From contig CAUYUJ010000237.1 in NCBI GenBank assembly GCA_963575745.1, positions 434,001-498,000 of the forward strand: 64,000 nucleotides of DNA, written 5' to 3'. The position numbers and the translations under genes are program-made. The notes below the pieces were generated by a model that was not told the origin of the DNA, made no database searches, and saw nothing but the letters and a program-made list of their open reading frames with translations. Source of the stretch: Prorocentrum cordatum (lineage: Eukaryota). Positions 1 through 64,000 of the stretch are shown here, piece by piece (the stretch's first letter is position 1; each line of letters starts with the position of its first letter).

Positions 1-1280
1 CCGCTCGGTCGCAGTTCGCCTGGTCTTGACAGGCCCCCTGAGGGACCGCGAGGTCTGCGGCGGCCCCCCGACCTGAGGTCTGCCAAGGTCTCTGGATGCC
101 CCCGAAGGTTCCTGCGAGACGCCTGGCGGCCCTATATGTCCCCAGAGGCATCCAGAAGCCCAGACAGGGCCCAAAGCGCTCGAACACCTCGATCCTCGAC
201 CTGGCAACCTCGACGTTCTTCCCCCCTTCCTTCTCCGTGTCGGCTTCTGCAATGGAGAGAGAAGGAACCTTGCGAACGAAAGCAAGTGTGAGCGAGGGGT
301 GCCCCACGCGAAGACGGAGGTGTGCGTCCTTCATCGCTTCAAGGAAGGGCCGCCTCGCCTCCCTGGAGGCATCGCTGTCCCGACCAGTTCGTCTTGGGGA
401 AATCCGCCTCCTCGATCCTCGACCTTGCTCCTCCATCTTAGATCCAGTGTTTAGCATGCCCAGGCGCTCTGGCTTGTCCCAGGTTCCCTGGCGGGCACCG
501 CCCCTGTGGATACTGCCGTGCCTGGTGCCAGGCTTCACGACTGTGCTCACCATCGGTTCAGCGTCGTTGAGTGAGGCCTCTCCGATAGGGCACGGGCGTC
601 CGCGCTCATCCCACTGTCCCGCCACCACCTGTGTTCGGCGGTGGACGGCCTCGCCGCGCGACCCGATCCGCCAAGCCGCGCGACCCGATCCGACGGGCCG
701 CGGGGGCGACGCCGGCGGGGTGGACGCCCGCGCCGCCCTCGCGCTGCCCCCCGCCTCTCTCCCTTGAGCATCGCGCGCGGGGTGCGGCGCCTCGGACGCC
801 CTCGCCAGCGTCGACGCCGCGGCCCAAGGTCTCCCATGTCGATGCTTCTCGTTGGCGCTTCCCCAACGGGGCCTCTCGCCCCCGCGTGCGGGCGGGCGCC
901 GTGCGCGAGGCGCGCCGCGCTCGCCGGCCTCTGCGCGGCTGGGGAGGAGGCGGCCCAAGGCTCTGAAAGCGAGCACACGCAATTTCTCCGCCCCAGGCGC
1001 CCTCGAACGTTACGGGCCCGATCACGGGCGCTCCGAGGGTGATGCACGGGCGGGGGTCCCCCCCCCCGCTGGCGCGGGTCTCTCGGCCCCGAGCCGGGGC
1101 CGAGCTGTTCCGGGCTGCTCCTCCCGAGTCGTCTCTCGACGGTCCTTGGGCGAGTCGCTCGATTCTGGTGGGGGGTCTCGGCTGAGCGCCCGCGCCGGCT
1201 CCTCGCCGCCGCGGGCCCTGCGCTGGCGGCGAGCGCAGGGTGGGGTGGATTGGGGGCAACGGTCAAGGGGGATGGGCCTC

Positions 1281-1425
1281 AGGGGGCACGCATCGACCCC
1301 CTGGCGCCCATTGATCGCCGAAATGGGGCCCGCCAGCCCCACCCCGCCCAGGAGCGTGCGGGCGCGCTGTCGGTGGCCCATCGCCGGTCTATCGGCGATG
1401 CATCGCGGATTCCAGCTCGTGTTTC
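1281..1425. repeat. Dispersed repeat, copy 1 (homologous to about 62050-62195)
   Basis: Collinear blocks 'gcatcgac..', 'caccccgcccaggag', 'cgctgtcgg', 'atcgccg(g/a)tctatcggc..tgcatcgc(g/c)gattcc.gctcg' occur in the same order at both loci. Confidence 0.7.
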
Positions 1426-2869
1426 GCTCGTGGTTCCTCTCCTGGGCCAGTCCCCCCAGACGTTGCCAATCCGTCGGCGATGTACTGCAGATTCGAACCC
1501 GATGTTCCCCCACCCCTGAGCTGGTCCCTCCCTCAAGGGTGCCCCTCGGGGGCGGCCTTCTCAGAGGGCGGGGGGGGCTTCTCTCCAGGAGGCGAGAGTC
1601 AATCTTCGGCGGCTGCCCTGCAGACCAGGCGGGGCCTCTGGGAAATCCCCTGGCCTTCTGATGGGCTGCTGAGAAGGCCGCCCCTCCCCCCCGAGCCACC
1701 CCCCTGTGCGCGCCGCTGGCTCTCGGTGGAGGTCTCCGGGGGCATGCTGGCCATCGTGTGCAACATAGGCGCCGCCCGCCCCTGCCACGGCATGTCGGTG
1801 CCCGAGGACGGAGGTCTTTGGGGGTGTTCCTTCCGTTCGTGGCCCTTCTGCGGAGGCTCCTCGTCGCAACGGCCGGACCCACCTCGAGATTATGAGCGGA
1901 GCGCTCTTCGGAACGGTCCGGGGGATCGAGATTCGACACCCACACCCAGAGCCCCTCGCCTCCTCCTCCCCCTCCTGCTCTGTCGTCTCAGTCTTTCTCG
2001 TCCTCCTCCTCCTCCTCCTCCTCCTCCTCAGAGGTTCTCTCCGCCGGCGCACACTCCGTCATTTCAGGAAGTGGCGAAGCTGGTTGTCATCAAGCATGAC
2101 GTGGTTAAGCTGGGGCCTGATACCATGTTATGTCACGCGTGCTGTCGCAGTACTTCGGCCTAACTTGGCATGTTTTATCAGGTCGGTCCCCGTGCCACGA
2201 TACCGTGCTGGACAATTTGCGAGCTGAGGCTCAGATTGCAGAGCATGGTGCGCAGCCTTGTTTTCAGTTGGGCCCTGTCGATGCTGCTTTATATGCGGCG
2301 GATACCACAGACGTTGAGTTACGCGGTGACAGGTGTTGGCAGGGCACTACCACTACCGAAGGCGCTTGGAGTGGGTCTGAAGTCATCGAGCAGAACGGAC
2401 ATAGGCTTCGACGCGTTGTTGGGGCAGTTTTTTTGTGAGCGCCGTGTGTCATGGGCCAGTACTGGTCCGTCGCAGGCGCTGCATGGGCGATGCCTTGGCT
2501 TCCCATGTGAAGAAGGGCGCGCCTTCAAGTATATGTCTAATCTAACGGGGAGGCTTTGAAGTTTCTTGGCAGCAGGGTATCCAAAGACGAACAAGCCGCT
2601 GCAATGCATGCTCCTTGTTTTCGTCCTTGTTCGAGGGCCTCTTATTCCATGTTGGCGCTGTCTTTACTGGGAGTGTCGCCTTCATGTCTTGCCGCTCCAC
2701 TTCTACGCATTGCAGTTTTAGGCGGACAGGGTTTATCCACCGCTGGTTTGTGTTTTGGTACTCTGGCGTTGGCTATTGCTTCGACGACGTGGCCTCTCCT
2801 TGACCTGTCTTGGGTTGGTATCTTACGCGATCGTCCTGCTAAAGTGTTTGCTCCAGCAGGGTGTCTCAT

Positions 2870-3115
2870 CTGGCCCAGCCGCTGCTGGACCTGTTCGGCT
2901 GCCAGTCCAGGCTGGTACTGGGCTGGGGGGGAGCTCCCCTCGAGTCCAGCGGCGTTGGCGACCTCATGGGCTTCCTGCTCCTCGAGGTGCCCTGCGCCTT
3001 CTTTTCTTTCTGGCCGCTGCTGTTGGGCCTCTTCGGCTGCCAGTCCAGGCTGCTAGTGGACTGGGGGAGGTCCCCGCGAGTCCGGAGGTGTTTGGAGTGT
3101 CTTCTTCGGCTACCT
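2870..3115. repeat. Short tandem duplication, period about 138 bp
   Basis: 'ttcggctgccagtccaggctg' at 2894 and 3032, with similar downstream sequence ('ctgggg..cccc.cgagtcc'). Confidence 0.7.
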
Positions 3116-3516
3116 GCTCCTCTTCACGGCCTCCTAGGAGGTCTGAGGCTTGCCAGCCCGCCCCCGCCGCCTGCTGTCGGTCCTCAGACGGCAGTGCTCA
3201 GCCTCGTGCCTCGTGCCTCCTCTTCCTCCTCCTCTTCCGCCCCCTCTCGTCATCTGTTCCTGTGCCACGTTCAACAGATGCGCCCTATGTTTTGGTTTGG
3301 CTGATGGTCTGTGGGTAGGGGGAGGGTGACAGAGTTTTTTCCCAACCATCCTGTGGTGTTGGGTCCTCGTTTTGAAGAGACAGCGCCCCGCTTTCTCCCG
3401 CCTCCTTCCCCCCGCCCCACCCCCATCCTCCCTCTTCTCACCCTTGCCTCTGCTCTCATTCCCCTTTACGCGAAGGACACCCCTCCTTTCGCCCCCCCTC
3501 CTGTCCCGCTCCTCTC

Positions 3517-4695
3517 ACACCCCTCGCACGGTTCGTGGCCCCATAAGGAGCACCACCGAAGGCCCCAGTGGCAGAGTTCACATGCGCTCACCCCGCCCGC
3601 CGCGCGTCCATTTCAGCACGCCCCTTACGCTGTTCGCGGCCCCATAGGGAGCTCCACCGAAGGCCCCAGTGACAAAGTCCACATGCGTCCACCCCGCCCG
3701 CTGCATGTCAATTTCGGCACACCTCCCAAACGGTTCGTGGCCCCAAAGGGAGCTCCACCGAACGCCCCAGTGGCAATGTCCACATGCGCCCACCCCGCCC
3801 ACCGCATGTCTATTTCGGTTACCCCCTCACACGGTGTGTGGCCCCACAGGGAGCTCCACCGAAGGCCCCAGAGGCAGAGCTCACACGCGCCAGCCCCGCC
3901 CGCCGCACTTCCATTTTGACACGCCCCTCACGCGGTTCGCGGCCCAATAGGGAACTCCACCGAAGGCCGTATAGGCAAAGTCCATATGCGCCTTCCCGCC
4001 CGCCGCACGTCCATCTCAGCACACCCCTCACACGGTGCGTGTCCCCATAGGGAGCTCCACCGGAGCCCCAGAGGCAGAGTCCATATGCGCCCACCCCGCC
4101 CACCGCATGCCCATCTCGGCACACCCCTCTCACGGTTCGTGGCCCCATAGGGAGCTCCGCCGAAGGACCCAGTGGCAGAGTTCTTGTGCGCCCACCCCGC
4201 CCGCCGCATGTCCAATATGGCACACCCCTCGCACGATTCGTGGTTCCATAGGGAGTTCCACCGAAATTCCCAGTGGCAGAGTTCTTGTGCGCCCACCCCG
4301 CCCGCCGCACGTCCACGTCGGCACGCCCCTCATACGGCTCGTGGTCGCATAGGAAACTCCGCCGAAGGCCCCAGTGGCGCTACCCCGCCCGCCGCATGTC
4401 AGTTTTGGCACAACCCTCGTCCGGTTCGTGGCCCCATAGAGAGCTCCACCGAAGGGCCCAGTGGCAGAGTTCACCTGCGCCCGCCCCGCCCCGCCGCATG
4501 TCCATTTCGGCACACCCTTCACACGGTTCGTGGCCCCAAAGGGAGCTCCACCGAAGGCCCCAGCGGCAGAGTTCACATGCGCCCGCCTCTCCCGCCGCAT
4601 GTGTAATTCGGCGCACCCTTCACACGGTTCGCGGCCCCAGAGGGAGTTCCACCGAAGGCCCCAGTGGCAGAGTTCACATGCGTCCATCCCGCATG
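3517..4695 (+). repeat. Satellite, about 101-bp unit, about 12 diverged copies
   Basis: Anchor 'ccgaaggcccc' recurs at about 3558, 3659, 3760, 3861, 3962, 4062, 4162, 4263, 4364, 4451 (shortened unit), 4553 and 4654. Confidence 0.95.
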
Positions 4696-4755
4696 TCTTC
4701 TGTCTTCCTCCCCCTTCCGCGGCCCACTTGGGCTCACGTTTCCTCTCGGGCCCTT
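4696..4755 (+). repeat. Partial unit of the 355-bp satellite, left flank of the DIRS-like element
   Basis: 'tcttctgtctt..cgcggcccacttgggctca.gtttcc.ctcgggccctt' matches 33471-33539 and the corresponding part of the next unit. Confidence 0.8.
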
Positions 4756-5396
4756 GAGCAGGGCACGCGCGTGGGGGTGCGCGCGCGCCCCCCGGCAAGG
4801 GGCCGCACAGGCCCGCTAGCCAGCGGCCACCACGCCGCGGGCGCATGGTTCCCAGAGCCGCCTGACGTCTCCCTGCGGCGGCCTGGGCGGGAATGATGGC
4901 GCTGCTGCCGATGATCATCGGTGCGGTGGCAGCCGCCGAGATCGGCCGCAGGTGGCGAGGGCAGCCAGCGACGCCCGCGCTGCCACCTGCGGCCCGTGAC
5001 GAGGGAGGAGGTCCACCCGGCGAGGCCGAGGCGGACGGTGGGAGGGCATACCTTCCTTTGTTGCGGGCGCTGGGGGAGGCCCAGCGGCGTCGCAGCACGG
5101 CGGCGGCGACGCAGGAGCCGCAGCGCCATCCGTCTCCGTCGGCGAAGCCCGTGGTGGCCGCTGCCCGCAAGGTGCGAGCACCTCCGTCGGGGCCTGTAGC
5201 GGGCAAGCCGGCGGGAGGCAAGGGGCGGCAGTCGCCCCCGGCGGCGGCGGCAGCGGCCGCCCCGCAGCGGGCCGCGCCGCCTGAGCCTCAGGGTGAGAGG
5301 GGCGAGGGGCTCAGGCGGCGTGGGAGTGGCTGGCGGGGTGGAGGCCCCGCGAGGCGCGAGGCGGCAGAGGCGGCCGCTTCGGCAGGGCCACGCGCT

Positions 5397-5405
5397 GAGG
5401 AGGAG

Positions 5406-5477
<72 letters not shown>

Positions 5478-5540
5478 GAGGAGGAGGAGGAGGAGGAGGA
5501 GGAGGAGGAGGAGGAGGAGGAGTTGCAGGAGGAGGAGGAC
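5397..5540. repeat. (GAGGAC)n/(GAG)n microsatellite
   Basis: Read directly from the sequence. Confidence 0.95.
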
Positions 5541-5649
5541 GAATGGCGCGGGTGGTTCAGCTTCGGCAGCATCAGGTTGGCGCCAGCTGGCTGGGAGGAT
5601 GGATCACGGACCCGCCGACGCCAGAGATCCAGTGGTCGGACTTGATGTG

Positions 5650-8600
5650 GAGCGGAGGAGGCCTCGTCGGCAGCGGCTGAACACCCTGGCTACACGGCTT
5701 TCGGGTCGGGCTGGCCGATGCGGTGCTGGACTACCTTCGCGGGCTTGGTGATGGCGCTGGTGATCGGCCTCGGATACGGGCTGCATTCCATAGCCTCGGC
5801 GATCGACATGTTGGTTTGTGCTCTACTGTGGTGCATCGGCCGAGCTTTGGGTGTCCGAGCTACGGGGGCCGGCGACCGCGACGCCAGTGGAGAACGACTT
5901 CGACGCCCAGTTGCGCGCCAAGGGGGTCGACAAGATGCCGCGCCACCTCATCATCATGGAAGGAGACGCGGCGGCCAGGTTGGAGATGCCAGCGCTGATC
6001 ACTGGCATCAAGTACAAGAAGGCCAGGGTCGCATGGCCCTGCAAGGAGGTGTTCGCGACAACGTCGAGAAGGCTGTGCGACCTTTTGGAGGGCTCTCAGG
6101 ACAAGAAGGCGCACTTTTGCCGAGACTCGCCCTGCCTGGGCGACGGCAGTTACGCGGCGCGCGCCCCGGCCTTCGGTTATGTGGCGGCGGGCACGGACGC
6201 CAACCTCGACGCCCCGGTGACGGCCCCGCCAAATCCCTGCTGGGCGGGCAGAGCTGCGGGCACTGCGGCGTCCACGTGTGCCCGAGGGTGTGCTGCAGTG
6301 GAGCTGAAGGGCTGTGCCAAGCTGTGCGGGGCCCTCACGCGGCGTGGGCAGAGGGGCTGCCAGCGTGGACGGCGGAAGGGGATCGGACCCACCAGCGGCG
6401 CTGCGGAAGGGCCCGAATTCGGAGACCGAGTCGGAGCCGGAGTACCAGCGCTGCATGGCCCACGACATGCAATACCAGGAAGTGAACACGATCTTCCAGC
6501 TCAGCAAGGAAAAGTGTCGCGATCGAGCACGGGGCGAACCCATCCGCTTGGTGACAAAGGATGGCGAGAAGTCGAACATCAAGGGCTCGGAGAAGGTGGT
6601 CACCCTGCGCTGGCAACACATCAACACCTACCAGCGGGAAAGGACCTCGAGGAAGTGTGCCCATCTCGGTTGCCGCGCACGGGGTCGAGTCATGAGCTGC
6701 GGGGTCCTGGCGTGCCTCGAGCATGACCTGGCAGCGCCAGCTCCCGCCCGACCTGCGCCCGCTCCTGACGGCCCGGCGGCAGTGGCAGTTGGCGCCCCGC
6801 CAGGGCGACGCTTCGAAGTCACGGTCGCACCCGCCGCCGGGAGCGCGGACTGCTCAGCGGGTGGCTACGCCCACAGGGGCGTGGCTGACGGCCATGGTGA
6901 GGGGGCCGCGGGGCACGGACATGGCCAGCAAGTACGACTCCTACGTGTGTCAGCAGGTCAGAGAGGAGGAAGGCTGGACTACCTACCGCATCCCGCGCAT
7001 CGACGCGGAGGCCAAGGTCCCCGCTGACCTGGGACCAGCGGTGGACGACTGGGTTTGGGGGGTAGCGATTGCCGCGGGGGCCCCCGCGATCATCCAGCGC
7101 GCGGGCACGCTGATCCCCGACGGCATGGACGAGCGCGGCAAGACGGCGAGTCCGGTGGCCATCGCACTGGCCAGAGGGGGCGCAGGACGCGAGGATCGCC
7201 CACTGTGCGTCCTGCGGCGAGGAGTCGAGGAGGCAGAGGCGGCGCATATTGAGGAGCCGGGACGAGGGCCGTCGATGCAAGGCCCGCCGGCCTCCCCCCG
7301 CAACCGCCCTGGCGAGATACGATAACCCGAGAAGAGCTGGGCGGGCTGGCGAGCAGTGCTGCCCGTGACCGTTGGAGGCATCGCGGCGAGGGCGCGCTGG
7401 CCCGAGATTTCTTGAAGTCTCGGGCAAGCGGCGGAGACCACCCGCTGGGCGTGGCTGGGCGGCACCAGCGCAATGAGGGCTTCGACGACCTGGGAGACGC
7501 ACGCGACGCCATAGTGGAGTCACTCGAGGCACTGGAGCGCGACCAGGGGTCGTTCATGACGGACGAGGAGGTGGACAACTTACGGCAGCTGGCAGAGGTA
7601 CTTCGCGAGAGGCGAGGGCCCAGCCAGGCTCACGAGGAGGAGGTCGAGGGAGGAGCTTGGCGCGAGGGAATGGCACGCATGGTTCCTGGTGCCCCGCGGC
7701 CAGGGGCCGCGCTGGCCCCTCGCTCGGGGACGGTGGAGTCGCCGCCAGGGCCTGGCAGGATGCCAGAGCCGCCCAGGGCGCGGGGAGGTGAGAGGAGCGG
7801 CTCGAGCGAGTGGAGGCCGAAGCCGAGGGCCACCGACCTCGCAGCATCGGGCGCGGACCTGAGGGGCGCCACCGCGCGGGCTGCGCTTGGGCGCGGACCG
7901 CCGTCAGGACGACCCCGAGTGGATCCCGCCCCACCGCCCATGAGTTTGCGCGAGAACAGGTCTGGGCCGACGTTCGGAGTCCCTGCGCGGCGAGCGAGGG
8001 TGAGCTTCGACGCGGAGGAGCGCGGCCCGTCCGAGAAGGTCAGGGGATCGGCGGGTGCTCTCGGGGACCTGGACACTTCCGACAGCGGCGGCATGGCGAG
8101 CGCGATGGCGGGCATCGCGTACAACCTCGATATGTCGAACAAGCGGCCGGAGGATACTGCAGCTGGGAAGATGGGCACGCTCCAGTCCATCACCAAAGAC
8201 TACGAGCTGCTGGTGCTGGCGGCGCGCGGCTGCGGGAGGTTTCGGGTAGCGGTCGGCCCGGGCGAGCTGGGCCGCCCGCTGGTGAAGGCGCTCCTGCGGA
8301 TGGCGGAGCATTCCTCGGCGCTGTTCAGGCACCGCCGTTGGCCGACCCTGATCATTTACCGGATCGCATTCTCGATTGCCACGGGGTCGTGGGGCGGCGA
8401 GGCGGTGGGGTCGATGGCAGCCCATTCTTATGGAGTGGCCGATTGGGTAACGTGTCCTGAGGAGCTGTTCGACGACTGCGCGCCGACGACGGAGTGCAAG
8501 ATCGAGCCCCGCCCGAAGCAGCCGATGGGCATGTGGGCGCGCCAAGCCCGCAACGGGATCTAGGCCGCGCGTCTGTCGCACGGCGCCGAACATTGGGACG

Positions 8601-9350
8601 GCCGGGGCGAAGCGCTGGACTACCTCATCCGGCACCGCGAGGCCAAGTCGCGGAAGTGCGCCGCCCGCTTCCTCCAGGACGCGCGGGAGGAGCTGAATGC
8701 GAGTTGGCGGGGGGAGCTGCGCTGGAAGGTCAAGAGTCTGCAACGCAGAGATCGTGCGCCAGGAGGACTTCGTGTTTGCGGCGCGGGCGCCCACGCCTGA
8801 GGGGCCCCCGCTCCTCACACCGCCGGCGGCGTTTGAAGTTGAGGACCCCGAAGGGCACTATCAGACGACGATCTTCGACCGGTTGGCCCAGACAGCCGAC
8901 GACGCCCACTGGGGGAACGCACGACGCGCCCAGCTGCGGCCTTTGCGGCCCGGGGCGCGGAAGGAAGCGGGGGGGCAGGCCCCCGCGGGCGCGCTTCCAC
9001 AGAGTCCCTTGGGCGGCGGCGGCGGCGGCGGCGGCAAGGGCTGAGCATTGTCGGGGGGCGGCGGGGCTGGAGGCAACAAGGCCGGTGGCGGCAAGGTCAA
9101 GCTTCCGCGGGGGGCCCTGGCAGCGCTGACGGGCCCAGAGGTCACGGAGTCCGTTGAGCATGGCCCCAACGACTCCAAGGGGAAGCCCAAGTGCTGGGAT
9201 GCGGCTTGTCACGACGGGCGGTCGAAGACGGCGACTACCTGCCGGAGGTCCCACGCAGAGGGGATCAAGAGTGCCGAGATCTGGACGCCCGCGATGGCCA
9301 CGGAAAGAATGGGTACAACGCCCAACAGCAGTTCCTGTCCACTTTGAACG
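5650..9350 (+). pseudogene. ORF1/gag-like region of the DIRS-like element, frameshifted, with Cys/His clusters
   Basis: Coding-like fragments in alternating frames (5818-, 6314-, 6723-, 7412-8563, 8697-9044, 9048-9347). The last has a zinc-finger-like 'KPKCWDAACHDGRSKTATTCRRSH'. The assignment rests on position upstream of RT. Confidence 0.5.
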
Positions 9351-11039
9351 GGACTCGCCGTCCGCGCAGCCGCGGCCTGCGTCCGTTTTAGACAGAAGAC
9401 CGCTTGCCCAACAGCGGCCGCTGTTGGTTTGGGACAACATTTGCTGCTGGGGCATTGCGCCCATTCTTTCCGTGCCCATTTCGGGCGCCCCAACGAGAAG
9501 GCCCATTTAACGGTGAAGGCGCAGTGCATCAAGCGCGTCGGCTCGAGGATTGGCCCGAGGTGAAGGTCGAGGATCGGCTAGCGAAGATCAGGCAGCTTCG
9601 AGCCGACGCCCAGAAGGAGCAGGCCGCGAAGGTGCAGGAGGGCAAGGACCAGGCTGCCCAGCGCGGCGGCCGCCGCGGCGCCGGGCTGCCCCACGCAAGT
9701 TCGACCGCGCCCTGGGGGCAGGAGGCGGCAGCGGCGCCCCCGCAGGAGTGCACGGACAAGGAGTGCACCACCAAGGAGCGCGAGTTGCAGGGGCTGGCGC
9801 AGGGGGCTGACGCGGGTTGTATGCGGGATTTCGGGACGCAGGAGGCGACCCCAGCGAGTTGCCGCGCGACGTGCCAGAGGTTGCGAAGGCGCACTTGGCC
9901 ATGGCAACACACGTCCGGAACTCCCCCGAGGCGAAGTTGGTCGCAGGAGCTCCGAACCGCCTGCGCTCTTATTGTCACGGACGGCTGCTGGACGGGTACC
10001 TCGGCGGCCGGGCCATTACCATCGAGGAGATCCTGCAATGCGAAGTCGAGCTCGGGGGCGAGGAGCTGGCGGGCCAGGCACGCCCGTTCCTGGAGTCGCG
10101 GGTCGAGCGGGTCGGCGGGGAGCTGGGGGGCCCTGAGGTCCACGTGGGAAAGACCGTCTGGGGATCGGCCGAGGAGCCCGGTCGAGGCCGGGCTCGCATC
10201 AAGGGGCGCATCTGGGGCGTCAGCGACAACCGGGATCGGCTGGCGGCGTCGGGGGAGTTGGCAGGCTGCCTCCCCGAGTGTCAGGTAGGCGAGGCTGAGG
10301 AGAGGCTGTGTGTGTGTGTGTGTTCATCAACACGGCGGCGGCGCACCTCGGGTCGATTGGCGACGGGAGCCCTTCGGCGCCGGCGGTGGTGGAGCTGGCC
10401 CAGCTCTGTAGGTTCGCCACGTGGGAGGAGGCGAAGCAGGCGGAGACCTTCATGGGGCCTCCTGACGCCTACATCCCCGTCACGGAGTCAGACGCGCGGA
10501 TGTTTTGCCGCGACGCGCTGCACGTCGACCATGACAAGGGCTGCAGGATGTTGGCAGCCTTCCCCCCGCCAGCGTTGAGCAAGACGGCTGCCCACGTGGC
10601 GCGGATCGACCCCTGGGGCCAGGCGCACCTGGAGGTCATCGTGGGTGAGAAGTATGTCCCGCGGTCCAGCGGCCGAGACGTGTGGATGCTGCCCTACAAG
10701 GGGCACCTGCAGGTCTTGGCGCCGCCCGACGTGGATTCGGACACGCTGCGCGGAGACTTCGCGGGCGGACACCCTCCGCGCGAGGTCGCGGCAGCTGGCC
10801 GGGCCGTCCACCTGGGCGACGCAGCTCGGAAGGATGCGAGGGCCCCGGGCGATGTCGCAACGCGGTGCCCGAGGCGTCGCGCGGCTCGCGAGGCCGGGCG
10901 GGGGCGGAAGGCAGGAGAGCAGGACATCCGCGGCGAGGGCCCGAGGTGGAGGATCCCGGGCAACTGGGGCAACCCAGCCTGGAGGAGGTGCGAGCGCCAT
11001 GGGCAGGCCGCGGGAGGTGCGAGGCCACGCAGGAAGCGT

Positions 11040-11740
11040 CGAGCCCCCACCGCGAAGGAGGTCTGGGCGGGAACTTCGGGCTGGACAGATGCACTCCGTG
11101 AGGCGGGCGTGGAGGTAGGCCGGGCAGTTGAGTTGCGCGCCGACCCGGAGCACGGAAAAAGGGTGCGCAGGAGGAGCACGACACCAGGAGGAAGGAGGTG
11201 CAGGGGGGCTTGCTGGAGGAGGCTCACACGCGCGCTTACCTGCCGTGGTGTTTGGGCTTCGAGTGCCGTACGTTTTGCCCGCGGGTGTTGCGCAATGGGG
11301 GCGCGCGGACTTCCGAGGCGCCGGCATGTCGCCCCGACGGGCCCCAGTGGGAAATGGAGGGCACGGCCATGGCCAACTTTGCGGGCCGCCTGTTCGAGAC
11401 CATCGCCGACGCGGGGGCGTTGCCGACGGCGGAGCACCCAGCTCCCGACGGCTGGTACCCCAAGGCGTGCGACCTGGATCGGTGGCGCAACACATTGCGG
11501 CGAAAGGCAGTCTTAGTGGTCCCCACAGGATGGGGGCGACGACGCAGAGCGCTACCGCAAGAGGTCATGGCTCGTCACCTGCGCCCGCCATCTGCAGGAG
11601 GCGGCCCGCAGGTGTTCGCAGCAGCACACGCATGTCGAGCTCAAGGGAGTCGACGCAGTCACCAAGAACAAGCGCACGGAGGACGCGGGGCGGTGCCCGA
11701 AGCAGCTGCTGCACGCCATCACCCAGGCCATGCTTCGAGA
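11040..11740 (+). pseudogene. C5 cytosine DNA methyltransferase-like domain, frameshifted
   Basis: Motif I-like 'KEVWAGTSGWTDALREAG', motif IV-like 'WCLGFECRTF', motif VI-like 'TAEHP', then 'RYRKRSWL' and 'CSQQHTHVELKG..RTEDAGRCP' in the expected order. Confidence 0.65.
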
Positions 11741-12229
11741 GGCCCTGGAGCTGGGGGCCACTTTGGCCACGAGGGGGGGGGGGGGGGGGGCACCGTCAAC
11801 TTGTTCGGCGTGCTCTTCGACTCCGGCTGCGGCAGGCCCCCTCGTTGCGATTTCGAGGTCGACGCCGGATGGGCCCCTGCTTGTTGATTCGACGATTTCA
11901 CGGGCGTGGACGGTGGCGGGGCACTTTCGGGAGGAGGATGCTGAGCAGGACGAGGAGGAGAGTTGTGGCCGACCGTGCTCGACAGGGCTGCAGACATCCC
12001 CTTCCCCGTTCGGCGAGGCGCCCGACTTCGATCAGCCTGGGGCGGTCTACGCGAGCGAGTCGGAGGAGCGGCCCTGGGGGGCGGCGGCGAAGCCGCCGGG
12101 ATCTGGGCAGCGGCGCAGGCAGAGCCGTCGTACAGCGACGCGGCGTTCGGGTGCATCATCATGCGGGGCTCGGGTCTGCTGGGCGCGCACGGGGGCTGGC
12201 AGGAGGCTTCCACGGAGCTGCGGGGGGCC

Positions 12230-13320
12230 TGGAGGCAGGCGCACGGCGACCACTTCAAGGGCGTCCGCGACGGGTGCCTGGAGGGCAAGGTGGAGCCTGA
12301 GCTCCTGGCCTACCTGAGACGAGTCGCGACGCACGGGGTCGAGGTCAGGCACGAGGGCGAGACTGCGCGGGCCAGGGCAAAGCCGCACCAGTCGGCGGCG
12401 CAGCACCAGGAGGAGGCGAGGCGCAAGATCTGGGACGACATCGTCAATGGTCGGGCGTGGGCGGCCCCTTCCAGCCACCCAGGATTGAGCCACCCGGGAT
12501 TGGAATGGGTCATGGAGTCTCCGCAGGGCCGCGCGCCAAAGACGCGGCCAGACCGCGCGCTGGCGGACGAGGCCAGATTCATCATGACATGCGGGACGCC
12601 AGCCAGGGCTGTGACAAGCTGAACCATCCACCGGCCAAGTTGCCGACGCACAGAGAGATCGCCAGGGCGATCCTGTGGTGGAGGTGCAGGTGCCCGAAGG
12701 TCCGGATCTACTTGGCGAAGCGCGTTTTCCAGGCTGCTTTCAATGTGCTGTGGGTGGAGCTGCCCGGTCTCCGGATCATGGCGGTGAGCCTCCAGGGCCT
12801 CGCCGGCGCGGGGCCGACGACGGTCCTCTACCTCGCGATGGTGTTCGGGCGGGCGGGCGCGCCGGGTGAGTGGGCGGTGCGGGGGCGTGGTGTGCAGGAT
12901 GCGCACCGGGCCCATTGTCCACCAGCGGCAAAACTTCACGACGAGGTCGCCTACTCTTCGGAAGTGCTGGTTGGCGGTGGCGCATATTAGTGGAGCCATC
13001 ACTGGGCGCGCGGCCGCGGCGTTCGGCCTGGGCGTTCGACGCCGTGCCGAAGCTGCTGCTAGGCGACAGCTCGATCAACCTCGAGACGTTGACCGAGGAG
13101 GGGAGTTCAGCACGGAGAACCTCATCTGGGGGGCTGTTCTTCAATTTGGAAGACGCTGAGTGGCAGGGGGTCGACCGCGCCACGCTCCAGGAGCCCATGA
13201 TCCAGAAGATGAGCTACCTACCCCAGGAGGCGGAGCTCGAGCCGAGCAGCGCGTGGCTCGGCTGAAGACGGCGCAGCGGCTCAGGGGCTTGGGCGGTCAC
13301 TTCGCGGCCACGAACTAGGC
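12230..13320 (+). pseudogene. DIRS-type reverse transcriptase, inactivated
   Basis: 'MESPQGRAPK', 'HPPAKLPTH', 'LAKRVFQAAF' (D..AF motif), 'LAMVFGRAGAPGEW' (FGW..SP motif) and 'VLVGGG' at the xxDD position (12967-12981). Confidence 0.75.
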
Positions 13321-13559
13321 GGTAGGCATGGGGCCGGGGGCCTCGGACGCGCTGATGCGCCAGCCGGACGGGCCGACCGCGAGGGCGACGCCAAGGGGCG
13401 AAGCGGAGGAGCAGGAGGTAGCATGGCAGGAGTTCTGGGACTGTTGCGACTTGCTGCGCGTCGTGGTGGCCAGGCCAGAGACTTGGGGCACCACGTTCCT
13501 CACCTCCTTCGCGGGCATGCTGAAGCCCAGGGAGCGGCTGTCCATGCCAGGCACCATGG

Positions 13560-13861
13560 AACAGGTGGCGCGGGTAGGCGGCGACTCGACGCTGGAGGTG
13601 GCAGGCCAGATCGATTTGGCGGCGAAGCTCTATGCGAGGCAGGAGCTCGGCGGTTGCATGGATGCGCTGAAGGAGCCCGTGGGGCTGCCCGAGGAGTGGG
13701 TGATCATTGCGCCCGGGGAGTTGTTCTGCGTGGTCGGCTTCGCCGTGGCCCGCGGCCGGGAGTGGCGCAGGGGCTGATCATCTACGTCGGCGACAACCAG
13801 ACGGTCCAGAGGTGGGTCGAGAGCCGCCGTCCGAATAACAGGATGGCCTGGCACTTGGTGA
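13560..13861 (+). pseudogene. DIRS-type RNase H, N-terminal part
   Basis: 'VGGDSTL', 'GELFCVV', 'IIYVGDNQTVQRW..RMAWHLV'. Cut by LINE-A. Confidence 0.75.
13847..13861 (+). repeat. 15-bp target-site duplication of LINE-A, left copy
   Basis: CCTGGCACTTGGTGA is identical at 13847-13861 and 21002-21016. Confidence 0.95.
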
Positions 13862-13862
13862 G

Positions 13863-13898
13863 TCCGTAGCCATTTGGGCTCAAGCCGTTCTGGCTCAG
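13863..13898 (+). other. Retroposed dinoflagellate spliced leader plus one SL relic
   Basis: TCCGTAGCCATTTGGGCTCAAG matches DinoSL at 21/22 (13863-13884). It is followed by CCGTTCTGGCTCAG, a degenerate CCATTTTGGCTCAAG relic. Confidence 0.93.
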
Positions 13899-13977
13899 AT
13901 TTTTCTGAGTTTGGTCGTGCAAACTCCAGGGCGGCGCTGCACGATCGAGCCTTTTTGGCTTCGTTCCAGCCTATTGT

Positions 13978-15197
13978 GTGCAGGTGGCGCCTGCAGTCCG
14001 TATGTCAGCACCAGCATGCCGCAATGGCAGTGGCGGCAATGGCGGCAATGGCGGCCAATCCTCGGCTACCTGGCGCTGCGTGTGCTGCGGGCGCAGCCGC
14101 AACAAGCTCCCCTGGTTCTGGTGCAAGCACTGCGGCGCGCAGTTGCAGAAGCCAGCTGGGCCGCAGTCTCGTGATGGCGCGTGGGCATATCCTGGCGATG
14201 GTCTTTGCCTTTTTGGTAAAGGGCCTGGTCAGCCCCCCCTGCGCCCAGGGCTCCTCAAGCAAGGATCTTCGCCTGTGCGAGCTACGGCCGCCCCGACCAT
14301 CCCGCCCGACGCCAAGCTCGAGGACATCCAGGCCACCATTGACACGCTCACCAAAGTTGGGGATCGAGTCGGGGCGGCCCACTACAGCAATATCCTCGAG
14401 CAGCGCAAGGCGAACCATGCCGCAGCAGGCAAGCAGCAGCCCCTCCAGCAGCGGGTCAACTCAGCCTTCCAGTCGGCGCGGAACCTGGAGCGCAAGCTGG
14501 AGAAGGCGGCGGCGCATTTCGAGCGACTGGAGTCTCAGTTGGCTGAGCAGAATGAATGGGTTTCGAAGGTCAACGAGGAGCTGGTGGCCGCGGAGTCCGA
14601 ACACACCCAGCTGGTCCGCGCGCTTCGCGCCTGCACCTGCGGGCCGCCGGGCCCCACTTCGCCTGCTCCAGCAAACGCGGTCACCATCTCGATTGGTGAC
14701 ATCTTGGAGAGCAAGTCTGATTCGCCCATCTCCATGGGAAGTTTCGGCCAGCTCGACGACGGCATCTACGAGCTGGACCAGCGCACTCGAGACGAAGCAG
14801 AGCAGCGCATGGAACAGCTACAGGCCGACATCAAGGCGGCTATTGGGGTGCTTTTTGGAAACTCCTCGGCCAAGATCAAGGCGGCGAAGGAGGGGCGCCA
14901 GGCCTTAGTCGGACGCCTTCAGAAGAAAACCGCGCAAGGTCGACGGTGCTGAAGGTGATCGGGGGGCCTGCATCTGGAGGCGCCGCAGCAGCCGCTCCTG
15001 CACCTGAGGGCTCGCAGTCCCCTTCTGAGCCTGCCCAGCCTGTGCCTGCCGCTACCGCGCCTGCCCCTTCAGAAGGTCCCGCGTCTTCCTCGGTTCAGGA
15101 AACGGCGCGTCGGGCCACTCGGGCGGCGGCGGCCGCCATTTTGCAGCCGGGGGAAGCCCCCCCCCCCTCCCCCTCAGGTGGCGCAGCCGCAGCCTGA
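13978..15197 (+). pseudogene. LINE-A ORF1 (RanBP2-like zinc finger plus coiled coil), frameshifted near 14930-14950; start uncertain
   Basis: 'WRCVCCGRSRNKLPWFWCKHCG'; heptad-rich 'ARNLERKLEKAAAHFERLESQL'. The tail in 14946-15197 resembles the LINE-B ORF1 C-terminus. Confidence 0.8.
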
Positions 15198-15445
15198 TGG
15201 GGGGGGGTGCCCCGCCACGCCTATCTTTGGTAGACTGGACGGGCTTAGCCAGCCCGCCACCTCCCAATCCTGGCCCAGGCTCACCTGGGTAAAGTTGCGT
15301 GCTCGGAGGGTCCTGATTTGTTTGTCGCCTACCCAGGCCCAGGCCCAGGAGCGTCAGGACCACCCCCATCCTCCTCGCCTCCGCCCTCTCCCCCCCCCCC
15401 CCCCTCCCTCCCCCCCGCCTCAGGAAGAGCTCGGACATTGCCCTG

Positions 15446-18400
15446 ATGTTTGCGACTGCCAATGTCTCAGGGCGGGGGTCTGGCCAACAGTTTTTGCTAA
15501 CTACCTCCGCGCATGTCGTCTGCATGCAGGAGCACCACCTTCTGGCAGGGGAACGTTTGGAGCAAGCCAGCGCCCGGGCTTCTCGCAACAAGTGGCGTGC
15601 CATATGGGGCCCAGCGGCTCCAGGGGATGGCATCGGGTCCAAGGGAGGTGTCGCGATATTCGTCCGAGACTTCCTGGGCTTGCACCATGGCATCGCCTCC
15701 CCGTCGCCGTCACGGGTCATTTCAGGAGTTGTGGGGTTCTTGGTGGTCTGGATGTTTCGGCTACGTCGATATACCTCAGAGATGTTACTGGCATCGACCA
15801 GTACAACCAGCAGTTATTGTCGGACGCAGGGCAGACCCCCACGGGCTCCTGCCTCCCTTGGATTATCTGTGGGGAGTTCAATCCCCCCCGTGCGATTTAC
15901 ACGAGTTTGGATTTCCTAAGCAGTGCGACGGTGGAGTGATTTTCTATCCTGCATGTTCTGGGACGTGTCAAACTACGGGCGATATGAAGATGAACGATGA
16001 TTTTGTGGCTAGCCCTGGCCTTAGCTCTGCCATCCAATCCCTGGAACTCGTGTCGGATGGAGATCTCTCGCCGCACTGGCCTGTGCAGATCACTCTGTTT
16101 CCTCAAATCGGACAGCTCCGTGCGATGACGCTTGCTCGGCCGCGGCGCATTCCGCCCGTTCGCCAGATCGGGCCGCGTGGCCCACCGCCTGACTACCAGC
16201 CAGCTAAGGACTTGCTGCAGGATGCGCTCAGGGCTGCTCGGGCGGGTAAGGGGAAGGAATCCAAGGCCCCCCTCGCGAACGCCTATCGTGCCTGGGCGGA
16301 TCTGGCGGAAGCTGAAGCTGCGGAGTTGGCGGGGGTCGAGTTCAAGGCCCCTGGGGCCCGTGGGGCCCCCGACATCGCCTGGCAACCTGTCTATTTTCGG
16401 GGCGTCACACCGCCCCGCGAGCCCGAGCTGGTCTCTGCCAGGTGGCTCCGGAAAGCCATTTTAATGCTCGAGGCCAGCATCCAGCATCCACTCCTGGCGG
16501 GCCTCTCTTTCGCCATTTCCTACGGCTTCGCTGTGCCGCCAACCATTGTGAAGCGCCAAGGTGAACATCGGCACCTGTTCCTCACGCCCCTGAGTTGCAC
16601 CACCCCTCGTCGCTCCACCCCTGGCCTGAGGGCCGCGGATGCAGGATCAGTGAGTTGCGGGGGCGCGTTGGGGATGTTTTGTACCTGGCGGAGCAGGCGG
16701 CCCGAAATGAAGCTACCCAAGGGTGGCGGACTTGGCTCCTCAAGGGAATCGACAAAGGTGGGCGTAATGTGAATTTGGTCACCATGGCCCCCACTCCCTG
16801 GCAGCCAAGCACGGTCTTGGCGGCGGGAGGAAGAAGTGTTAGTGATCCCCAGAGTGTGCTGGCTGCTGAGGCCAGCAAGTATCATTCTTTCTGGGGGGCT
16901 TCGCCTACCCCGCCGGCCCCGACGGCCGACTTCCTGCCCGCCCCCGAGCTTCCTCTCCTCGAGCTGGACGCTGCTCGGAAAATCTGCCTCCGACAAAAGG
17001 AGAGGTCGGCTGTTGCTACCGATGGATTTCACCTTCGTCATCTGGCGAGGTTGCGTGACGAGGGCCTGCAGTGCCTTCTGGACCTGTTCTTGGTTATGTA
17101 AACCTCGGGATTGTTGCCCGACCAGTTGGCGATTGTTATCATGTTTCTGATCCCTAAGGTTCCCGTAGGTGTGCGTCCCATCGTGATTTTCACGGCGCCC
17201 CACCGTGTTTAGGCTAAGGCGCGAAGGCCTATTGCCGATGCTTGGGAAGCCGCGCGCGCGCGGCCCTATTCTGCGGCAGGCTCTTTCACTGGTGCAGGGG
17301 ACACGGTCTGGAGACAACTGCTCAATGCTGAAGCTGGAGTTTCGTCTTCCAAAATCGCAGTCAATCTGCTGTGGGAATTCTTCAAGTACTATGAAGTCCT
17401 TCCTCTGCATCAGTTGCAGCAGAGATGTTGTCGGCACGAATTTCCGCTCGCTGTCAGCCGTCTGGCCATCAGTTCATATTCATCTGTGCGACACCTCACG
17501 TTCCAGACTATGGTGTCGAGTGGGGTTTTCGCAACTAATGGAGTTGTGGCAGGGCGCAGCATGGCCACGACGGTGATCCGCGTCAATGCCCTCGACCCCC
17601 TGGACGCTATATCCTGGGGCCATGTTGTCGATTGCAAGCTCTACATTGATGATGGCAGTATTTCGGCCGTTGGGGATTTCCAGGAGGTGGTGGGGGGAGT
17701 CGCAGCAGGTGCACGGCAATTACAGAAGGCGTCGATTGCGATCGGCGCGCCCCCCTCGGCCGACAAGGCCACCCTGATTTGTAGCAGTCGAGGGGCGGGG
17801 CTTCAAATCCAACAAAACCTTGGTCTGGAACTCACGAGGCCCCCCGTGCCTTCTGGGGTCAATATTGGGGTTGACGACGCGCAGGGTCGACCCCAGAGGG
17901 TCCTGGGGCGAAGCTCCAAGGCCAAAAAGAGAAGGGCGGCTGGGGGGGCCAGGGCCGTCAGGCCCGGGCGTCTCTCGAGGCGCCTTTCCCGTCGTCGCCT
18001 TCGTCGGCTCTGGGTGGCGGGCCCCTTCCCTGTGCCCAGTTATGGGTCTGAGCGTTTCGGGCTTTCCTCTTCGGGGCTCTTGAAGCTCAGGCCTTCCCTC
18101 GGGCGGCTGCTCAAGCCGTCCGCGGGCCAGCGTTCCCAGTCCACTTTGATGCTTTTAGAGGGGGGGGGGCCCACGTGGTTGACCCAGGTCTCGTGTGTTA
18201 CCAGGTGGCATAGGGAGGTCTGGGTCTCTGCCAGTGCGCTCCACCCCGCGGCGGTGCCTATCCCCCTGCTGCGTCGCTATTGGCAGGCGGTCTGGGAACT
18301 CCCCATGCCCATCTGGAGGGGTGTCTCTGGCCCCCATTTCGGCTGTCAGATTAACCTTAACCGCCTGCAGGACGATCTGGGCTCGGTGCACGAGCTTTTT

Positions 18401-20003
18401 TACACGTCCCCCGCCCTCCTCAGGACTCATCTTCGCCCGGCCGTCCTCAGGAGATTGGAGAGAGACATTGCAGCTGAGCACCACTTCGTCCACGAGCGAC
18501 TCTCCTTCGATGTGGTTTCTGCTTGTCTTCCCCCCTCAAAGTTTACCCCCTGCAGAAGGGGGCGCTGCGGGCATGCTCTTGTGATGGTATCTGGACTCGC
18601 ATGGCTGCGCGTAGTCGAGGCTATCAGTTCCCTGCTGTATGTGAGTTATGCGGTGGCCCCTTCTTTCTGACTCCGTCTTTCACCGTCTTTGGAGTTGCCC
18701 AGCTCTTGAGAGAGAAAGGAGGGAGTTGGTCGAGGAGGAGTTGTTAAATGGGGTAAAGGATTATGTCTGTTCGTCCGATAAGCTGTTCGTGGTCACCCGC
18801 GTTGCCCTGCCGCGCCCTGGAGACCGTTTCCCGCCCCCCTGTGCACATGGACGAAGACGCTTTCGAGGTCACCTGGTACGTGCCCCCTCCCCTGCCAGAG
18901 TTTTCAGGTGTTGTGTCTGTTGGCGGTTCTTGTTCTCGTAGGATTATAAAAGAGTTGTCGAGGGCCTCCTGGTCTGTGGTTCTGTATTCTAATGAGCGTG
19001 TTAGGCTCGCTTCGGTGTCTGGCCCTGTCTGGCCCCGCATGCCCCAGACGCCCCAGGCTGGAGAGTGTTGCGCCCCCTTAGCCGCTATTCAACTCATTGA
19101 AGGTCCGTCGGAGTTGGTTTCGGATTGCCTGAATGTGGTTTTGTCGTTTGCTCTGGAATGGCAGTCGCAGCTTTCCGACAAAATGGCCTGCGCGGGCCAC
19201 CTTTTGCAAGCCAGGGCTTCCGAAGGCCTTCAGCATTTGTTGAGGGTCTCCCATGTCAAGTCGCGCCAGTCCCTTGACGACCCTGACATTACCTCGGAGT
19301 TGGGTTTCTGGCGTGCTGGCAACGGCGATGCGGGTCGTCTTGCCGAAATTGCCTTGGGCCTTCATCCCACGGACCCATATTTTGAGCGCGAGCTCCAGGT
19401 CGATTTGACATGCGCCAGGGTCTATGATGTTCTGGCGATGAGTTTGTTTCCCCGATTTCAGCCCCTGCGTGAATTCGGTGAGGTGGAATATATTCAGCCG
19501 CCTAGGTCTCAGCGTGTTCTTGGCCATGAGCACAAGTGGCTCCCTCTCGGGACCTTCTGGCGTTGTTCCAGCTGTCTGAAGGTCGTCCGCCGTAAGTGGC
19601 CGTGTAAGCCTCTTCCCAGTGTTTGTTCTGGTCCAGAGAGCTGCCCACCGCCGACATAGCTGAACATGGCCATCGCTGTATCGCTCTGGATTGCAGCGAT
19701 CAGGCCATTTTCCTTATTTGTATTTCATGTAAGTGCTATTCATCCCACGGGCGTTTTAAAGGCCTGTTGGGAAAATGCGCCACCAAACCCACGACGTTTG
19801 GGAAGAGAGTTTGGTCGGCTGTTTCTCGAGGGTTGCATCCGAAGCATACGTCTATGGACCTGGCCCAGGGGCACCGAGCCCGCCCTCGTCGAGGTGCCGC
19901 CTCCCTGTCCGACTCGGAGGAGGAAGAGAGGAGGCGCGAGCTCGGTAGGTCGCTGGTCAAAACGGCTACCCGTCTTGACGCCGACTCTGGCTCCTCGGAC
20001 TGA
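15446..20003 (+). pseudogene. LINE-A ORF2: AP endonuclease, RT, RNase H and Cys/His motifs, with multiple frameshifts and stops
   Basis: APE 'FATANV', 'CMQEHH', 'GGVAIFVR', 'ICGEFN', 'LSPHWPV'. RT 'TDGF', 'GVVAGRSMAT', 'LYIDDG'. RNase H 'QTPQAGE', 'SDCLNVV', 'HVKS'. Ends LDADSGSSD*. Confidence 0.9.
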
Positions 20004-21001
20004 CGTCCTACGGGTGTCCAGGGACATACTTCTCGTGTTGGCCCACCTGGGGGGAGAGGCTTGCCACCGTCTTGGCGCTCTTTGCACCAGGGGTAGGCGA
20101 GCCCATTTCCCCCCCTCGTTTGAGGTTCAGGTGTCTAGTTGCATTATACTATGTAGTGGTAGGGCCAGGCGCGGGGTTTTAAAGACACCCCGACCGCTAC
20201 CTCTCCCTTCTCAGTCTCGTCTGCCTGCTAGTCATTGTCCCTTGCGTTGGGGCGGAAGGCGGCGGGTCCTTGGTCGCTCTGCCCAGTTGGTCCTTGGCCG
20301 TATCTGGAGGGCCCGCCAAGGGGGCGCTGGCTCAGGGGATGAGTCAGGCCCACACCAGGGGCAAACCAGGGGCCGTCGCGTCCGCCCACCAGGGTTAGGT
20401 ACACCTGTTTTGTTTTCCTGGCTGTCGTCCTGGCGTCGCCCTGTTTTTGTTTCAGTGAGTAAATGAGGTTGTGCGGAGTGCATGACTTCACCTTGGAATG
20501 TTCGGTCTTGCCCGTGGCAGTAAAGTTCAAGCTGGGAGGGGGGAGACGGCCATCCCCCGCGTCCTAGCACTTGCCCAGTGCTTGCAGTGATGTCGTGCGG
20601 TTAGCACGAGCATGCGTGGTCTTGTCTCTAGCTAGTGGCGCACGGCCCGATGCGACTGACCCTCAGGGCAGGCATCCGTGCGCATGCCCCACGTTTGGGG
20701 CGAGGCCTGCCGCCGCCCTGGCGCTCCCTGCACCTGGGGTGGCAGACCTCGTCGTCCTTGTGTGGGTGGTCGACTTCTTGTCTCAGTTTCTTGGTGGCGG
20801 CCCTGCCACCGTGCGCACTGGCGCCCCCCCCACTCCCCCTTGCAGCAAGGCCTGTTTGGTGTGGGCGGGGTTCGGAGACGCGGTCTCCCGCGTCTCCCAG
20901 ACCTCTTGCTTCCTAAAGCGTTGCAGGTTCGGTCCAAGAACAGAGGGGGTCGCCTCCAGCCCTCTGTTCGTCAAGTTTGAAGAGGTTGAAATGGACAAAA
21001 A

Positions 21002-21016
21002 CCTGGCACTTGGTGA
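21002..21016 (+). repeat. 15-bp target-site duplication of LINE-A, right copy
   Basis: Identical to 13847-13861 and directly follows the A-tail. Confidence 0.95.
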
Positions 21017-21125
21017 AGCTCTTCAATTTCGTGGAGGTCAAGTACCACTGCCGCATCCTGGCGGCGCCGCGCATCAGGGCGCGCAGCAACGAGATGGCGG
21101 ACATGACCACCAGGGCCGACGAGGC
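21017..21125 (+). pseudogene. DIRS-type RNase H, C-terminal part
   Basis: Resumes after the TSD as 'WHLV|KLFNFVEVKYHCRILA..SNEMADMTTR', containing the N..AD motif. Confidence 0.8.
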
Positions 21126-24109
21126 CGAGGTCCAGAGGCGCATGGGCCAGGCTTCCGGCCTATCGACTTGGCGGGGGCCTGGGCTGAGGTGCTCTCGCAG
21201 AGCTACGAGCGGCGCGTCCACGCGGTCGCCTTGGTGGACGCGGCCGACTGGCAGGTCGCGATGCAGCTTATGGCACGCCGGTCACCAGGAGAGGCCCCCC
21301 GGCCACTGCTGCAGACGGCCTGGCGCGCGGTGGAGGCGAGGAGCACGATGGCGCCCTGTGCGAGGCAGCGAGCGCGCTGGGAGCGCACGGCGAGGCCGAG
21401 CCGCCCTCGGGCTGCCAAGTTTCTGCGGCGGCACCGCCGCGGAGGCCGACATCGGCGCGCTGGCCGTGACCTCCTCGGTCCGACGAAGGTCGGCGCCCAC
21501 TTGCAGGACTTCGCCAAGGAGCTGAAGGGGGGGGCGGCGCAGCGGGTCCACCCCGAGGCCCCCCCCCCGGCCCTTCCGTCTCCGAGGTGCTGTTGCCGAT
21601 GGCCGGGGGGCTGCTCGACGCGCGCCGCATCCAGGAGAGGGAGTGGTTGAAGCCCGAGGAGGGGCGCTTGGCGGTGGATCCGCGCGCCGCAAGGTCACCG
21701 CGCCACCTGCCGCGGGTCGTCGGCCACTGGCATCCAGGCGGGCGGGCGGGCAGGCCCCCAGTCCACGGCAGCTCAGGCCCATCGCCGACCCCGAGAGTGC
21801 AGGAGAGCGGGGCGCTGGACACCCACCTGATCTACGATGCGAAGGGGCCGCCCCCGGGGGCCTGGGCGTCGCGGGGCTAGGGGGCGTGGCAGCTGCGAGG
21901 AGGTGCCGGCGAGGACTGGGGTCACCTGCGCGCGCGGGTGAACCAGGAGGAGGTGCTTCGCGGCGCGCTCCGCGCTTGTCCGCCGAGGGACGCGGCCGCG
22001 GCGCTGACCGCAGCACTCGCGCAGGCGGAGGCGGCCATGGAGGCGCGGGCGCGGGCGGCAGGGATTTGTCGGCGCCCAGAGGATGAGGAGAGGAGGAGAG
22101 AGCTCACTGGATGGCTGCGGGCGGACGCCAGGCGCGGGCAAGGGGCTGTCCAGGCGAGGGGGCGGCGCGGCGGCATGCTCAAGCGCGGCCACGCAGAGAC
22201 GAGGACTTGGAGATGGACAGGGGCGCGGTTCGAGCGTCGGCGGCAGGCGCAGCAGCTGGGGGCCCGCCACCAGAGGCTCCTTTCATCCCCTTTCGAGGGG
22301 GCAGCCCCGCCGGCCGCTTTGTGCGGCGCGGGCATTGCGGAGCGCAGGGCGAGGACAGGGGCGCCAGGTGCCCGATGTGCGGTTGGACCATCCCGATCCA
22401 GGAGCTCACCCCAGGAGGAAAAGAGGCGCCAGCGGAGGCGATCACGCCTCAGGCGGCGGCGTCGAGCTCTGGGCAGGGCGGCGCACCGCCGGCGCTCGCG
22501 GATCGGAGGCCGACTCTGCCTGAGCCCCTCTTGGCGGACCTTTGCCCGGACAAGCTGGCGAGGGGCCGCGACGGCGACCCGGGCGCGGGCCGAGTTTGTA
22601 GCGCAAGCGGCTGCCTCCGCGGCGGCGCGGTGACGGGGCGGGGGCAGACATGGCATTGCTGCGGGGCACGCAGGGGCACCGAGGGGCGCCGCCACGGGCC
22701 GACGCGCCCCGGAAACGCGAGGCTGCTTCCGCCGAGCCGGTGAAATGAGCCGCACCCTGGGAGCGAGGGTGCACCGAGGAGCGGCGGCACGCCGGGGGCA
22801 TCGCCATCCAGCCGCGATCGTCGCGCAGGAGGCTCCGAGGAGGAAAACTGGGGCGAGTGGACGCCGCAGGGGCGCCGCGGACGAGCCGGCGAGGCCACGG
22901 CAGGAGCAGCCGAGGTTGAGAGGGGCCCCCACCGCCCCTGGCGCCCGCGGTCGGACGCCCCCCGCGCAAGTTGGCTGGCTTCCCCCACCTGGAGCACGCC
23001 CAGCCGGAGGCGCCCTGGAGGCCAGGCTTCTGCTGCAATTAACTAGTGCGCGGGCCGGGGCGAGGGCGCCGACTGGGCGCAAGGGGGCGTCAACCACTTC
23101 AAGCACTGCGAGAAGGAACCCCGCGGCCAGGAGCTCGAGGGGGGAGGCGCCGCGTCTGCGGCCGAGGTGGGCGGAATGCGGCGCAAGCAGGCCCCGCGCC
23201 CTGAGCCCGGGAGCGTCTCACCGAGTCCGAGTGGCGTCGACGTCCGAGCGCTTCGCTAGGGGGGCGGCGGACCGCCTGCCGATGGGGAGGGCAGCAGCAG
23301 TCCGACTGACGGGACGTGCCCGCCACCATCCCTGCCCACGCTGGCGCGAAGGGAGAAGGAGAAGCGGGCGTGCAGAAGCAGCAGAAGATTGAGGCCGCCC
23401 GTCGGGAGAACGCGGCCAAGGGCTCCGGCAAGGCGGGGGACGGGCACATCCGACTCCGGGCCGTGGTTCCACCGCGGGAGGAGGTCAAGGAGGAGCAGGT
23501 GTCGGCGGATGAGTCACCCATGGAGACGGCCGCAGCAGTCGGGCAGGCGCGCCGCGCGCTGCCTCGACTGGTGGAGTTCATGGAGACTGGAGTCTGGGAC
23601 GCCCCGAAAGAGGAGGGGCGAGGCTACTCGTCGAAGGCGAAGCGTGAGGAGTCACCAGCCGACGCCCCCGCCGGCGTTGTGTTGAGGAGATTGACACCAG
23701 GGGCGTCGGGCGCAACGGCGAGCCGAGCCGCGCTGCCAGAGTCGGGACCGAGGCGGGCGCCCGCTCGGCACCCCGCGGTGGCGGAGCCGCCCGGGGCCTG
23801 CGCGAAGGAGGAGCGACAGGGGGGGGAAGATGCGGATCCGCAGGGGGCGGCGAGGCGGATCACGAGGCGCAGCGCCTTTGAGGAGGAGCCAGGGGTCCCC
23901 CCAGGCCCGTTGCGCCGCGTGGTGATGCACCGCTAGGAGGAGTTGCTGCGCGAGCAGCGCGGAGAAGTCGCGCTGCGTGAAGCGCCGGGAGTGGGGGGCC
24001 CCGAGCTCGGAGACATCGACCCGCAGGCGGTGAGCCAGTACTTGGCGGGCTTGGGTCGGCAGCTGAGGAGGCTGGCGAGGGGTGATTCCAGACGGACAGG
24101 CGGCCGGGC

Positions 24110-24225
24110 TCACATGGACTACGCCCCCGAGCTCCAGAAGCTGGTGGACGCGGTGGTGGTTGCGTCGGTCGCTCGCGGAACGAGGGCAACCTAAGGGGTC
24201 GCGCGGAGGCAGTTGACGACCTTCT
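24110..24225 (+). pseudogene. Tyrosine recombinase, N-terminal fragment
   Basis: 'ASVARGTRAT*GVARRQLTTF' resembles the 'S.A.GT...Y...W..F' start of DIRS recombinases. It joins to 31981 as 'TTFCTPVRGEPGW'. Confidence 0.6.
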
Positions 24226-25139
24226 CGGGCCCCTCCCCCACCAGGAAACGAAACCAGGGCCTCGGCAATTTTGTTTTGCATTTTTTTGAATTATTGATTG
24301 GTGGAGACAAATGCGGTCGTCGCCGCGCGCCTGCCCTGATTTAGCAATTTCGGTCGACGGACGCACGCGAAGCGCGCGAGTTTTTTTTTTTAATCATAAT
24401 TGTTTCTGCTGCGTGCCGCGTTTTCATGGCGCACGTGCCACGCCTTGCCCTTTCAGACCCAATCGCTCGCACTAGTGCGTGGACCGCATGCAGGCCGCAG
24501 TCCACGCGCGCTAACGCGGCGCAACGGCGCATCGCAACGATGTTGGGCACAATGGCATTTTTACCGCAGCGTCGCGAATTTGATAGCCACCCCGCGCGGG
24601 TGATGCCGAACGCATCCGTGTCCCACCGCGTGTGCGCCGCCGGAGCTAATTTTCCAACTGCGGTCGCGAATTGCATCGCGGGCGCGTGCCAGGCGCCCTC
24701 GACGTGTCACGTAGGCCCCTGCATTGGGCGTCCACGCATCATGTCGGGAACGTGCAAGTTTTTTACTCTCGCGCAACGCAGCGCTTTCGCCGAAAGCGAC
24801 AGCCAGGTTTCTCCGGCAGGAAGACCGGCGGGGAGGGGTGACATGGGAGGCGCGCGCGAATGAGGGGGGGAGGGGCAATGCGGCGAGGAGGAGGAGGATG
24901 GAGGCGGAAGGCGGATGAAACGCGGAAAGGGGGGGGGGGGAGGGGCAACGAGGGTGGTTGAGGGGGGCCGGGGGCGCTCAGGGCCCCTCTTGGGGGCCCT
25001 CTCGGAGCCGCCCTGGGGCTCTCTACGAGCCTCGGAAGGCGCCGAAAGGGCCCCAAGATAACCCCATGAGAGCCCACAGAGAGCCCTGAGAGGGGCCCTG
25101 AGAGTTCCCCTCTGCTGTCCAGATGGCGGACCCTGCCGC

Positions 25140-25290
25140 TGAGGTCTGCGGTGGAGATCCCGATGGGGCCGCGAGCCTTTTGATGGGTGCGCTCAAATGG
25201 AGCGGCGTCGCCATGTGGACCCCGCCACTGGCGTCTCCGGTGGGGCCCCCCCTATGCGGCCACGGAGCGATGCGTTGGGTGTGCCGAAAC
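25140..25290 (-). repeat. Degenerate units of the 101-bp satellite family, reverse orientation
   Basis: 'ccatgtggaccccgccactggcgtctccggtggggcccccctatgcggccacg' is the reverse complement of the satellite core. Confidence 0.65.
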
Positions 25291-26984
25291 AGAGAAATTA
25301 TATAGGGAGGGGCAGGAACAGAAGAAAGGGAGAAGAGGGAGGTAGGAGGGCGACGACGACGACGGGAGAGGGGAAGAGAAACGATGGGGCAGGAAGAAGG
25401 GGGGGGCGAGTTTGTAGGGCGAGGTGGGGGGGGGAGGGGAGGGCGCGGGAAGGGTGGAAGGAGGGCCGGGGAGGGGGGAAGCCAGGGAAAAAGGGGAGGG
25501 ATGGGGGAGGGGGGGGGGGGGGGGGGCGAGTTAGTAGGAAGGAGGAAGAAAGGGTGATGAAGGGTGAGAGTTGGAATATGAGGGAAAACCGCGAACCAGA
25601 GTTGCAACCAGCAGCCCAAACTTGTCCGCAGCAGGGCCCAGATTTCTCCGCGACGCCCTTGCCGGGCTCCCACGAGTGCCACCTGGGGGCCCATGACGCC
25701 GCCGAGAACGCCCACGAGGCCTTGCAAGTTTTGCACGAAAGCCCCCAAGGCATATTGGACATCCCCACGCAAAAAAAGCGAGACCTGCACCAACGCCCAA
25801 AAGGCTGGCGACCCACAGCGCAGGCATGGCGGCGGGGCTTGCCACAGGCATCGGAATACCAAAGCCCTCGCACCCCCCCGAATCTCCCTTGGGGACTTCC
25901 TGGGGCGAGCTCCACGCAGCGTTCGCCCCGGCCGAACGACGCCCTCCCTTCGAAGGGTTGGGCCAGGCAAGCTGAAGTCGGGGATGCCCGCCACCATGTC
26001 CCCTCGCCCTCTTCCTCCGTCGTCTTCCTCCTCCTCTTCCTCTTGCCAATCTCCCACCCCCTCCTCTCCCCCCCCCCCCCGCCGCGCCGCCGTGCCCCCC
26101 CCCCGCCCCCTTCGCCGCGTGAAGCTACTGCGCCCCCGTCGAGACCAGGAATCGCCCGGCGAACGCGGCGCGACCTCGTGGATGCACCAGACTGTCACCT
26201 GGACCGTCGGACAAAATTGCCGCGGGGTCCAGGGGGGGGCGCATCCTGACTGTGAAATTAGAATGAATCCGCCCCGCAGCGAAAGCCAGGGGCGATTTTG
26301 TCGCGACGTGTTCTTGGGTCGGTTTGATTTGTTTGTCGCGGCCGTCTTTTTTTTATTGTGCCGCCTTTCTTTTTGTCGGCCCATTTTGTCGGGCTGACTG
26401 GTTGTCGGGGTTGTTTTTTTTTGCCGGGGGGGTTTGGTTGTTCGTCGGCAAACGATGTCGGGGCGATCGTTTTTTGCCGGCTGGGCGCCGCCCACAGCGC
26501 ATGGATGCATGGAGGCAGACGGGTCGAATGGCAGCAAGGGCGCACGCACGCAACGCAGAAGGAGAACAATAAGGAACGCGAGCCAGGGCAATGCAAGAAC
26601 AGCGCGGGGGGGATGCGAGGGGGGCGGCAAGAGCAGATGATGACGAAATGAGAAAGGCATTTGCTTGTAGAGTACGTGCCCCGACGGATCCACGCGCAGC
26701 GGGCGCCGAAGAGATCGCGGCACCTTTGGTCTCCAATCTGCAACCTCGATGCCGGCGCCGCAAGCGTGCGCAGGATGCTCTGCGGGCACAGTGCTCATGA
26801 AGTCCGCCCCGCGCGTGGTGCAGCAAGCAGGCGACGTAACTAAACTCCGTCGCGCCGAGACGCGGGCGGCCACGCATGTCAGGAAACTCAAAGAGCCCCT
26901 CGCGGTCGCCCACGGGGCTTCGCAAGGGCCTATTAGGACCTTGACTAAAATAAGCTTGGCGAAATACCCAACCACATGCAGCTG

Positions 26985-27320
26985 CGGGTGCCATGTGGGG
27001 CCACGATTGCGTGGGGGGTGCGCCAAGATGGGGCGGCGCCGCCATGTGGGCCGCGCCACTAGGGCCTCCGGTGGAACTCCATGCGGGGCCGCGAACCGAG
27101 CGAAGGGTGCGCCCAAATTGGGCGCAGCCGCCATGTGGACCCTGCCACTGGGGCCGTCAGTGGAGCTCCATGTGGGGCCACGAACCGTGCGAGGGGTGCG
27201 CCCGCATGGGCGGCACCGCCGTGGGGCCATGCCACTGGGGCCTTCGGTGGACCTCCATGTGGGGCCACGAAGCGCGTGAGGGGCACGCCCAAATGAGGCG
27301 GCGCCGCCACGTGGACCTCG
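26985..27320 (-). repeat. About 3-4 units of the 101-bp satellite family, reverse orientation
   Basis: Repeated 'gccactggggcc(t/g)tc(g/a)gtgga.ctccatgtggggccacgaa'. Confidence 0.85.
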
Positions 27321-30300
27321 ATCCAGCATGGATCCTGGCAGATCGGCGGGCCTGGCGAAAGCATAAAAGGTATTCAAGAATTTCGGGTCCTGTCCGAGCC
27401 CATTGATATCCTCCTGCGCGAATGCATAATCTTCCTCGCAATCATGGTCGGCACACGCGGCGCAAAAATAATTGCCCTGCCTGGCCCATTCGCGCGCCAG
27501 ACTATTAGCGGGTATCATTCCACCATACCTGGTGCAGTGGGAGCTCTTCTGTTTTGGGAACCCGCATTGGTCGCAAAAGCTCACAGGGAGGACCGGGCTT
27601 GCAAACGCGGCAGCACAATTTACTGCGCTCCTGTCCGCCGCCACGTTGCCAGCGCCGCCCCGGTGTCTCGCGCGAAAGTAGTCTCGCGTGATCGCGTCGC
27701 CTTGGATGCGCAGCGCGGCTTTCACTATGGTTTGGCGTCCCCGAGAATTTTCGTCAGTGCGCCTGGCGACCTGCAAATTTGCGCAACCAGTTGCCATCGC
27801 GCGGCGACTTCTGGCGACGCCACCGCCCTCGAGCACGCGCGCGCGCGTGCGAGCCCACGGTTGTAGGTTAGCGCGCGCAGGCGCGCACGTCGCGTTTGCT
27901 TGTGCACTTCTGCGCTCATCATGCCGTTGCGCGCTGTAGTGTCGCATGGGGCGCCTTTGATGTCGCTGTCGCAGTGCCACTTGCTCCGAGGTGTCTATTC
28001 GATTATCACCGCTGCCGCTGCCATTGGCGCGGTTGTTCCTGATCGCAACGTCGCGATTGGCAGGCAATTCGGTCCGCGCCCGTTCGCGCCAAACGCTGTT
28101 ATCGTGGTCCTCATCGGGGCATCAGTTTGCAGCAAGGGGCATCGCGCGGGCGCTCGCGTTCTCGCGTTCGGTCAGCCGCGATTCGTCCAACGCTATACCG
28201 ATAATGTTGCGTTTAAGCGCTTATTGTTCGAATTGCGTTTTGTCGTCAAAAGCTTCGCCCGTGAAATGTCATTACTGACCTTCTGCCGGATCCGCCGCAG
28301 GTCCTGCGCGGCGAGACGCGCGAGGGGAGGCATCAGGATCAGCTCTGACCACTGGCAGAAAGTTTGGAGGTCAATCTTTATGTCTTGATTTTCTTAATGA
28401 TATTCGTAGATCGGCTTCTGGAGAGGGCCCGCTGCGCCCCCCCCCACAGATTTGGCGCGACCCCCGCGTTGCGTTCAATTTGCAACGCGCTTTTTAATCC
28501 AAAGACATCGGGCCGACGTCGGGCCACCGCCGAGTTGCGTCGCCCAGCCCATGGATATGCGCGATGTTCACATGTGTTGTTCCATCGCCACAACGGGAGA
28601 CTTCTGTCCTCCCCCAGCGGGGCGCGTCGTGGGCCATGGGCGACGGCGGGCGGGGGGAGGGGGGCTGTTTGCCCCCCCCCCCCCCCCCCCTCCCCTCCTG
28701 GGGCGCCCCGCCGTTCCGCGCTCGCTTCCCCCTTGTCCTCGTCGCTGCGCGCGCGGGGGGCGCCGCCCCATCTCGCCCGCGAGCCCGCGAGCCGCCCGCC
28801 TGGAAGGGGCCCTCGCGCGGGCCCAGTCCGCGGCTACATCTATCGTTGCCGGGCAGCTTCCCTTCGCAGCGCCCCCGACGTCCCGCCCCCTGGGAGACGC
28901 GGCGACCGACGGGCGTGGCAGCCCTTTTTTTTGCCCCCAAAATTGGAGCGCCCAGTTCAGTATTACCTCCCAGAACCCACGATACAAAGTAACAGCATGG
29001 CTGCCTTGATTTTGCGCGAGCGTGCTTGGAGGTTCCGACGGGCTGATCCTTGATCATCCCCGTTCGTTTGATCGTTGGGTGGCGGCCATGGCGCCTCGCG
29101 TCGGTCTTCCTTCCGTCGTCCTTCTTCTCATCCTGTTTTTTCGGGCTCCCTTTGGCTTTCGTTCAACCGCTGGGAGGCCGAACCGCGTGGGTGGCTAACT
29201 CTTTCGTCTCGGCGAGCGCCCTGTCAGCGTCGCCCAGGGGGAGCCGTCGGCCCGTTGCGCGGGCGCCCCAAACCGCGACGATCCTGCCCCCCCACTCATC
29301 GCCGGGCGCTCGTTTCGACGCGCCCCCGCCTTTTCCGCGCGACCGCCGGCGTCAGAGTCAAGCGGGGGGGCCCCCAGGGGCCTCCCTCACTAGTCGGCGG
29401 GGTAATTCTTTGTAATCACTGGAACATCGCCCCTCGCTTCCCCAACGCCTGCGCGGGGAGGCGTGGGCATTTACGGAAATAGTTTAGAATTCCCCGAGGG
29501 GGCCCATGGGAAACCCGGGGGCCCCGAAGGACAGCGTCAGGGGACCCTAAGGAAACCCAAGAGCCCAGGTGTCTCTACGACGTGGTCCCCTCTCCTGCCT
29601 TTGGCCTCCTCCTGCGCCTTTTCTCCCGGTGCCTGCCTCCTTCCGCCCCTCCTGCGCCCTTCCGCCTGCTCTTGCCCTGCCCCGCCCCTCCCATCAACCA
29701 CTCCCCCCCCCCGTGGCCCCTCGCCTCTCCTTCCTTCACCCTCGTTCTCCCTGCTCCCATCTTCCTGCCCCCCTCCTTTTTCGTCTTGTCTTCCACCTCC
29801 GTTGTTCCTCCTCCCTTCCCTCTCTTCGCTCCCCCGCGCTCCCTCGCCCCACCCTCTCTCTTTTTCCCCCGCCCTGCCCCCCCCCATCCGCCCTCCCCAG
29901 TCCTTTTCCGCGCCGCGCGTTCGCCTTCCTTCGCCCCCCCGCATCCGCCCCCCGCCCTCCGCCCTCCCTCGCCCTCCGCCCTCGCCAATTCTCTCTCGCC
30001 CCGCCCTCCCTCATCTCACTTGCCCTGCCTCCTCCCGCCCGCCCCGCCCCCCGCCCTTCTTCACCTTCCGTCCGCTCTTCCTCCCTCGCTCATATTCCCT
30101 CATTTCCTTTCCCTCACCTTCCACCCTTGCCCTCGACCCCCCCTCGCGCTCCCTCCCCCCCGACCTCTTCCCTCGGTTTCCACCGACCCCCCCCCCGCCC
30201 TCCCGCGCCTCCCCCGCGGGGGGCCCCGCAGGCGCCCCGGGGGGCGGCCGCCAATTTCTCCGCCAATGTTCTTATGACGGGGTTCCTGCTTTAACAAAAA

Positions 30301-30524
30301 ATTGAAAAGAAATTGGCGATGTAATCCGACATGGTTTTTGGCTGAATTTTTGGCGGGATTTTTGTCGGGAGGTTCTTTCGAGTGTCCCGGGCGCAGTTTT
30401 TGGATGGCCGCGGGGGGGGGCCGCCGGCGTTCTTGGATGGCCCCGGGGGTGGTCCGACGGGTGGTTTCTGGATGGCCCCGGGGGGTCCCAACGGTGCTCC
30501 AGATTCCAGGCTGCTGTCCTCGCA

Positions 30525-30840
30525 TGGCGCAAGCTATGCAGTGCAAGCTACATGTTGCAAGGTATGTGGTGTAGACTATGCGAGGGAAGCCACGTGGTGC
30601 AAACTATGTGGCGTTATCTATGTGGCGCAAGCTGCGCGGTGCAATCTACGCGTCCGAAGCGATGTGGTGCAGGCTACATGGCGCGAGGTCTGCGGCGCAA
30701 GCTATGTGGTGCAAGCTATGGGTTGCACGCGATGTGGCGCAAGCCATGTGGATGCAAACTGTGCGGCGTAACCTATGTGGTGCAATCTATGTGGTGCGAG
30801 TGCTGGTGCGCAAGCAATGTGGCGCACGCTATGCGCTGAA
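30525..30840. repeat. Degenerate minisatellite, about 14-bp unit (ctatgtggtgcaag)
   Basis: About 20 diverged tandem units, read directly. Confidence 0.85.
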
Positions 30841-30865
30841 AGCCGCGGCTGGCGTTCTCCACGAT

Positions 30866-31243
30866 ACGCCCTGTCGGGATTGGAACGGGCGTTGTCAAGT
30901 AGGCGCCCTGTCGGGGCCAAAGCGGGCGTTGTCAAGCAGGCGCCCTGTCGGGGCTAGAGCGGGCGTTGTCAAGTACGCCCCCTGTCGGGGGCGGAACGGG
31001 CGTTGTCAAGGAAGCGCCCTGTCGGGAGCGGAGCGGGCGTTGTCAAGGAAGTGCTCTGTCGCGAGCGGCGCGGGCGTTGTCAAGTAGGCGCCCTGTCGGG
31101 ACCGGAGCGGGCGTTGTCAAGTACGCGCCCTGTTGGGAGCAGAGCGGGCGTTGTCAAGTATGCGTCCAGTCGGGACCGGGGCGGGCGTTGTCAAGTAGGC
31201 GCCCTGTCGGGACTGGAGCGGGCGTTGTCAAGTAGGTGCCCTG
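30866..31243. repeat. 37-bp minisatellite, 10 copies
   Basis: 'gggcgttgtcaag' at 30887, 30924, 30961, 30998 ... 31220 (period 37). Confidence 0.95.
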
Positions 31244-31980
31244 CCTTCTCTTCCGCGTGTTCTCGCCCCTCCTTGCCCGCTTCTCTTTTCGCCCTCTTCC
31301 CCCTTCACCCGTTGCTGTCTCATCGCGTCCTCGAGTCCTTGCTCACTTCCTCCCACTGCCCCCCCTCTATCGCCCGCTCCCCCTGTCGCCGAGCGACCTT
31401 CAGCGCGCCTATTTGCAACCTTGGTTCCAAGCCCTGCTCGCGCCTTCGCCAAGCCCATGGGCAACGAGCCCAACGCTGGTGCGGGCGCTGCGCTGTGTGT
31501 TGCGGGGCGCGCCCCGTCAGTGGTAGCGGGGCCAAGTGCGACGCTGCGTCGCAGGCGTTTCTTCTACGACGCCCAAGAACGTCGGAATTTCGCCGTTACG
31601 CCAATGTTGCTCGTGCTCCCCTTCTTCGATTGTGGAGCGATTCGTTCAGCCGCGCTTTTTTGCACGCGCGCGCGCCTCGCCAGTGCCGCGCCCTTGCGTC
31701 GGCGGCCCAGCGTTCGTTGGATTTCCGCGCTGCCGCGCGCGTGCTACTGTATTGGATGGACTGGTGTAGCGCGCGTGGAGTTGTTTGTTGGCGACGCTAC
31801 TGCAAGTGCAAATGTCTCATTGGCAGTTGTTTCTTCGATCGGGGCAAACAGCGGCGCCGCGGCGTCGTGGCGAGCTTGAATTGCGCGTATCCGTGCAAAG
31901 CGGCCTTCGCGCAACGGGCGCCGCGCTGCCGAAGGGTCGGGCGACCTTTTGAACGATGAAAAAATTGATCAACGCGTTCT

Positions 31981-32890
31981 GCACGCCGGTCAGAGGTGAA
32001 CCAGGATGGGGAGGAGCTGCTGCTATTCATGGTGCGTGTGTACAGCAGTCTCCGCAGGTCGCACGGCGCCGTCCGTTCGAAGCTCCTCGGCATACGCTCG
32101 CAGCGCGTGATGCTCGGGGAGCCCGACCCCCTGGCGGGGGAGCCCCGCTTGTGCATGGCGCTTCACGGCATCGAGATCTGGCAGGGCCCAGGTCAGAGGC
32201 AGCTCCCAGTGACCATCAAGATGCTCAGGCAGATCGGAGGGATGCTGCATCCAGACGACTGCGCGGACGACGCGGCGCTGCACCTGTGCGTGATCTTCGC
32301 GTTCTTCTTTATGATGCGGATCGAGGAGTCGCGCGCTCGGGCCAGTGGGGTCTGAAGATGTCCGGACGGGTCTGGGCATTGCCCCGAAGTGCAAGGGTGA
32401 GCAGGTGTGCCAGTTCGCCGCGGCGGACGAGATGGTGCTCTGGTTCAATACGTCGAAGGCAGACCAGGGGGCGCGGGCCAGGCGAGGAATCGCTCCCGCT
32501 CGAAGGACCCCGGCGGCGTCTGCCCTGCGTGGGCGGCGGAGTGCTACAACCGTTGGTTCCCGAACCGCATCTCGGGCAAGGAGCCGCGCCTGCCGCTCGC
32601 GAGGTGGGCGGGCGGTAGCCCGACTACGCAGGGGCGCATCCAGGACCTGCCCTGGGAGGCCGCGGCGCTGGGAGAGCTGCCCGCCGGACAGTTTCAAGAG
32701 CAGTTCGCTCCGCATTGGTGGGGCGACCGCCCTGCGCCGCTGCTTCCAGGGCACCGAATTGGCGAAGCGGCGACGGCGGTGGAACAGCGGGGCCGTCCAC
32801 CGGTATCTGTGGGAGGCGAGCGAGGGCGCGGCAGGGGTCTCCGATGCGACGGCGAAATCGGTCGCGACCCTGCGCGCGGGCTACAGGGCG
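31981..32890 (+). pseudogene. Tyrosine recombinase, main part, inactivated
   Basis: 'EELLLFM', 'QLPVTIKML', 'FAFFFMMRIEE' (catalytic R), 'SKADQ' (K), 'CPAWAA', 'SSLRIGGATAL' (HxxR with H lost), 'RWNSGAVHRYL' (W and catalytic Y). Confidence 0.88.
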
Positions 32891-33242
32891 ATGGCTGCGG
32901 GAGGAGGAGCGGCCGCCAGCGAGGCAGGAGGATGCAGGGCGCCAGCCTGGTCCCAGGCGCGGCGTCGAGGGCGGCCATTTTCGCTGCGGCGAGGTGGAGG
33001 TTTTGCGGGCAGCGTGGCTGCCAGGTCAGCCTGAGGCCGTTTGAAGTGGAGCGGGCAAGCACGATGCAGACGGAGGTGGCGCGAGTGCTGGGCGTCGGGC
33101 CAGGCCCCTCCCAGCCCGGGCGGGGGCCTCGAGGTGGCCCCGCGGCTCGCGCGGCGGCGGCGGCGGCCGGGGTGGCGCCGCGGCCTTGCGGCGAGGGCCC
33201 TTCGGCAGCGCTCGGCGCCGAGGTCCCGTGGAGCACTGGGTG

Positions 33243-34102
33243 GCCGAGGAGCCGCCGTCGGAGGCGCAGTGAGGACGGCCGGCGCGCGATGCGCCCGCGG
33301 GCGCCAAAATGCCCGCCTGATGCCGCTGCTTCTGATCGTGGGGAGCGGTTGCGCGCTGTGCCCGCATGTCGGATTTTCCAGGCGCGAGCTCAGTCAAACG
33401 CGAGAGCGCGCGCGCCAGCCTAGAACGCGAGGTTTTAGTGCGAGGTGCCCGGGGAGGGGGGGGCCACCCATCTTTCTGTCTTCTGTGCCCCCCCCCCCCT
33501 GCGCGGCCCACTTGGGCTCGAGTTTCCGCTCGGGCCCTTCCTCCCAGGCCCCCCCCCTTAGGCCCGTTCGGCTCTCGCCGCGTAGCGGTTGGAGCCTGCC
33601 AGGGACCGCCGTCGGCGGCAAAGTGAGGGCGGCTGGCGCGCGCTGCGCCTGCGGGCGCCAAAATGCCCGCCTGGCGCCGCTGCTTCTGATCATGGGGAGC
33701 GGGTGCACGCGGCGCCCGCTTGTCGGATTTTCTGGCGCGAGCTCAGTCAAACGTGAGAGTTCGCGCGCCGGCCTAGAACGTAAGGTGTTAGTGTGAGGTG
33801 CCTGGGGGGGGGGGGGGCCATCCGTCTCTCTGTCTTCTGTCTCCCCCCCCCTCCGCGGCCCACTTGGGTTTCAGTTTCCGCTCGGGTCCTCCCCTGCCAG
33901 GCGCCCCCCCGCCCGTTCGGCCCTCGCCGCGTAGCGGTTGGAGCCTGCCGAGGAGCCGCCGTCGGCGGCGCAGTGAGGGCGGCCAGCGCGCGATGCGCTC
34001 GCGGGCGCCAAAATGCCCGCCTGGCGCCGCTGCTTCTGATCCTGGGGAGCGGGCGCATGCGGCACCCGCTTGTCGGATTTTCCAGGCGCGAGCTCAGTCA
34101 AA
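33243..34102 (+). repeat. Satellite, about 355-bp unit, about 2.5 copies
   Basis: 'gcgggcgccaaaatgcccgcct..gccgctgcttctgatc' near 33300, 33655 and 34005; 'gcgcgagctcagtcaaac' occurs three times. Confidence 0.9.
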
Positions 34103-34930
34103 CACGTCCATTTTGGCACGCCCGTCGCACGGTTCGCGACCCCATGGGGCTCGGCCGAAGGCCCCGATGGTAGAGCTCGCATGCGCCCGCCCGGCCCGCT
34201 GCATGTCCATGTCGGCGCGCACCCCAGACGCTTCGTGGCCCCATGCTGAGCTCCACCGGAGGCCCCAGTGGCAATGTCCACGCGCCCGCCCTGCCCGCTG
34301 CATGTCCGCTCCGGCGCGCCCCCCAGGCGGTTCGTGGCCCCATAGGGGGCACCACCGGAGGTCCCAGTAGCAGAGTTCACATGCGCCCACCCCGCCCGCC
34401 GCATGTCCATTTCGGCACGCCCTTCACACTCTTTGTGGCCCCATGGGGACGTCCACTAAATACCGCAGAGGCAAAGACCGCGTGCGCCTGCCCGCCCGCC
34501 GCAGGTCCATTTCGGCGCACCCCGCACGCGGTTCGCGGCCCCACAGGGAGCTCCACTGGAGGCCCCAGAGGCAAAGTCCACATGTGCACACCCCGCCCAC
34601 CGCGCGTCCATTTCGGAACACCCCTCACACCGTTCGTGGCCCCATAAGGATTCCCACCGACGGCCCCATATGCAAAGTCTACATGCGCCTGCCCCGCCCA
34701 CCGCATGTCCATGTCGGCACGCACCCTTCACACACTTCGCGCCCCCACTGGGGGCCCCACCGAATGCCCCAGGGCAAAGTCCACATTCGGCCCCCCGCCC
34801 ATCGCATGTCATGTCGGAAGACCTCACGCGGTTGAAGGTCTCATAGGGAGCTGGGCCGAAGGCCCCAGAGGCAAATTCTACACGCGCTCGCCCCTCCCGC
34901 GAGGACAACCTGCTCGCGCGGGCGCCGCGC
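34103..34930 (+). repeat. 101-bp satellite, about 8 copies
   Basis: Same unit and orientation as 3517-4695. Confidence 0.93.
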
Positions 34931-35484
34931 ATTGAGTTCTTCCTGGCAGGGCTGCCGGAGGACTTGCGGAATCATGTGGAGCAGTTTGCGGCGCGCGATG
35001 CAGGAGAGAGGCGGCGGCCCTCGCCAGGGAGCTAGGCTTCACCGAGTTTATCCGCGAGGCCTGACCTGGGGAGCTGGCCCGCCCGAGCAGCCCCTTTTCT
35101 CGATTGTCCAACCGTTTGGCCCCGCGCAGTGGGCCACCCGCGCGCGCCGCTGGAACTTGTCGGGGCAACCAGCGTGCGTTGCGGGAGCTCCGCGACGCGC
35201 TCTGCCCAGCGCCTCACTCGCTCGTCGTCGTTCTGCCCGCGGCCCGAGCCTTGCCCGCTATCAGCGCGCCAGCGAGCTCTGTGCGCCCCGCGCAGCAGAC
35301 GACCCGCGCGCGTCGCTGGATACCCTGCGGGGCGACCGGCGCGCGTCGTGGGAGCTCCGCGCTGCGCTGCGCCCTCAGCCTTGGTATTTGGAACACGCGG
35401 GCAGGGAGAAAGAGAGAGAGAGAGAGAGGGACACAAAAAGGAAAGGGCTGTTCTGGTGCCCCTCCATCGAACATATCGCGGACC

Positions 35485-35660
35485 GAGGGGCCGCGCCGAA
35501 GGCCCTATAGGAAACTCCACCGAAGGCCCCAGTGGCAGCGCCCTCGTGCCGCCGCCATTCCACTTTGGCGTGCCCTTCGCACGTTTCGTGCCTTCCCCAA
35601 ATCCGCCGAAGATGGCTCGGGGGGCCCTCCCTCTGCACGCCACTCCGCGCTGGTGAGGCG
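35485..35660 (+). repeat. Isolated degenerate units of the 101-bp satellite
   Basis: 'ccctataggaaactccaccgaaggccccagtggcag'. Confidence 0.7.
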
Positions 35661-36094
35661 CGGCAACATTTGTGGTCGGCTTCTTCGGGTTCCAGGCGTA
35701 TGTTAGGCGCCGCCGCCGTCGTCGCCGGCGCCGTCTTCGTCTGTCGTCGACGCCGACATCGTCGTCGTGATCGTGGTGGTGGTGGTCGTTGTCCTCCTCG
35801 TTGTCATCGTCGTCGTCGTCGTTGTCGGTCCTAGGGGTGCATCCGAATGTCCCGGACCTCTGGCGTCGTCGTTGTTTCAGTCTGGTCGACACGTGGCCCG
35901 CAATGTTCGGCAGGGGCCGTTTTCGGGCCCATGGGCCGTCAAAAGCGGCTCCGTGGGGACGGGAAAGGTTTAGACTGCCCAGATGGGCTCCGAATGAATG
36001 GGGTCAGAAGATCGCGCCGCATCGACGACGCATCGCCGATCGGCTCGACGTGGAGCCCGAATTTCTCCACGCGGATGGCGCTGACGCACCGCTG

Positions 36095-36140
36095 GCATCG
36101 CCGATGCATCGCAGATGTGTCACTGATGCATCGGCGATGC
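36095..36140. repeat. Perfect 16-bp inverted repeat with a 14-nt loop
   Basis: GCATCGCCGATGCATC (36095-36110) and GATGCATCGGCGATGC (36125-36140). Confidence 0.9.
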
Positions 36141-37321
36141 GGCGGCGATCTTCCGACCCCATCCACTCGGCCCCCATCCAGGAGGTTTTTGTCCTGGGGG
36201 CCCCGCGGATGTTGCAGAAGTCCCACGGCCAGATGCCTAGGGTTCCAGGGGGGGCTCGCCTCCGCGGGCCCCAGGATTCCAGCACCCGGGGGAGATTCGG
36301 CCGCGCGGCGTTCCCTGCCCCTGCCTCATTGGCGGAGGCTGGAGACAGGGAGGAGGGTGGGAGGGAGGAGGGAGGGAGGAGGAAGGATCATTCATCGAGG
36401 TCTTACAGTGGAGACCCATGCCAAGAAACACCCAGCGTGCCTCCAGGGTGCCGTGGCGTCTTTGTGTTTCGATGGTTTCGCTATGGAAAGCGTGACGTTC
36501 CCACGCGGAAAATGAGTGGGCGTCCTGGGGTCTCAGGGTTGGGTTTCTTGTGGAAGGTTTCTTGAGGTCGATCTCCTACTGTTGGCCGTTGTTGGTCCCC
36601 TGTGGGGCTTCTGAGTGCCTCCAGATAATCTCGGGGACTTCTGGAGGCCTCCGTAGCAGGACTATGAAGGGGGGAGCCCGCCTCCAGGCGGTCGATGGTC
36701 GAGGTTCTGAAACGTGGCTCGGTCGTTCTCGGGGCTCTGCCCCTCTCCTGAAGGATGGAGTTGAAGGAGCAGGGACGGGAGAGGGACGAAGGGAACCAGG
36801 AAGAGGAATGGCACAGGAGGAGGGAGAGAGCCAGGATAGAGGACGGAGGGAGCAAAATGGGTGTGCAGGATGATGCACGAGGAAAAGGAAGACGACGACG
36901 AGCAGCAGCAGCAGCAACAGCAACACCGTCAGCATCTTTAGCATGGAGGTTGGCGGAAACAGGGGGTCAAATATGATGAACAGAGATGGAGGAAAAGGGA
37001 GGACCAGAAAGATGATGACGAGGCTATGGTCGTGGAGGAGGAGGAAGCGGATTGGGAGGAGAGGGAAGAGAGGGACGCAAGAGTGAGGAGACGCAGGACG
37101 CGGAGCATGGGTGGGATAAGTGCGGAGCAGGTGCGAACCAGTACAAACCCAAGACGCATCAACGATGTAGCAATTCACCCTCCCTTCAATACACGAATAT
37201 GTTCTCATTGCGGCCAGTGCCCCATTGGAAGACAATCGTGGCCTCAAACGTACCAAAACACAAGTCCTGGTAGTTCAGCGCGAATCAACGTGACTGTCGC
37301 GTCCTGGCAATCCTAAATCCT

Positions 37322-37750
37322 GCCAGGACACCATTCCTAGGACATCAACACAGAGAATCAACAACAACACTGTTGCGTTCTGTCAATCCGAAACCGCACC
37401 GTCGAATCCGCAGCCAGAAGATGAAGACGAATGCGCGCGGCGCTACGGCTCGAGGCACATTGTGACAAGGAGCCGCCCTCCATCCGTGAAACGGCTGCAA
37501 CATCTGAAGACAAATGTGGATTGCGCTCATGCGAATGCCACATCTTGAAAAGGACCCGCCATCCATTCGTCAAGCTGTGGCAAACTGTGAAGACGAATGT
37601 GCACGGCGCTAACGCGAGAGCCACATTTTGAAAAAGACCCGCTCCATTAGCGAATTTGCTGCAAATTTTGAAGTCGAACATGCGCGGCGTTGAGGCGAGA
37701 GACACATGTTGAAAACGGCCTGCCTTCCATCCGTGAAATTGTTGTACATG
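37322..37750 (+). repeat. Dispersed repeat with about 84-bp subunits; inverted relative to 53870-54373
   Basis: 'cacat.ttgaaaa.g.cc.gcc' near 37450, 37538, 37622 and 37703. Confidence 0.75.
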
Positions 37751-38508
37751 GCTTCAGGATCATAAAAGGTGAGAGGGTCTCAGGCGAAACGCTCGTCCCG
37801 CCCTACGACACGTCTGGGGGTTGCGACAGGGAGGCGTTATTCACAAGGACAAGCGGTGGACAAGTAGGGGGAGGAGGATGAGGAGGAATCTCGCCCAGGA
37901 CGAAAGATCCTGCCGACGCCGTCGAGATAGTCGAGCGTAACCCCTACGGTGTGCCGGAAACGCCAGGCGGCCCGATCTTGCACGGCAGAAGGGTCATGTG
38001 GGGTTCTCCGCGCTTGTTGGATTGGTTTGGGTGCGTGGAAGATGGATCGAGGAGGGGATGCCTCCTGTCCCTCTATGCCATCTGTAGATGTAACCGCCTC
38101 CCTTGCGGTATGTAGGTAATCAAATCGGCTTTGCCAGCGATGTTCTACGTGAGTATTTCATGCTGCCTTCTGGTATGCGACAGCCTCACGGCAGCAACTG
38201 AGCCTTGCGGCGGCTTGTCTTGGAAACGTGGCGTCTGTCCACCCTGCATGTCTCCATTATTTCCTCCTTGTGTTCCCTCTAGAATGCCTATGTGCACTTG
38301 CCTTGGCTCTGGGCTCTCCATGTTGAGGGTCCCGATGGGAATTGCCGATTAGCTCATACATATATGTGTTTAGATGTTTCTTCCTCCTTCTCCTCCTCCT
38401 CCTCCTCCAGTCCTTTCTCCTTGAAATGTCTCCTCCCTTTCGCACAAGTCCAGTTGCTCCTCCCATACAGTACAGTTGTCCGCATACAGTACAGCATCTT
38501 TCGCCGCC

Positions 38509-39623
38509 ATGCCAGAGAAACACGTTATTTCTTCTCCTGAACCACTGCGCTCGACACTCAAACCAGCAGAGAAGATGGCTCGCACTGGCAGCTCACCACT
38601 GAAGGTCTTCGCAGAAGATGCAATTTCATGTCAGACACTGTTCGAACATCGACTGGATGAAGCAGGCAAGAGCAACATCAGGGAGAACACCAACATGACT
38701 CCTGGAGCAGCTCTCATTGCCGAGACGCTCAGAACTATACTCAACGAGCAACTGGAACCATTGCGGAACGACATCACGGCTATCAAGGCACACGGTATCT
38801 CGCGGGAGGATTTGGACACCACAATGGCCTTTCTACGGAAAGACATCGACGACATCACCAAGCGCGCAACGGTTTTGGAAACATCATCCCGACCGACATC
38901 AGCAAATTTGCAGCGACAGTGGATTCTACGACCAACGCCAAACTACTGCAGCTAGATATGGACGTCCAAGCGATGAAGCAGCAGCGATCTACACCAGCAC
39001 ATCCACAACGACCTGGAACCCACGGCACCGACAGCATCCCAGATACGAGGAGCATTACGGCTGTCATCGGTAACCTTGGCGATTTCGTCACCATGGAGGC
39101 CGCAAGCAGTTGCATCCAACAAGAATTTCAACGTCTGGACGCGCAAGTGCCAACAACCACCTACAGCAAGCGAGAGTTCAACGATATGCTGTTTATGGAG
39201 TTCTTGAACACTGACGATCGACACCTTGTGGTTGGACAGCTTCGGAGAGCCAAGATCAGCAGGAACGGACAACAGAGTTGGGCTGCGAACGACCGCCCGC
39301 CTTTAGCCCGGGCAGCACGCAACTACTGTTTTTACGTCAAGTATCTGTTGAAGAACACCATGGGCCTCGAACGCCCCATCCGCATTGATGACACGGAACA
39401 GCCATACACAGTCACAGTCGGCGGGCAGTTGGCCTTGAGCGTGACGATCGCCGGGGACACGGTCATACGCACATGGACTACGCGAGATTGGGCCGAATGG
39501 GAGGAATTACGTAACAACGAGAAATTAATTGAGCTGGCGAAGACGTGCGACGGGATCGTCGAGCGTGCTTCGAGGAATCTGAAAGGCGGCGGAAAAAAAG
39601 GGCAGTCCAAAAGGTCCGCCTAG
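38509..39623 (+). pseudogene. LINE ORF1-like protein (coiled coil plus RRM-like region), one frameshift near 38920
   Basis: ATG in the context tttcgccgccATG; heptads 'LNEQLEPLRNDITAIK..LRKDIDDITKRATVLE'; 'TAVIGNL..MLFMEF'; basic Gly/Lys tail. Confidence 0.55.
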
Positions 39624-40199
39624 GACCTACGGCGGCCTAGGACCTACGCCTTGCAACCACCGGCAGCGCCCGAGCTCCATTAACACGCGCTATGTATTCT
39701 GGATTTTGGGGCGCGGGGATTGCGGGCAAAGCTACCGACACCTCCGCCGTTACGGAATACAAACGCCCGTATGTATGTTCAGACTCAGTTGTCCGACCCG
39801 GGTCTTCATTTTCAGTTCGCTCTAGCAGATCTCTCGTGCCCAGCCCCCAATTTCCCGCTCCAGTCCTCCAGTCCGAGCGCCCCGAGTTACCTACACCCGC
39901 AGTTTTGGACATTATCGCGCGCACGAGCGTGGGCAAAACTACCCTCGAGCAGGGCGCAGCGGATGTATTATTACCTTATTCAGCACGGTGTTCCCTTATC
40001 GCTGACGGTAAAATATTCGCTTCCCTTACATGTGCGCTGTTTCCGACGACAGGTGTTGGCTCCAAGGTTTTGCGCGGACGTGCCGATCTACACCGATCAG
40101 GTCATCATCGCGCACAGGTCACCCCAAGTTCGACCTCTTCGACTCCAGGTCCGTATTCCGACATCCAACCTCTAGCATCAAACCTTTCACTTCCACCTC

Positions 40200-40737
40200 A
40201 CCCCATCGACCTCCAGCCTCCAACCTACGATGTTCCACCTCCACCTCTACCTTTTGAACTCCAGCATCCACCATCTCGGTACTCCGTCGTCAGTTTTCTC
40301 GGCATTCGAGTCCCGAGCTTTACTTCCACCACTGCCAGTGGATCCCCAGCCGTCAGCAGCACAGCACTACAACCTCCACTTTCAAGCAGCAGACTTTGCA
40401 CCTCCACCTATCGACCTCTGGCTTCCAGCACCTCCACCTTCGACCTTCAGATTCCAATAGCCACCTATCCACCTCCACCTCTACTAACGTCCACCAATTC
40501 AGTATTCCGACCACAGTTTTTTGGCATTCGAGTCTTCACCTCCACCACAGTTGGTGGACCCCCAGCCTCCAGCAGCGCAGCACTCCGACCTCCACACTCA
40601 AGCAGCAGACTTTGCTCCTCCACCTATTGACCTTCAGCTTCCACCACCGCCACCTATCGACCCTCAGCCTCCAGCAGCCCCTTCTCCACCTCCACCTCTA
40701 CTTTCGACCTCCAGCGTTCACCAAGTCAGTATTCCGT
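40200..40737. repeat. C-rich tandem repeat, about 225-bp unit; the third unit continues at 47881
   Basis: 'ggcattcgagtc' at 40301, 40523 and 47908 (equivalent to about 40750 once LINE-B is removed). Confidence 0.85.
40723..40737 (+). repeat. 15-bp target-site duplication of LINE-B, left copy; its last 5 nt overlap the SL
   Basis: AAGTCAGTATTCCGT is identical at 40723-40737 and 47881-47895. Confidence 0.95.
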
Positions 40738-40760
40738 AGCCGTTTTGCGCTCAAGCCATT
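40733..40760 (+). other. Retroposed dinoflagellate spliced leader plus the start of a possible relic
   Basis: TCCGTAGCCGTTTTGCGCTCAAG (one substitution and one insertion relative to DinoSL, 40733-40755), followed by CCATT. Confidence 0.88.
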
Positions 40761-40860
40761 GAGCGTTGCAGGTGCAGGATTCAAAACGGCACTTCGCGCC
40801 TGCGAGTCAATCAGCTTCGGAGAGGGCCGCACCTTCACAGTTCATAATCATTTCGCCGCC

Positions 40861-42135
40861 ATGGGGAAGGGCGGCTTCGGCAAGCGCGGCCCTGGTGGTC
40901 AGTATGACAAGGGCGGCGGCAAGGGCGGCAAGAGCATCCCCTCGGCGGCCGTCCTCGAGCACGAGATCGCGCTGTTCGACAGTGGTGGCACGCCTCTTCC
41001 TCCTTGGGCTGCTCGGGCTCCAGGGGTTCAGCCTGATGGTCCTCCCGCCCTCTGGACATGCTCGGCGTGCGGCTGCAGGAAGAACGAGATGCGCTGGTCG
41101 CGCTGCAAGCATTGTGGCTCTCAGTGGACCCCGTTCCAGCCATGCGCGCCCACTTCCTTCGGCACGCCTGGGGGAGTCTGGTCTGCTGGCTTCAGCAGCA
41201 ACCTGCCGTACTCCCCCTTTGCTGCTGCTCAAGGGCCACCAGGCTCCTTCGCGCCAGGCGACCATGGTGGCGGCAAGGGTGGCAAGTCGCCAGGTGGTCC
41301 AACCAAGCCAGAGACACCTCTTTCTCGTGAAGAGCACGCGTCTTTGGCGGAACTGCCGGCTAAGGCTGGAGACGCTCTGGGAGCGGCTAAGCATCGTGAG
41401 CTGGCCAAGCCTCCACCTGTGGCCAAGGAGCCCACCCTGCAGCACCAGGTTTCCATGGCCCACAGCAAGCTGCGAGGCCTCGAGAGGAAGTTGCAGGGCG
41501 CGGTTCAGAGGTTCGAGGAGTGGTCGGTGCAGATGGTGGAGCGGCGTGCTTTGGTCACCAAGTTCACTGAGGAGTGTGAGCAGGCCGACGGTGAGCATCG
41601 TCGACTGGTGGCCGCACTTCATGCTCAGACGTCGGCGGCCGACTTGCAGAAGGTGCCAGAGGACAAGGTCGTGCCTTGTTCGCTGTCGTCAATCATGGAC
41701 GGGACCTTCACGGACAAGCTGGTCATTGACCCCTCGGAGCTGCTTGGAGGCGTCGAGGATTTCGAGCTCTCGGAGGCCGACAAGGAGGAGCTCGAGAAGA
41801 GGGGCAACCAGCTGCCAGAAGGCATCCAAAAGTTGGCACAGCGGCTGTTCGCGCAGGCCTCCGAGACTGCCAAGAAGATCCAGGAGGCACACAAGGAGCA
41901 TCTCGGACGACTTGCCAAGAAGAGGAAGACTGACGAAGGTGCTGCCCCTGGCGCTGATGGAGGTGGAGATGCTGAGTCTGCCGCAGACGTCGCCGCCACT
42001 GGTCCAGCGGCAGCAGCAGCGCAGCTTCCAGAGGTTGATGCTGAAGCTACCGCGTCTGCAGCTCTACGTCAGCGTGCCGCCAAGATCATTCAGCATGGGC
42101 AGCCTGAACAAGACCCCCCCCCTGCTGCCGCGTGA
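40861..42135 (+). CDS. LINE-B ORF1, 424 aa: Gly/Lys-rich N-terminus, RanBP2-like zinc finger, coiled coil
   Basis: First ATG after the SL, in tttcgccgccATGG context; 'WTCSACGCRKNEMRWSRCKHCG'; 'HSKLRGLERKLQGAVQRFEEW'; homologous to LINE-A ORF1. Confidence 0.85.
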   Translation: MGKGGFGKRGPGGQYDKGGGKGGKSIPSAAVLEHEIALFDSGGTPLPPWAARAPGVQPDGPPALWTCSACGCRKNEMRWSRCKHCGSQWTPFQPCAPTSFGTPGGVWSAGFSSNLPYSPFAAAQGPPGSFAPGDHGGGKGGKSPGGPTKPETPLSREEHASLAELPAKAGDALGAAKHRELAKPPPVAKEPTLQHQVSMAHSKLRGLERKLQGAVQRFEEWSVQMVERRALVTKFTEECEQADGEHRRLVAALHAQTSAADLQKVPEDKVVPCSLSSIMDGTFTDKLVIDPSELLGGVEDFELSEADKEELEKRGNQLPEGIQKLAQRLFAQASETAKKIQEAHKEHLGRLAKKRKTDEGAAPGADGGGDAESAADVAATGPAAAAAQLPEVDAEATASAALRQRAAKIIQHGQPEQDPPPAAA

Positions 42136-43019
42136 GCATCAGCAGGGGGGCCTACATCGTGAACGCGTTCAATCCAGCGGCACGCTCACTTGCCCAGCCT
42201 GGCACATGTTCTCTCCGTTCCCCTCGGCAGGGGACTTTAATGCTCTGGGCCTCGGCCTTGCACCTTGGGGCGGAGACGAGAGTTGCCAAGGCTGGCAAGC
42301 AGGGCCCGCACCCGCTGGAGCTGCTGTCGACGCTCGCCCTCGTGGGTGTCATCAGCCTGCTGCTGAAGGAGTAGGGCTGGCTTTTTCTTTCGGAGTCGAG
42401 GATCCTGAGGTCTCAGGTCCTCTTGCACTGCATCCTGGATCCCTGGAGTGTATCTGGGGTTGTCTGGGTTTGCCGTCTTGCCGTGGGAACCTCCAGGAAT
42501 CGTGCGTTGAAACTGGAGGGTCCCACGAGCAGTACCCACTTTTTGCTCGAAGCAGCTTGGAATCTCGGTTCAGGACGCTCCTCCAGCCTCTGGGGGCACC
42601 CGTTTTCGGGCCTGGTGAGCTTTGTGCCACCAGGGCCACATTTGGCTCGGCCTCGGTGTGCAGTCGCAGCTCTTTTGCCTTTCGGCGTTCCCGCTGGACC
42701 CCTCCCCACGTGAAGCGACCGTCTGCCTTTAAGAGATCGCACTCGTCGCTCAGTGGAGCGGTCAAGCACACCCTTTGGAGGGCCAAGCGGGTGCTAGCCT
42801 CAGGTTGTGCCAGCTTGGCGCGTGCTGTTCACAGTGCTGCCTCGTGCGAGGCGCATTTTTTCGGGTTTGCCAACCCGTGTGAGGAATATCCTGTGCTCGT
42901 CGATTTGCAGCCGAGCAGTCCTGTCGAGTTTTTCAGCGGCCCCTCGGACCCTTCGGTGAGTTTCGTCGCCTCGGGCTCCCCTGAGGCCTTTGTTGGCCAC
43001 GGCTCGGCCCTTCTGGACA

Positions 43020-46000
43020 GTCTTGAGATTTGCACCCACACGGTTAATTGCAACCGATGGTCGACCATGAAGGAGCTCATGGCCAAGACTCCTGCGCACA
43101 TCATCCTATGCCAGGAGCACAGGATGCGAGGGGATGAAGACCTCTCACAAGCCTCGGCGTGGTGTGCTCGCCAAGGGTGGAAAGGCATCTTTACTGCGGC
43201 CCACGGGGCCGCCGCTGGTTCCACGTCGGCTGGCACTTGCATCCTTGTCAGAAACTTTCTCGGCCTTCATGAGCCCCCTGGGGGGGGGCGGTGGCTGCTG
43301 TTGGCAGAGCGACTGCTGGCATAGTGCACCTCCCGCGAGGTGATCGTTTCGCTCTCTGCTCTGTTTACCTCCATCACTCTGAAGGGTTGTCTGAGCGCAA
43401 TGTCGATCTCCTGGCCAGTATAGGGGAACGTATGTCTTCCCTTTCTCTTCCGTTCTGTATTGGAGGGGATTTCAACATGGTTCCAGGCACATTAGCCAGT
43501 TCGAAGTTCGCCGAGAAGTTGGTTGGGCTGCCTGTGGTGGCCGAGGGCCACACTCACTTTGGCGAGGGTCCCCCGTCCTCCCTGGACCACTTTGTGTTTT
43601 GGGGGGGGCTTGGGAAAACTGTCAAGAGCTGTGAGGTCGTCCTGGACACTACCTTGAGCCCCCACAGGCCGGTGCAAGTTGCGTGGCACGCTTCGTTTGG
43701 CAAGTTGAAAGGTCTTAGTTTCAGGAAGCCTCCTCCTCTCCCTGTCTCGGCTGTGGTGGGACCGCGTCCTGCTCCCCCCGACTGGAGTCTTGTGCGAGAG
43801 CTTGCTGACCAGGCCTCCCAATGTGTTGCTGCTGGTGATGCAAGGGGCGCATCGTCGCTTCTCTCGCCTTGCTATGCGGCCTGGGCTGACAAAGCCGAGG
43901 CTGAGCTTGTGCCAATTTTGGGACAGTCTGTCCCCTGTCTTGGTTCGAGATCCAAGGGCCCTCAGCTTGTGTGGAAGAAGCTGGTTGGTCGTGACCATGC
44001 TATTCGGGATCCTGAACATCATGCTGTGCGGTGGCTCAGCGTCCAATATCGGGCCCTAGCGTCGCTCCTGGATTCGAACCAAGGTGGCACTCCTCAGGCG
44101 AAGTCGCTGACGACGCTGCTACAGGAGCCTCCGCAGCAGGTTGAAGTTTCTGCTGCCCTTCGGCCTCTCTTTGAAGAGGTTGCCCGTGCTGTCGCCGAGC
44201 CTTGTCGGGATCTCATTGTGGGCAGGTGTTTCGACGCGGCGCTTCGGGACAAAATTGATGTTGCGGTCAGCAATGCTCAGTCAGCTGCCAAGAAGAGATC
44301 CCGTCAAAGCTGGCAAGCTTGGATTCGCGCTGGCCTTGACGAGGGAGCGAAAAGAGTTCACATGTTCACCAGGGACCCGTCACCTTGGAAGGCCACCACC
44401 ACCCTTTCTGCTGATGGCACCCTTGTGTCTGATCCCCTGGCGCTCTTGGCTTCGGAAGGTTTCAAGTTTGCCGCCTTCTGGGGCAAGGGCTCTGGAGCCT
44501 CTAGAGGCCCCCCGTCGCTTGGGCCGACGCTTCCGAGGGTTTCGGCCGACGAAATCAGGGAAGTCTCCAAGAAGTACAAGAGGGGTTCTGCGGTGGCCTA
44601 CGATGGCTTTAGTTGTCGTCACTTCCAGTACTTGTGTGATGATGCGTTGAACTCGCTCGCCGTCTTGTTTGAAGTTATGGAAGCGCTCGGCGAATTGCCC
44701 GAGCAGATTTCTGCCGTGCTGCTCGCTCTTCTCTCGAAGCCCACCGGTGGCTACAGGCCTATGGGGGTGTTCTGCTCCTGGCACAGGGTGTGGGGGAAGC
44801 TGCGGCGCCCCTTCGCCCTCGCCTGGGAGCAAGAGCACCCCCGTAGGTACTGGGCTGCTGGTGGGCATCGAGGTGCTGCCGACGTTGTTTGGAGGCAGTC
44901 TGTTCGGGCTGAGCACGGCACTGCGTCGAATGAGGTTTCGTGTAGTGTGTTCTACGATATGCTTAAGCACTACGAGACCATTGACCTTGCCAAGTTGATG
45001 TCCCAATGTCAGAGACACGGTTTCCCCTCCCCGATTGCGCGCCTTTGCATCTTTGCCTTTCGGCGTGGCCGTTTCCTGTCCCTGGGGGGCATCCTTTCGG
45101 GCCCCTTCTTTGTCGAGCGAGGTGTGGTGGCGGGCTGCAGCTTCGCCACCACCCTCATCAGGGTCTTTGCCCTCGACGCGTTCGACTCCATTCCCCTGTC
45201 CCCCAGATGTGATTTGGACATTTACATCGACGATTCGGGGATTTCTGCGACGGGCCCTCGTCACCGAGTTATTGCCTCTATTGTTGCCAGCTCGCAGGCC
45301 TTGCACACGGCAGTGACCGACATGCTTGGCTGCAGTTTCGCCCTGTCCAAAGTGTGCGCGGTCTCCTCTAATAGGGCGGTGGCCAGTGAGGTTGGCAAGC
45401 AGCTTGGCAGTCTGGCAGGTAGGATCGAGGATGTCACTGTCAACTTAGGTGTGGACTACACGGCGGGCAAGTCCATTCGAGCCTCAGGTCGGGCTAGTAA
45501 GCTCAAGTCGAGGCTGGCTACCATGTGCCGTCGAGCCAAGAGGCTCAAGAGGCTTTCGGGTGATCTTGGGAGAAAAACTCTGCGGGTGTTTTCCTCGGGC
45601 CCTCTTGCGGGAGGCTCCTACGGGGCTGACATTGTGGGTGTTTCTGACAATGATCTTTTATTGATGCGGAGGCAAGCCTTCTCGACTGTGCGGCCGTTTT
45701 CTCAGGGCAGGAGTCTCACTGCTTGCTGTATTTTAGCTGGAGATCCCACCTGGAGGGCGGCATGCGCGCCTGTGCTTAGGTGGGGAAAAGAAATATGGCT
45801 TGCTCAGACTAAGGTCTTCCCGCACTCCCTGGCCCTCAAGGGGCTTAGAGATTCTTGGAATGCCGTCTGGGGCCTTAGCAGGATCAGTTGGGGTCTCGTT
45901 GGGGGTCCTGTCTCTGCCCTCAGGCTTTGTCTGGTCAGGTTAGGGTGGCACATGGACAATTTCATGACCATTATTGATGACAGAGGGTACCACATCCCCC

Positions 46001-47761
46001 TCGGTGTGACCTCCCCTGCCCTCTTGTGTATTTTTTTGTCGGGAAGGTATGATCAGAGCTCTGGAGAGGGATCTGGGCGGCAAATGGGCGTCTGGAGGCC
46101 GCCTTTGCTTGGATGTCCCCCGTGCTGCTCTGGCGTCTAGCAAGTTCTCTCCCAGTGAAAAAGGTATGATTCGTGCTCTGGCGTGTAGCGCCATCTGGAC
46201 TCCTGATCGTGCCATTGCCTGTGGATATAGAGTTTGTTCTAAGTGCATCCATTGTGGCGAGGCAGACTCGCTGCACCATCGGCTGTGGGCCTGCCCGCAT
46301 GTGAGCGATCCGAGAGCGGAGCTTGCTAAGGACTGGATCATTGCTGCCGCCCGTGACACTGAGGCTGAGGACTACTCGGACCTCCTTTTCTGCTTCGGGG
46401 CTTTCGCCCATCCCGCCGATACCCTTCCGAGGCCGTGCCTCGAAGGCAATGTGGTGTTCCGCTGGCATCGTGATCTGCTCGAGGGCCCCGAAGGCTTCGA
46501 GGCTCCCCAGGAAGGTGCTGTCTGGGGGTCGCTGTTTCTCGACGGGTCTTGCAAGCGGCACATAATTCGGGAACTCAGCCGTGCGTCGTGGGCCATCACG
46601 ATGCACAATGACAGCGGGGATCTTTTATGTGAGGTTATGGGGCCTGTGTGGGCCCAATACCCTCAGACCCCGCAGGCTGGCGAATACTTAGCGCGTGGCA
46701 TGGCTGGTAATATGGCCAAGTACCCTTCCACCCTGTTCTCTGACTGTTTGAATGTGGTCAAGCATTCTAAGTTGCCTCCTGGCGATCGCCTCTCGGGTAA
46801 GAGGGTGTACAGTGGCATAATCATGGAAGCCAATGCTCGAGAAGGCACGTGCATTCAGGATATTGTTAAGGTTTCTGCTCACAAGGATTTAGATGAAGCT
46901 GGCATCGACCAGTTCGAAAGGTTTTGTCGCAAATGCAATAATGATGCGGACGCGGCGGCCAAAGCCGCGCTGTCGTTTCATGCGTCAGATATTAATGAGA
47001 GTGAAGATCTCAGCAAGAAGATTGACATTGCTAAAGCAGTGTGTCGACTAGGGGCCAAGCTTCTCTTAGAGTGGCCCCGACTGGATTTATCTGATGCCGA
47101 TTATATTCCGCCAGCCCCCAAGCCCAGGTTTTCCTGGGACAAGCCTGGGCACGACTGGGCCCCTTGGTCCGGTGTGTGGCGCTGTAGAGTTTGTTTGTTG
47201 GGTTCCAGGGGATCTGGCGTCCCTGATCCTGGCATATGCTCTGGCAGGTGCAAGCTTGATGACGGTGTGCTGGTGTCGCTGCGGCATCGTGTTTTGGCCT
47301 TCTCCTGCAGTGACGGTTCACATCTTTTTGTTTGCGTGAAATGCCGCTACCACAGCACAGGTGCTCGTGTGGACGGCCTAGGGAAGCTGTGTAAGGATCG
47401 GCCCTCCAGGAACGCCGAGTATTCTTGGAGGCACCTCTGTCGAGGAGTGCACCCGAACCCCAGGAAGCGAGCTGTGACGGTGAATACTCACCAGATCTGT
47501 GCCCTGTTTGGTTCTCAGGCCGAGGAGGCTCCCTCGTGCTGCAGGGCCGTGGAGGCCCCAGCTGGGAACCACATGGCGGAGGAGGAGGTGGTCCCCCCTT
47601 CCTCGGTCGAGCCTCCCCCCCCCTCGGAGGAGGAGGTCCGTCAGGCCTGTCAGGCCCGAGAGCTCAGCGTCTCCTCTCAGTCCCTCCGCCGTCTCCAAGC
47701 CGCTAGGAGTTGCGGTGAGGAAAGGAGGGACCTGGATGCTGACTCGGGTTCTTCTGACTAA
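43020..47761 (+). CDS. LINE-B ORF2: AP endonuclease, RT, zinc motif, RNase H and C-terminal Cys/His motifs; two frameshifts; true start probably further upstream
   Basis: APE 'HTVNCN', 'ILCQEHR', 'SVYL', 'GGDFNM', 'LDHFV', 'SPHRPV'. RT 'KPTGGYRP', 'DMLKHYETID', 'GVVAGCSFAT', 'YIDD'. Zinc motif 'CIHCGEADSLHHRLWAC'. RNase H 'LDGSC', 'QAGEY', 'SDCLNV', 'KVSAH', 'NNDAD'. Frameshifts lie at the G-run near 43280 and the T-run near 46031. Confidence 0.9.
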
Positions 47762-47880
47762 TTTTATCCTGCCACCCTTGTGGCTCACCTCCTTGCCTCA
47801 GCGGCATGGAGGACGCAGCAGCGATTTCCCAGCCGTCGCTGCTGACAGGAGAGGCTGTGCGGGCGTTGAGCTCAAAAAAA

Positions 47881-47895
47881 AAGTCAGTATTCCGT
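47881..47895 (+). repeat. 15-bp target-site duplication of LINE-B, right copy
   Basis: Identical to 40723-40737. Confidence 0.95.
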
Positions 47896-47994
47896 TTTCA
47901 GTTATTCGGCATTCGAGTCTTCATTTTCACCACAGCCAGTGGACCTCCAGCCTCCAGCAGCGCAGCACTCCGACCTCCACTCTCAAGCAGCCGA

Positions 47995-48750
47995 CGCCGA
48001 CCTCTAGCGTCCATCATGTGACCTCCCACCACCACCACCATCTCCACCTTGCGACCTCCAGGCTCCGACGGCCCAGCATTCCGACCTCCAGCGTCCATCA
48101 TGTGACTTCCCACCACCACCATTTCCACCTATCGACCTCCAGGTTCAGACGTTCCAGCATTCCGACCTCCAGAGTCCAACATTCGACCTCCGAACACCAC
48201 CATCTCCACCTATCGACCTCCAGGCCCCGACGGCCCAGCATTCCGACCTCTTAGAGTCCAACATTCGACCTCCCACCACCATCATCTCCATCTATCGACC
48301 TCCAGGCTGCGACGGCCCAGCGTTCCGACACCCAGCCTCCAATATTCGACCTCCCGCCATTGCCATCTCCACCTATCGACCTCCAGGCTCCGATGGCCCA
48401 GCATTCCGAGCTCCAGCGTCCATCATTCGACCTCCGAACACCACCATCTCCACCTATTGACCTCCAGGCTCAGACGGCCCAGCATCCCGACCTCCAGAGT
48501 CCAACATTCGACCTCCCACCACCACCATCTCCACCTATCGACCTCCAGGCTCCGACGGCCCAGCATTCCGACCTCCAGAGTCCAACATTCGACCTCCCAC
48601 CACCTTCTCCAACTATCATCCTCCAGGCTCCGACGGCCCAGCATTCTGACCTCCAGCGTCCCAGCATTCGACCTCCCGCCACTACCATGTCCACCTATCG
48701 ACCTTCAGGCTCCGACGGCCCAGCATTCCGACCTCCAGCGTCCCATCATT
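47995..48750. repeat. C-rich minisatellite, about 81-bp unit, about 9 copies; related degenerate units at about 49720-50250
   Basis: 'ccacctatcgacctcc' or variants at 48044, 48125, 48206, 48288, 48369, 48450, 48531, 48609 and 48691. Confidence 0.9.
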
Positions 48751-50439
48751 CGATTTTCTATGACTAAGACTGGGATTACCGCCAGTGCCAGAGCCGCCCA
48801 GCAGAGTACCGCACATATGGATCATTTGGGTGTGGGACTTTCGGGCAAACCACCGATACGACCACATTTACAGCGACATCCACATCACATACATTTTTGG
48901 GATTTGGAAAGAGCGGGCAAAGCTACCGACCAGTCGTGCCTTTCTTTACTTCGACCAGTGCCGGATCAATGCCGACACAGGTATACACCATCATCAACCC
49001 GCATCGGTAACTTTCCGGCGCCGAGAACACTACGAAGGTCGCCACTACCGACGCCCAACCACCACCTCCTTTCTTACATCCGAATTTCATATTTCAACCG
49101 CCGCCACCACCTATCTGAGCCGACAGCCCAGATCAGCACCAGAGCCGACATCATCGACGAGAGCAAGTACACGAACCACAACTTTCACGACGACGTCACA
49201 GGGAAATGGGGCAAACATACCCGCATCCTTTCAGTCCAACATTGGCTTGTTTCAGACCTCCCACCTCTAACCTCCGACTCCGGGAAGCCTACAAGTACAG
49301 CCCCAGACAGGTACCGACATCGCTTCTGTATTGCGACCCCTTGCGCTTCACCCTCGGGGGATGCAGCGACCGCGCCACTGACCTGGGCTCCGACACTGAC
49401 AGGTGATATTGTCTCTACATCTCCGACTCCTCACTCCGACCTCAGATTGAACCTCCGACCTCTGTACCTCTTCCCTCATCTAACCCCCACCCGTACATGT
49501 CCCAACCACGCTGCTGTATTATTTTTTTTGCGTTTCACTACCGGCGAATACAGCGACAACGCCATCGACTGGGACTCCGACGCCAAGGCGCGCAGATGCC
49601 CTTCCAACCTCAGGTATGAACTCTCATATCTGTGCCGGTTCGGCGTTGCATCTACACGAACAGGGTTACCGACACCGGCCAGGTTATCGTTCAGATTTCC
49701 AGCCGTCGGCAGCCGGCTTCCGACCTCAGCCTACACCAGTCGTCCTCCAACTTCAGTTCTCAGACCTCCAGCTTCCACCCGACTTCCTGTTCTGCCCGAC
49801 CTCCACCTATCGACTTCCAACCTGCACCATCTCCACGCCCCCACCTCCAGCCCCCAGCTCCCGACTTCCGACTTCCACCACATATGGACCTCCAGCTCTC
49901 ACAACTTCCTGGTCCCGACCACTGGCCTCCAGCATCCAACCTCCAACCACCACCATCTCCACCTTTCGACCTTCGACCTCTGACAGCCCAACATCGCGAC
50001 CTCCAGCCTCCAGCACCCGACCTCCTACGACTACCACTTCCACCCATCGACTTCTCATCTTCACCATCTCAGCGGCCCCACCGCCAGCCTGCAGCATCCG
50101 ACCTCCCACTTCCACCTCAACCTACTGGCCACTGGCCTCCACCAACCCAACACTCCGACCTCCAGCCACCACCATCCGACCTCACACCACCACCACCACC
50201 TCCACCGATCGATCTCCGACCTGCCACTGCCACCATCGACCAACCCCACCGTTCACTGCCGGACAGCAGCAACAATAGCACAAGTGAGCAGCAGCGCTAG
50301 CCCAACATGAGAAGCACTGGAGGAGGACGAGGCAAATACAACACAGTCGACGGCGACGTCCCCGTCAGCACACACCGAAACCACCAACGGGAGAGCGATG
50401 ACGGTGGTAAACACGACCAGCATATTCCAACACCGCATC

Positions 50440-53400
50440 CATCGTCAACCCAATTATTCACCATCTTACACAAAGACGCACGAAGCCTCACAACTGATGA
50501 CTCGATAGATGCACTGTTGCACGAGTTGGACGGCGTACATTGGGATGTACTTACCATCAACGAGACATGGAGAACGGAATCTCGTGAGATGTGGATCACA
50601 AAACGCGGGAAACACTTATTCGCAGCATCGGGCCATGCGGATGCGTCGCGTGGAGTTGCATTTCTCGTTCATCGGCGACGCGCACAACTGGTCAAACGTT
50701 TCGAAGCCAGCAACGAGCGAATCGCTTACATCGACATCAACTTCCCCAAACAGCATATCAGGATCGTGACGGCATATTTCCCCCACTCCGGCTACGCGGA
50801 TATACACATGCAGCACAGTACGACCATTTGGGAACGATTCGCGACGACGCCGTGTTGTAGATTTCAATGCGCAAGTGGGCAGACAGCCTGCCAATATACA
50901 TGATGATGAGGGGGACGACGACGAAGAAACATATCACATGAGCCGGAGACATACTGTTGGCAAATTTGGTTTGGGTTTGTTCAGCCCAAGAGGGACATGG
51001 CTCCGTGCGTGGTCTAACCCACCGATCATGATAATTGCAAACACATTGTTCATTCATTGTTCTACAACCACGACCACAAATTGTTCACCTACGCAAGCAG
51101 TGAACAAACAAAAAGAAAAAAAACGACACAGACACACATGTATTACATTTTGGTAGACAGGGCACGACGATACCAAGTAGTCGACTCGTACGCCTCCAAC
51201 GTTCCAGACCTCGGATCCGATCACCAAGCTGTGCACGTCAAGATGGACCTTGAGGCCACGACGAAAAGAAAGAGGAAACGGAAGCAACCGCACCGCGGCA
51301 CGCGATCCCATCCCCCAGCCGACGACCTATTTTTCCAGCAATGTTTGCAACAGCATTTGAGCGACCACAACCACGATGCCGACTTGGAGAGTAGGTGCCA
51401 TGACATTGGTGAAGGGCTCAAGCTTGCAAGCAAAAATTACCAGGAACACCAAGAGCAATCAGCCGGAGACCTTCGAGGACGCGCCAACGACGGACCGACA
51501 GCACGGCTCATGGCCATTATCCAACAAAGACGCGCAACCGCACCACGAGGCACAACTGCACGAAGATCCCTTGGCAAGCAAATCTTTCGACTGACAAGGG
51601 CTATCAAGCGTGCCGAGATGAATGCCGAGGTCGACGAGATTGTCTGCCAATCCAAAGGAAATTATATGGGTTTAAAAAACCAGCAAGCGCAAAAGTATGA
51701 TCCCATCAATGACCACAGCTGAAGGTATCGACGAGACAGATAGATAAAGCATAGCAGACTTATTCGCCACTTTTTTACGAGAACCTGTACAAGGACCCGC
51801 ACCGCGCAGCCAGCACCGGCAACACCCACGCGCAGACGCACGACGACGCGACCATCCCGTTTTTCACAGCATGCGAGCTCCACCAAGCAATCAAAACTCA
51901 AGAACCGCAGGTGCACCGACACCGCTGGGCTTCACGGCAGAAATGCTCAAAGCCGGAGGCACCATTTTACAATGCCATCTACTTCGACTATACAACGACA
52001 TCATCAAGCCTGATCGCCCCCCGCCAGACCAGTGGAAGAGCACCGCCATCATTGCAATGCACAAGTCTGGTGACCCCACACAACAGGGCAATTACAGACC
52101 AATTGCCGTCATCCCTTTGCTGTATTGGCTGATGTCTCGCCTCTTTTGCACCCGGCTCAGCGTCCTGTTCGGCTCGCAGCAATGCCCAGACCAAGCAGGT
52201 TTCCGCAAGAACTATTGCACAGGACCACTTGTTCACCACAACATTGCTTCATGAGAGCTCTCGCGGATTGCAGCTGCCGCTCTGGGCCGCCGCATCAGAT
52301 TTCAAGACAGCGTTTGACTGCGTTGACCACGACTGTATGTGAGACGCTCTACGACATCAACATATACCTCCCGCCTACATCACCTTCCTGCAACATTATA
52401 TAGCACGCAAGCTGGTACAGTTCGGACGGATACCAAAAGCAGAGCCTTCAACATCGAACGGAGCGTTAAACAGGGAGACCCGCTGAGCTCTTTCTTTCTC
52501 AACGCCGTCTTAGAGCACGTGTTCAGACAAGTGAATTTTGTTAGGTCACGGAAGAAAGTCGGGACCCACTTTGGCTTCTCAGCACAAGCGCGGATTACAA
52601 ATCTGCGTTTCGCCGGCGACGTGTTGTTGTACGCCACCAACCTAAGACTGCTCACCTGCTTACTTCGTGACGTACAAACCCACGCAGCTAAATGTGGTCT
52701 GTTACTACATCCAGAAAATACGAAGACCCTGACGAACGCTAGCCAGAGAGAGGGGAGAACAATCACCCATGTCGACATCAACGGCGACAACATCAGCATC
52801 CTACATTCCAGCCGCGGAATGAAGTACTAGGGAAAAAAATCACTATTCACAAATTTCATGACGCAGAACTGCACAACAGGATTGCCGCAGGGTGGGCCCG
52901 TTTCAATCAGCTTCGTTACGAATTGACCAACAAACGCTTCCCGCTCCATAGTACATTGAGGTTGTTCAATGGCATTACGACGAAGGAGATGCTTCTTATT
53001 CTCAGGTGCGTCCAACGGAAAATGCTCAGGCTTGCCACGGGAGTACCGCGGACGCGCAACGAACAACACCAGCACGCGCCCGACACCTCCGACGACGACC
53101 GCCACCACAACATGACCGACGCCGACGCAGCAAACAACCCGAATTACACAGCCAGCAACAGCGACGAGAGGAATATTGACGGAAAGGAATCACGGGCCGA
53201 CTACATTCGACGAGGCACGCGCGAAGCCACGGACCATGCTTCCCGAGCCCAGGTGGCAGAATGGGTTGTTCTATATTTCGAACGGAAATTGAAGTGGGCA
53301 TCCGTGTGGCGACACACGATTGCGACAGGTGGACTTTCTTAGCTGCCTCATGGGAGCCGCGCTCACATGACCCGCGCCTAGCGCACCGGCGGCACGGAGG

Positions 53401-53560
53401 TCAACGAAAGCGATGGGTAGCCGACATCCTGCATATCTTACGCGCCAAGGGCATGTGTGAAGGCCGCGACGATCAGGAACGCAACAACCAACGGTTACCA
53501 ATTGCAGCAGATGAGCGGTTATGGATGGATCTGGAAGGTGATTTTTATTCAAACACGCCT
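50440..53560 (+). pseudogene. RTE-like LINE ORF2 (AP endonuclease plus RT), many frameshifts
   Basis: APE 'DVLTINETWR', 'GVAFLVH', 'NERIAY', 'TAYFPH', 'DFNAQVG', 'YILVD', 'SDHQAV'. RT 'AEMLK', 'NYRPIAV', 'QAGFRK', 'DFKTAFDCVDH', 'VKQGDPLS', 'LRFAGDVLL'. Confidence 0.9.
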
Positions 53561-53869
53561 CCGCCCACTACAGCCTGTAGGTTTTGGAATGCTTCCCCGA
53601 GTCCAGCGTTACGTGTTCTGCCCGCTGGTCGTTTCTCCGACTCTTGTTCACACCTCTCCGACTCCGACTCCAGTCCATCTCTCCGACTCCGGCTCCGGCT
53701 CCGCCTCCTTCCCCCGACGCGTTTTCTGAGGGCTCCGGCCCCCCCGCGCCGCCTTATGAGGGCCGGTCCCGCCGGACCGATCTCGCGCGCTCGCCTCGCC
53801 TCGCCACCCCGAGGCTGTCGGAAGGGCGGGCCAGGCGCTTCGCTTGAGAATTCTTTACCATATTGTGAC

Positions 53870-54373
53870 ACTGAAGTTTAGAAATGACAGCAGCTTCGCA
53901 GACGGAGGGCGGGCCGTTTTCAACATGTGGCTCTCGCCTTGGTTCAGCGCACATTCGCCTAAGCAGCTGCATGGGTTTCACGGATTGAATGCGGGTGGTA
54001 TTCACATGTGATTCCGCCGTGCAGAGTCTTAATGACAAAGTGCAGGAGTTTCGCGGATTGAGGGCGGTTGGTTTTCAACATGGCTTTTTCGTTTTAGCGC
54101 CGCGCACGTTTGTTGTAACATTGCATGAGTTTCATGAATCGAGGGCGGCTCCTTTTCAAATGCGTTTTTCGCTTTCTCACATTCGTTTTGATCATTTGCA
54201 AGCGGGTCACGGATCTCTATGGTTGAAGTGCCAACAATGATGTTCTGCAACGATTCAGGATGTCAGTTCGTGGCGTTGAGAAATCACAAGGACAGTGTTC
54301 TGTCAAGATTCAACATCCCCAACAACAGCCAAATTGGTTTGTGGCGTTGAAGTCCCGAGATTGGTGTCTTGGC
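53870..54373 (-). repeat. Inverted copy of the 37322-37750 repeat family
   Basis: Its reverse complement gives 'ggcgagagccacatgttgaaaacggcccgccctcc' (compare 37694-37730). 54346-54373 matches 37322-37349 at 22/28. Confidence 0.75.
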
Positions 54374-55689
54374 GCGCTTCACCTTAGTGGACCCTGGAAA
54401 TGACAAGGCTGTTTTTTGACCGGTTCCGCTTTGCCGTTTTTTTGCCGGTTCCGACGCCGTTTGTTTACCTTTTTCCGTCGCAGTTGTTTGACCGGTTCCG
54501 GCTCCCGTTCCGATCCTGGATCCGTTTTTTTGCCGTTTCCGGTCGCCGTTTTTTTGCCGCTTCCATGTTCAAGGGACATTTGTTTGGAAACGGTGAAGAA
54601 ACGGCCCTGCCGTTTCTGGGGCCCACAAGGCGCTTCATCATCTTCAAACGGTTGTCTCCCAACGGGCCGTTTCCCTCAGTGGAAATGAACCTTTGTAGGG
54701 TCGCATGACAAGGGAGCTTGGAGACAAGGCTTATTCCAACATCATTGGTGAATCTTGGGTTTACACTGGTCCTTTTTCCCCTTTTCCTCCTCCTCCTCCT
54801 CCTCCCCTCCCACCTCCACATCCGCTTCTCCCGCCCTCATGCTCTCATCCCCTGGTCTCGCCCCTTTTGCCTTCATCTCTCAGGTGTCCCTCTCCCTGAG
54901 CTTATTCTCCGTTTTCTCATGACAAGTTATGCCAAGTTTGGCAGGTACGTAGTGGGACAGCGGTCATGGGAGTAAGTCTGGAGGTTGGAGGAAGGGAGTG
55001 TGGTTTAATGGATGTGGTACCAATGCTGACAAAAGGTGATGTACTCTACGATAGTCGCAAGAGCGTTGCATCCCGATTCCAACAGCGCTCGCTTTGCGCC
55101 GACGCCTCAAACAACGTCAAGATTCCTGATTTCAACTTTACGCAACGACCGCAGTTCTATGTGAACAACAGCACGAACATCTGTTCCAAGACGTCCGGTC
55201 ACCAAACAAGCAATTTTGGAAATTCCGAAAGCGTGATTCCAGAATTCCCATATCGCCAAGAACGTGGTTCCAGAAATTGCAAAATTTTGAATTTGTTGTA
55301 GTTTTAAGACAACTCATAATTCCGCAAATTCCGAAACGACGTTTTAGTCATTACGGAATCATATAACTTAATGATAGAAATTCTGGCATATGTGAAATCG
55401 CGTGCTTGGCGAACTGGCGTCATGCATTGGGGCTTTGTGTCGCCGTTCCGATTGGATGGCGGTCGTTTGGAGAGTTGGAGTGGTTCGTACCAACCCTCAG
55501 TTGCTGATAAGAGTTAGGGGGGCGGCGGGGACGTCGGCATTCTGGAGCTTGGTTTTTTATTCCGGGCCGATCGCGGCCGTCATTTTGCGGGCGTCGGGAG
55601 GCGGCCGATGACATCACGTTTTTCGCCGGCGGCGTCTGGGAATGCCTAGGAATGACCGGGGACGGGTAGCAGCAGCATGTGGGTGTCGA

Positions 55690-55930
55690 TTTGCACCACA
55701 ACGTTTGTATACACCACGCCGCTAATGTACACCGCAGCAGCTGCGGGCAACACAGCGCCAATGTGCACCACAGTGCCTGCGTGCACCATAGCGCTTGCGC
55801 GCACCACAACAGTTGCGTACACCACAACAGCAGTGTGCAACACAGAACCAGTGTACACCACAGTTCGCGCGTGCACCACAGCGTCTGCGTACACTACGGC
55901 GCCGGTGTGCACCACAGCTACCGCGCGCAA
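55690..55930. repeat. Degenerate minisatellite, about 18-bp unit ((g/a)caccacag)
   Basis: Read directly from the sequence. Confidence 0.8.
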
Positions 55931-56142
55931 CATAACATCGTTGTACATATAGTATGACAAGGAGCAGTTATGACAAAATGGAGCGCGTGTGATTTCCACA
56001 GGAAACACATGTTTTTATGTTTGCGCTTGCGCGTGAAGGTCGAAATTGGTTTATCGCTTGTCGCTACAGAAAGACGCGCATAACTGTCTGTGCTTGCATC
56101 GAAGGTCGACAGAGGCTTATCCCATTGTCGCTACAGCTTCTC

Positions 56143-57930
56143 TCCGTAGCCCTTTGTTTTTGTGCTCAAAGGGCTCCCCGGGCGCATGGGCGAGATCGTG
56201 CCTGCGGAGCAGGCCGAGCGCGCTTTGTATTCCGTGTGGGCCATCCTCGCCGTGGAGGCGGGCCAGCTGGCGCGGAGACTTTTGTCAGCGCGGTGGTCCC
56301 CAGAGCCCGCGGCGACTGCGGAGGGACACGAACAGGAGGCGTGTCCTGAGATCGTCTGCGGGGCCTGCCCGGACGTGAACAGCCTGCCTTGTCCAGCGGA
56401 GCCGCCGTGCGCGGCGGAGCCTGACCCGTGGCAGTTTGCCGGAGCGGGTGCGTGCGCCGCCTTCGCGGTCCAGCAGTTCTGGCGCTTCGTGGAGACCCGG
56501 TGCGGCCAGCCCCGACGTGTCCATGGCGCTGCTCCGACGCGACGCGGGGGCGGCGTGGTGGCGCGATTTGGTCCCAGGGGCCCTCATCGTGACGACGTTC
56601 GAGGGCGACACTGTGGCTCATGAGAGGCTGTTGTTGTGGCCCGTGGACGAGAAGATGTGGTGCATCCTCGCCCTGGATGGCGACGTCTACGTAGAGCCAG
56701 TGACGAAGAATTTTGACTGGGGAGTGCTGGACACGAATCCTCTTGACGATGTCGGGACGGTGCCAGACGAGTTCCCAGTGAGGGTCTATCGCTTCCGCGA
56801 CCACCCCAGAGCCGACGCCCTGAAAGAGCTGATACGAGACGGTCGAGCGGTGGTTCGTGCCGAGCTCGGCCGGGAGGCGCCCGAAGTGTCGATGGTGCTA
56901 ACCCCCTCCTGTGAGCGAGTGCCGCTGGAGTCTGGAGGTCTTCGCGCCGGAGGTCTTGGTGACACGTCGGATGCTTGGGAAGGCGTCCCCCAAGGCGGCC
57001 GCGGCAGCCTCGGCGCGACGTGCCGCTGGGCCCTGAGTTGGGCCGGCGGCCGGCCGGGCCCCGCCGCCGGCGCCGTTTGCGGAGCCCCCTCCCGATCAGC
57101 TTCGAGAGGTGGAGGCCACAGCAGTGGGTGAGGACTATCTCTGGTTGCTAACGGAGCCTACCGATCGGCGCGCCATCGGAACAGAGATCGAGGCCGGGGC
57201 GAAGGTGCTCCTAGCGCCAGGTGGTCTTGACGGGCTGGTGAAGCTAGATGACCACTGGCGGCGCGTCGAGTGCATGGCGCCCCAGGCGGCCCCCGGCTTT
57301 GCGAAGCACCGCTGTGACGAGCTGAAGGACGGCCTGGGTATCATCGGGGGGGGGCCGGGCGTTGACGAGTCCGACCTCCGCGACAGGCTCGGGAGGGCTC
57401 TCCCAGAGGCCGTCGGCGGAACGGCTACTCCCCCAGCACCCCCCGCTGCCGAATGGGCTGTCGAGACAGGCGACCTGAGGGCCCTGGTGATCGATTGCGA
57501 CGGCCAGGGCGAACGCTACAAGCCATTGAAGCAAGTGGCGCAGGAGAGCAGCAGCAAGGCCTACGAGACGCAGCGCATGGAGGGCCCTCCGGTCGCGTTG
57601 CCGATGGGGAAGCGGACGCTACAGACAGGAGGCGACCCTCGCCCGTGGTTGCGAGAATGGCTGCGTGAGAAAGGGATCGCCTCGACAGACAGGGTCGCGC
57701 ATGAGCTGCGCGCCCTCGCGGGGCCCCTCTGGCTCGGCGGCGCGTTAGACCAGGTCAACATCGGCGGGCTGTTCTGCATCGAGGCGATATGCCGGCGCAT
57801 GGCATGCATCGTAGCGGCTTGCGCCAACCCGGCCAAGCCGGCCTGGGGCCTGACCCGCTACTGCACTGGCCAGATGTCGGCAGTGGACGCTGTCGGCCCC
57901 GAGATGCGCAGCTTCCTTCCCTGGCGGGTG
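56143..57930 (+). mobile_element. 3'-truncated retroelement-like fragment (ORF1/gag-like, frameshifted) preceded by an SL-like motif
   Basis: Coding-like 'DTVAHERLLLW..WCILALDGDVYVE' and 'DLRAL..GERYK..EGPP..DRVAHEL..DQVNIG.LFCIEAICRR'. From memory it resembles ORF1 of dinoflagellate YR retroelements; not searched. Confidence 0.5.
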
Positions 57931-58029
57931 CCTCAGACAAAAAACTTTCCCCGGTAATATCGGATTTTCCCCGGGAAAATCGAACATTCCCCGGTGCAGC
58001 CCTTCCCTGGTTTGATTCCCCGGTAGAAT

Positions 58030-58310
58030 CTGTGAGAGGCGTCTGAGAGGCTTCTGAAAGGCTTCTGACAGGCTTCTGAGAGGTTTCTGAGAGGCTTCTG
58101 ACAGGCTTCTGAAAGGCTTCTGAGAGGCTCCTGAGAAGCTTCTGAGAGGCTTCTTCGAGGCTGCTTCGAGGCGTCTGAGAGGCGTCTGAGAGGCGTCTGA
58201 GAGGGTTCTGAGAGGCTTTTGAGAGGCCTCTGAGAGGCTTCTGCGAGGCGTCTGAGAGGCGTCTGAGAGGCTCCTGAGAAACTTCTGGAAGGCTTCTCAG
58301 AGGCCTCTGA
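58030..58310. repeat. 11-bp minisatellite (gaggcttctga)
   Basis: Read directly from the sequence. Confidence 0.9.
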
Positions 58311-58359
58311 GGAGGAGGAGGGGGAGGCGGATGAGGGGGAGGCGGAGGAGGTGGCGGCG

Positions 58360-58427
58360 ACTACTACTACTACGACTAGTACCACTACTACCAGTACTAC
58401 TACCACTATTACTACTACTACTACTAT

Positions 58428-58472
<45 letters not shown>

Positions 58473-58473
58473 G

Positions 58474-58514
<41 letters not shown>

Positions 58515-58528
58515 GACTACTACTACTA

Positions 58529-58610
<82 letters not shown>

Positions 58611-58681
58611 GAACTACTACTACTACTAACTACTACTACACTACTACTACCACTACTACCACTACACTACTACTACTACCA

Positions 58682-58754
<73 letters not shown>

Positions 58755-58798
58755 TACTACTGCTATTACTACTACTACTACTATTACTACTACTACTA

Positions 58799-58831
<33 letters not shown>

Positions 58832-59247
58832 ACTACTACGACGACTACTACTACTAGTACTACTAGTACTACTCTTATTCTACCCTACTACCACTACTAC
58901 CACTACCACTACTACCTACTACTACTACTACTACTACTAACTACTACTACTACTACTACTAACTACTACTACTACTACTGCTACTACGACTACACTACTC
59001 TACTACTACTACTACTACTGCTACTACTACTACTGCTACTACTACTTCTACTATTACTTCTACTACTACTACTACTGCTACTACTACTACTACTACTATT
59101 ACTACGACGAGTAGTACTACTACTACTAATGCTACTACTGCTACTACTACCACTACTACTACTACTACTACCTACCTACTACTACTACTACTACGACTAC
59201 TACTACTACTACTACAGCCACCTAGAACTACTACTACTACTACCACC

Positions 59248-59286
<39 letters not shown>

Positions 59287-59429
59287 GCTACTACTATTAC
59301 TACTACTACTACTAACTACTACTACTACTACGACCATCTACGACCTACTACTACTATACTACTACTACCTACCACTACTACGACTACTAGAATAATACTA
59401 CTATACTGCTACTACTACTACTACTACTT

Positions 59430-59484
<55 letters not shown>

Positions 59485-59672
59485 TACCACTACTACTACT
59501 ACTACTGCTACCCCTGCTACTACTTCTCCTCCGCCTAGTACAACTACTACTGCTACTACTACTACTGTTACTAGTATTACTACTACTACTACTACTACTA
59601 CTACTGCTACTACTGCTACTGCTACTGCTACTCCTGCTACTACTCCTCCTCCTCCTAGTAGTACTACTCCCG

Positions 59673-59716
<44 letters not shown>

Positions 59717-59804
59717 GCTACTACCACTACCACTACTGCTACTCCTGCTACTACTACTACTACTACTACTACTGCTACTACTACTACTGTTACTACTACT
59801 ACTG

Positions 59805-59858
<54 letters not shown>

Positions 59859-59966
59859 GTACTACTAGTACTACTACTACTACCAGTACTACTACCACTA
59901 CTGCTACTACTACTACTACTACTACTACCACTACTACTACCACTATCACTACCACGTCCACTACCT

Positions 59967-60023
<57 letters not shown>

Positions 60024-60025
60024 CT
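58360..60025. repeat. Interrupted (CTA)n microsatellite, about 1.7 kb
   Basis: Read directly from the sequence. Confidence 0.97.
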
Positions 60026-60190
60026 ATCCTTATTCCTCATTAGAATATACTCCTACTCCCCTCTCAGGCCGGCCGATAGGGGCCGCATCCGGGTGGTCCC
60101 ATCCTAACCTGTGAAAAACAATACAAAACCAACCCTTTTTTATTTTTTCCTTTCGACATGGACGTCCTGTCGTCCACGGCGATAATCCAT

Positions 60191-60572
60191 TGCAAAAAAT
60201 ACCACAAAGAGCACACGCGCGCGTTCATGTCATAATCCTACCGAACACCGTGTGTTTGCAAGCATTTCAACATAAAAACATCAAAAACCCAATGTTTTTT
60301 TTCACAAAAATTGTACAAATTTCCCGCCCGGGCTCTCTTGCTGAAATCATAGGAAAACCATAGGAATCTTAAGAATTCGGTCAAATCCAGCGATTTCACG
60401 TCATCGCGCGGTGCACTCGCGATGCTCTGTCATGCACCCAGGCCGCGAATCCTGTGCAAAAAAGACAACAAAGAGCACACTCGCGCGTTCATGTCAGAAT
60501 CCTACCGAACACCGTGTGTTTGCAAGCATTTCAACATAAAAACATCAAAAACCCAATGCTTTTTCACAAAAA
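60191..60572. repeat. Direct repeat pair of about 120 bp (60191-60311 and 60455-60572)
   Basis: 'aatcctaccgaacaccgtgtgtttgcaagcatttcaacataaaaacatcaaaaacccaatg' is identical in both copies. Confidence 0.92.
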
Positions 60573-60854
60573 TGCTTTGGGGTGTCCTGTCAGACCGTCG
60601 GGCTTCCTCCGGCCACCTCTGGCTTCCTGCGGTGTACCGGGCCATTCTCGACTCGTCTGGCAATGCGTGCGCGGCATTCAACACGCGCTCGCCAGTTCCC
60701 GTCGGCAACCGCCATCGCGGCCGCATCAGCTGTACCAAACCGGCTGGCCGGTGTGACTTCGGCCCCCAGTTGTGCCAGCTTTGCTTCTTATGTTGTGGGA
60801 GGGCGGGTGGGACTGGGCATGCCATGCTTGACTCGCTCGAGCTGGCTAGCTTGA

Positions 60855-61800
<946 letters not shown>

Positions 61801-61849
61801 TCCCACCCTCCGCGGCTATATTCAATCTCCTCCTCCTCCCCCCTCGCAG

Positions 61850-61924
61850 CACCTGCTGGTGGGCAAGTTTGTCAAGAGGCCTGCCAAGGCGGTTGAGGCG
61901 GACAGCGACGCGGCGGATTCCGAG
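61850..61924 (+). other. Candidate 75-bp host exon (HLLVGKFVKRPAKAVEADSDAADSE)
   Basis: Pyrimidine tract plus CAG acceptor (AG at 61848-61849), open frame with GC-rich third positions, and a GAG|GC donor. GC donors are common in dinoflagellates. Confidence 0.3.
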
Positions 61925-62049
61925 GCCATGCGCGCGCTGGCGGGGGGCAGGGAGCGGTCAGGGCAGAGGCAGCTGCAGGATCGGCGATCTTCAGGGCGCT
62001 TGGGTCGGACGGAGGACGTCAGGGGCACCGTTAGGGGAGGATCGGCTCA

Positions 62050-62195
62050 GGGGGGGGGGCGCATCGACTCCTGATCGCCCATGGACTGCCGGCGGGGGCT
62101 CGACTGCGCACCCCGCCCAGGAGGGTGTGGCTTCGCTGTCGGGGGCTTATCGCCGATCTATCGGCACTGCATCGCCGATTCCCGCTCGATTACCC
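62050..62195. repeat. Dispersed repeat, copy 2 (homologous to 1281-1425)
   Basis: See copy 1. Confidence 0.7.
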
Positions 62196-62641
62196 CTCGG
62201 CCTCCGCCCCCTCAGCCTGTCCCCCCTTCCCTTCCCCCTCAGGCCCCTGAGGAGGGGGGGGGGATGGGGAGGGGTTGGGGGACGAAACCTGCTGGAGGCA
62301 GCTCGTTTCGGTCCCGCCGCCCGGCGTGGGGATGCAGCCCCTGGCGCTGAGATGCGGCGAGAAAGCCAGCTGCGCGAGCTGATTCGCTAGCGCCCCCCGT
62401 TGCAACACCCCCTTCCGTTCGACCCGAGACGTGTCGCAACCCAGCATGTGTGTGTGTGTGTGTGTGTGTGTTTGTGTGTAACCCCGCTCAGCTCCACCGA
62501 TAGCGCGCAGCCTGTGTCGGCCCTTACTGCACCGTCTGCGTCGTAACTGCACGGCTTCGGTGGACAAGCAGCCTTGGGCCCCATTGCTCGTTTTGATGAT
62601 CAGCGACAGATGCAACCATTCCTCTGCTTCGTCGCCGCCAT

Positions 62642-62644
62642 TCG

Positions 62645-62676
<32 letters not shown>

Positions 62677-62688
62677 GTTCGTCGTCGT

Positions 62689-62736
<48 letters not shown>

Positions 62737-62770
62737 TCGTCGTCGTCGTTGTCGTCAGTTGTTGTCGTCG
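62642..62770. repeat. (GTC)n microsatellite
   Basis: Read directly from the sequence. Confidence 0.95.
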
Positions 62771-63071
62771 CCCCGATGGAGAGGGGTCCCGAGGCTTTCA
62801 GCCGTTTCCGGGCTCCATGGGTCCCTCCCGTGCCTCAAGGGCCGTCGAAGAGACGGCTCGGGATGAGGGATGAGGGACTGCAGCCAAGTGAAAGCCCCGG
62901 GCTCCCGAGTGGGAGGAGGAGGCGGATCGATCGATCGATCGAGCTCTCGGGCCGTTCGGTGCTACTCTGCCTCGACTAGAGCATGAGAGCTGTCTCAAAT
63001 CTAGTGCGGCCTGCCAGTGGTCACTTTGTCGAAAGGGGGTCTCTGACGCCAGTTGTCGTGCGGGCTCGACG

Positions 63072-63140
63072 GGAGGAGGAGGAGGAGGAGGAGGAGGAGG
63101 AGGAGGAGGAGGAGGAGGAGGAGGAGGAGGAGGAGGAGGA
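63072..63140. repeat. (GAG)n microsatellite
   Basis: Read directly from the sequence. Confidence 0.95.
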
Positions 63141-63639
63141 TTCTGACGTTTTAGATTTTCGGGGAGCCTCCTAGGGCCTAGGGGCGTCCGCGGTAAGGTT
63201 TGGACGCGCCTCTAAGCATTGGTCAGGATGTGGTGTCCAGGAGGGGACAGCTGACTCCTTCGGAGCGAGAGCGCATGGGCCGACCCTGAGACCTCAGAGC
63301 GCCACGAAAGCATAGAGCGCCGGACGTTTTCTTACAGTCCAGGCATCCAGGGGCTCTTCTCGGGCCCAGGAGCCTTCAGGAAGCCATCCGCGACGAAAGA
63401 CTCACTTCAGTGAGGCTACGTTTACATCCTTGCTTGGTCGGCCCATTCTCGGCCATTTCTTCAGCATAGGCGCGGCTGCAATTGTTTCAACATCGGTTCT
63501 CTCTGGCATACCATCCTTACTTTGTATCTTGTCCTTGCTGCAATCGTTGCCTGACTCACCACCCCACCCCTGAGCTCAGAAGTGGTAGATCGATCTCTGG
63601 GTCTCGTGGGTGGGTCTCATGTGTCTGTGGCGCCTCCCG

Positions 63640-63840
63640 GTGATCGCATGGAGGCTCCAGAGGTTTTAGATTTGGCTGTCGCTGGTTTCAGGGCAGCTTC
63701 AGATGGTTCCGAAGTGTCATTGGATGGACTTGAGGTGTCTGCTGCTTTTGGGGCACCTTCCACTGGTCTGGGGGCGGCTTCCGATGGTCTCGAGGTGGCC
63801 TCTGATGGTTCCGAGGCGGCGCCCGATGGTTCCGACGTGG
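63640..63840. repeat. Degenerate 21-bp minisatellite (gatggttccgaggtggcctct-like)
   Basis: 'gatggt(t/c)..ga' recurs at about 21-bp spacing. Confidence 0.7.
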
Positions 63841-64000
63841 TTTTCAATGGTTTAAGGAGGGGGGGGGTCTGGAGGGTTTTCTTCCCTCGACTTCTCTTCC
63901 TCTTCCTCCTCTCTCTCGTCCCTTCCTTCCGATTGCTCTTGACTCCTCCCTCGTGCCTGCTATTCCCTCTTCCAGCCAATACAAACTCCTCGTACTCCTC

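Follow-up and report, generated by a model that had tools for sequence, protein, structure and literature searches.

The 64-kb stretch of DNA analysed here (the window) carries two LINE-type elements, e1 and e2, that both begin with a copy of the spliced leader of dinoflagellates (DinoSL, or SL). The locus raises the question of how a host leader came to form the 5' end of an integrated retrotransposon, and whether it takes part in the element's cycle.

Ends and coding parts of the two window elements

Element e1 spans 13862-21001, between the two copies of its target-site duplication (TSD), and has the following features:

13847..13861, + strand: 5' TSD CCTGGCACTTGGTGA, identical at 15/15 positions to 21002-21016
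13862..13862, + strand: extra untemplated G at the TSD/SL boundary, read directly from the sequence
13863..13884, + strand: integrated DinoSL copy TCCGTAGCCATTTGGGCTCAAG, 21/22 (T15 to G) in comparison with the 22-nt DinoSL
13885..13898, + strand: relic SL CCGTTCTGGCTCAG (SL positions 8-22), anchored edit distance 3 to CCATTTTGGCTCAAG
13948..13960, + strand: possible older SL remnant AGCCTTTTTGGCT in the 5' UTR, tentative, 12/13 to SL 6-18
14002..14952, + strand: ORF1, 316 codons, 31% identity to e2 ORF1 by tblastn (E 1e-23)
15434..19859, + strand: ORF2 remnant, located by tblastn with e2 pieces and full-length relatives as queries
20997..21001, + strand: A5 tail, from sequence reading
21002..21016, + strand: 3' TSD CCTGGCACTTGGTGA, the same 15-mer as 13847-13861

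After its 3' copy, the TSD of e1 continues as AGCTC; the next base is A and the extra G is absent. Extra 5' G residues and microhomology at the 5' junction are both known for L1, and by this likeness the extra G of e1 may be a reverse-transcribed cap. Directly after the full SL stands an SL truncated at an internal AG, a match equalled by 1/40000 random window positions at the same anchored edit distance of 3. The local alignment score of the possible older remnant was equalled in 14/5000 random windows of the same length. ORF1 contains a zinc knuckle (W-x-C-x2-C-x4-N-x6-C-x2-C) at residue 24, followed by a probable coiled coil. ORF2 is divided into an APE part (~15434-16505), a reverse transcriptase or RT part (16640-18475), and a CCHC with part of the RNase H (18538-19859); it is broken by at least five frame changes, as judged by tblastn with the same queries.

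Element e2 spans 40733-47880:

40723..40737, + strand: 5' TSD AAGTCAGTATTCCGT, identical at 15/15 positions to 47881-47895
40733..40755, + strand: integrated DinoSL copy TCCGTAGCCGTTTTGCGCTCAAG, with A10 to G and one inserted C
40861..42135, + strand: ORF1 of 424 codons, with a zinc knuckle at residue 65 and a probable coiled coil after it
42206..47761, + strand: ORF2, colinear with full-length relatives
43043-43674, + strand: APE motifs QE, GGDFN and SPH, from motif reading
44746-45234, + strand: RT motifs GGYRPMG (44746) and YIDD (45223), from motif reading
46244-46294, + strand: CCHC, from motif reading
46538-46963, + strand: RNase H motifs DGS, AGE, SD and ADAAAK, from motif reading
47874..47880 (to 47882 with the first As of the TSD), + strand: A tail of 7-9 A, the count varying with the treatment of As that also belong to the TSD
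47881..47895, + strand: 3' TSD AAGTCAGTATTCCGT, followed by TTTCAG and no SL sequence

The final 5 nt of the 5' TSD are also SL positions 1-5, an overlap that reflects either microhomology or a 5-nt 5' truncation. The frame of ORF2 in e2 is broken twice, once in G9 (~43278-43286) and once in T7 (~46025-46031), both homopolymer runs. Near-identical copies in four public DNA runs are shorter by 2 nt at 43280 and by 1 nt at 46031; thus they lack both homopolymer indels, indicating that members with an intact frame exist.

Across the 64 kb, no SL-like site other than those of e1 and e2 was found (both strands, 21-mer, at most 4 edits); the shuffle expectation is 0.00 (at most 3 mismatches). No blastn similarity was detected between e1 and e2 at the DNA level. 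The two are colinear over ORF1 and ORF2, with 31-36% amino-acid identity. The layout described in the sequence-only reading (TSD, DinoSL, ORF1, ORF2, poly(A) and TSD in two diverged LINEs) was thus recovered, with perfect 15/15 TSDs at both elements.

Class of the family and a third element

The family comprises 5175 cluster representatives matching at E<=1e-3, and among the 150 matches listed, identity to e2 is at most 41%. A Pfam scan of 12 relatives, in which some matches were below Pfam's own cut-offs, returned Exo_endo_phos in 7, RVT_1 in 7, zf-RVT in 4 and RNase_H in 2, and none in 3/12. Against the PDB, the family profile best matched human L1 ORF2p (8uw3, 8sxt; E 8e-18), with R2 behind it at 1.4e-9; ExoIII, L1 endonucleases and retroviral RNase H were also matched. 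The relatives and the profile together give a layout of ORF1 with a zinc finger and probable coiled coil, and ORF2 with APE, RT, CCHC knuckle and RNase H. The APE-RT-RNase H architecture claimed earlier is therefore borne out at the level of the family; in the window copies themselves, Pfam returned only a weak RVT_1 match, in e2 (E 3e-5, below cut-off), and APE and RNase H went undetected.

A further element, L136, independent of the other two and intact, was found on a 70% GC contig of another organism, misbinned in a bacterial MAG. Its 5' head is an exact SL 21-mer followed by a 93-nt UTR. ORF1 contains a Zn_ribbon_RanBP domain (Pfam, E 1.4e-7), and ORF2, with 2536 open codons, contains Exo_endo_phos, RVT_1 and RNase_H above Pfam cut-offs. 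The element ends in an A6 tail with (GA)n flanks on both sides, and since it sits within one (GA)n microsatellite its TSD is undefinable. RT identity between e2 and L136 is 25%. The 5'-end evidence thus comprises three elements with visible 5' ends, and the SL is at the exact 5' end in 3/3 (e1 and e2 by TSD, and L136), followed by a 5' UTR of 93-117 nt. Because these elements are far diverged, their SL head does not derive from one recent master copy.

A LINE-type RT is indicated by the profile match to L1 ORF2p and by YIDD and GGYRPMG in e2. An APE-type endonuclease is indicated by 7/12 relatives, by L136 and by the profile, with the QE, GGDFN and SPH motifs kept in e2. The marks of target-primed reverse transcription are the 15/15 TSDs of e1 and e2 and their A5 and A7-9 tails. 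Judged by these features, e1 and e2 belong to a non-LTR family of dinoflagellate-type genomes that is old, very diverse and L1-like in a broad sense.

SLACS/CZAR/CRE and NeSL are also LINEs associated with spliced-leader sequence, which insert in SL genes by means of a restriction-like endonuclease. Insertion of this kind into SL RNA genes, or beside older SL relics, is an explanation to which we give next to no weight. We found nothing in its favour, and the junction sequences contradict it. The TSDs enclose the SL, AGCTC (e1) and TTTCAG (e2) follow the 3' TSDs, and the endonuclease is APE-type instead of restriction-like. The flanks are mutually unrelated: a non-repeat stretch for e1, a C-rich 81-bp tandem repeat for e2, and (GA)n for L136. 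Neither a fixed position inside SL RNA genes nor SL gene sequence on both sides was seen in the flanks of the three elements. Thus, in our elements, the SL would be part of the element RNA. The earlier view that these are not SL RNA gene insertions is upheld, as is the expectation that empty sites held no SL beforehand, since none follows the 3' TSD copies of e1 and e2. Its description of unrelated targets stands for the C-rich tandem repeat around e2, but the DIRS RNase H named at e1 was not confirmed by search.

The transposition template and re-use of the integrated leader

Real SL RNA genes (L129, L130, L135 and L141) show a GT-intron after the SL, whereas the window elements do not. The sequence-only reading had noted CC after the SL in place of a GT donor; no GT-intron is indeed present, but the 'CC' of e1 is the start of the relic SL. 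Since the SL is found at the exact 5' terminus inside the TSDs, together with poly(A), no GT-intron and SL-free empty sites, the junctions demonstrate, at the level of sequence, that the template of transposition was a polyadenylated mRNA with a trans-spliced SL, and that target-primed reverse transcription copied it over its whole length. This is the intermediate proposed earlier, and L136 has the same head. Each full-length copy reproduces in DNA a mature, host-style mRNA (SL, 93-117-nt UTR, two ORFs and short poly(A)), inserted with a 15-bp target duplication (e1, e2) or inside one microsatellite (L136).

The truncated relic directly after the SL of e1 shows that the parent of e1 had an SL of its own, and that splicing took place anew at an AG within it (positions 6-7). 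In this lineage, an SL-bearing parent was transcribed from upstream, and its transcript was trans-spliced at the AG of SL positions 6-7, giving a new SL plus a 15-nt relic. An SL-bearing copy can thus itself act as a source, and the splicing round left a relic behind instead of re-creating the original 5' end.

LINE reverse transcriptases are capable of template switching, and the SL might never have belonged to the LINE mRNA. We consider this very improbable. Nothing specific speaks for it, and the copies hold just the 22-nt exon, with the SL RNA intron missing in every case. Moreover, three diverged elements have their SL junction at comparable distances from ORF1 (93-117 nt), and the canonical relic of e1, cut at AG 6-7, is a splicing signature.

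The earlier proposal that an SL, once integrated, serves again as an acceptor therefore holds for the e1 lineage, but that round did not regenerate the same 5' end, and the other two elements have no significant relic. After the SL of e2, the best candidate has an edit distance of 6, equalled at 1646/40000 positions, and after the SL of L136 a relic is absent. Were AG 6-7 used as a rule, relics would be expected to accumulate. Thus, the acceptor is AG 21-22 or a native site, or else the majority of SL-bearing copies do not go on to serve as sources. Splicing at the AG of SL positions 21-22 would restore an identical 5' end without trace.

Host trans-splicing would both set and cap the 5' end of the family, without an internal promoter or a ribozyme, a proposal that we regard as evenly balanced. 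Copies in any sense-transcribed region could then turn into sources. An Rfam search (E<=1, 13000-48500) found neither an HDV-like ribozyme nor any other Rfam family at the 5' ends. The sole match in this search was a weak one to a miRNA model, away from the 5' ends; a divergent ribozyme not covered by the Rfam models may still be present. The UTR of about 100 nt could harbour a small internal promoter.

A competing explanation, which we judge unlikely, is that the SL is a passive mark with no role in the cycle: all nuclear mRNAs would receive it, a few masters would have their own promoter or native acceptor, and SL-bearing daughters would normally be dead ends. The lack of a significant relic in e2 and L136 agrees with this, as does universal trans-splicing, stated in the available text of PMC5585692 and PMC6050394. 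In Hydra, transposon transcripts carry the SL and the portion of PMC12220107 at hand claims no special dependence. Against it, the SL and relic of e1 imply at least one SL-bearing source copy, the UTRs are short (93-117 nt) and no ribozyme was found with Rfam. The passive mark and our preferred explanation concur on everything that the junctions and the relic establish. Altogether, we favour as probable an L1-like family with an SL-mRNA template, re-splicing in e1 and a 5' end that trans-splicing would define.

Relation to retrogenes and to other LINEs

Dinoflagellate 'recycled' retrogenes with relic SLs are known from Slamovits and Keeling 2008, a study described in parts of PMC6050394 and PMC3942190, and from Song et al. 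2017 (PMC5585692, in part). Like them, our elements are genomic DNA copies of an SL-capped mRNA; in 3/3 cases the retroposed unit begins with a DinoSL encoded in the genome, and e1 has a full SL plus a relic from position 8. Unlike them, the mRNA copied here is the retrotransposon's own. Clean TSDs and poly(A) are present here and are undescribed in the available text of these retrogene papers (PMC6050394, PMC3942190, PMC5585692). Dinoflagellate genomes contain many relic-SL retrogenes, and an APE-type LINE copying its own SL-capped poly(A) mRNA has the activity needed for making them. A retrotransposon machinery that marks its own copies in this way suggests that the retrogene engine is an APE-type LINE. 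For this engine, Song et al. 2017 (PMC5585692) invoke LINEs by analogy with human L1, while the Song et al. 2018 review (PMC6050394) favours LTR/copia, each in the text available.

Song et al. 2017 also relate SL relicts to the position of retrogene promoters (PMC5585692, available text), and by analogy the SL might be a promoter element rather than an acceptor. In two Symbiodinium genomes, functions enriched among DinoSL-tagged genes and among RT genes did not overlap, according to the part of the preprint at hand (10.1101/783902). Tentatively, and with somewhat less than even confidence, we suggest a promoterless family whose RNA would be cut and capped from read-through transcripts by trans-splicing. 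Each SL would be a portable acceptor, perhaps also a TTTT-type core promoter, and the same enzymes would be the engine of thousands of dinoflagellate SL-tagged retrogenes.

SymbioLINE elements (de Mendoza et al. 2018, PMC5890265) are likewise two-ORF dinoflagellate LINEs with endonuclease and RT in ORF2, comprising many old and some active lineages in the text available. As described there, their ORF1 carries a DNMT, which sets them apart from the RanBP2-type finger found here. The terms 'spliced leader' and 'DinoSL' have 0 occurrences in the main text of that paper. In Hydra, ~30% of transposon Iso-Seq reads carry the SL (PMC12220107, in part), so that transposon RNAs take host trans-splicing there as well; this is seen at the RNA level across transposon classes, and the available text reports no LINE copies whose DNA begins with an integrated SL. 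Our literature search returned retrogenes with SL relics and Hydra transposon transcripts that carry the SL, and no LINE whose 5' end is an SL.

Human LINE-1 shares with the present elements two ORFs, an APE, an RT and a C-terminal Cys-rich part, and target-primed reverse transcription with TSD and poly(A). In contrast to LINE-1, RNase H is present here, ORF1 has a zinc finger instead of the RRM/CTD, no long 5' UTR promoter is seen, the A tails are very short (5-9) and the target sites of e1 and e2 are not T/A-rich.

Trypanosomatid L1Tc/ingi elements have a Pr77 promoter and an HDV-like ribozyme, and L1Tc transcripts are reported to be unspliced and are ribozyme-cut (PMC1874656, PMC3185411 and PMC3383444, in the parts available). 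As in R2 and L1Tc/ingi, a LINE 5' end would be made here by processing of a longer co-transcript, and the L1Tc host shares universal SL trans-splicing, again as those parts describe it. Unlike R2 and L1Tc, the elements gave no ribozyme match in Rfam, and their 5' end is the host SL. Host trans-splicing would thus be a third route by which a LINE obtains its 5' end, beside the internal promoter (L1, jockey) and the self-cleaving ribozyme (R2, L1Tc).

Termini and junctions of the window elements

The two insertions, at 13847-21016 (e1, a decayed LINE copy) and at 40723-47895 (e2, a diverged copy), follow a common plan.

13847-13861 and 21002-21016: target site duplication of e1, CCTGGCACTTGGTGA
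13862: single extra G of e1, between duplication and leader
13863-13884: 22-nt DinoSL copy of e1, one mismatch, G at 13877
20997-21001: A5 tail of e1
40723-40737 and 47881-47895: target site duplication of e2, AAGTCAGTATTCCGT
40733-40755: spliced leader (SL) copy of e2, one substitution, G at 40742, and one inserted C at 40748

In e2, the end of the duplication also provides SL positions 1-5 (TCCGT), and the tail is an A run of 7-9. DinoSL has been published as DCCGUAGCCAUUUUGGCUCAAG (PMC7245778). A search for its 21-mer over the 64 kb, in either orientation and allowing as many as 4 edits, returned only the two sites of e1 and e2; the shuffle expectation at up to 3 mismatches is 0.00. Both copies lie on the coding strand of their elements, at most 2 nt from the 5' end defined by the duplications. 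With duplications, leaders and A tails legible at both elements, the layout with a 5'-terminal leader proposed in the sequence-only reading is real.

The 3' copies of the duplications are followed by AGCTC (e1) and TTTCAG (e2), with no SL. Therefore the empty sites carried none, and the concern that a leader was already present at the targets is answered in the negative. No exact empty site of e2 was detected among the contigs of four public DNA runs compared with e2; joints skipping 7.5-7.9 kb link its tandem-repeat flanks in these contigs, and are ambiguous. Insertion into SL RNA genes, which the sequence-only reading had rejected, is ruled out by the junction sequences and the APE-type endonuclease. 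The target of e2 is indeed a C-rich tandem repeat, with a unit of 81 bp (40258-40730 and 47895-48753). The DIRS RNase H proposed as the target of e1 found no confirmation: no match was obtained by Pfam (E≤5), protein atlas or phmmer against PDB.

With the SL inside the duplications at the 5' end and an A tail at the 3' end, a template RNA carrying SL and poly(A) is well supported, in agreement with the proposal of an SL-trans-spliced mRNA as transposition intermediate. Its full-length copy was integrated at a cut staggered by 15 bp, the work of target-primed reverse transcription by an APE-type LINE. For e1 the extra G is consistent with copying of the cap, and for e2 the 5-nt overlap with joining at microhomology, two features known from L1.

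Coding capacity, family and a third element

No similarity between e1 and e2 was detected by blastn. By tblastn, e1 is colinear with the reading frames of e2, at 31% identity in ORF1, 31-40% in ORF2 segments and 36% over the 613-residue RT block. At least five frame changes mark e1 as decayed, and the ORF2 frame of e2 breaks at two homopolymers, G9 near 43280 and T7 near 46031. Many e2-like copies (85-100% identity) are present in the four public DNA runs, with 462 contigs in run X1. Relative to e2, run contigs lack 2 nt at 43280 (X2, X3) and 1 nt at 46031 (X1, X2, X3). Just these differences preserve a single frame, and intact-frame members of the e2 subfamily therefore exist. The breaks in e2 itself are either mutations or homopolymer assembly errors.

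Pfam returned a weak RVT_1 match for e2 and nothing significant for its ORF1, APE part or C-terminal part, and single pieces of e2 had no phmmer match in PDB. Catalytic-looking motifs of APE, RT, CCHC knuckle and RNase H are retained in e2. Across 1.84 billion representatives, a full HMMER search yielded 5175 relatives at E≤1e-3, of which 501 pass E≤1e-30; identity to e2 is at most 41% among the 150 relatives listed. Full-length relatives are colinear with e2 from about 43016 to 47506. Twelve of them gave Pfam matches to Exo_endo_phos (7/12), RVT_1 (7/12), zf-RVT (4/12) and RNase_H (2/12), some falling under Pfam's own cut-offs, and three gave none. The family profile (37 members) matched human L1 ORF2p (E 8e-18) and R2 (1.4e-9) in PDB, as well as ExoIII, L1 endonucleases and retroviral RNase H domains. 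In both window elements, ORF1 contains a W-x-C-x2-C-x4-N-x6-C-x2-C knuckle, which we take to match the RanBP2-like finger consensus, followed by a charged heptad-like part; from these motifs we read ORF1 as a putative RanBP2-like finger plus coiled coil.

The family alignment had no relative among viral contigs or genome contigs, and a metagenome scan gave at least four weak loci (L120-L123), none of which extends to a 5' end. The exact SL 21-mer was found at 20 distinct sites on contigs of bacterial GTDB MAGs, which are evidently misbinned eukaryotic DNA. GT follows the SL at 8/20 sites, six of them resembling SL RNA genes (L129, L130 twice, L135 twice, L141), and other sequence follows at 12/20. 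At five of the non-GT sites the contig continues downstream for 2.5 kb or more, and one of these five heads a complete LINE, L136 (9096 nt, 70% GC).

5' flank of L136: (GA)n microsatellite, then one C
117-137: exact SL
UTR: 93 nt (117 nt in e1, 105 nt in e2)
231-1340: ORF1, Pfam Zn_ribbon_RanBP, E 1.4e-7
ORF2: frame open over 2536 codons; Exo_endo_phos, RVT_1 and RNase_H above Pfam cut-offs
9000-9005: A6, then (GA)n again

L136 matches the family profile at E 3.4e-43 and shares 25% identity with the RT of e2. Thus the SL stands at the start of all three elements with visible 5' ends, in two organisms and three deep lineages; SL-headed LINEs are real and extend beyond the genome of the Prorocentrum cordatum window.

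When the MAGs behind ten SL-bearing loci were searched with the profile, the family was recovered in two, G001 (that of L136) and G003 (locus L146), and no match was found in the other eight. The L146 contig (G003:C78, 7111 nt) is entirely one open frame of 2369 codons (family profile E 6.9e-30), an ORF2 fragment without ends; L128, an SL-headed contig, belongs to the same MAG. Intact ORF2s of great length seem to be common in the family.

Leader relics and the origin of the 5' end

Directly 3' of the e1 leader lies CCGTTCTGGCTCAG, three edits from CCATTTTGGCTCAAG (SL positions 8-22), a match equalled by 1/40000 random window positions. A full SL followed by a relic from position 8 is described as the mark of 'recycled' dinoflagellate cDNAs (PMC6050394, PMC3942190). 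It follows that the e1 parent carried a genomic SL, that its transcription began upstream of this SL, and that a new SL was spliced on at the AG of positions 6-7: an SL-bearing copy acted as source at least once, in the e1 lineage. A second SL-like piece, AGCCTTTTTGGCT at 13948-13960, is suggestive, its score being reached in 14/5000 random windows, and could be an older 5' end of e1. Relics were not significant in e2 (edit distance 6; 1646/40000) or in the L136 UTR, which fits either traceless splicing at AG 21-22 or a native acceptor in the master copy. The 'self-regenerating' character ascribed to the family is supported once, as the SL and relic of e1. Template switching onto SL RNA is an unlikely source of these leaders: they come without SL intron sequence, the junction keeps a constant position, and the relic bears the mark of splicing.

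Host trans-splicing would define and cap the 5' end of the family out of read-through transcripts, and the family would require no promoter of its own. We infer this, over three elements, from their short UTRs and from the lack of an Rfam ribozyme over 13000-48500 of the window; a limit is set by the proposal that SL relicts act in a promoter-like way (PMC5585692). In the strongest rival, universal trans-splicing leaves the SL on the element as a passive by-product, and the master copies are driven by other means; it departs from reliance on host trans-splicing in this inferred part only.

SL relics are known on retrogenes (PMC5585692, PMC6050394, PMC12014239, PMC7245778). The main text of a description of dinoflagellate LINEs has 0 occurrences of SL (PMC5890265). 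In two Symbiodinium genomes, the enriched functions of DinoSL-tagged and RT genes are reported as non-overlapping (preprint 10.1101/783902), and the GO term 'RNA-dependent DNA replication' as enriched in both retroposition bouts (PMC5585692). Hydra TE transcripts carry an SL (PMC12220107), and L1Tc has a promoter and a ribozyme, with unspliced transcripts (PMC1874656, PMC3185411, PMC3383444). No description of a LINE with DinoSL as its genomic 5' end was found in the main texts of the full-text articles searched, which come mostly from open journals. Here SL-tagged retroposition, known for retrogenes, applies to the retrotransposon itself.

Other leader-headed sequences and window repeats

Four of the 12 non-GT SL-headed MAG retrocopies (L124, L127, L136, L138) directly follow (TG)n, (CAT)n, (GA)n and (GACA)n, and simple repeats may be preferred by the integrating endonuclease. 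On the minus strand of MAG contig L131 (8982-9040), a lone 21-nt SL lies between two copies of the 19-nt TTTTGCTTGCAGGCGTGAG. Only the SL was inserted here, poly(A) is lacking, and the flanking copies look like a target duplication; ordinary 3'-primed retroposition does not readily account for such an insertion. On the minus strand of MAG contig L134, a full SL precedes two relics of 15 nt, each a perfect CCATTTTGGCTCAAG, a textbook case of a retrocopy recycled more than once.

Among IMG/VR contigs filed as viral, 119 stretches (L001-L119; e.g. L009-L013, L020, L024, L051-L061) contain the exact DinoSL 21-mer, most of them from AT-rich (16-26% GC) contigs of giant-virus MAGs, each with the SL several times over; none of the 119 has a tblastn match to the LINE family (E≤1e-5). 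A conserved AT-rich motif precedes each SL, such as TTTTTATTTTTAAATATAAATTTTA or ...TTTTACTAAACCA, and at 106/120 distinct sites an ORF with an ATG start and 100 or more codons begins within 300 nt downstream (median 50 nt). This looks like a genome-encoded SL at gene 5' ends; large DNA viruses infecting dinoflagellates may mimic the leader, or the contigs may stem from a misbinned AT-rich eukaryote that uses the SL. Since 18 of the 30 longest ORFs after these SLs have no match and 8/30 match DUF4116 repeats, the viral nature of the contigs is only putative. A literature search found no paper on genome-encoded SLs in giant-virus contigs. The 5319-nt IMG/VR contig L067 begins, in reverse orientation, exactly at DinoSL, and the ORF that follows contains a picorna-like RdRP_1 domain (E 4.9e-7); the host leader here stands at the head of a sequence resembling an RNA virus. 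A Symbiodinium +ssRNA virus genome with DinoSL is mentioned in PMC9651163, and a leader of this type is probably already known.

In the window, a tandem repeat of units of about 101 bp (score 1342) spans 3516-4692 and recurs as a second array 30 kb away (34106-34900). A related 89-bp array (26991-27317), by eye and unaligned an apparent reverse complement of this repeat, lies inside a 1032-codon minus-strand open frame (25023-28121) without Pfam match. Microsatellites of the (ACT)n type occupy 58360-60026 and 60854-61801, with 555 copies of ACT and then about 157 of ACTACT.
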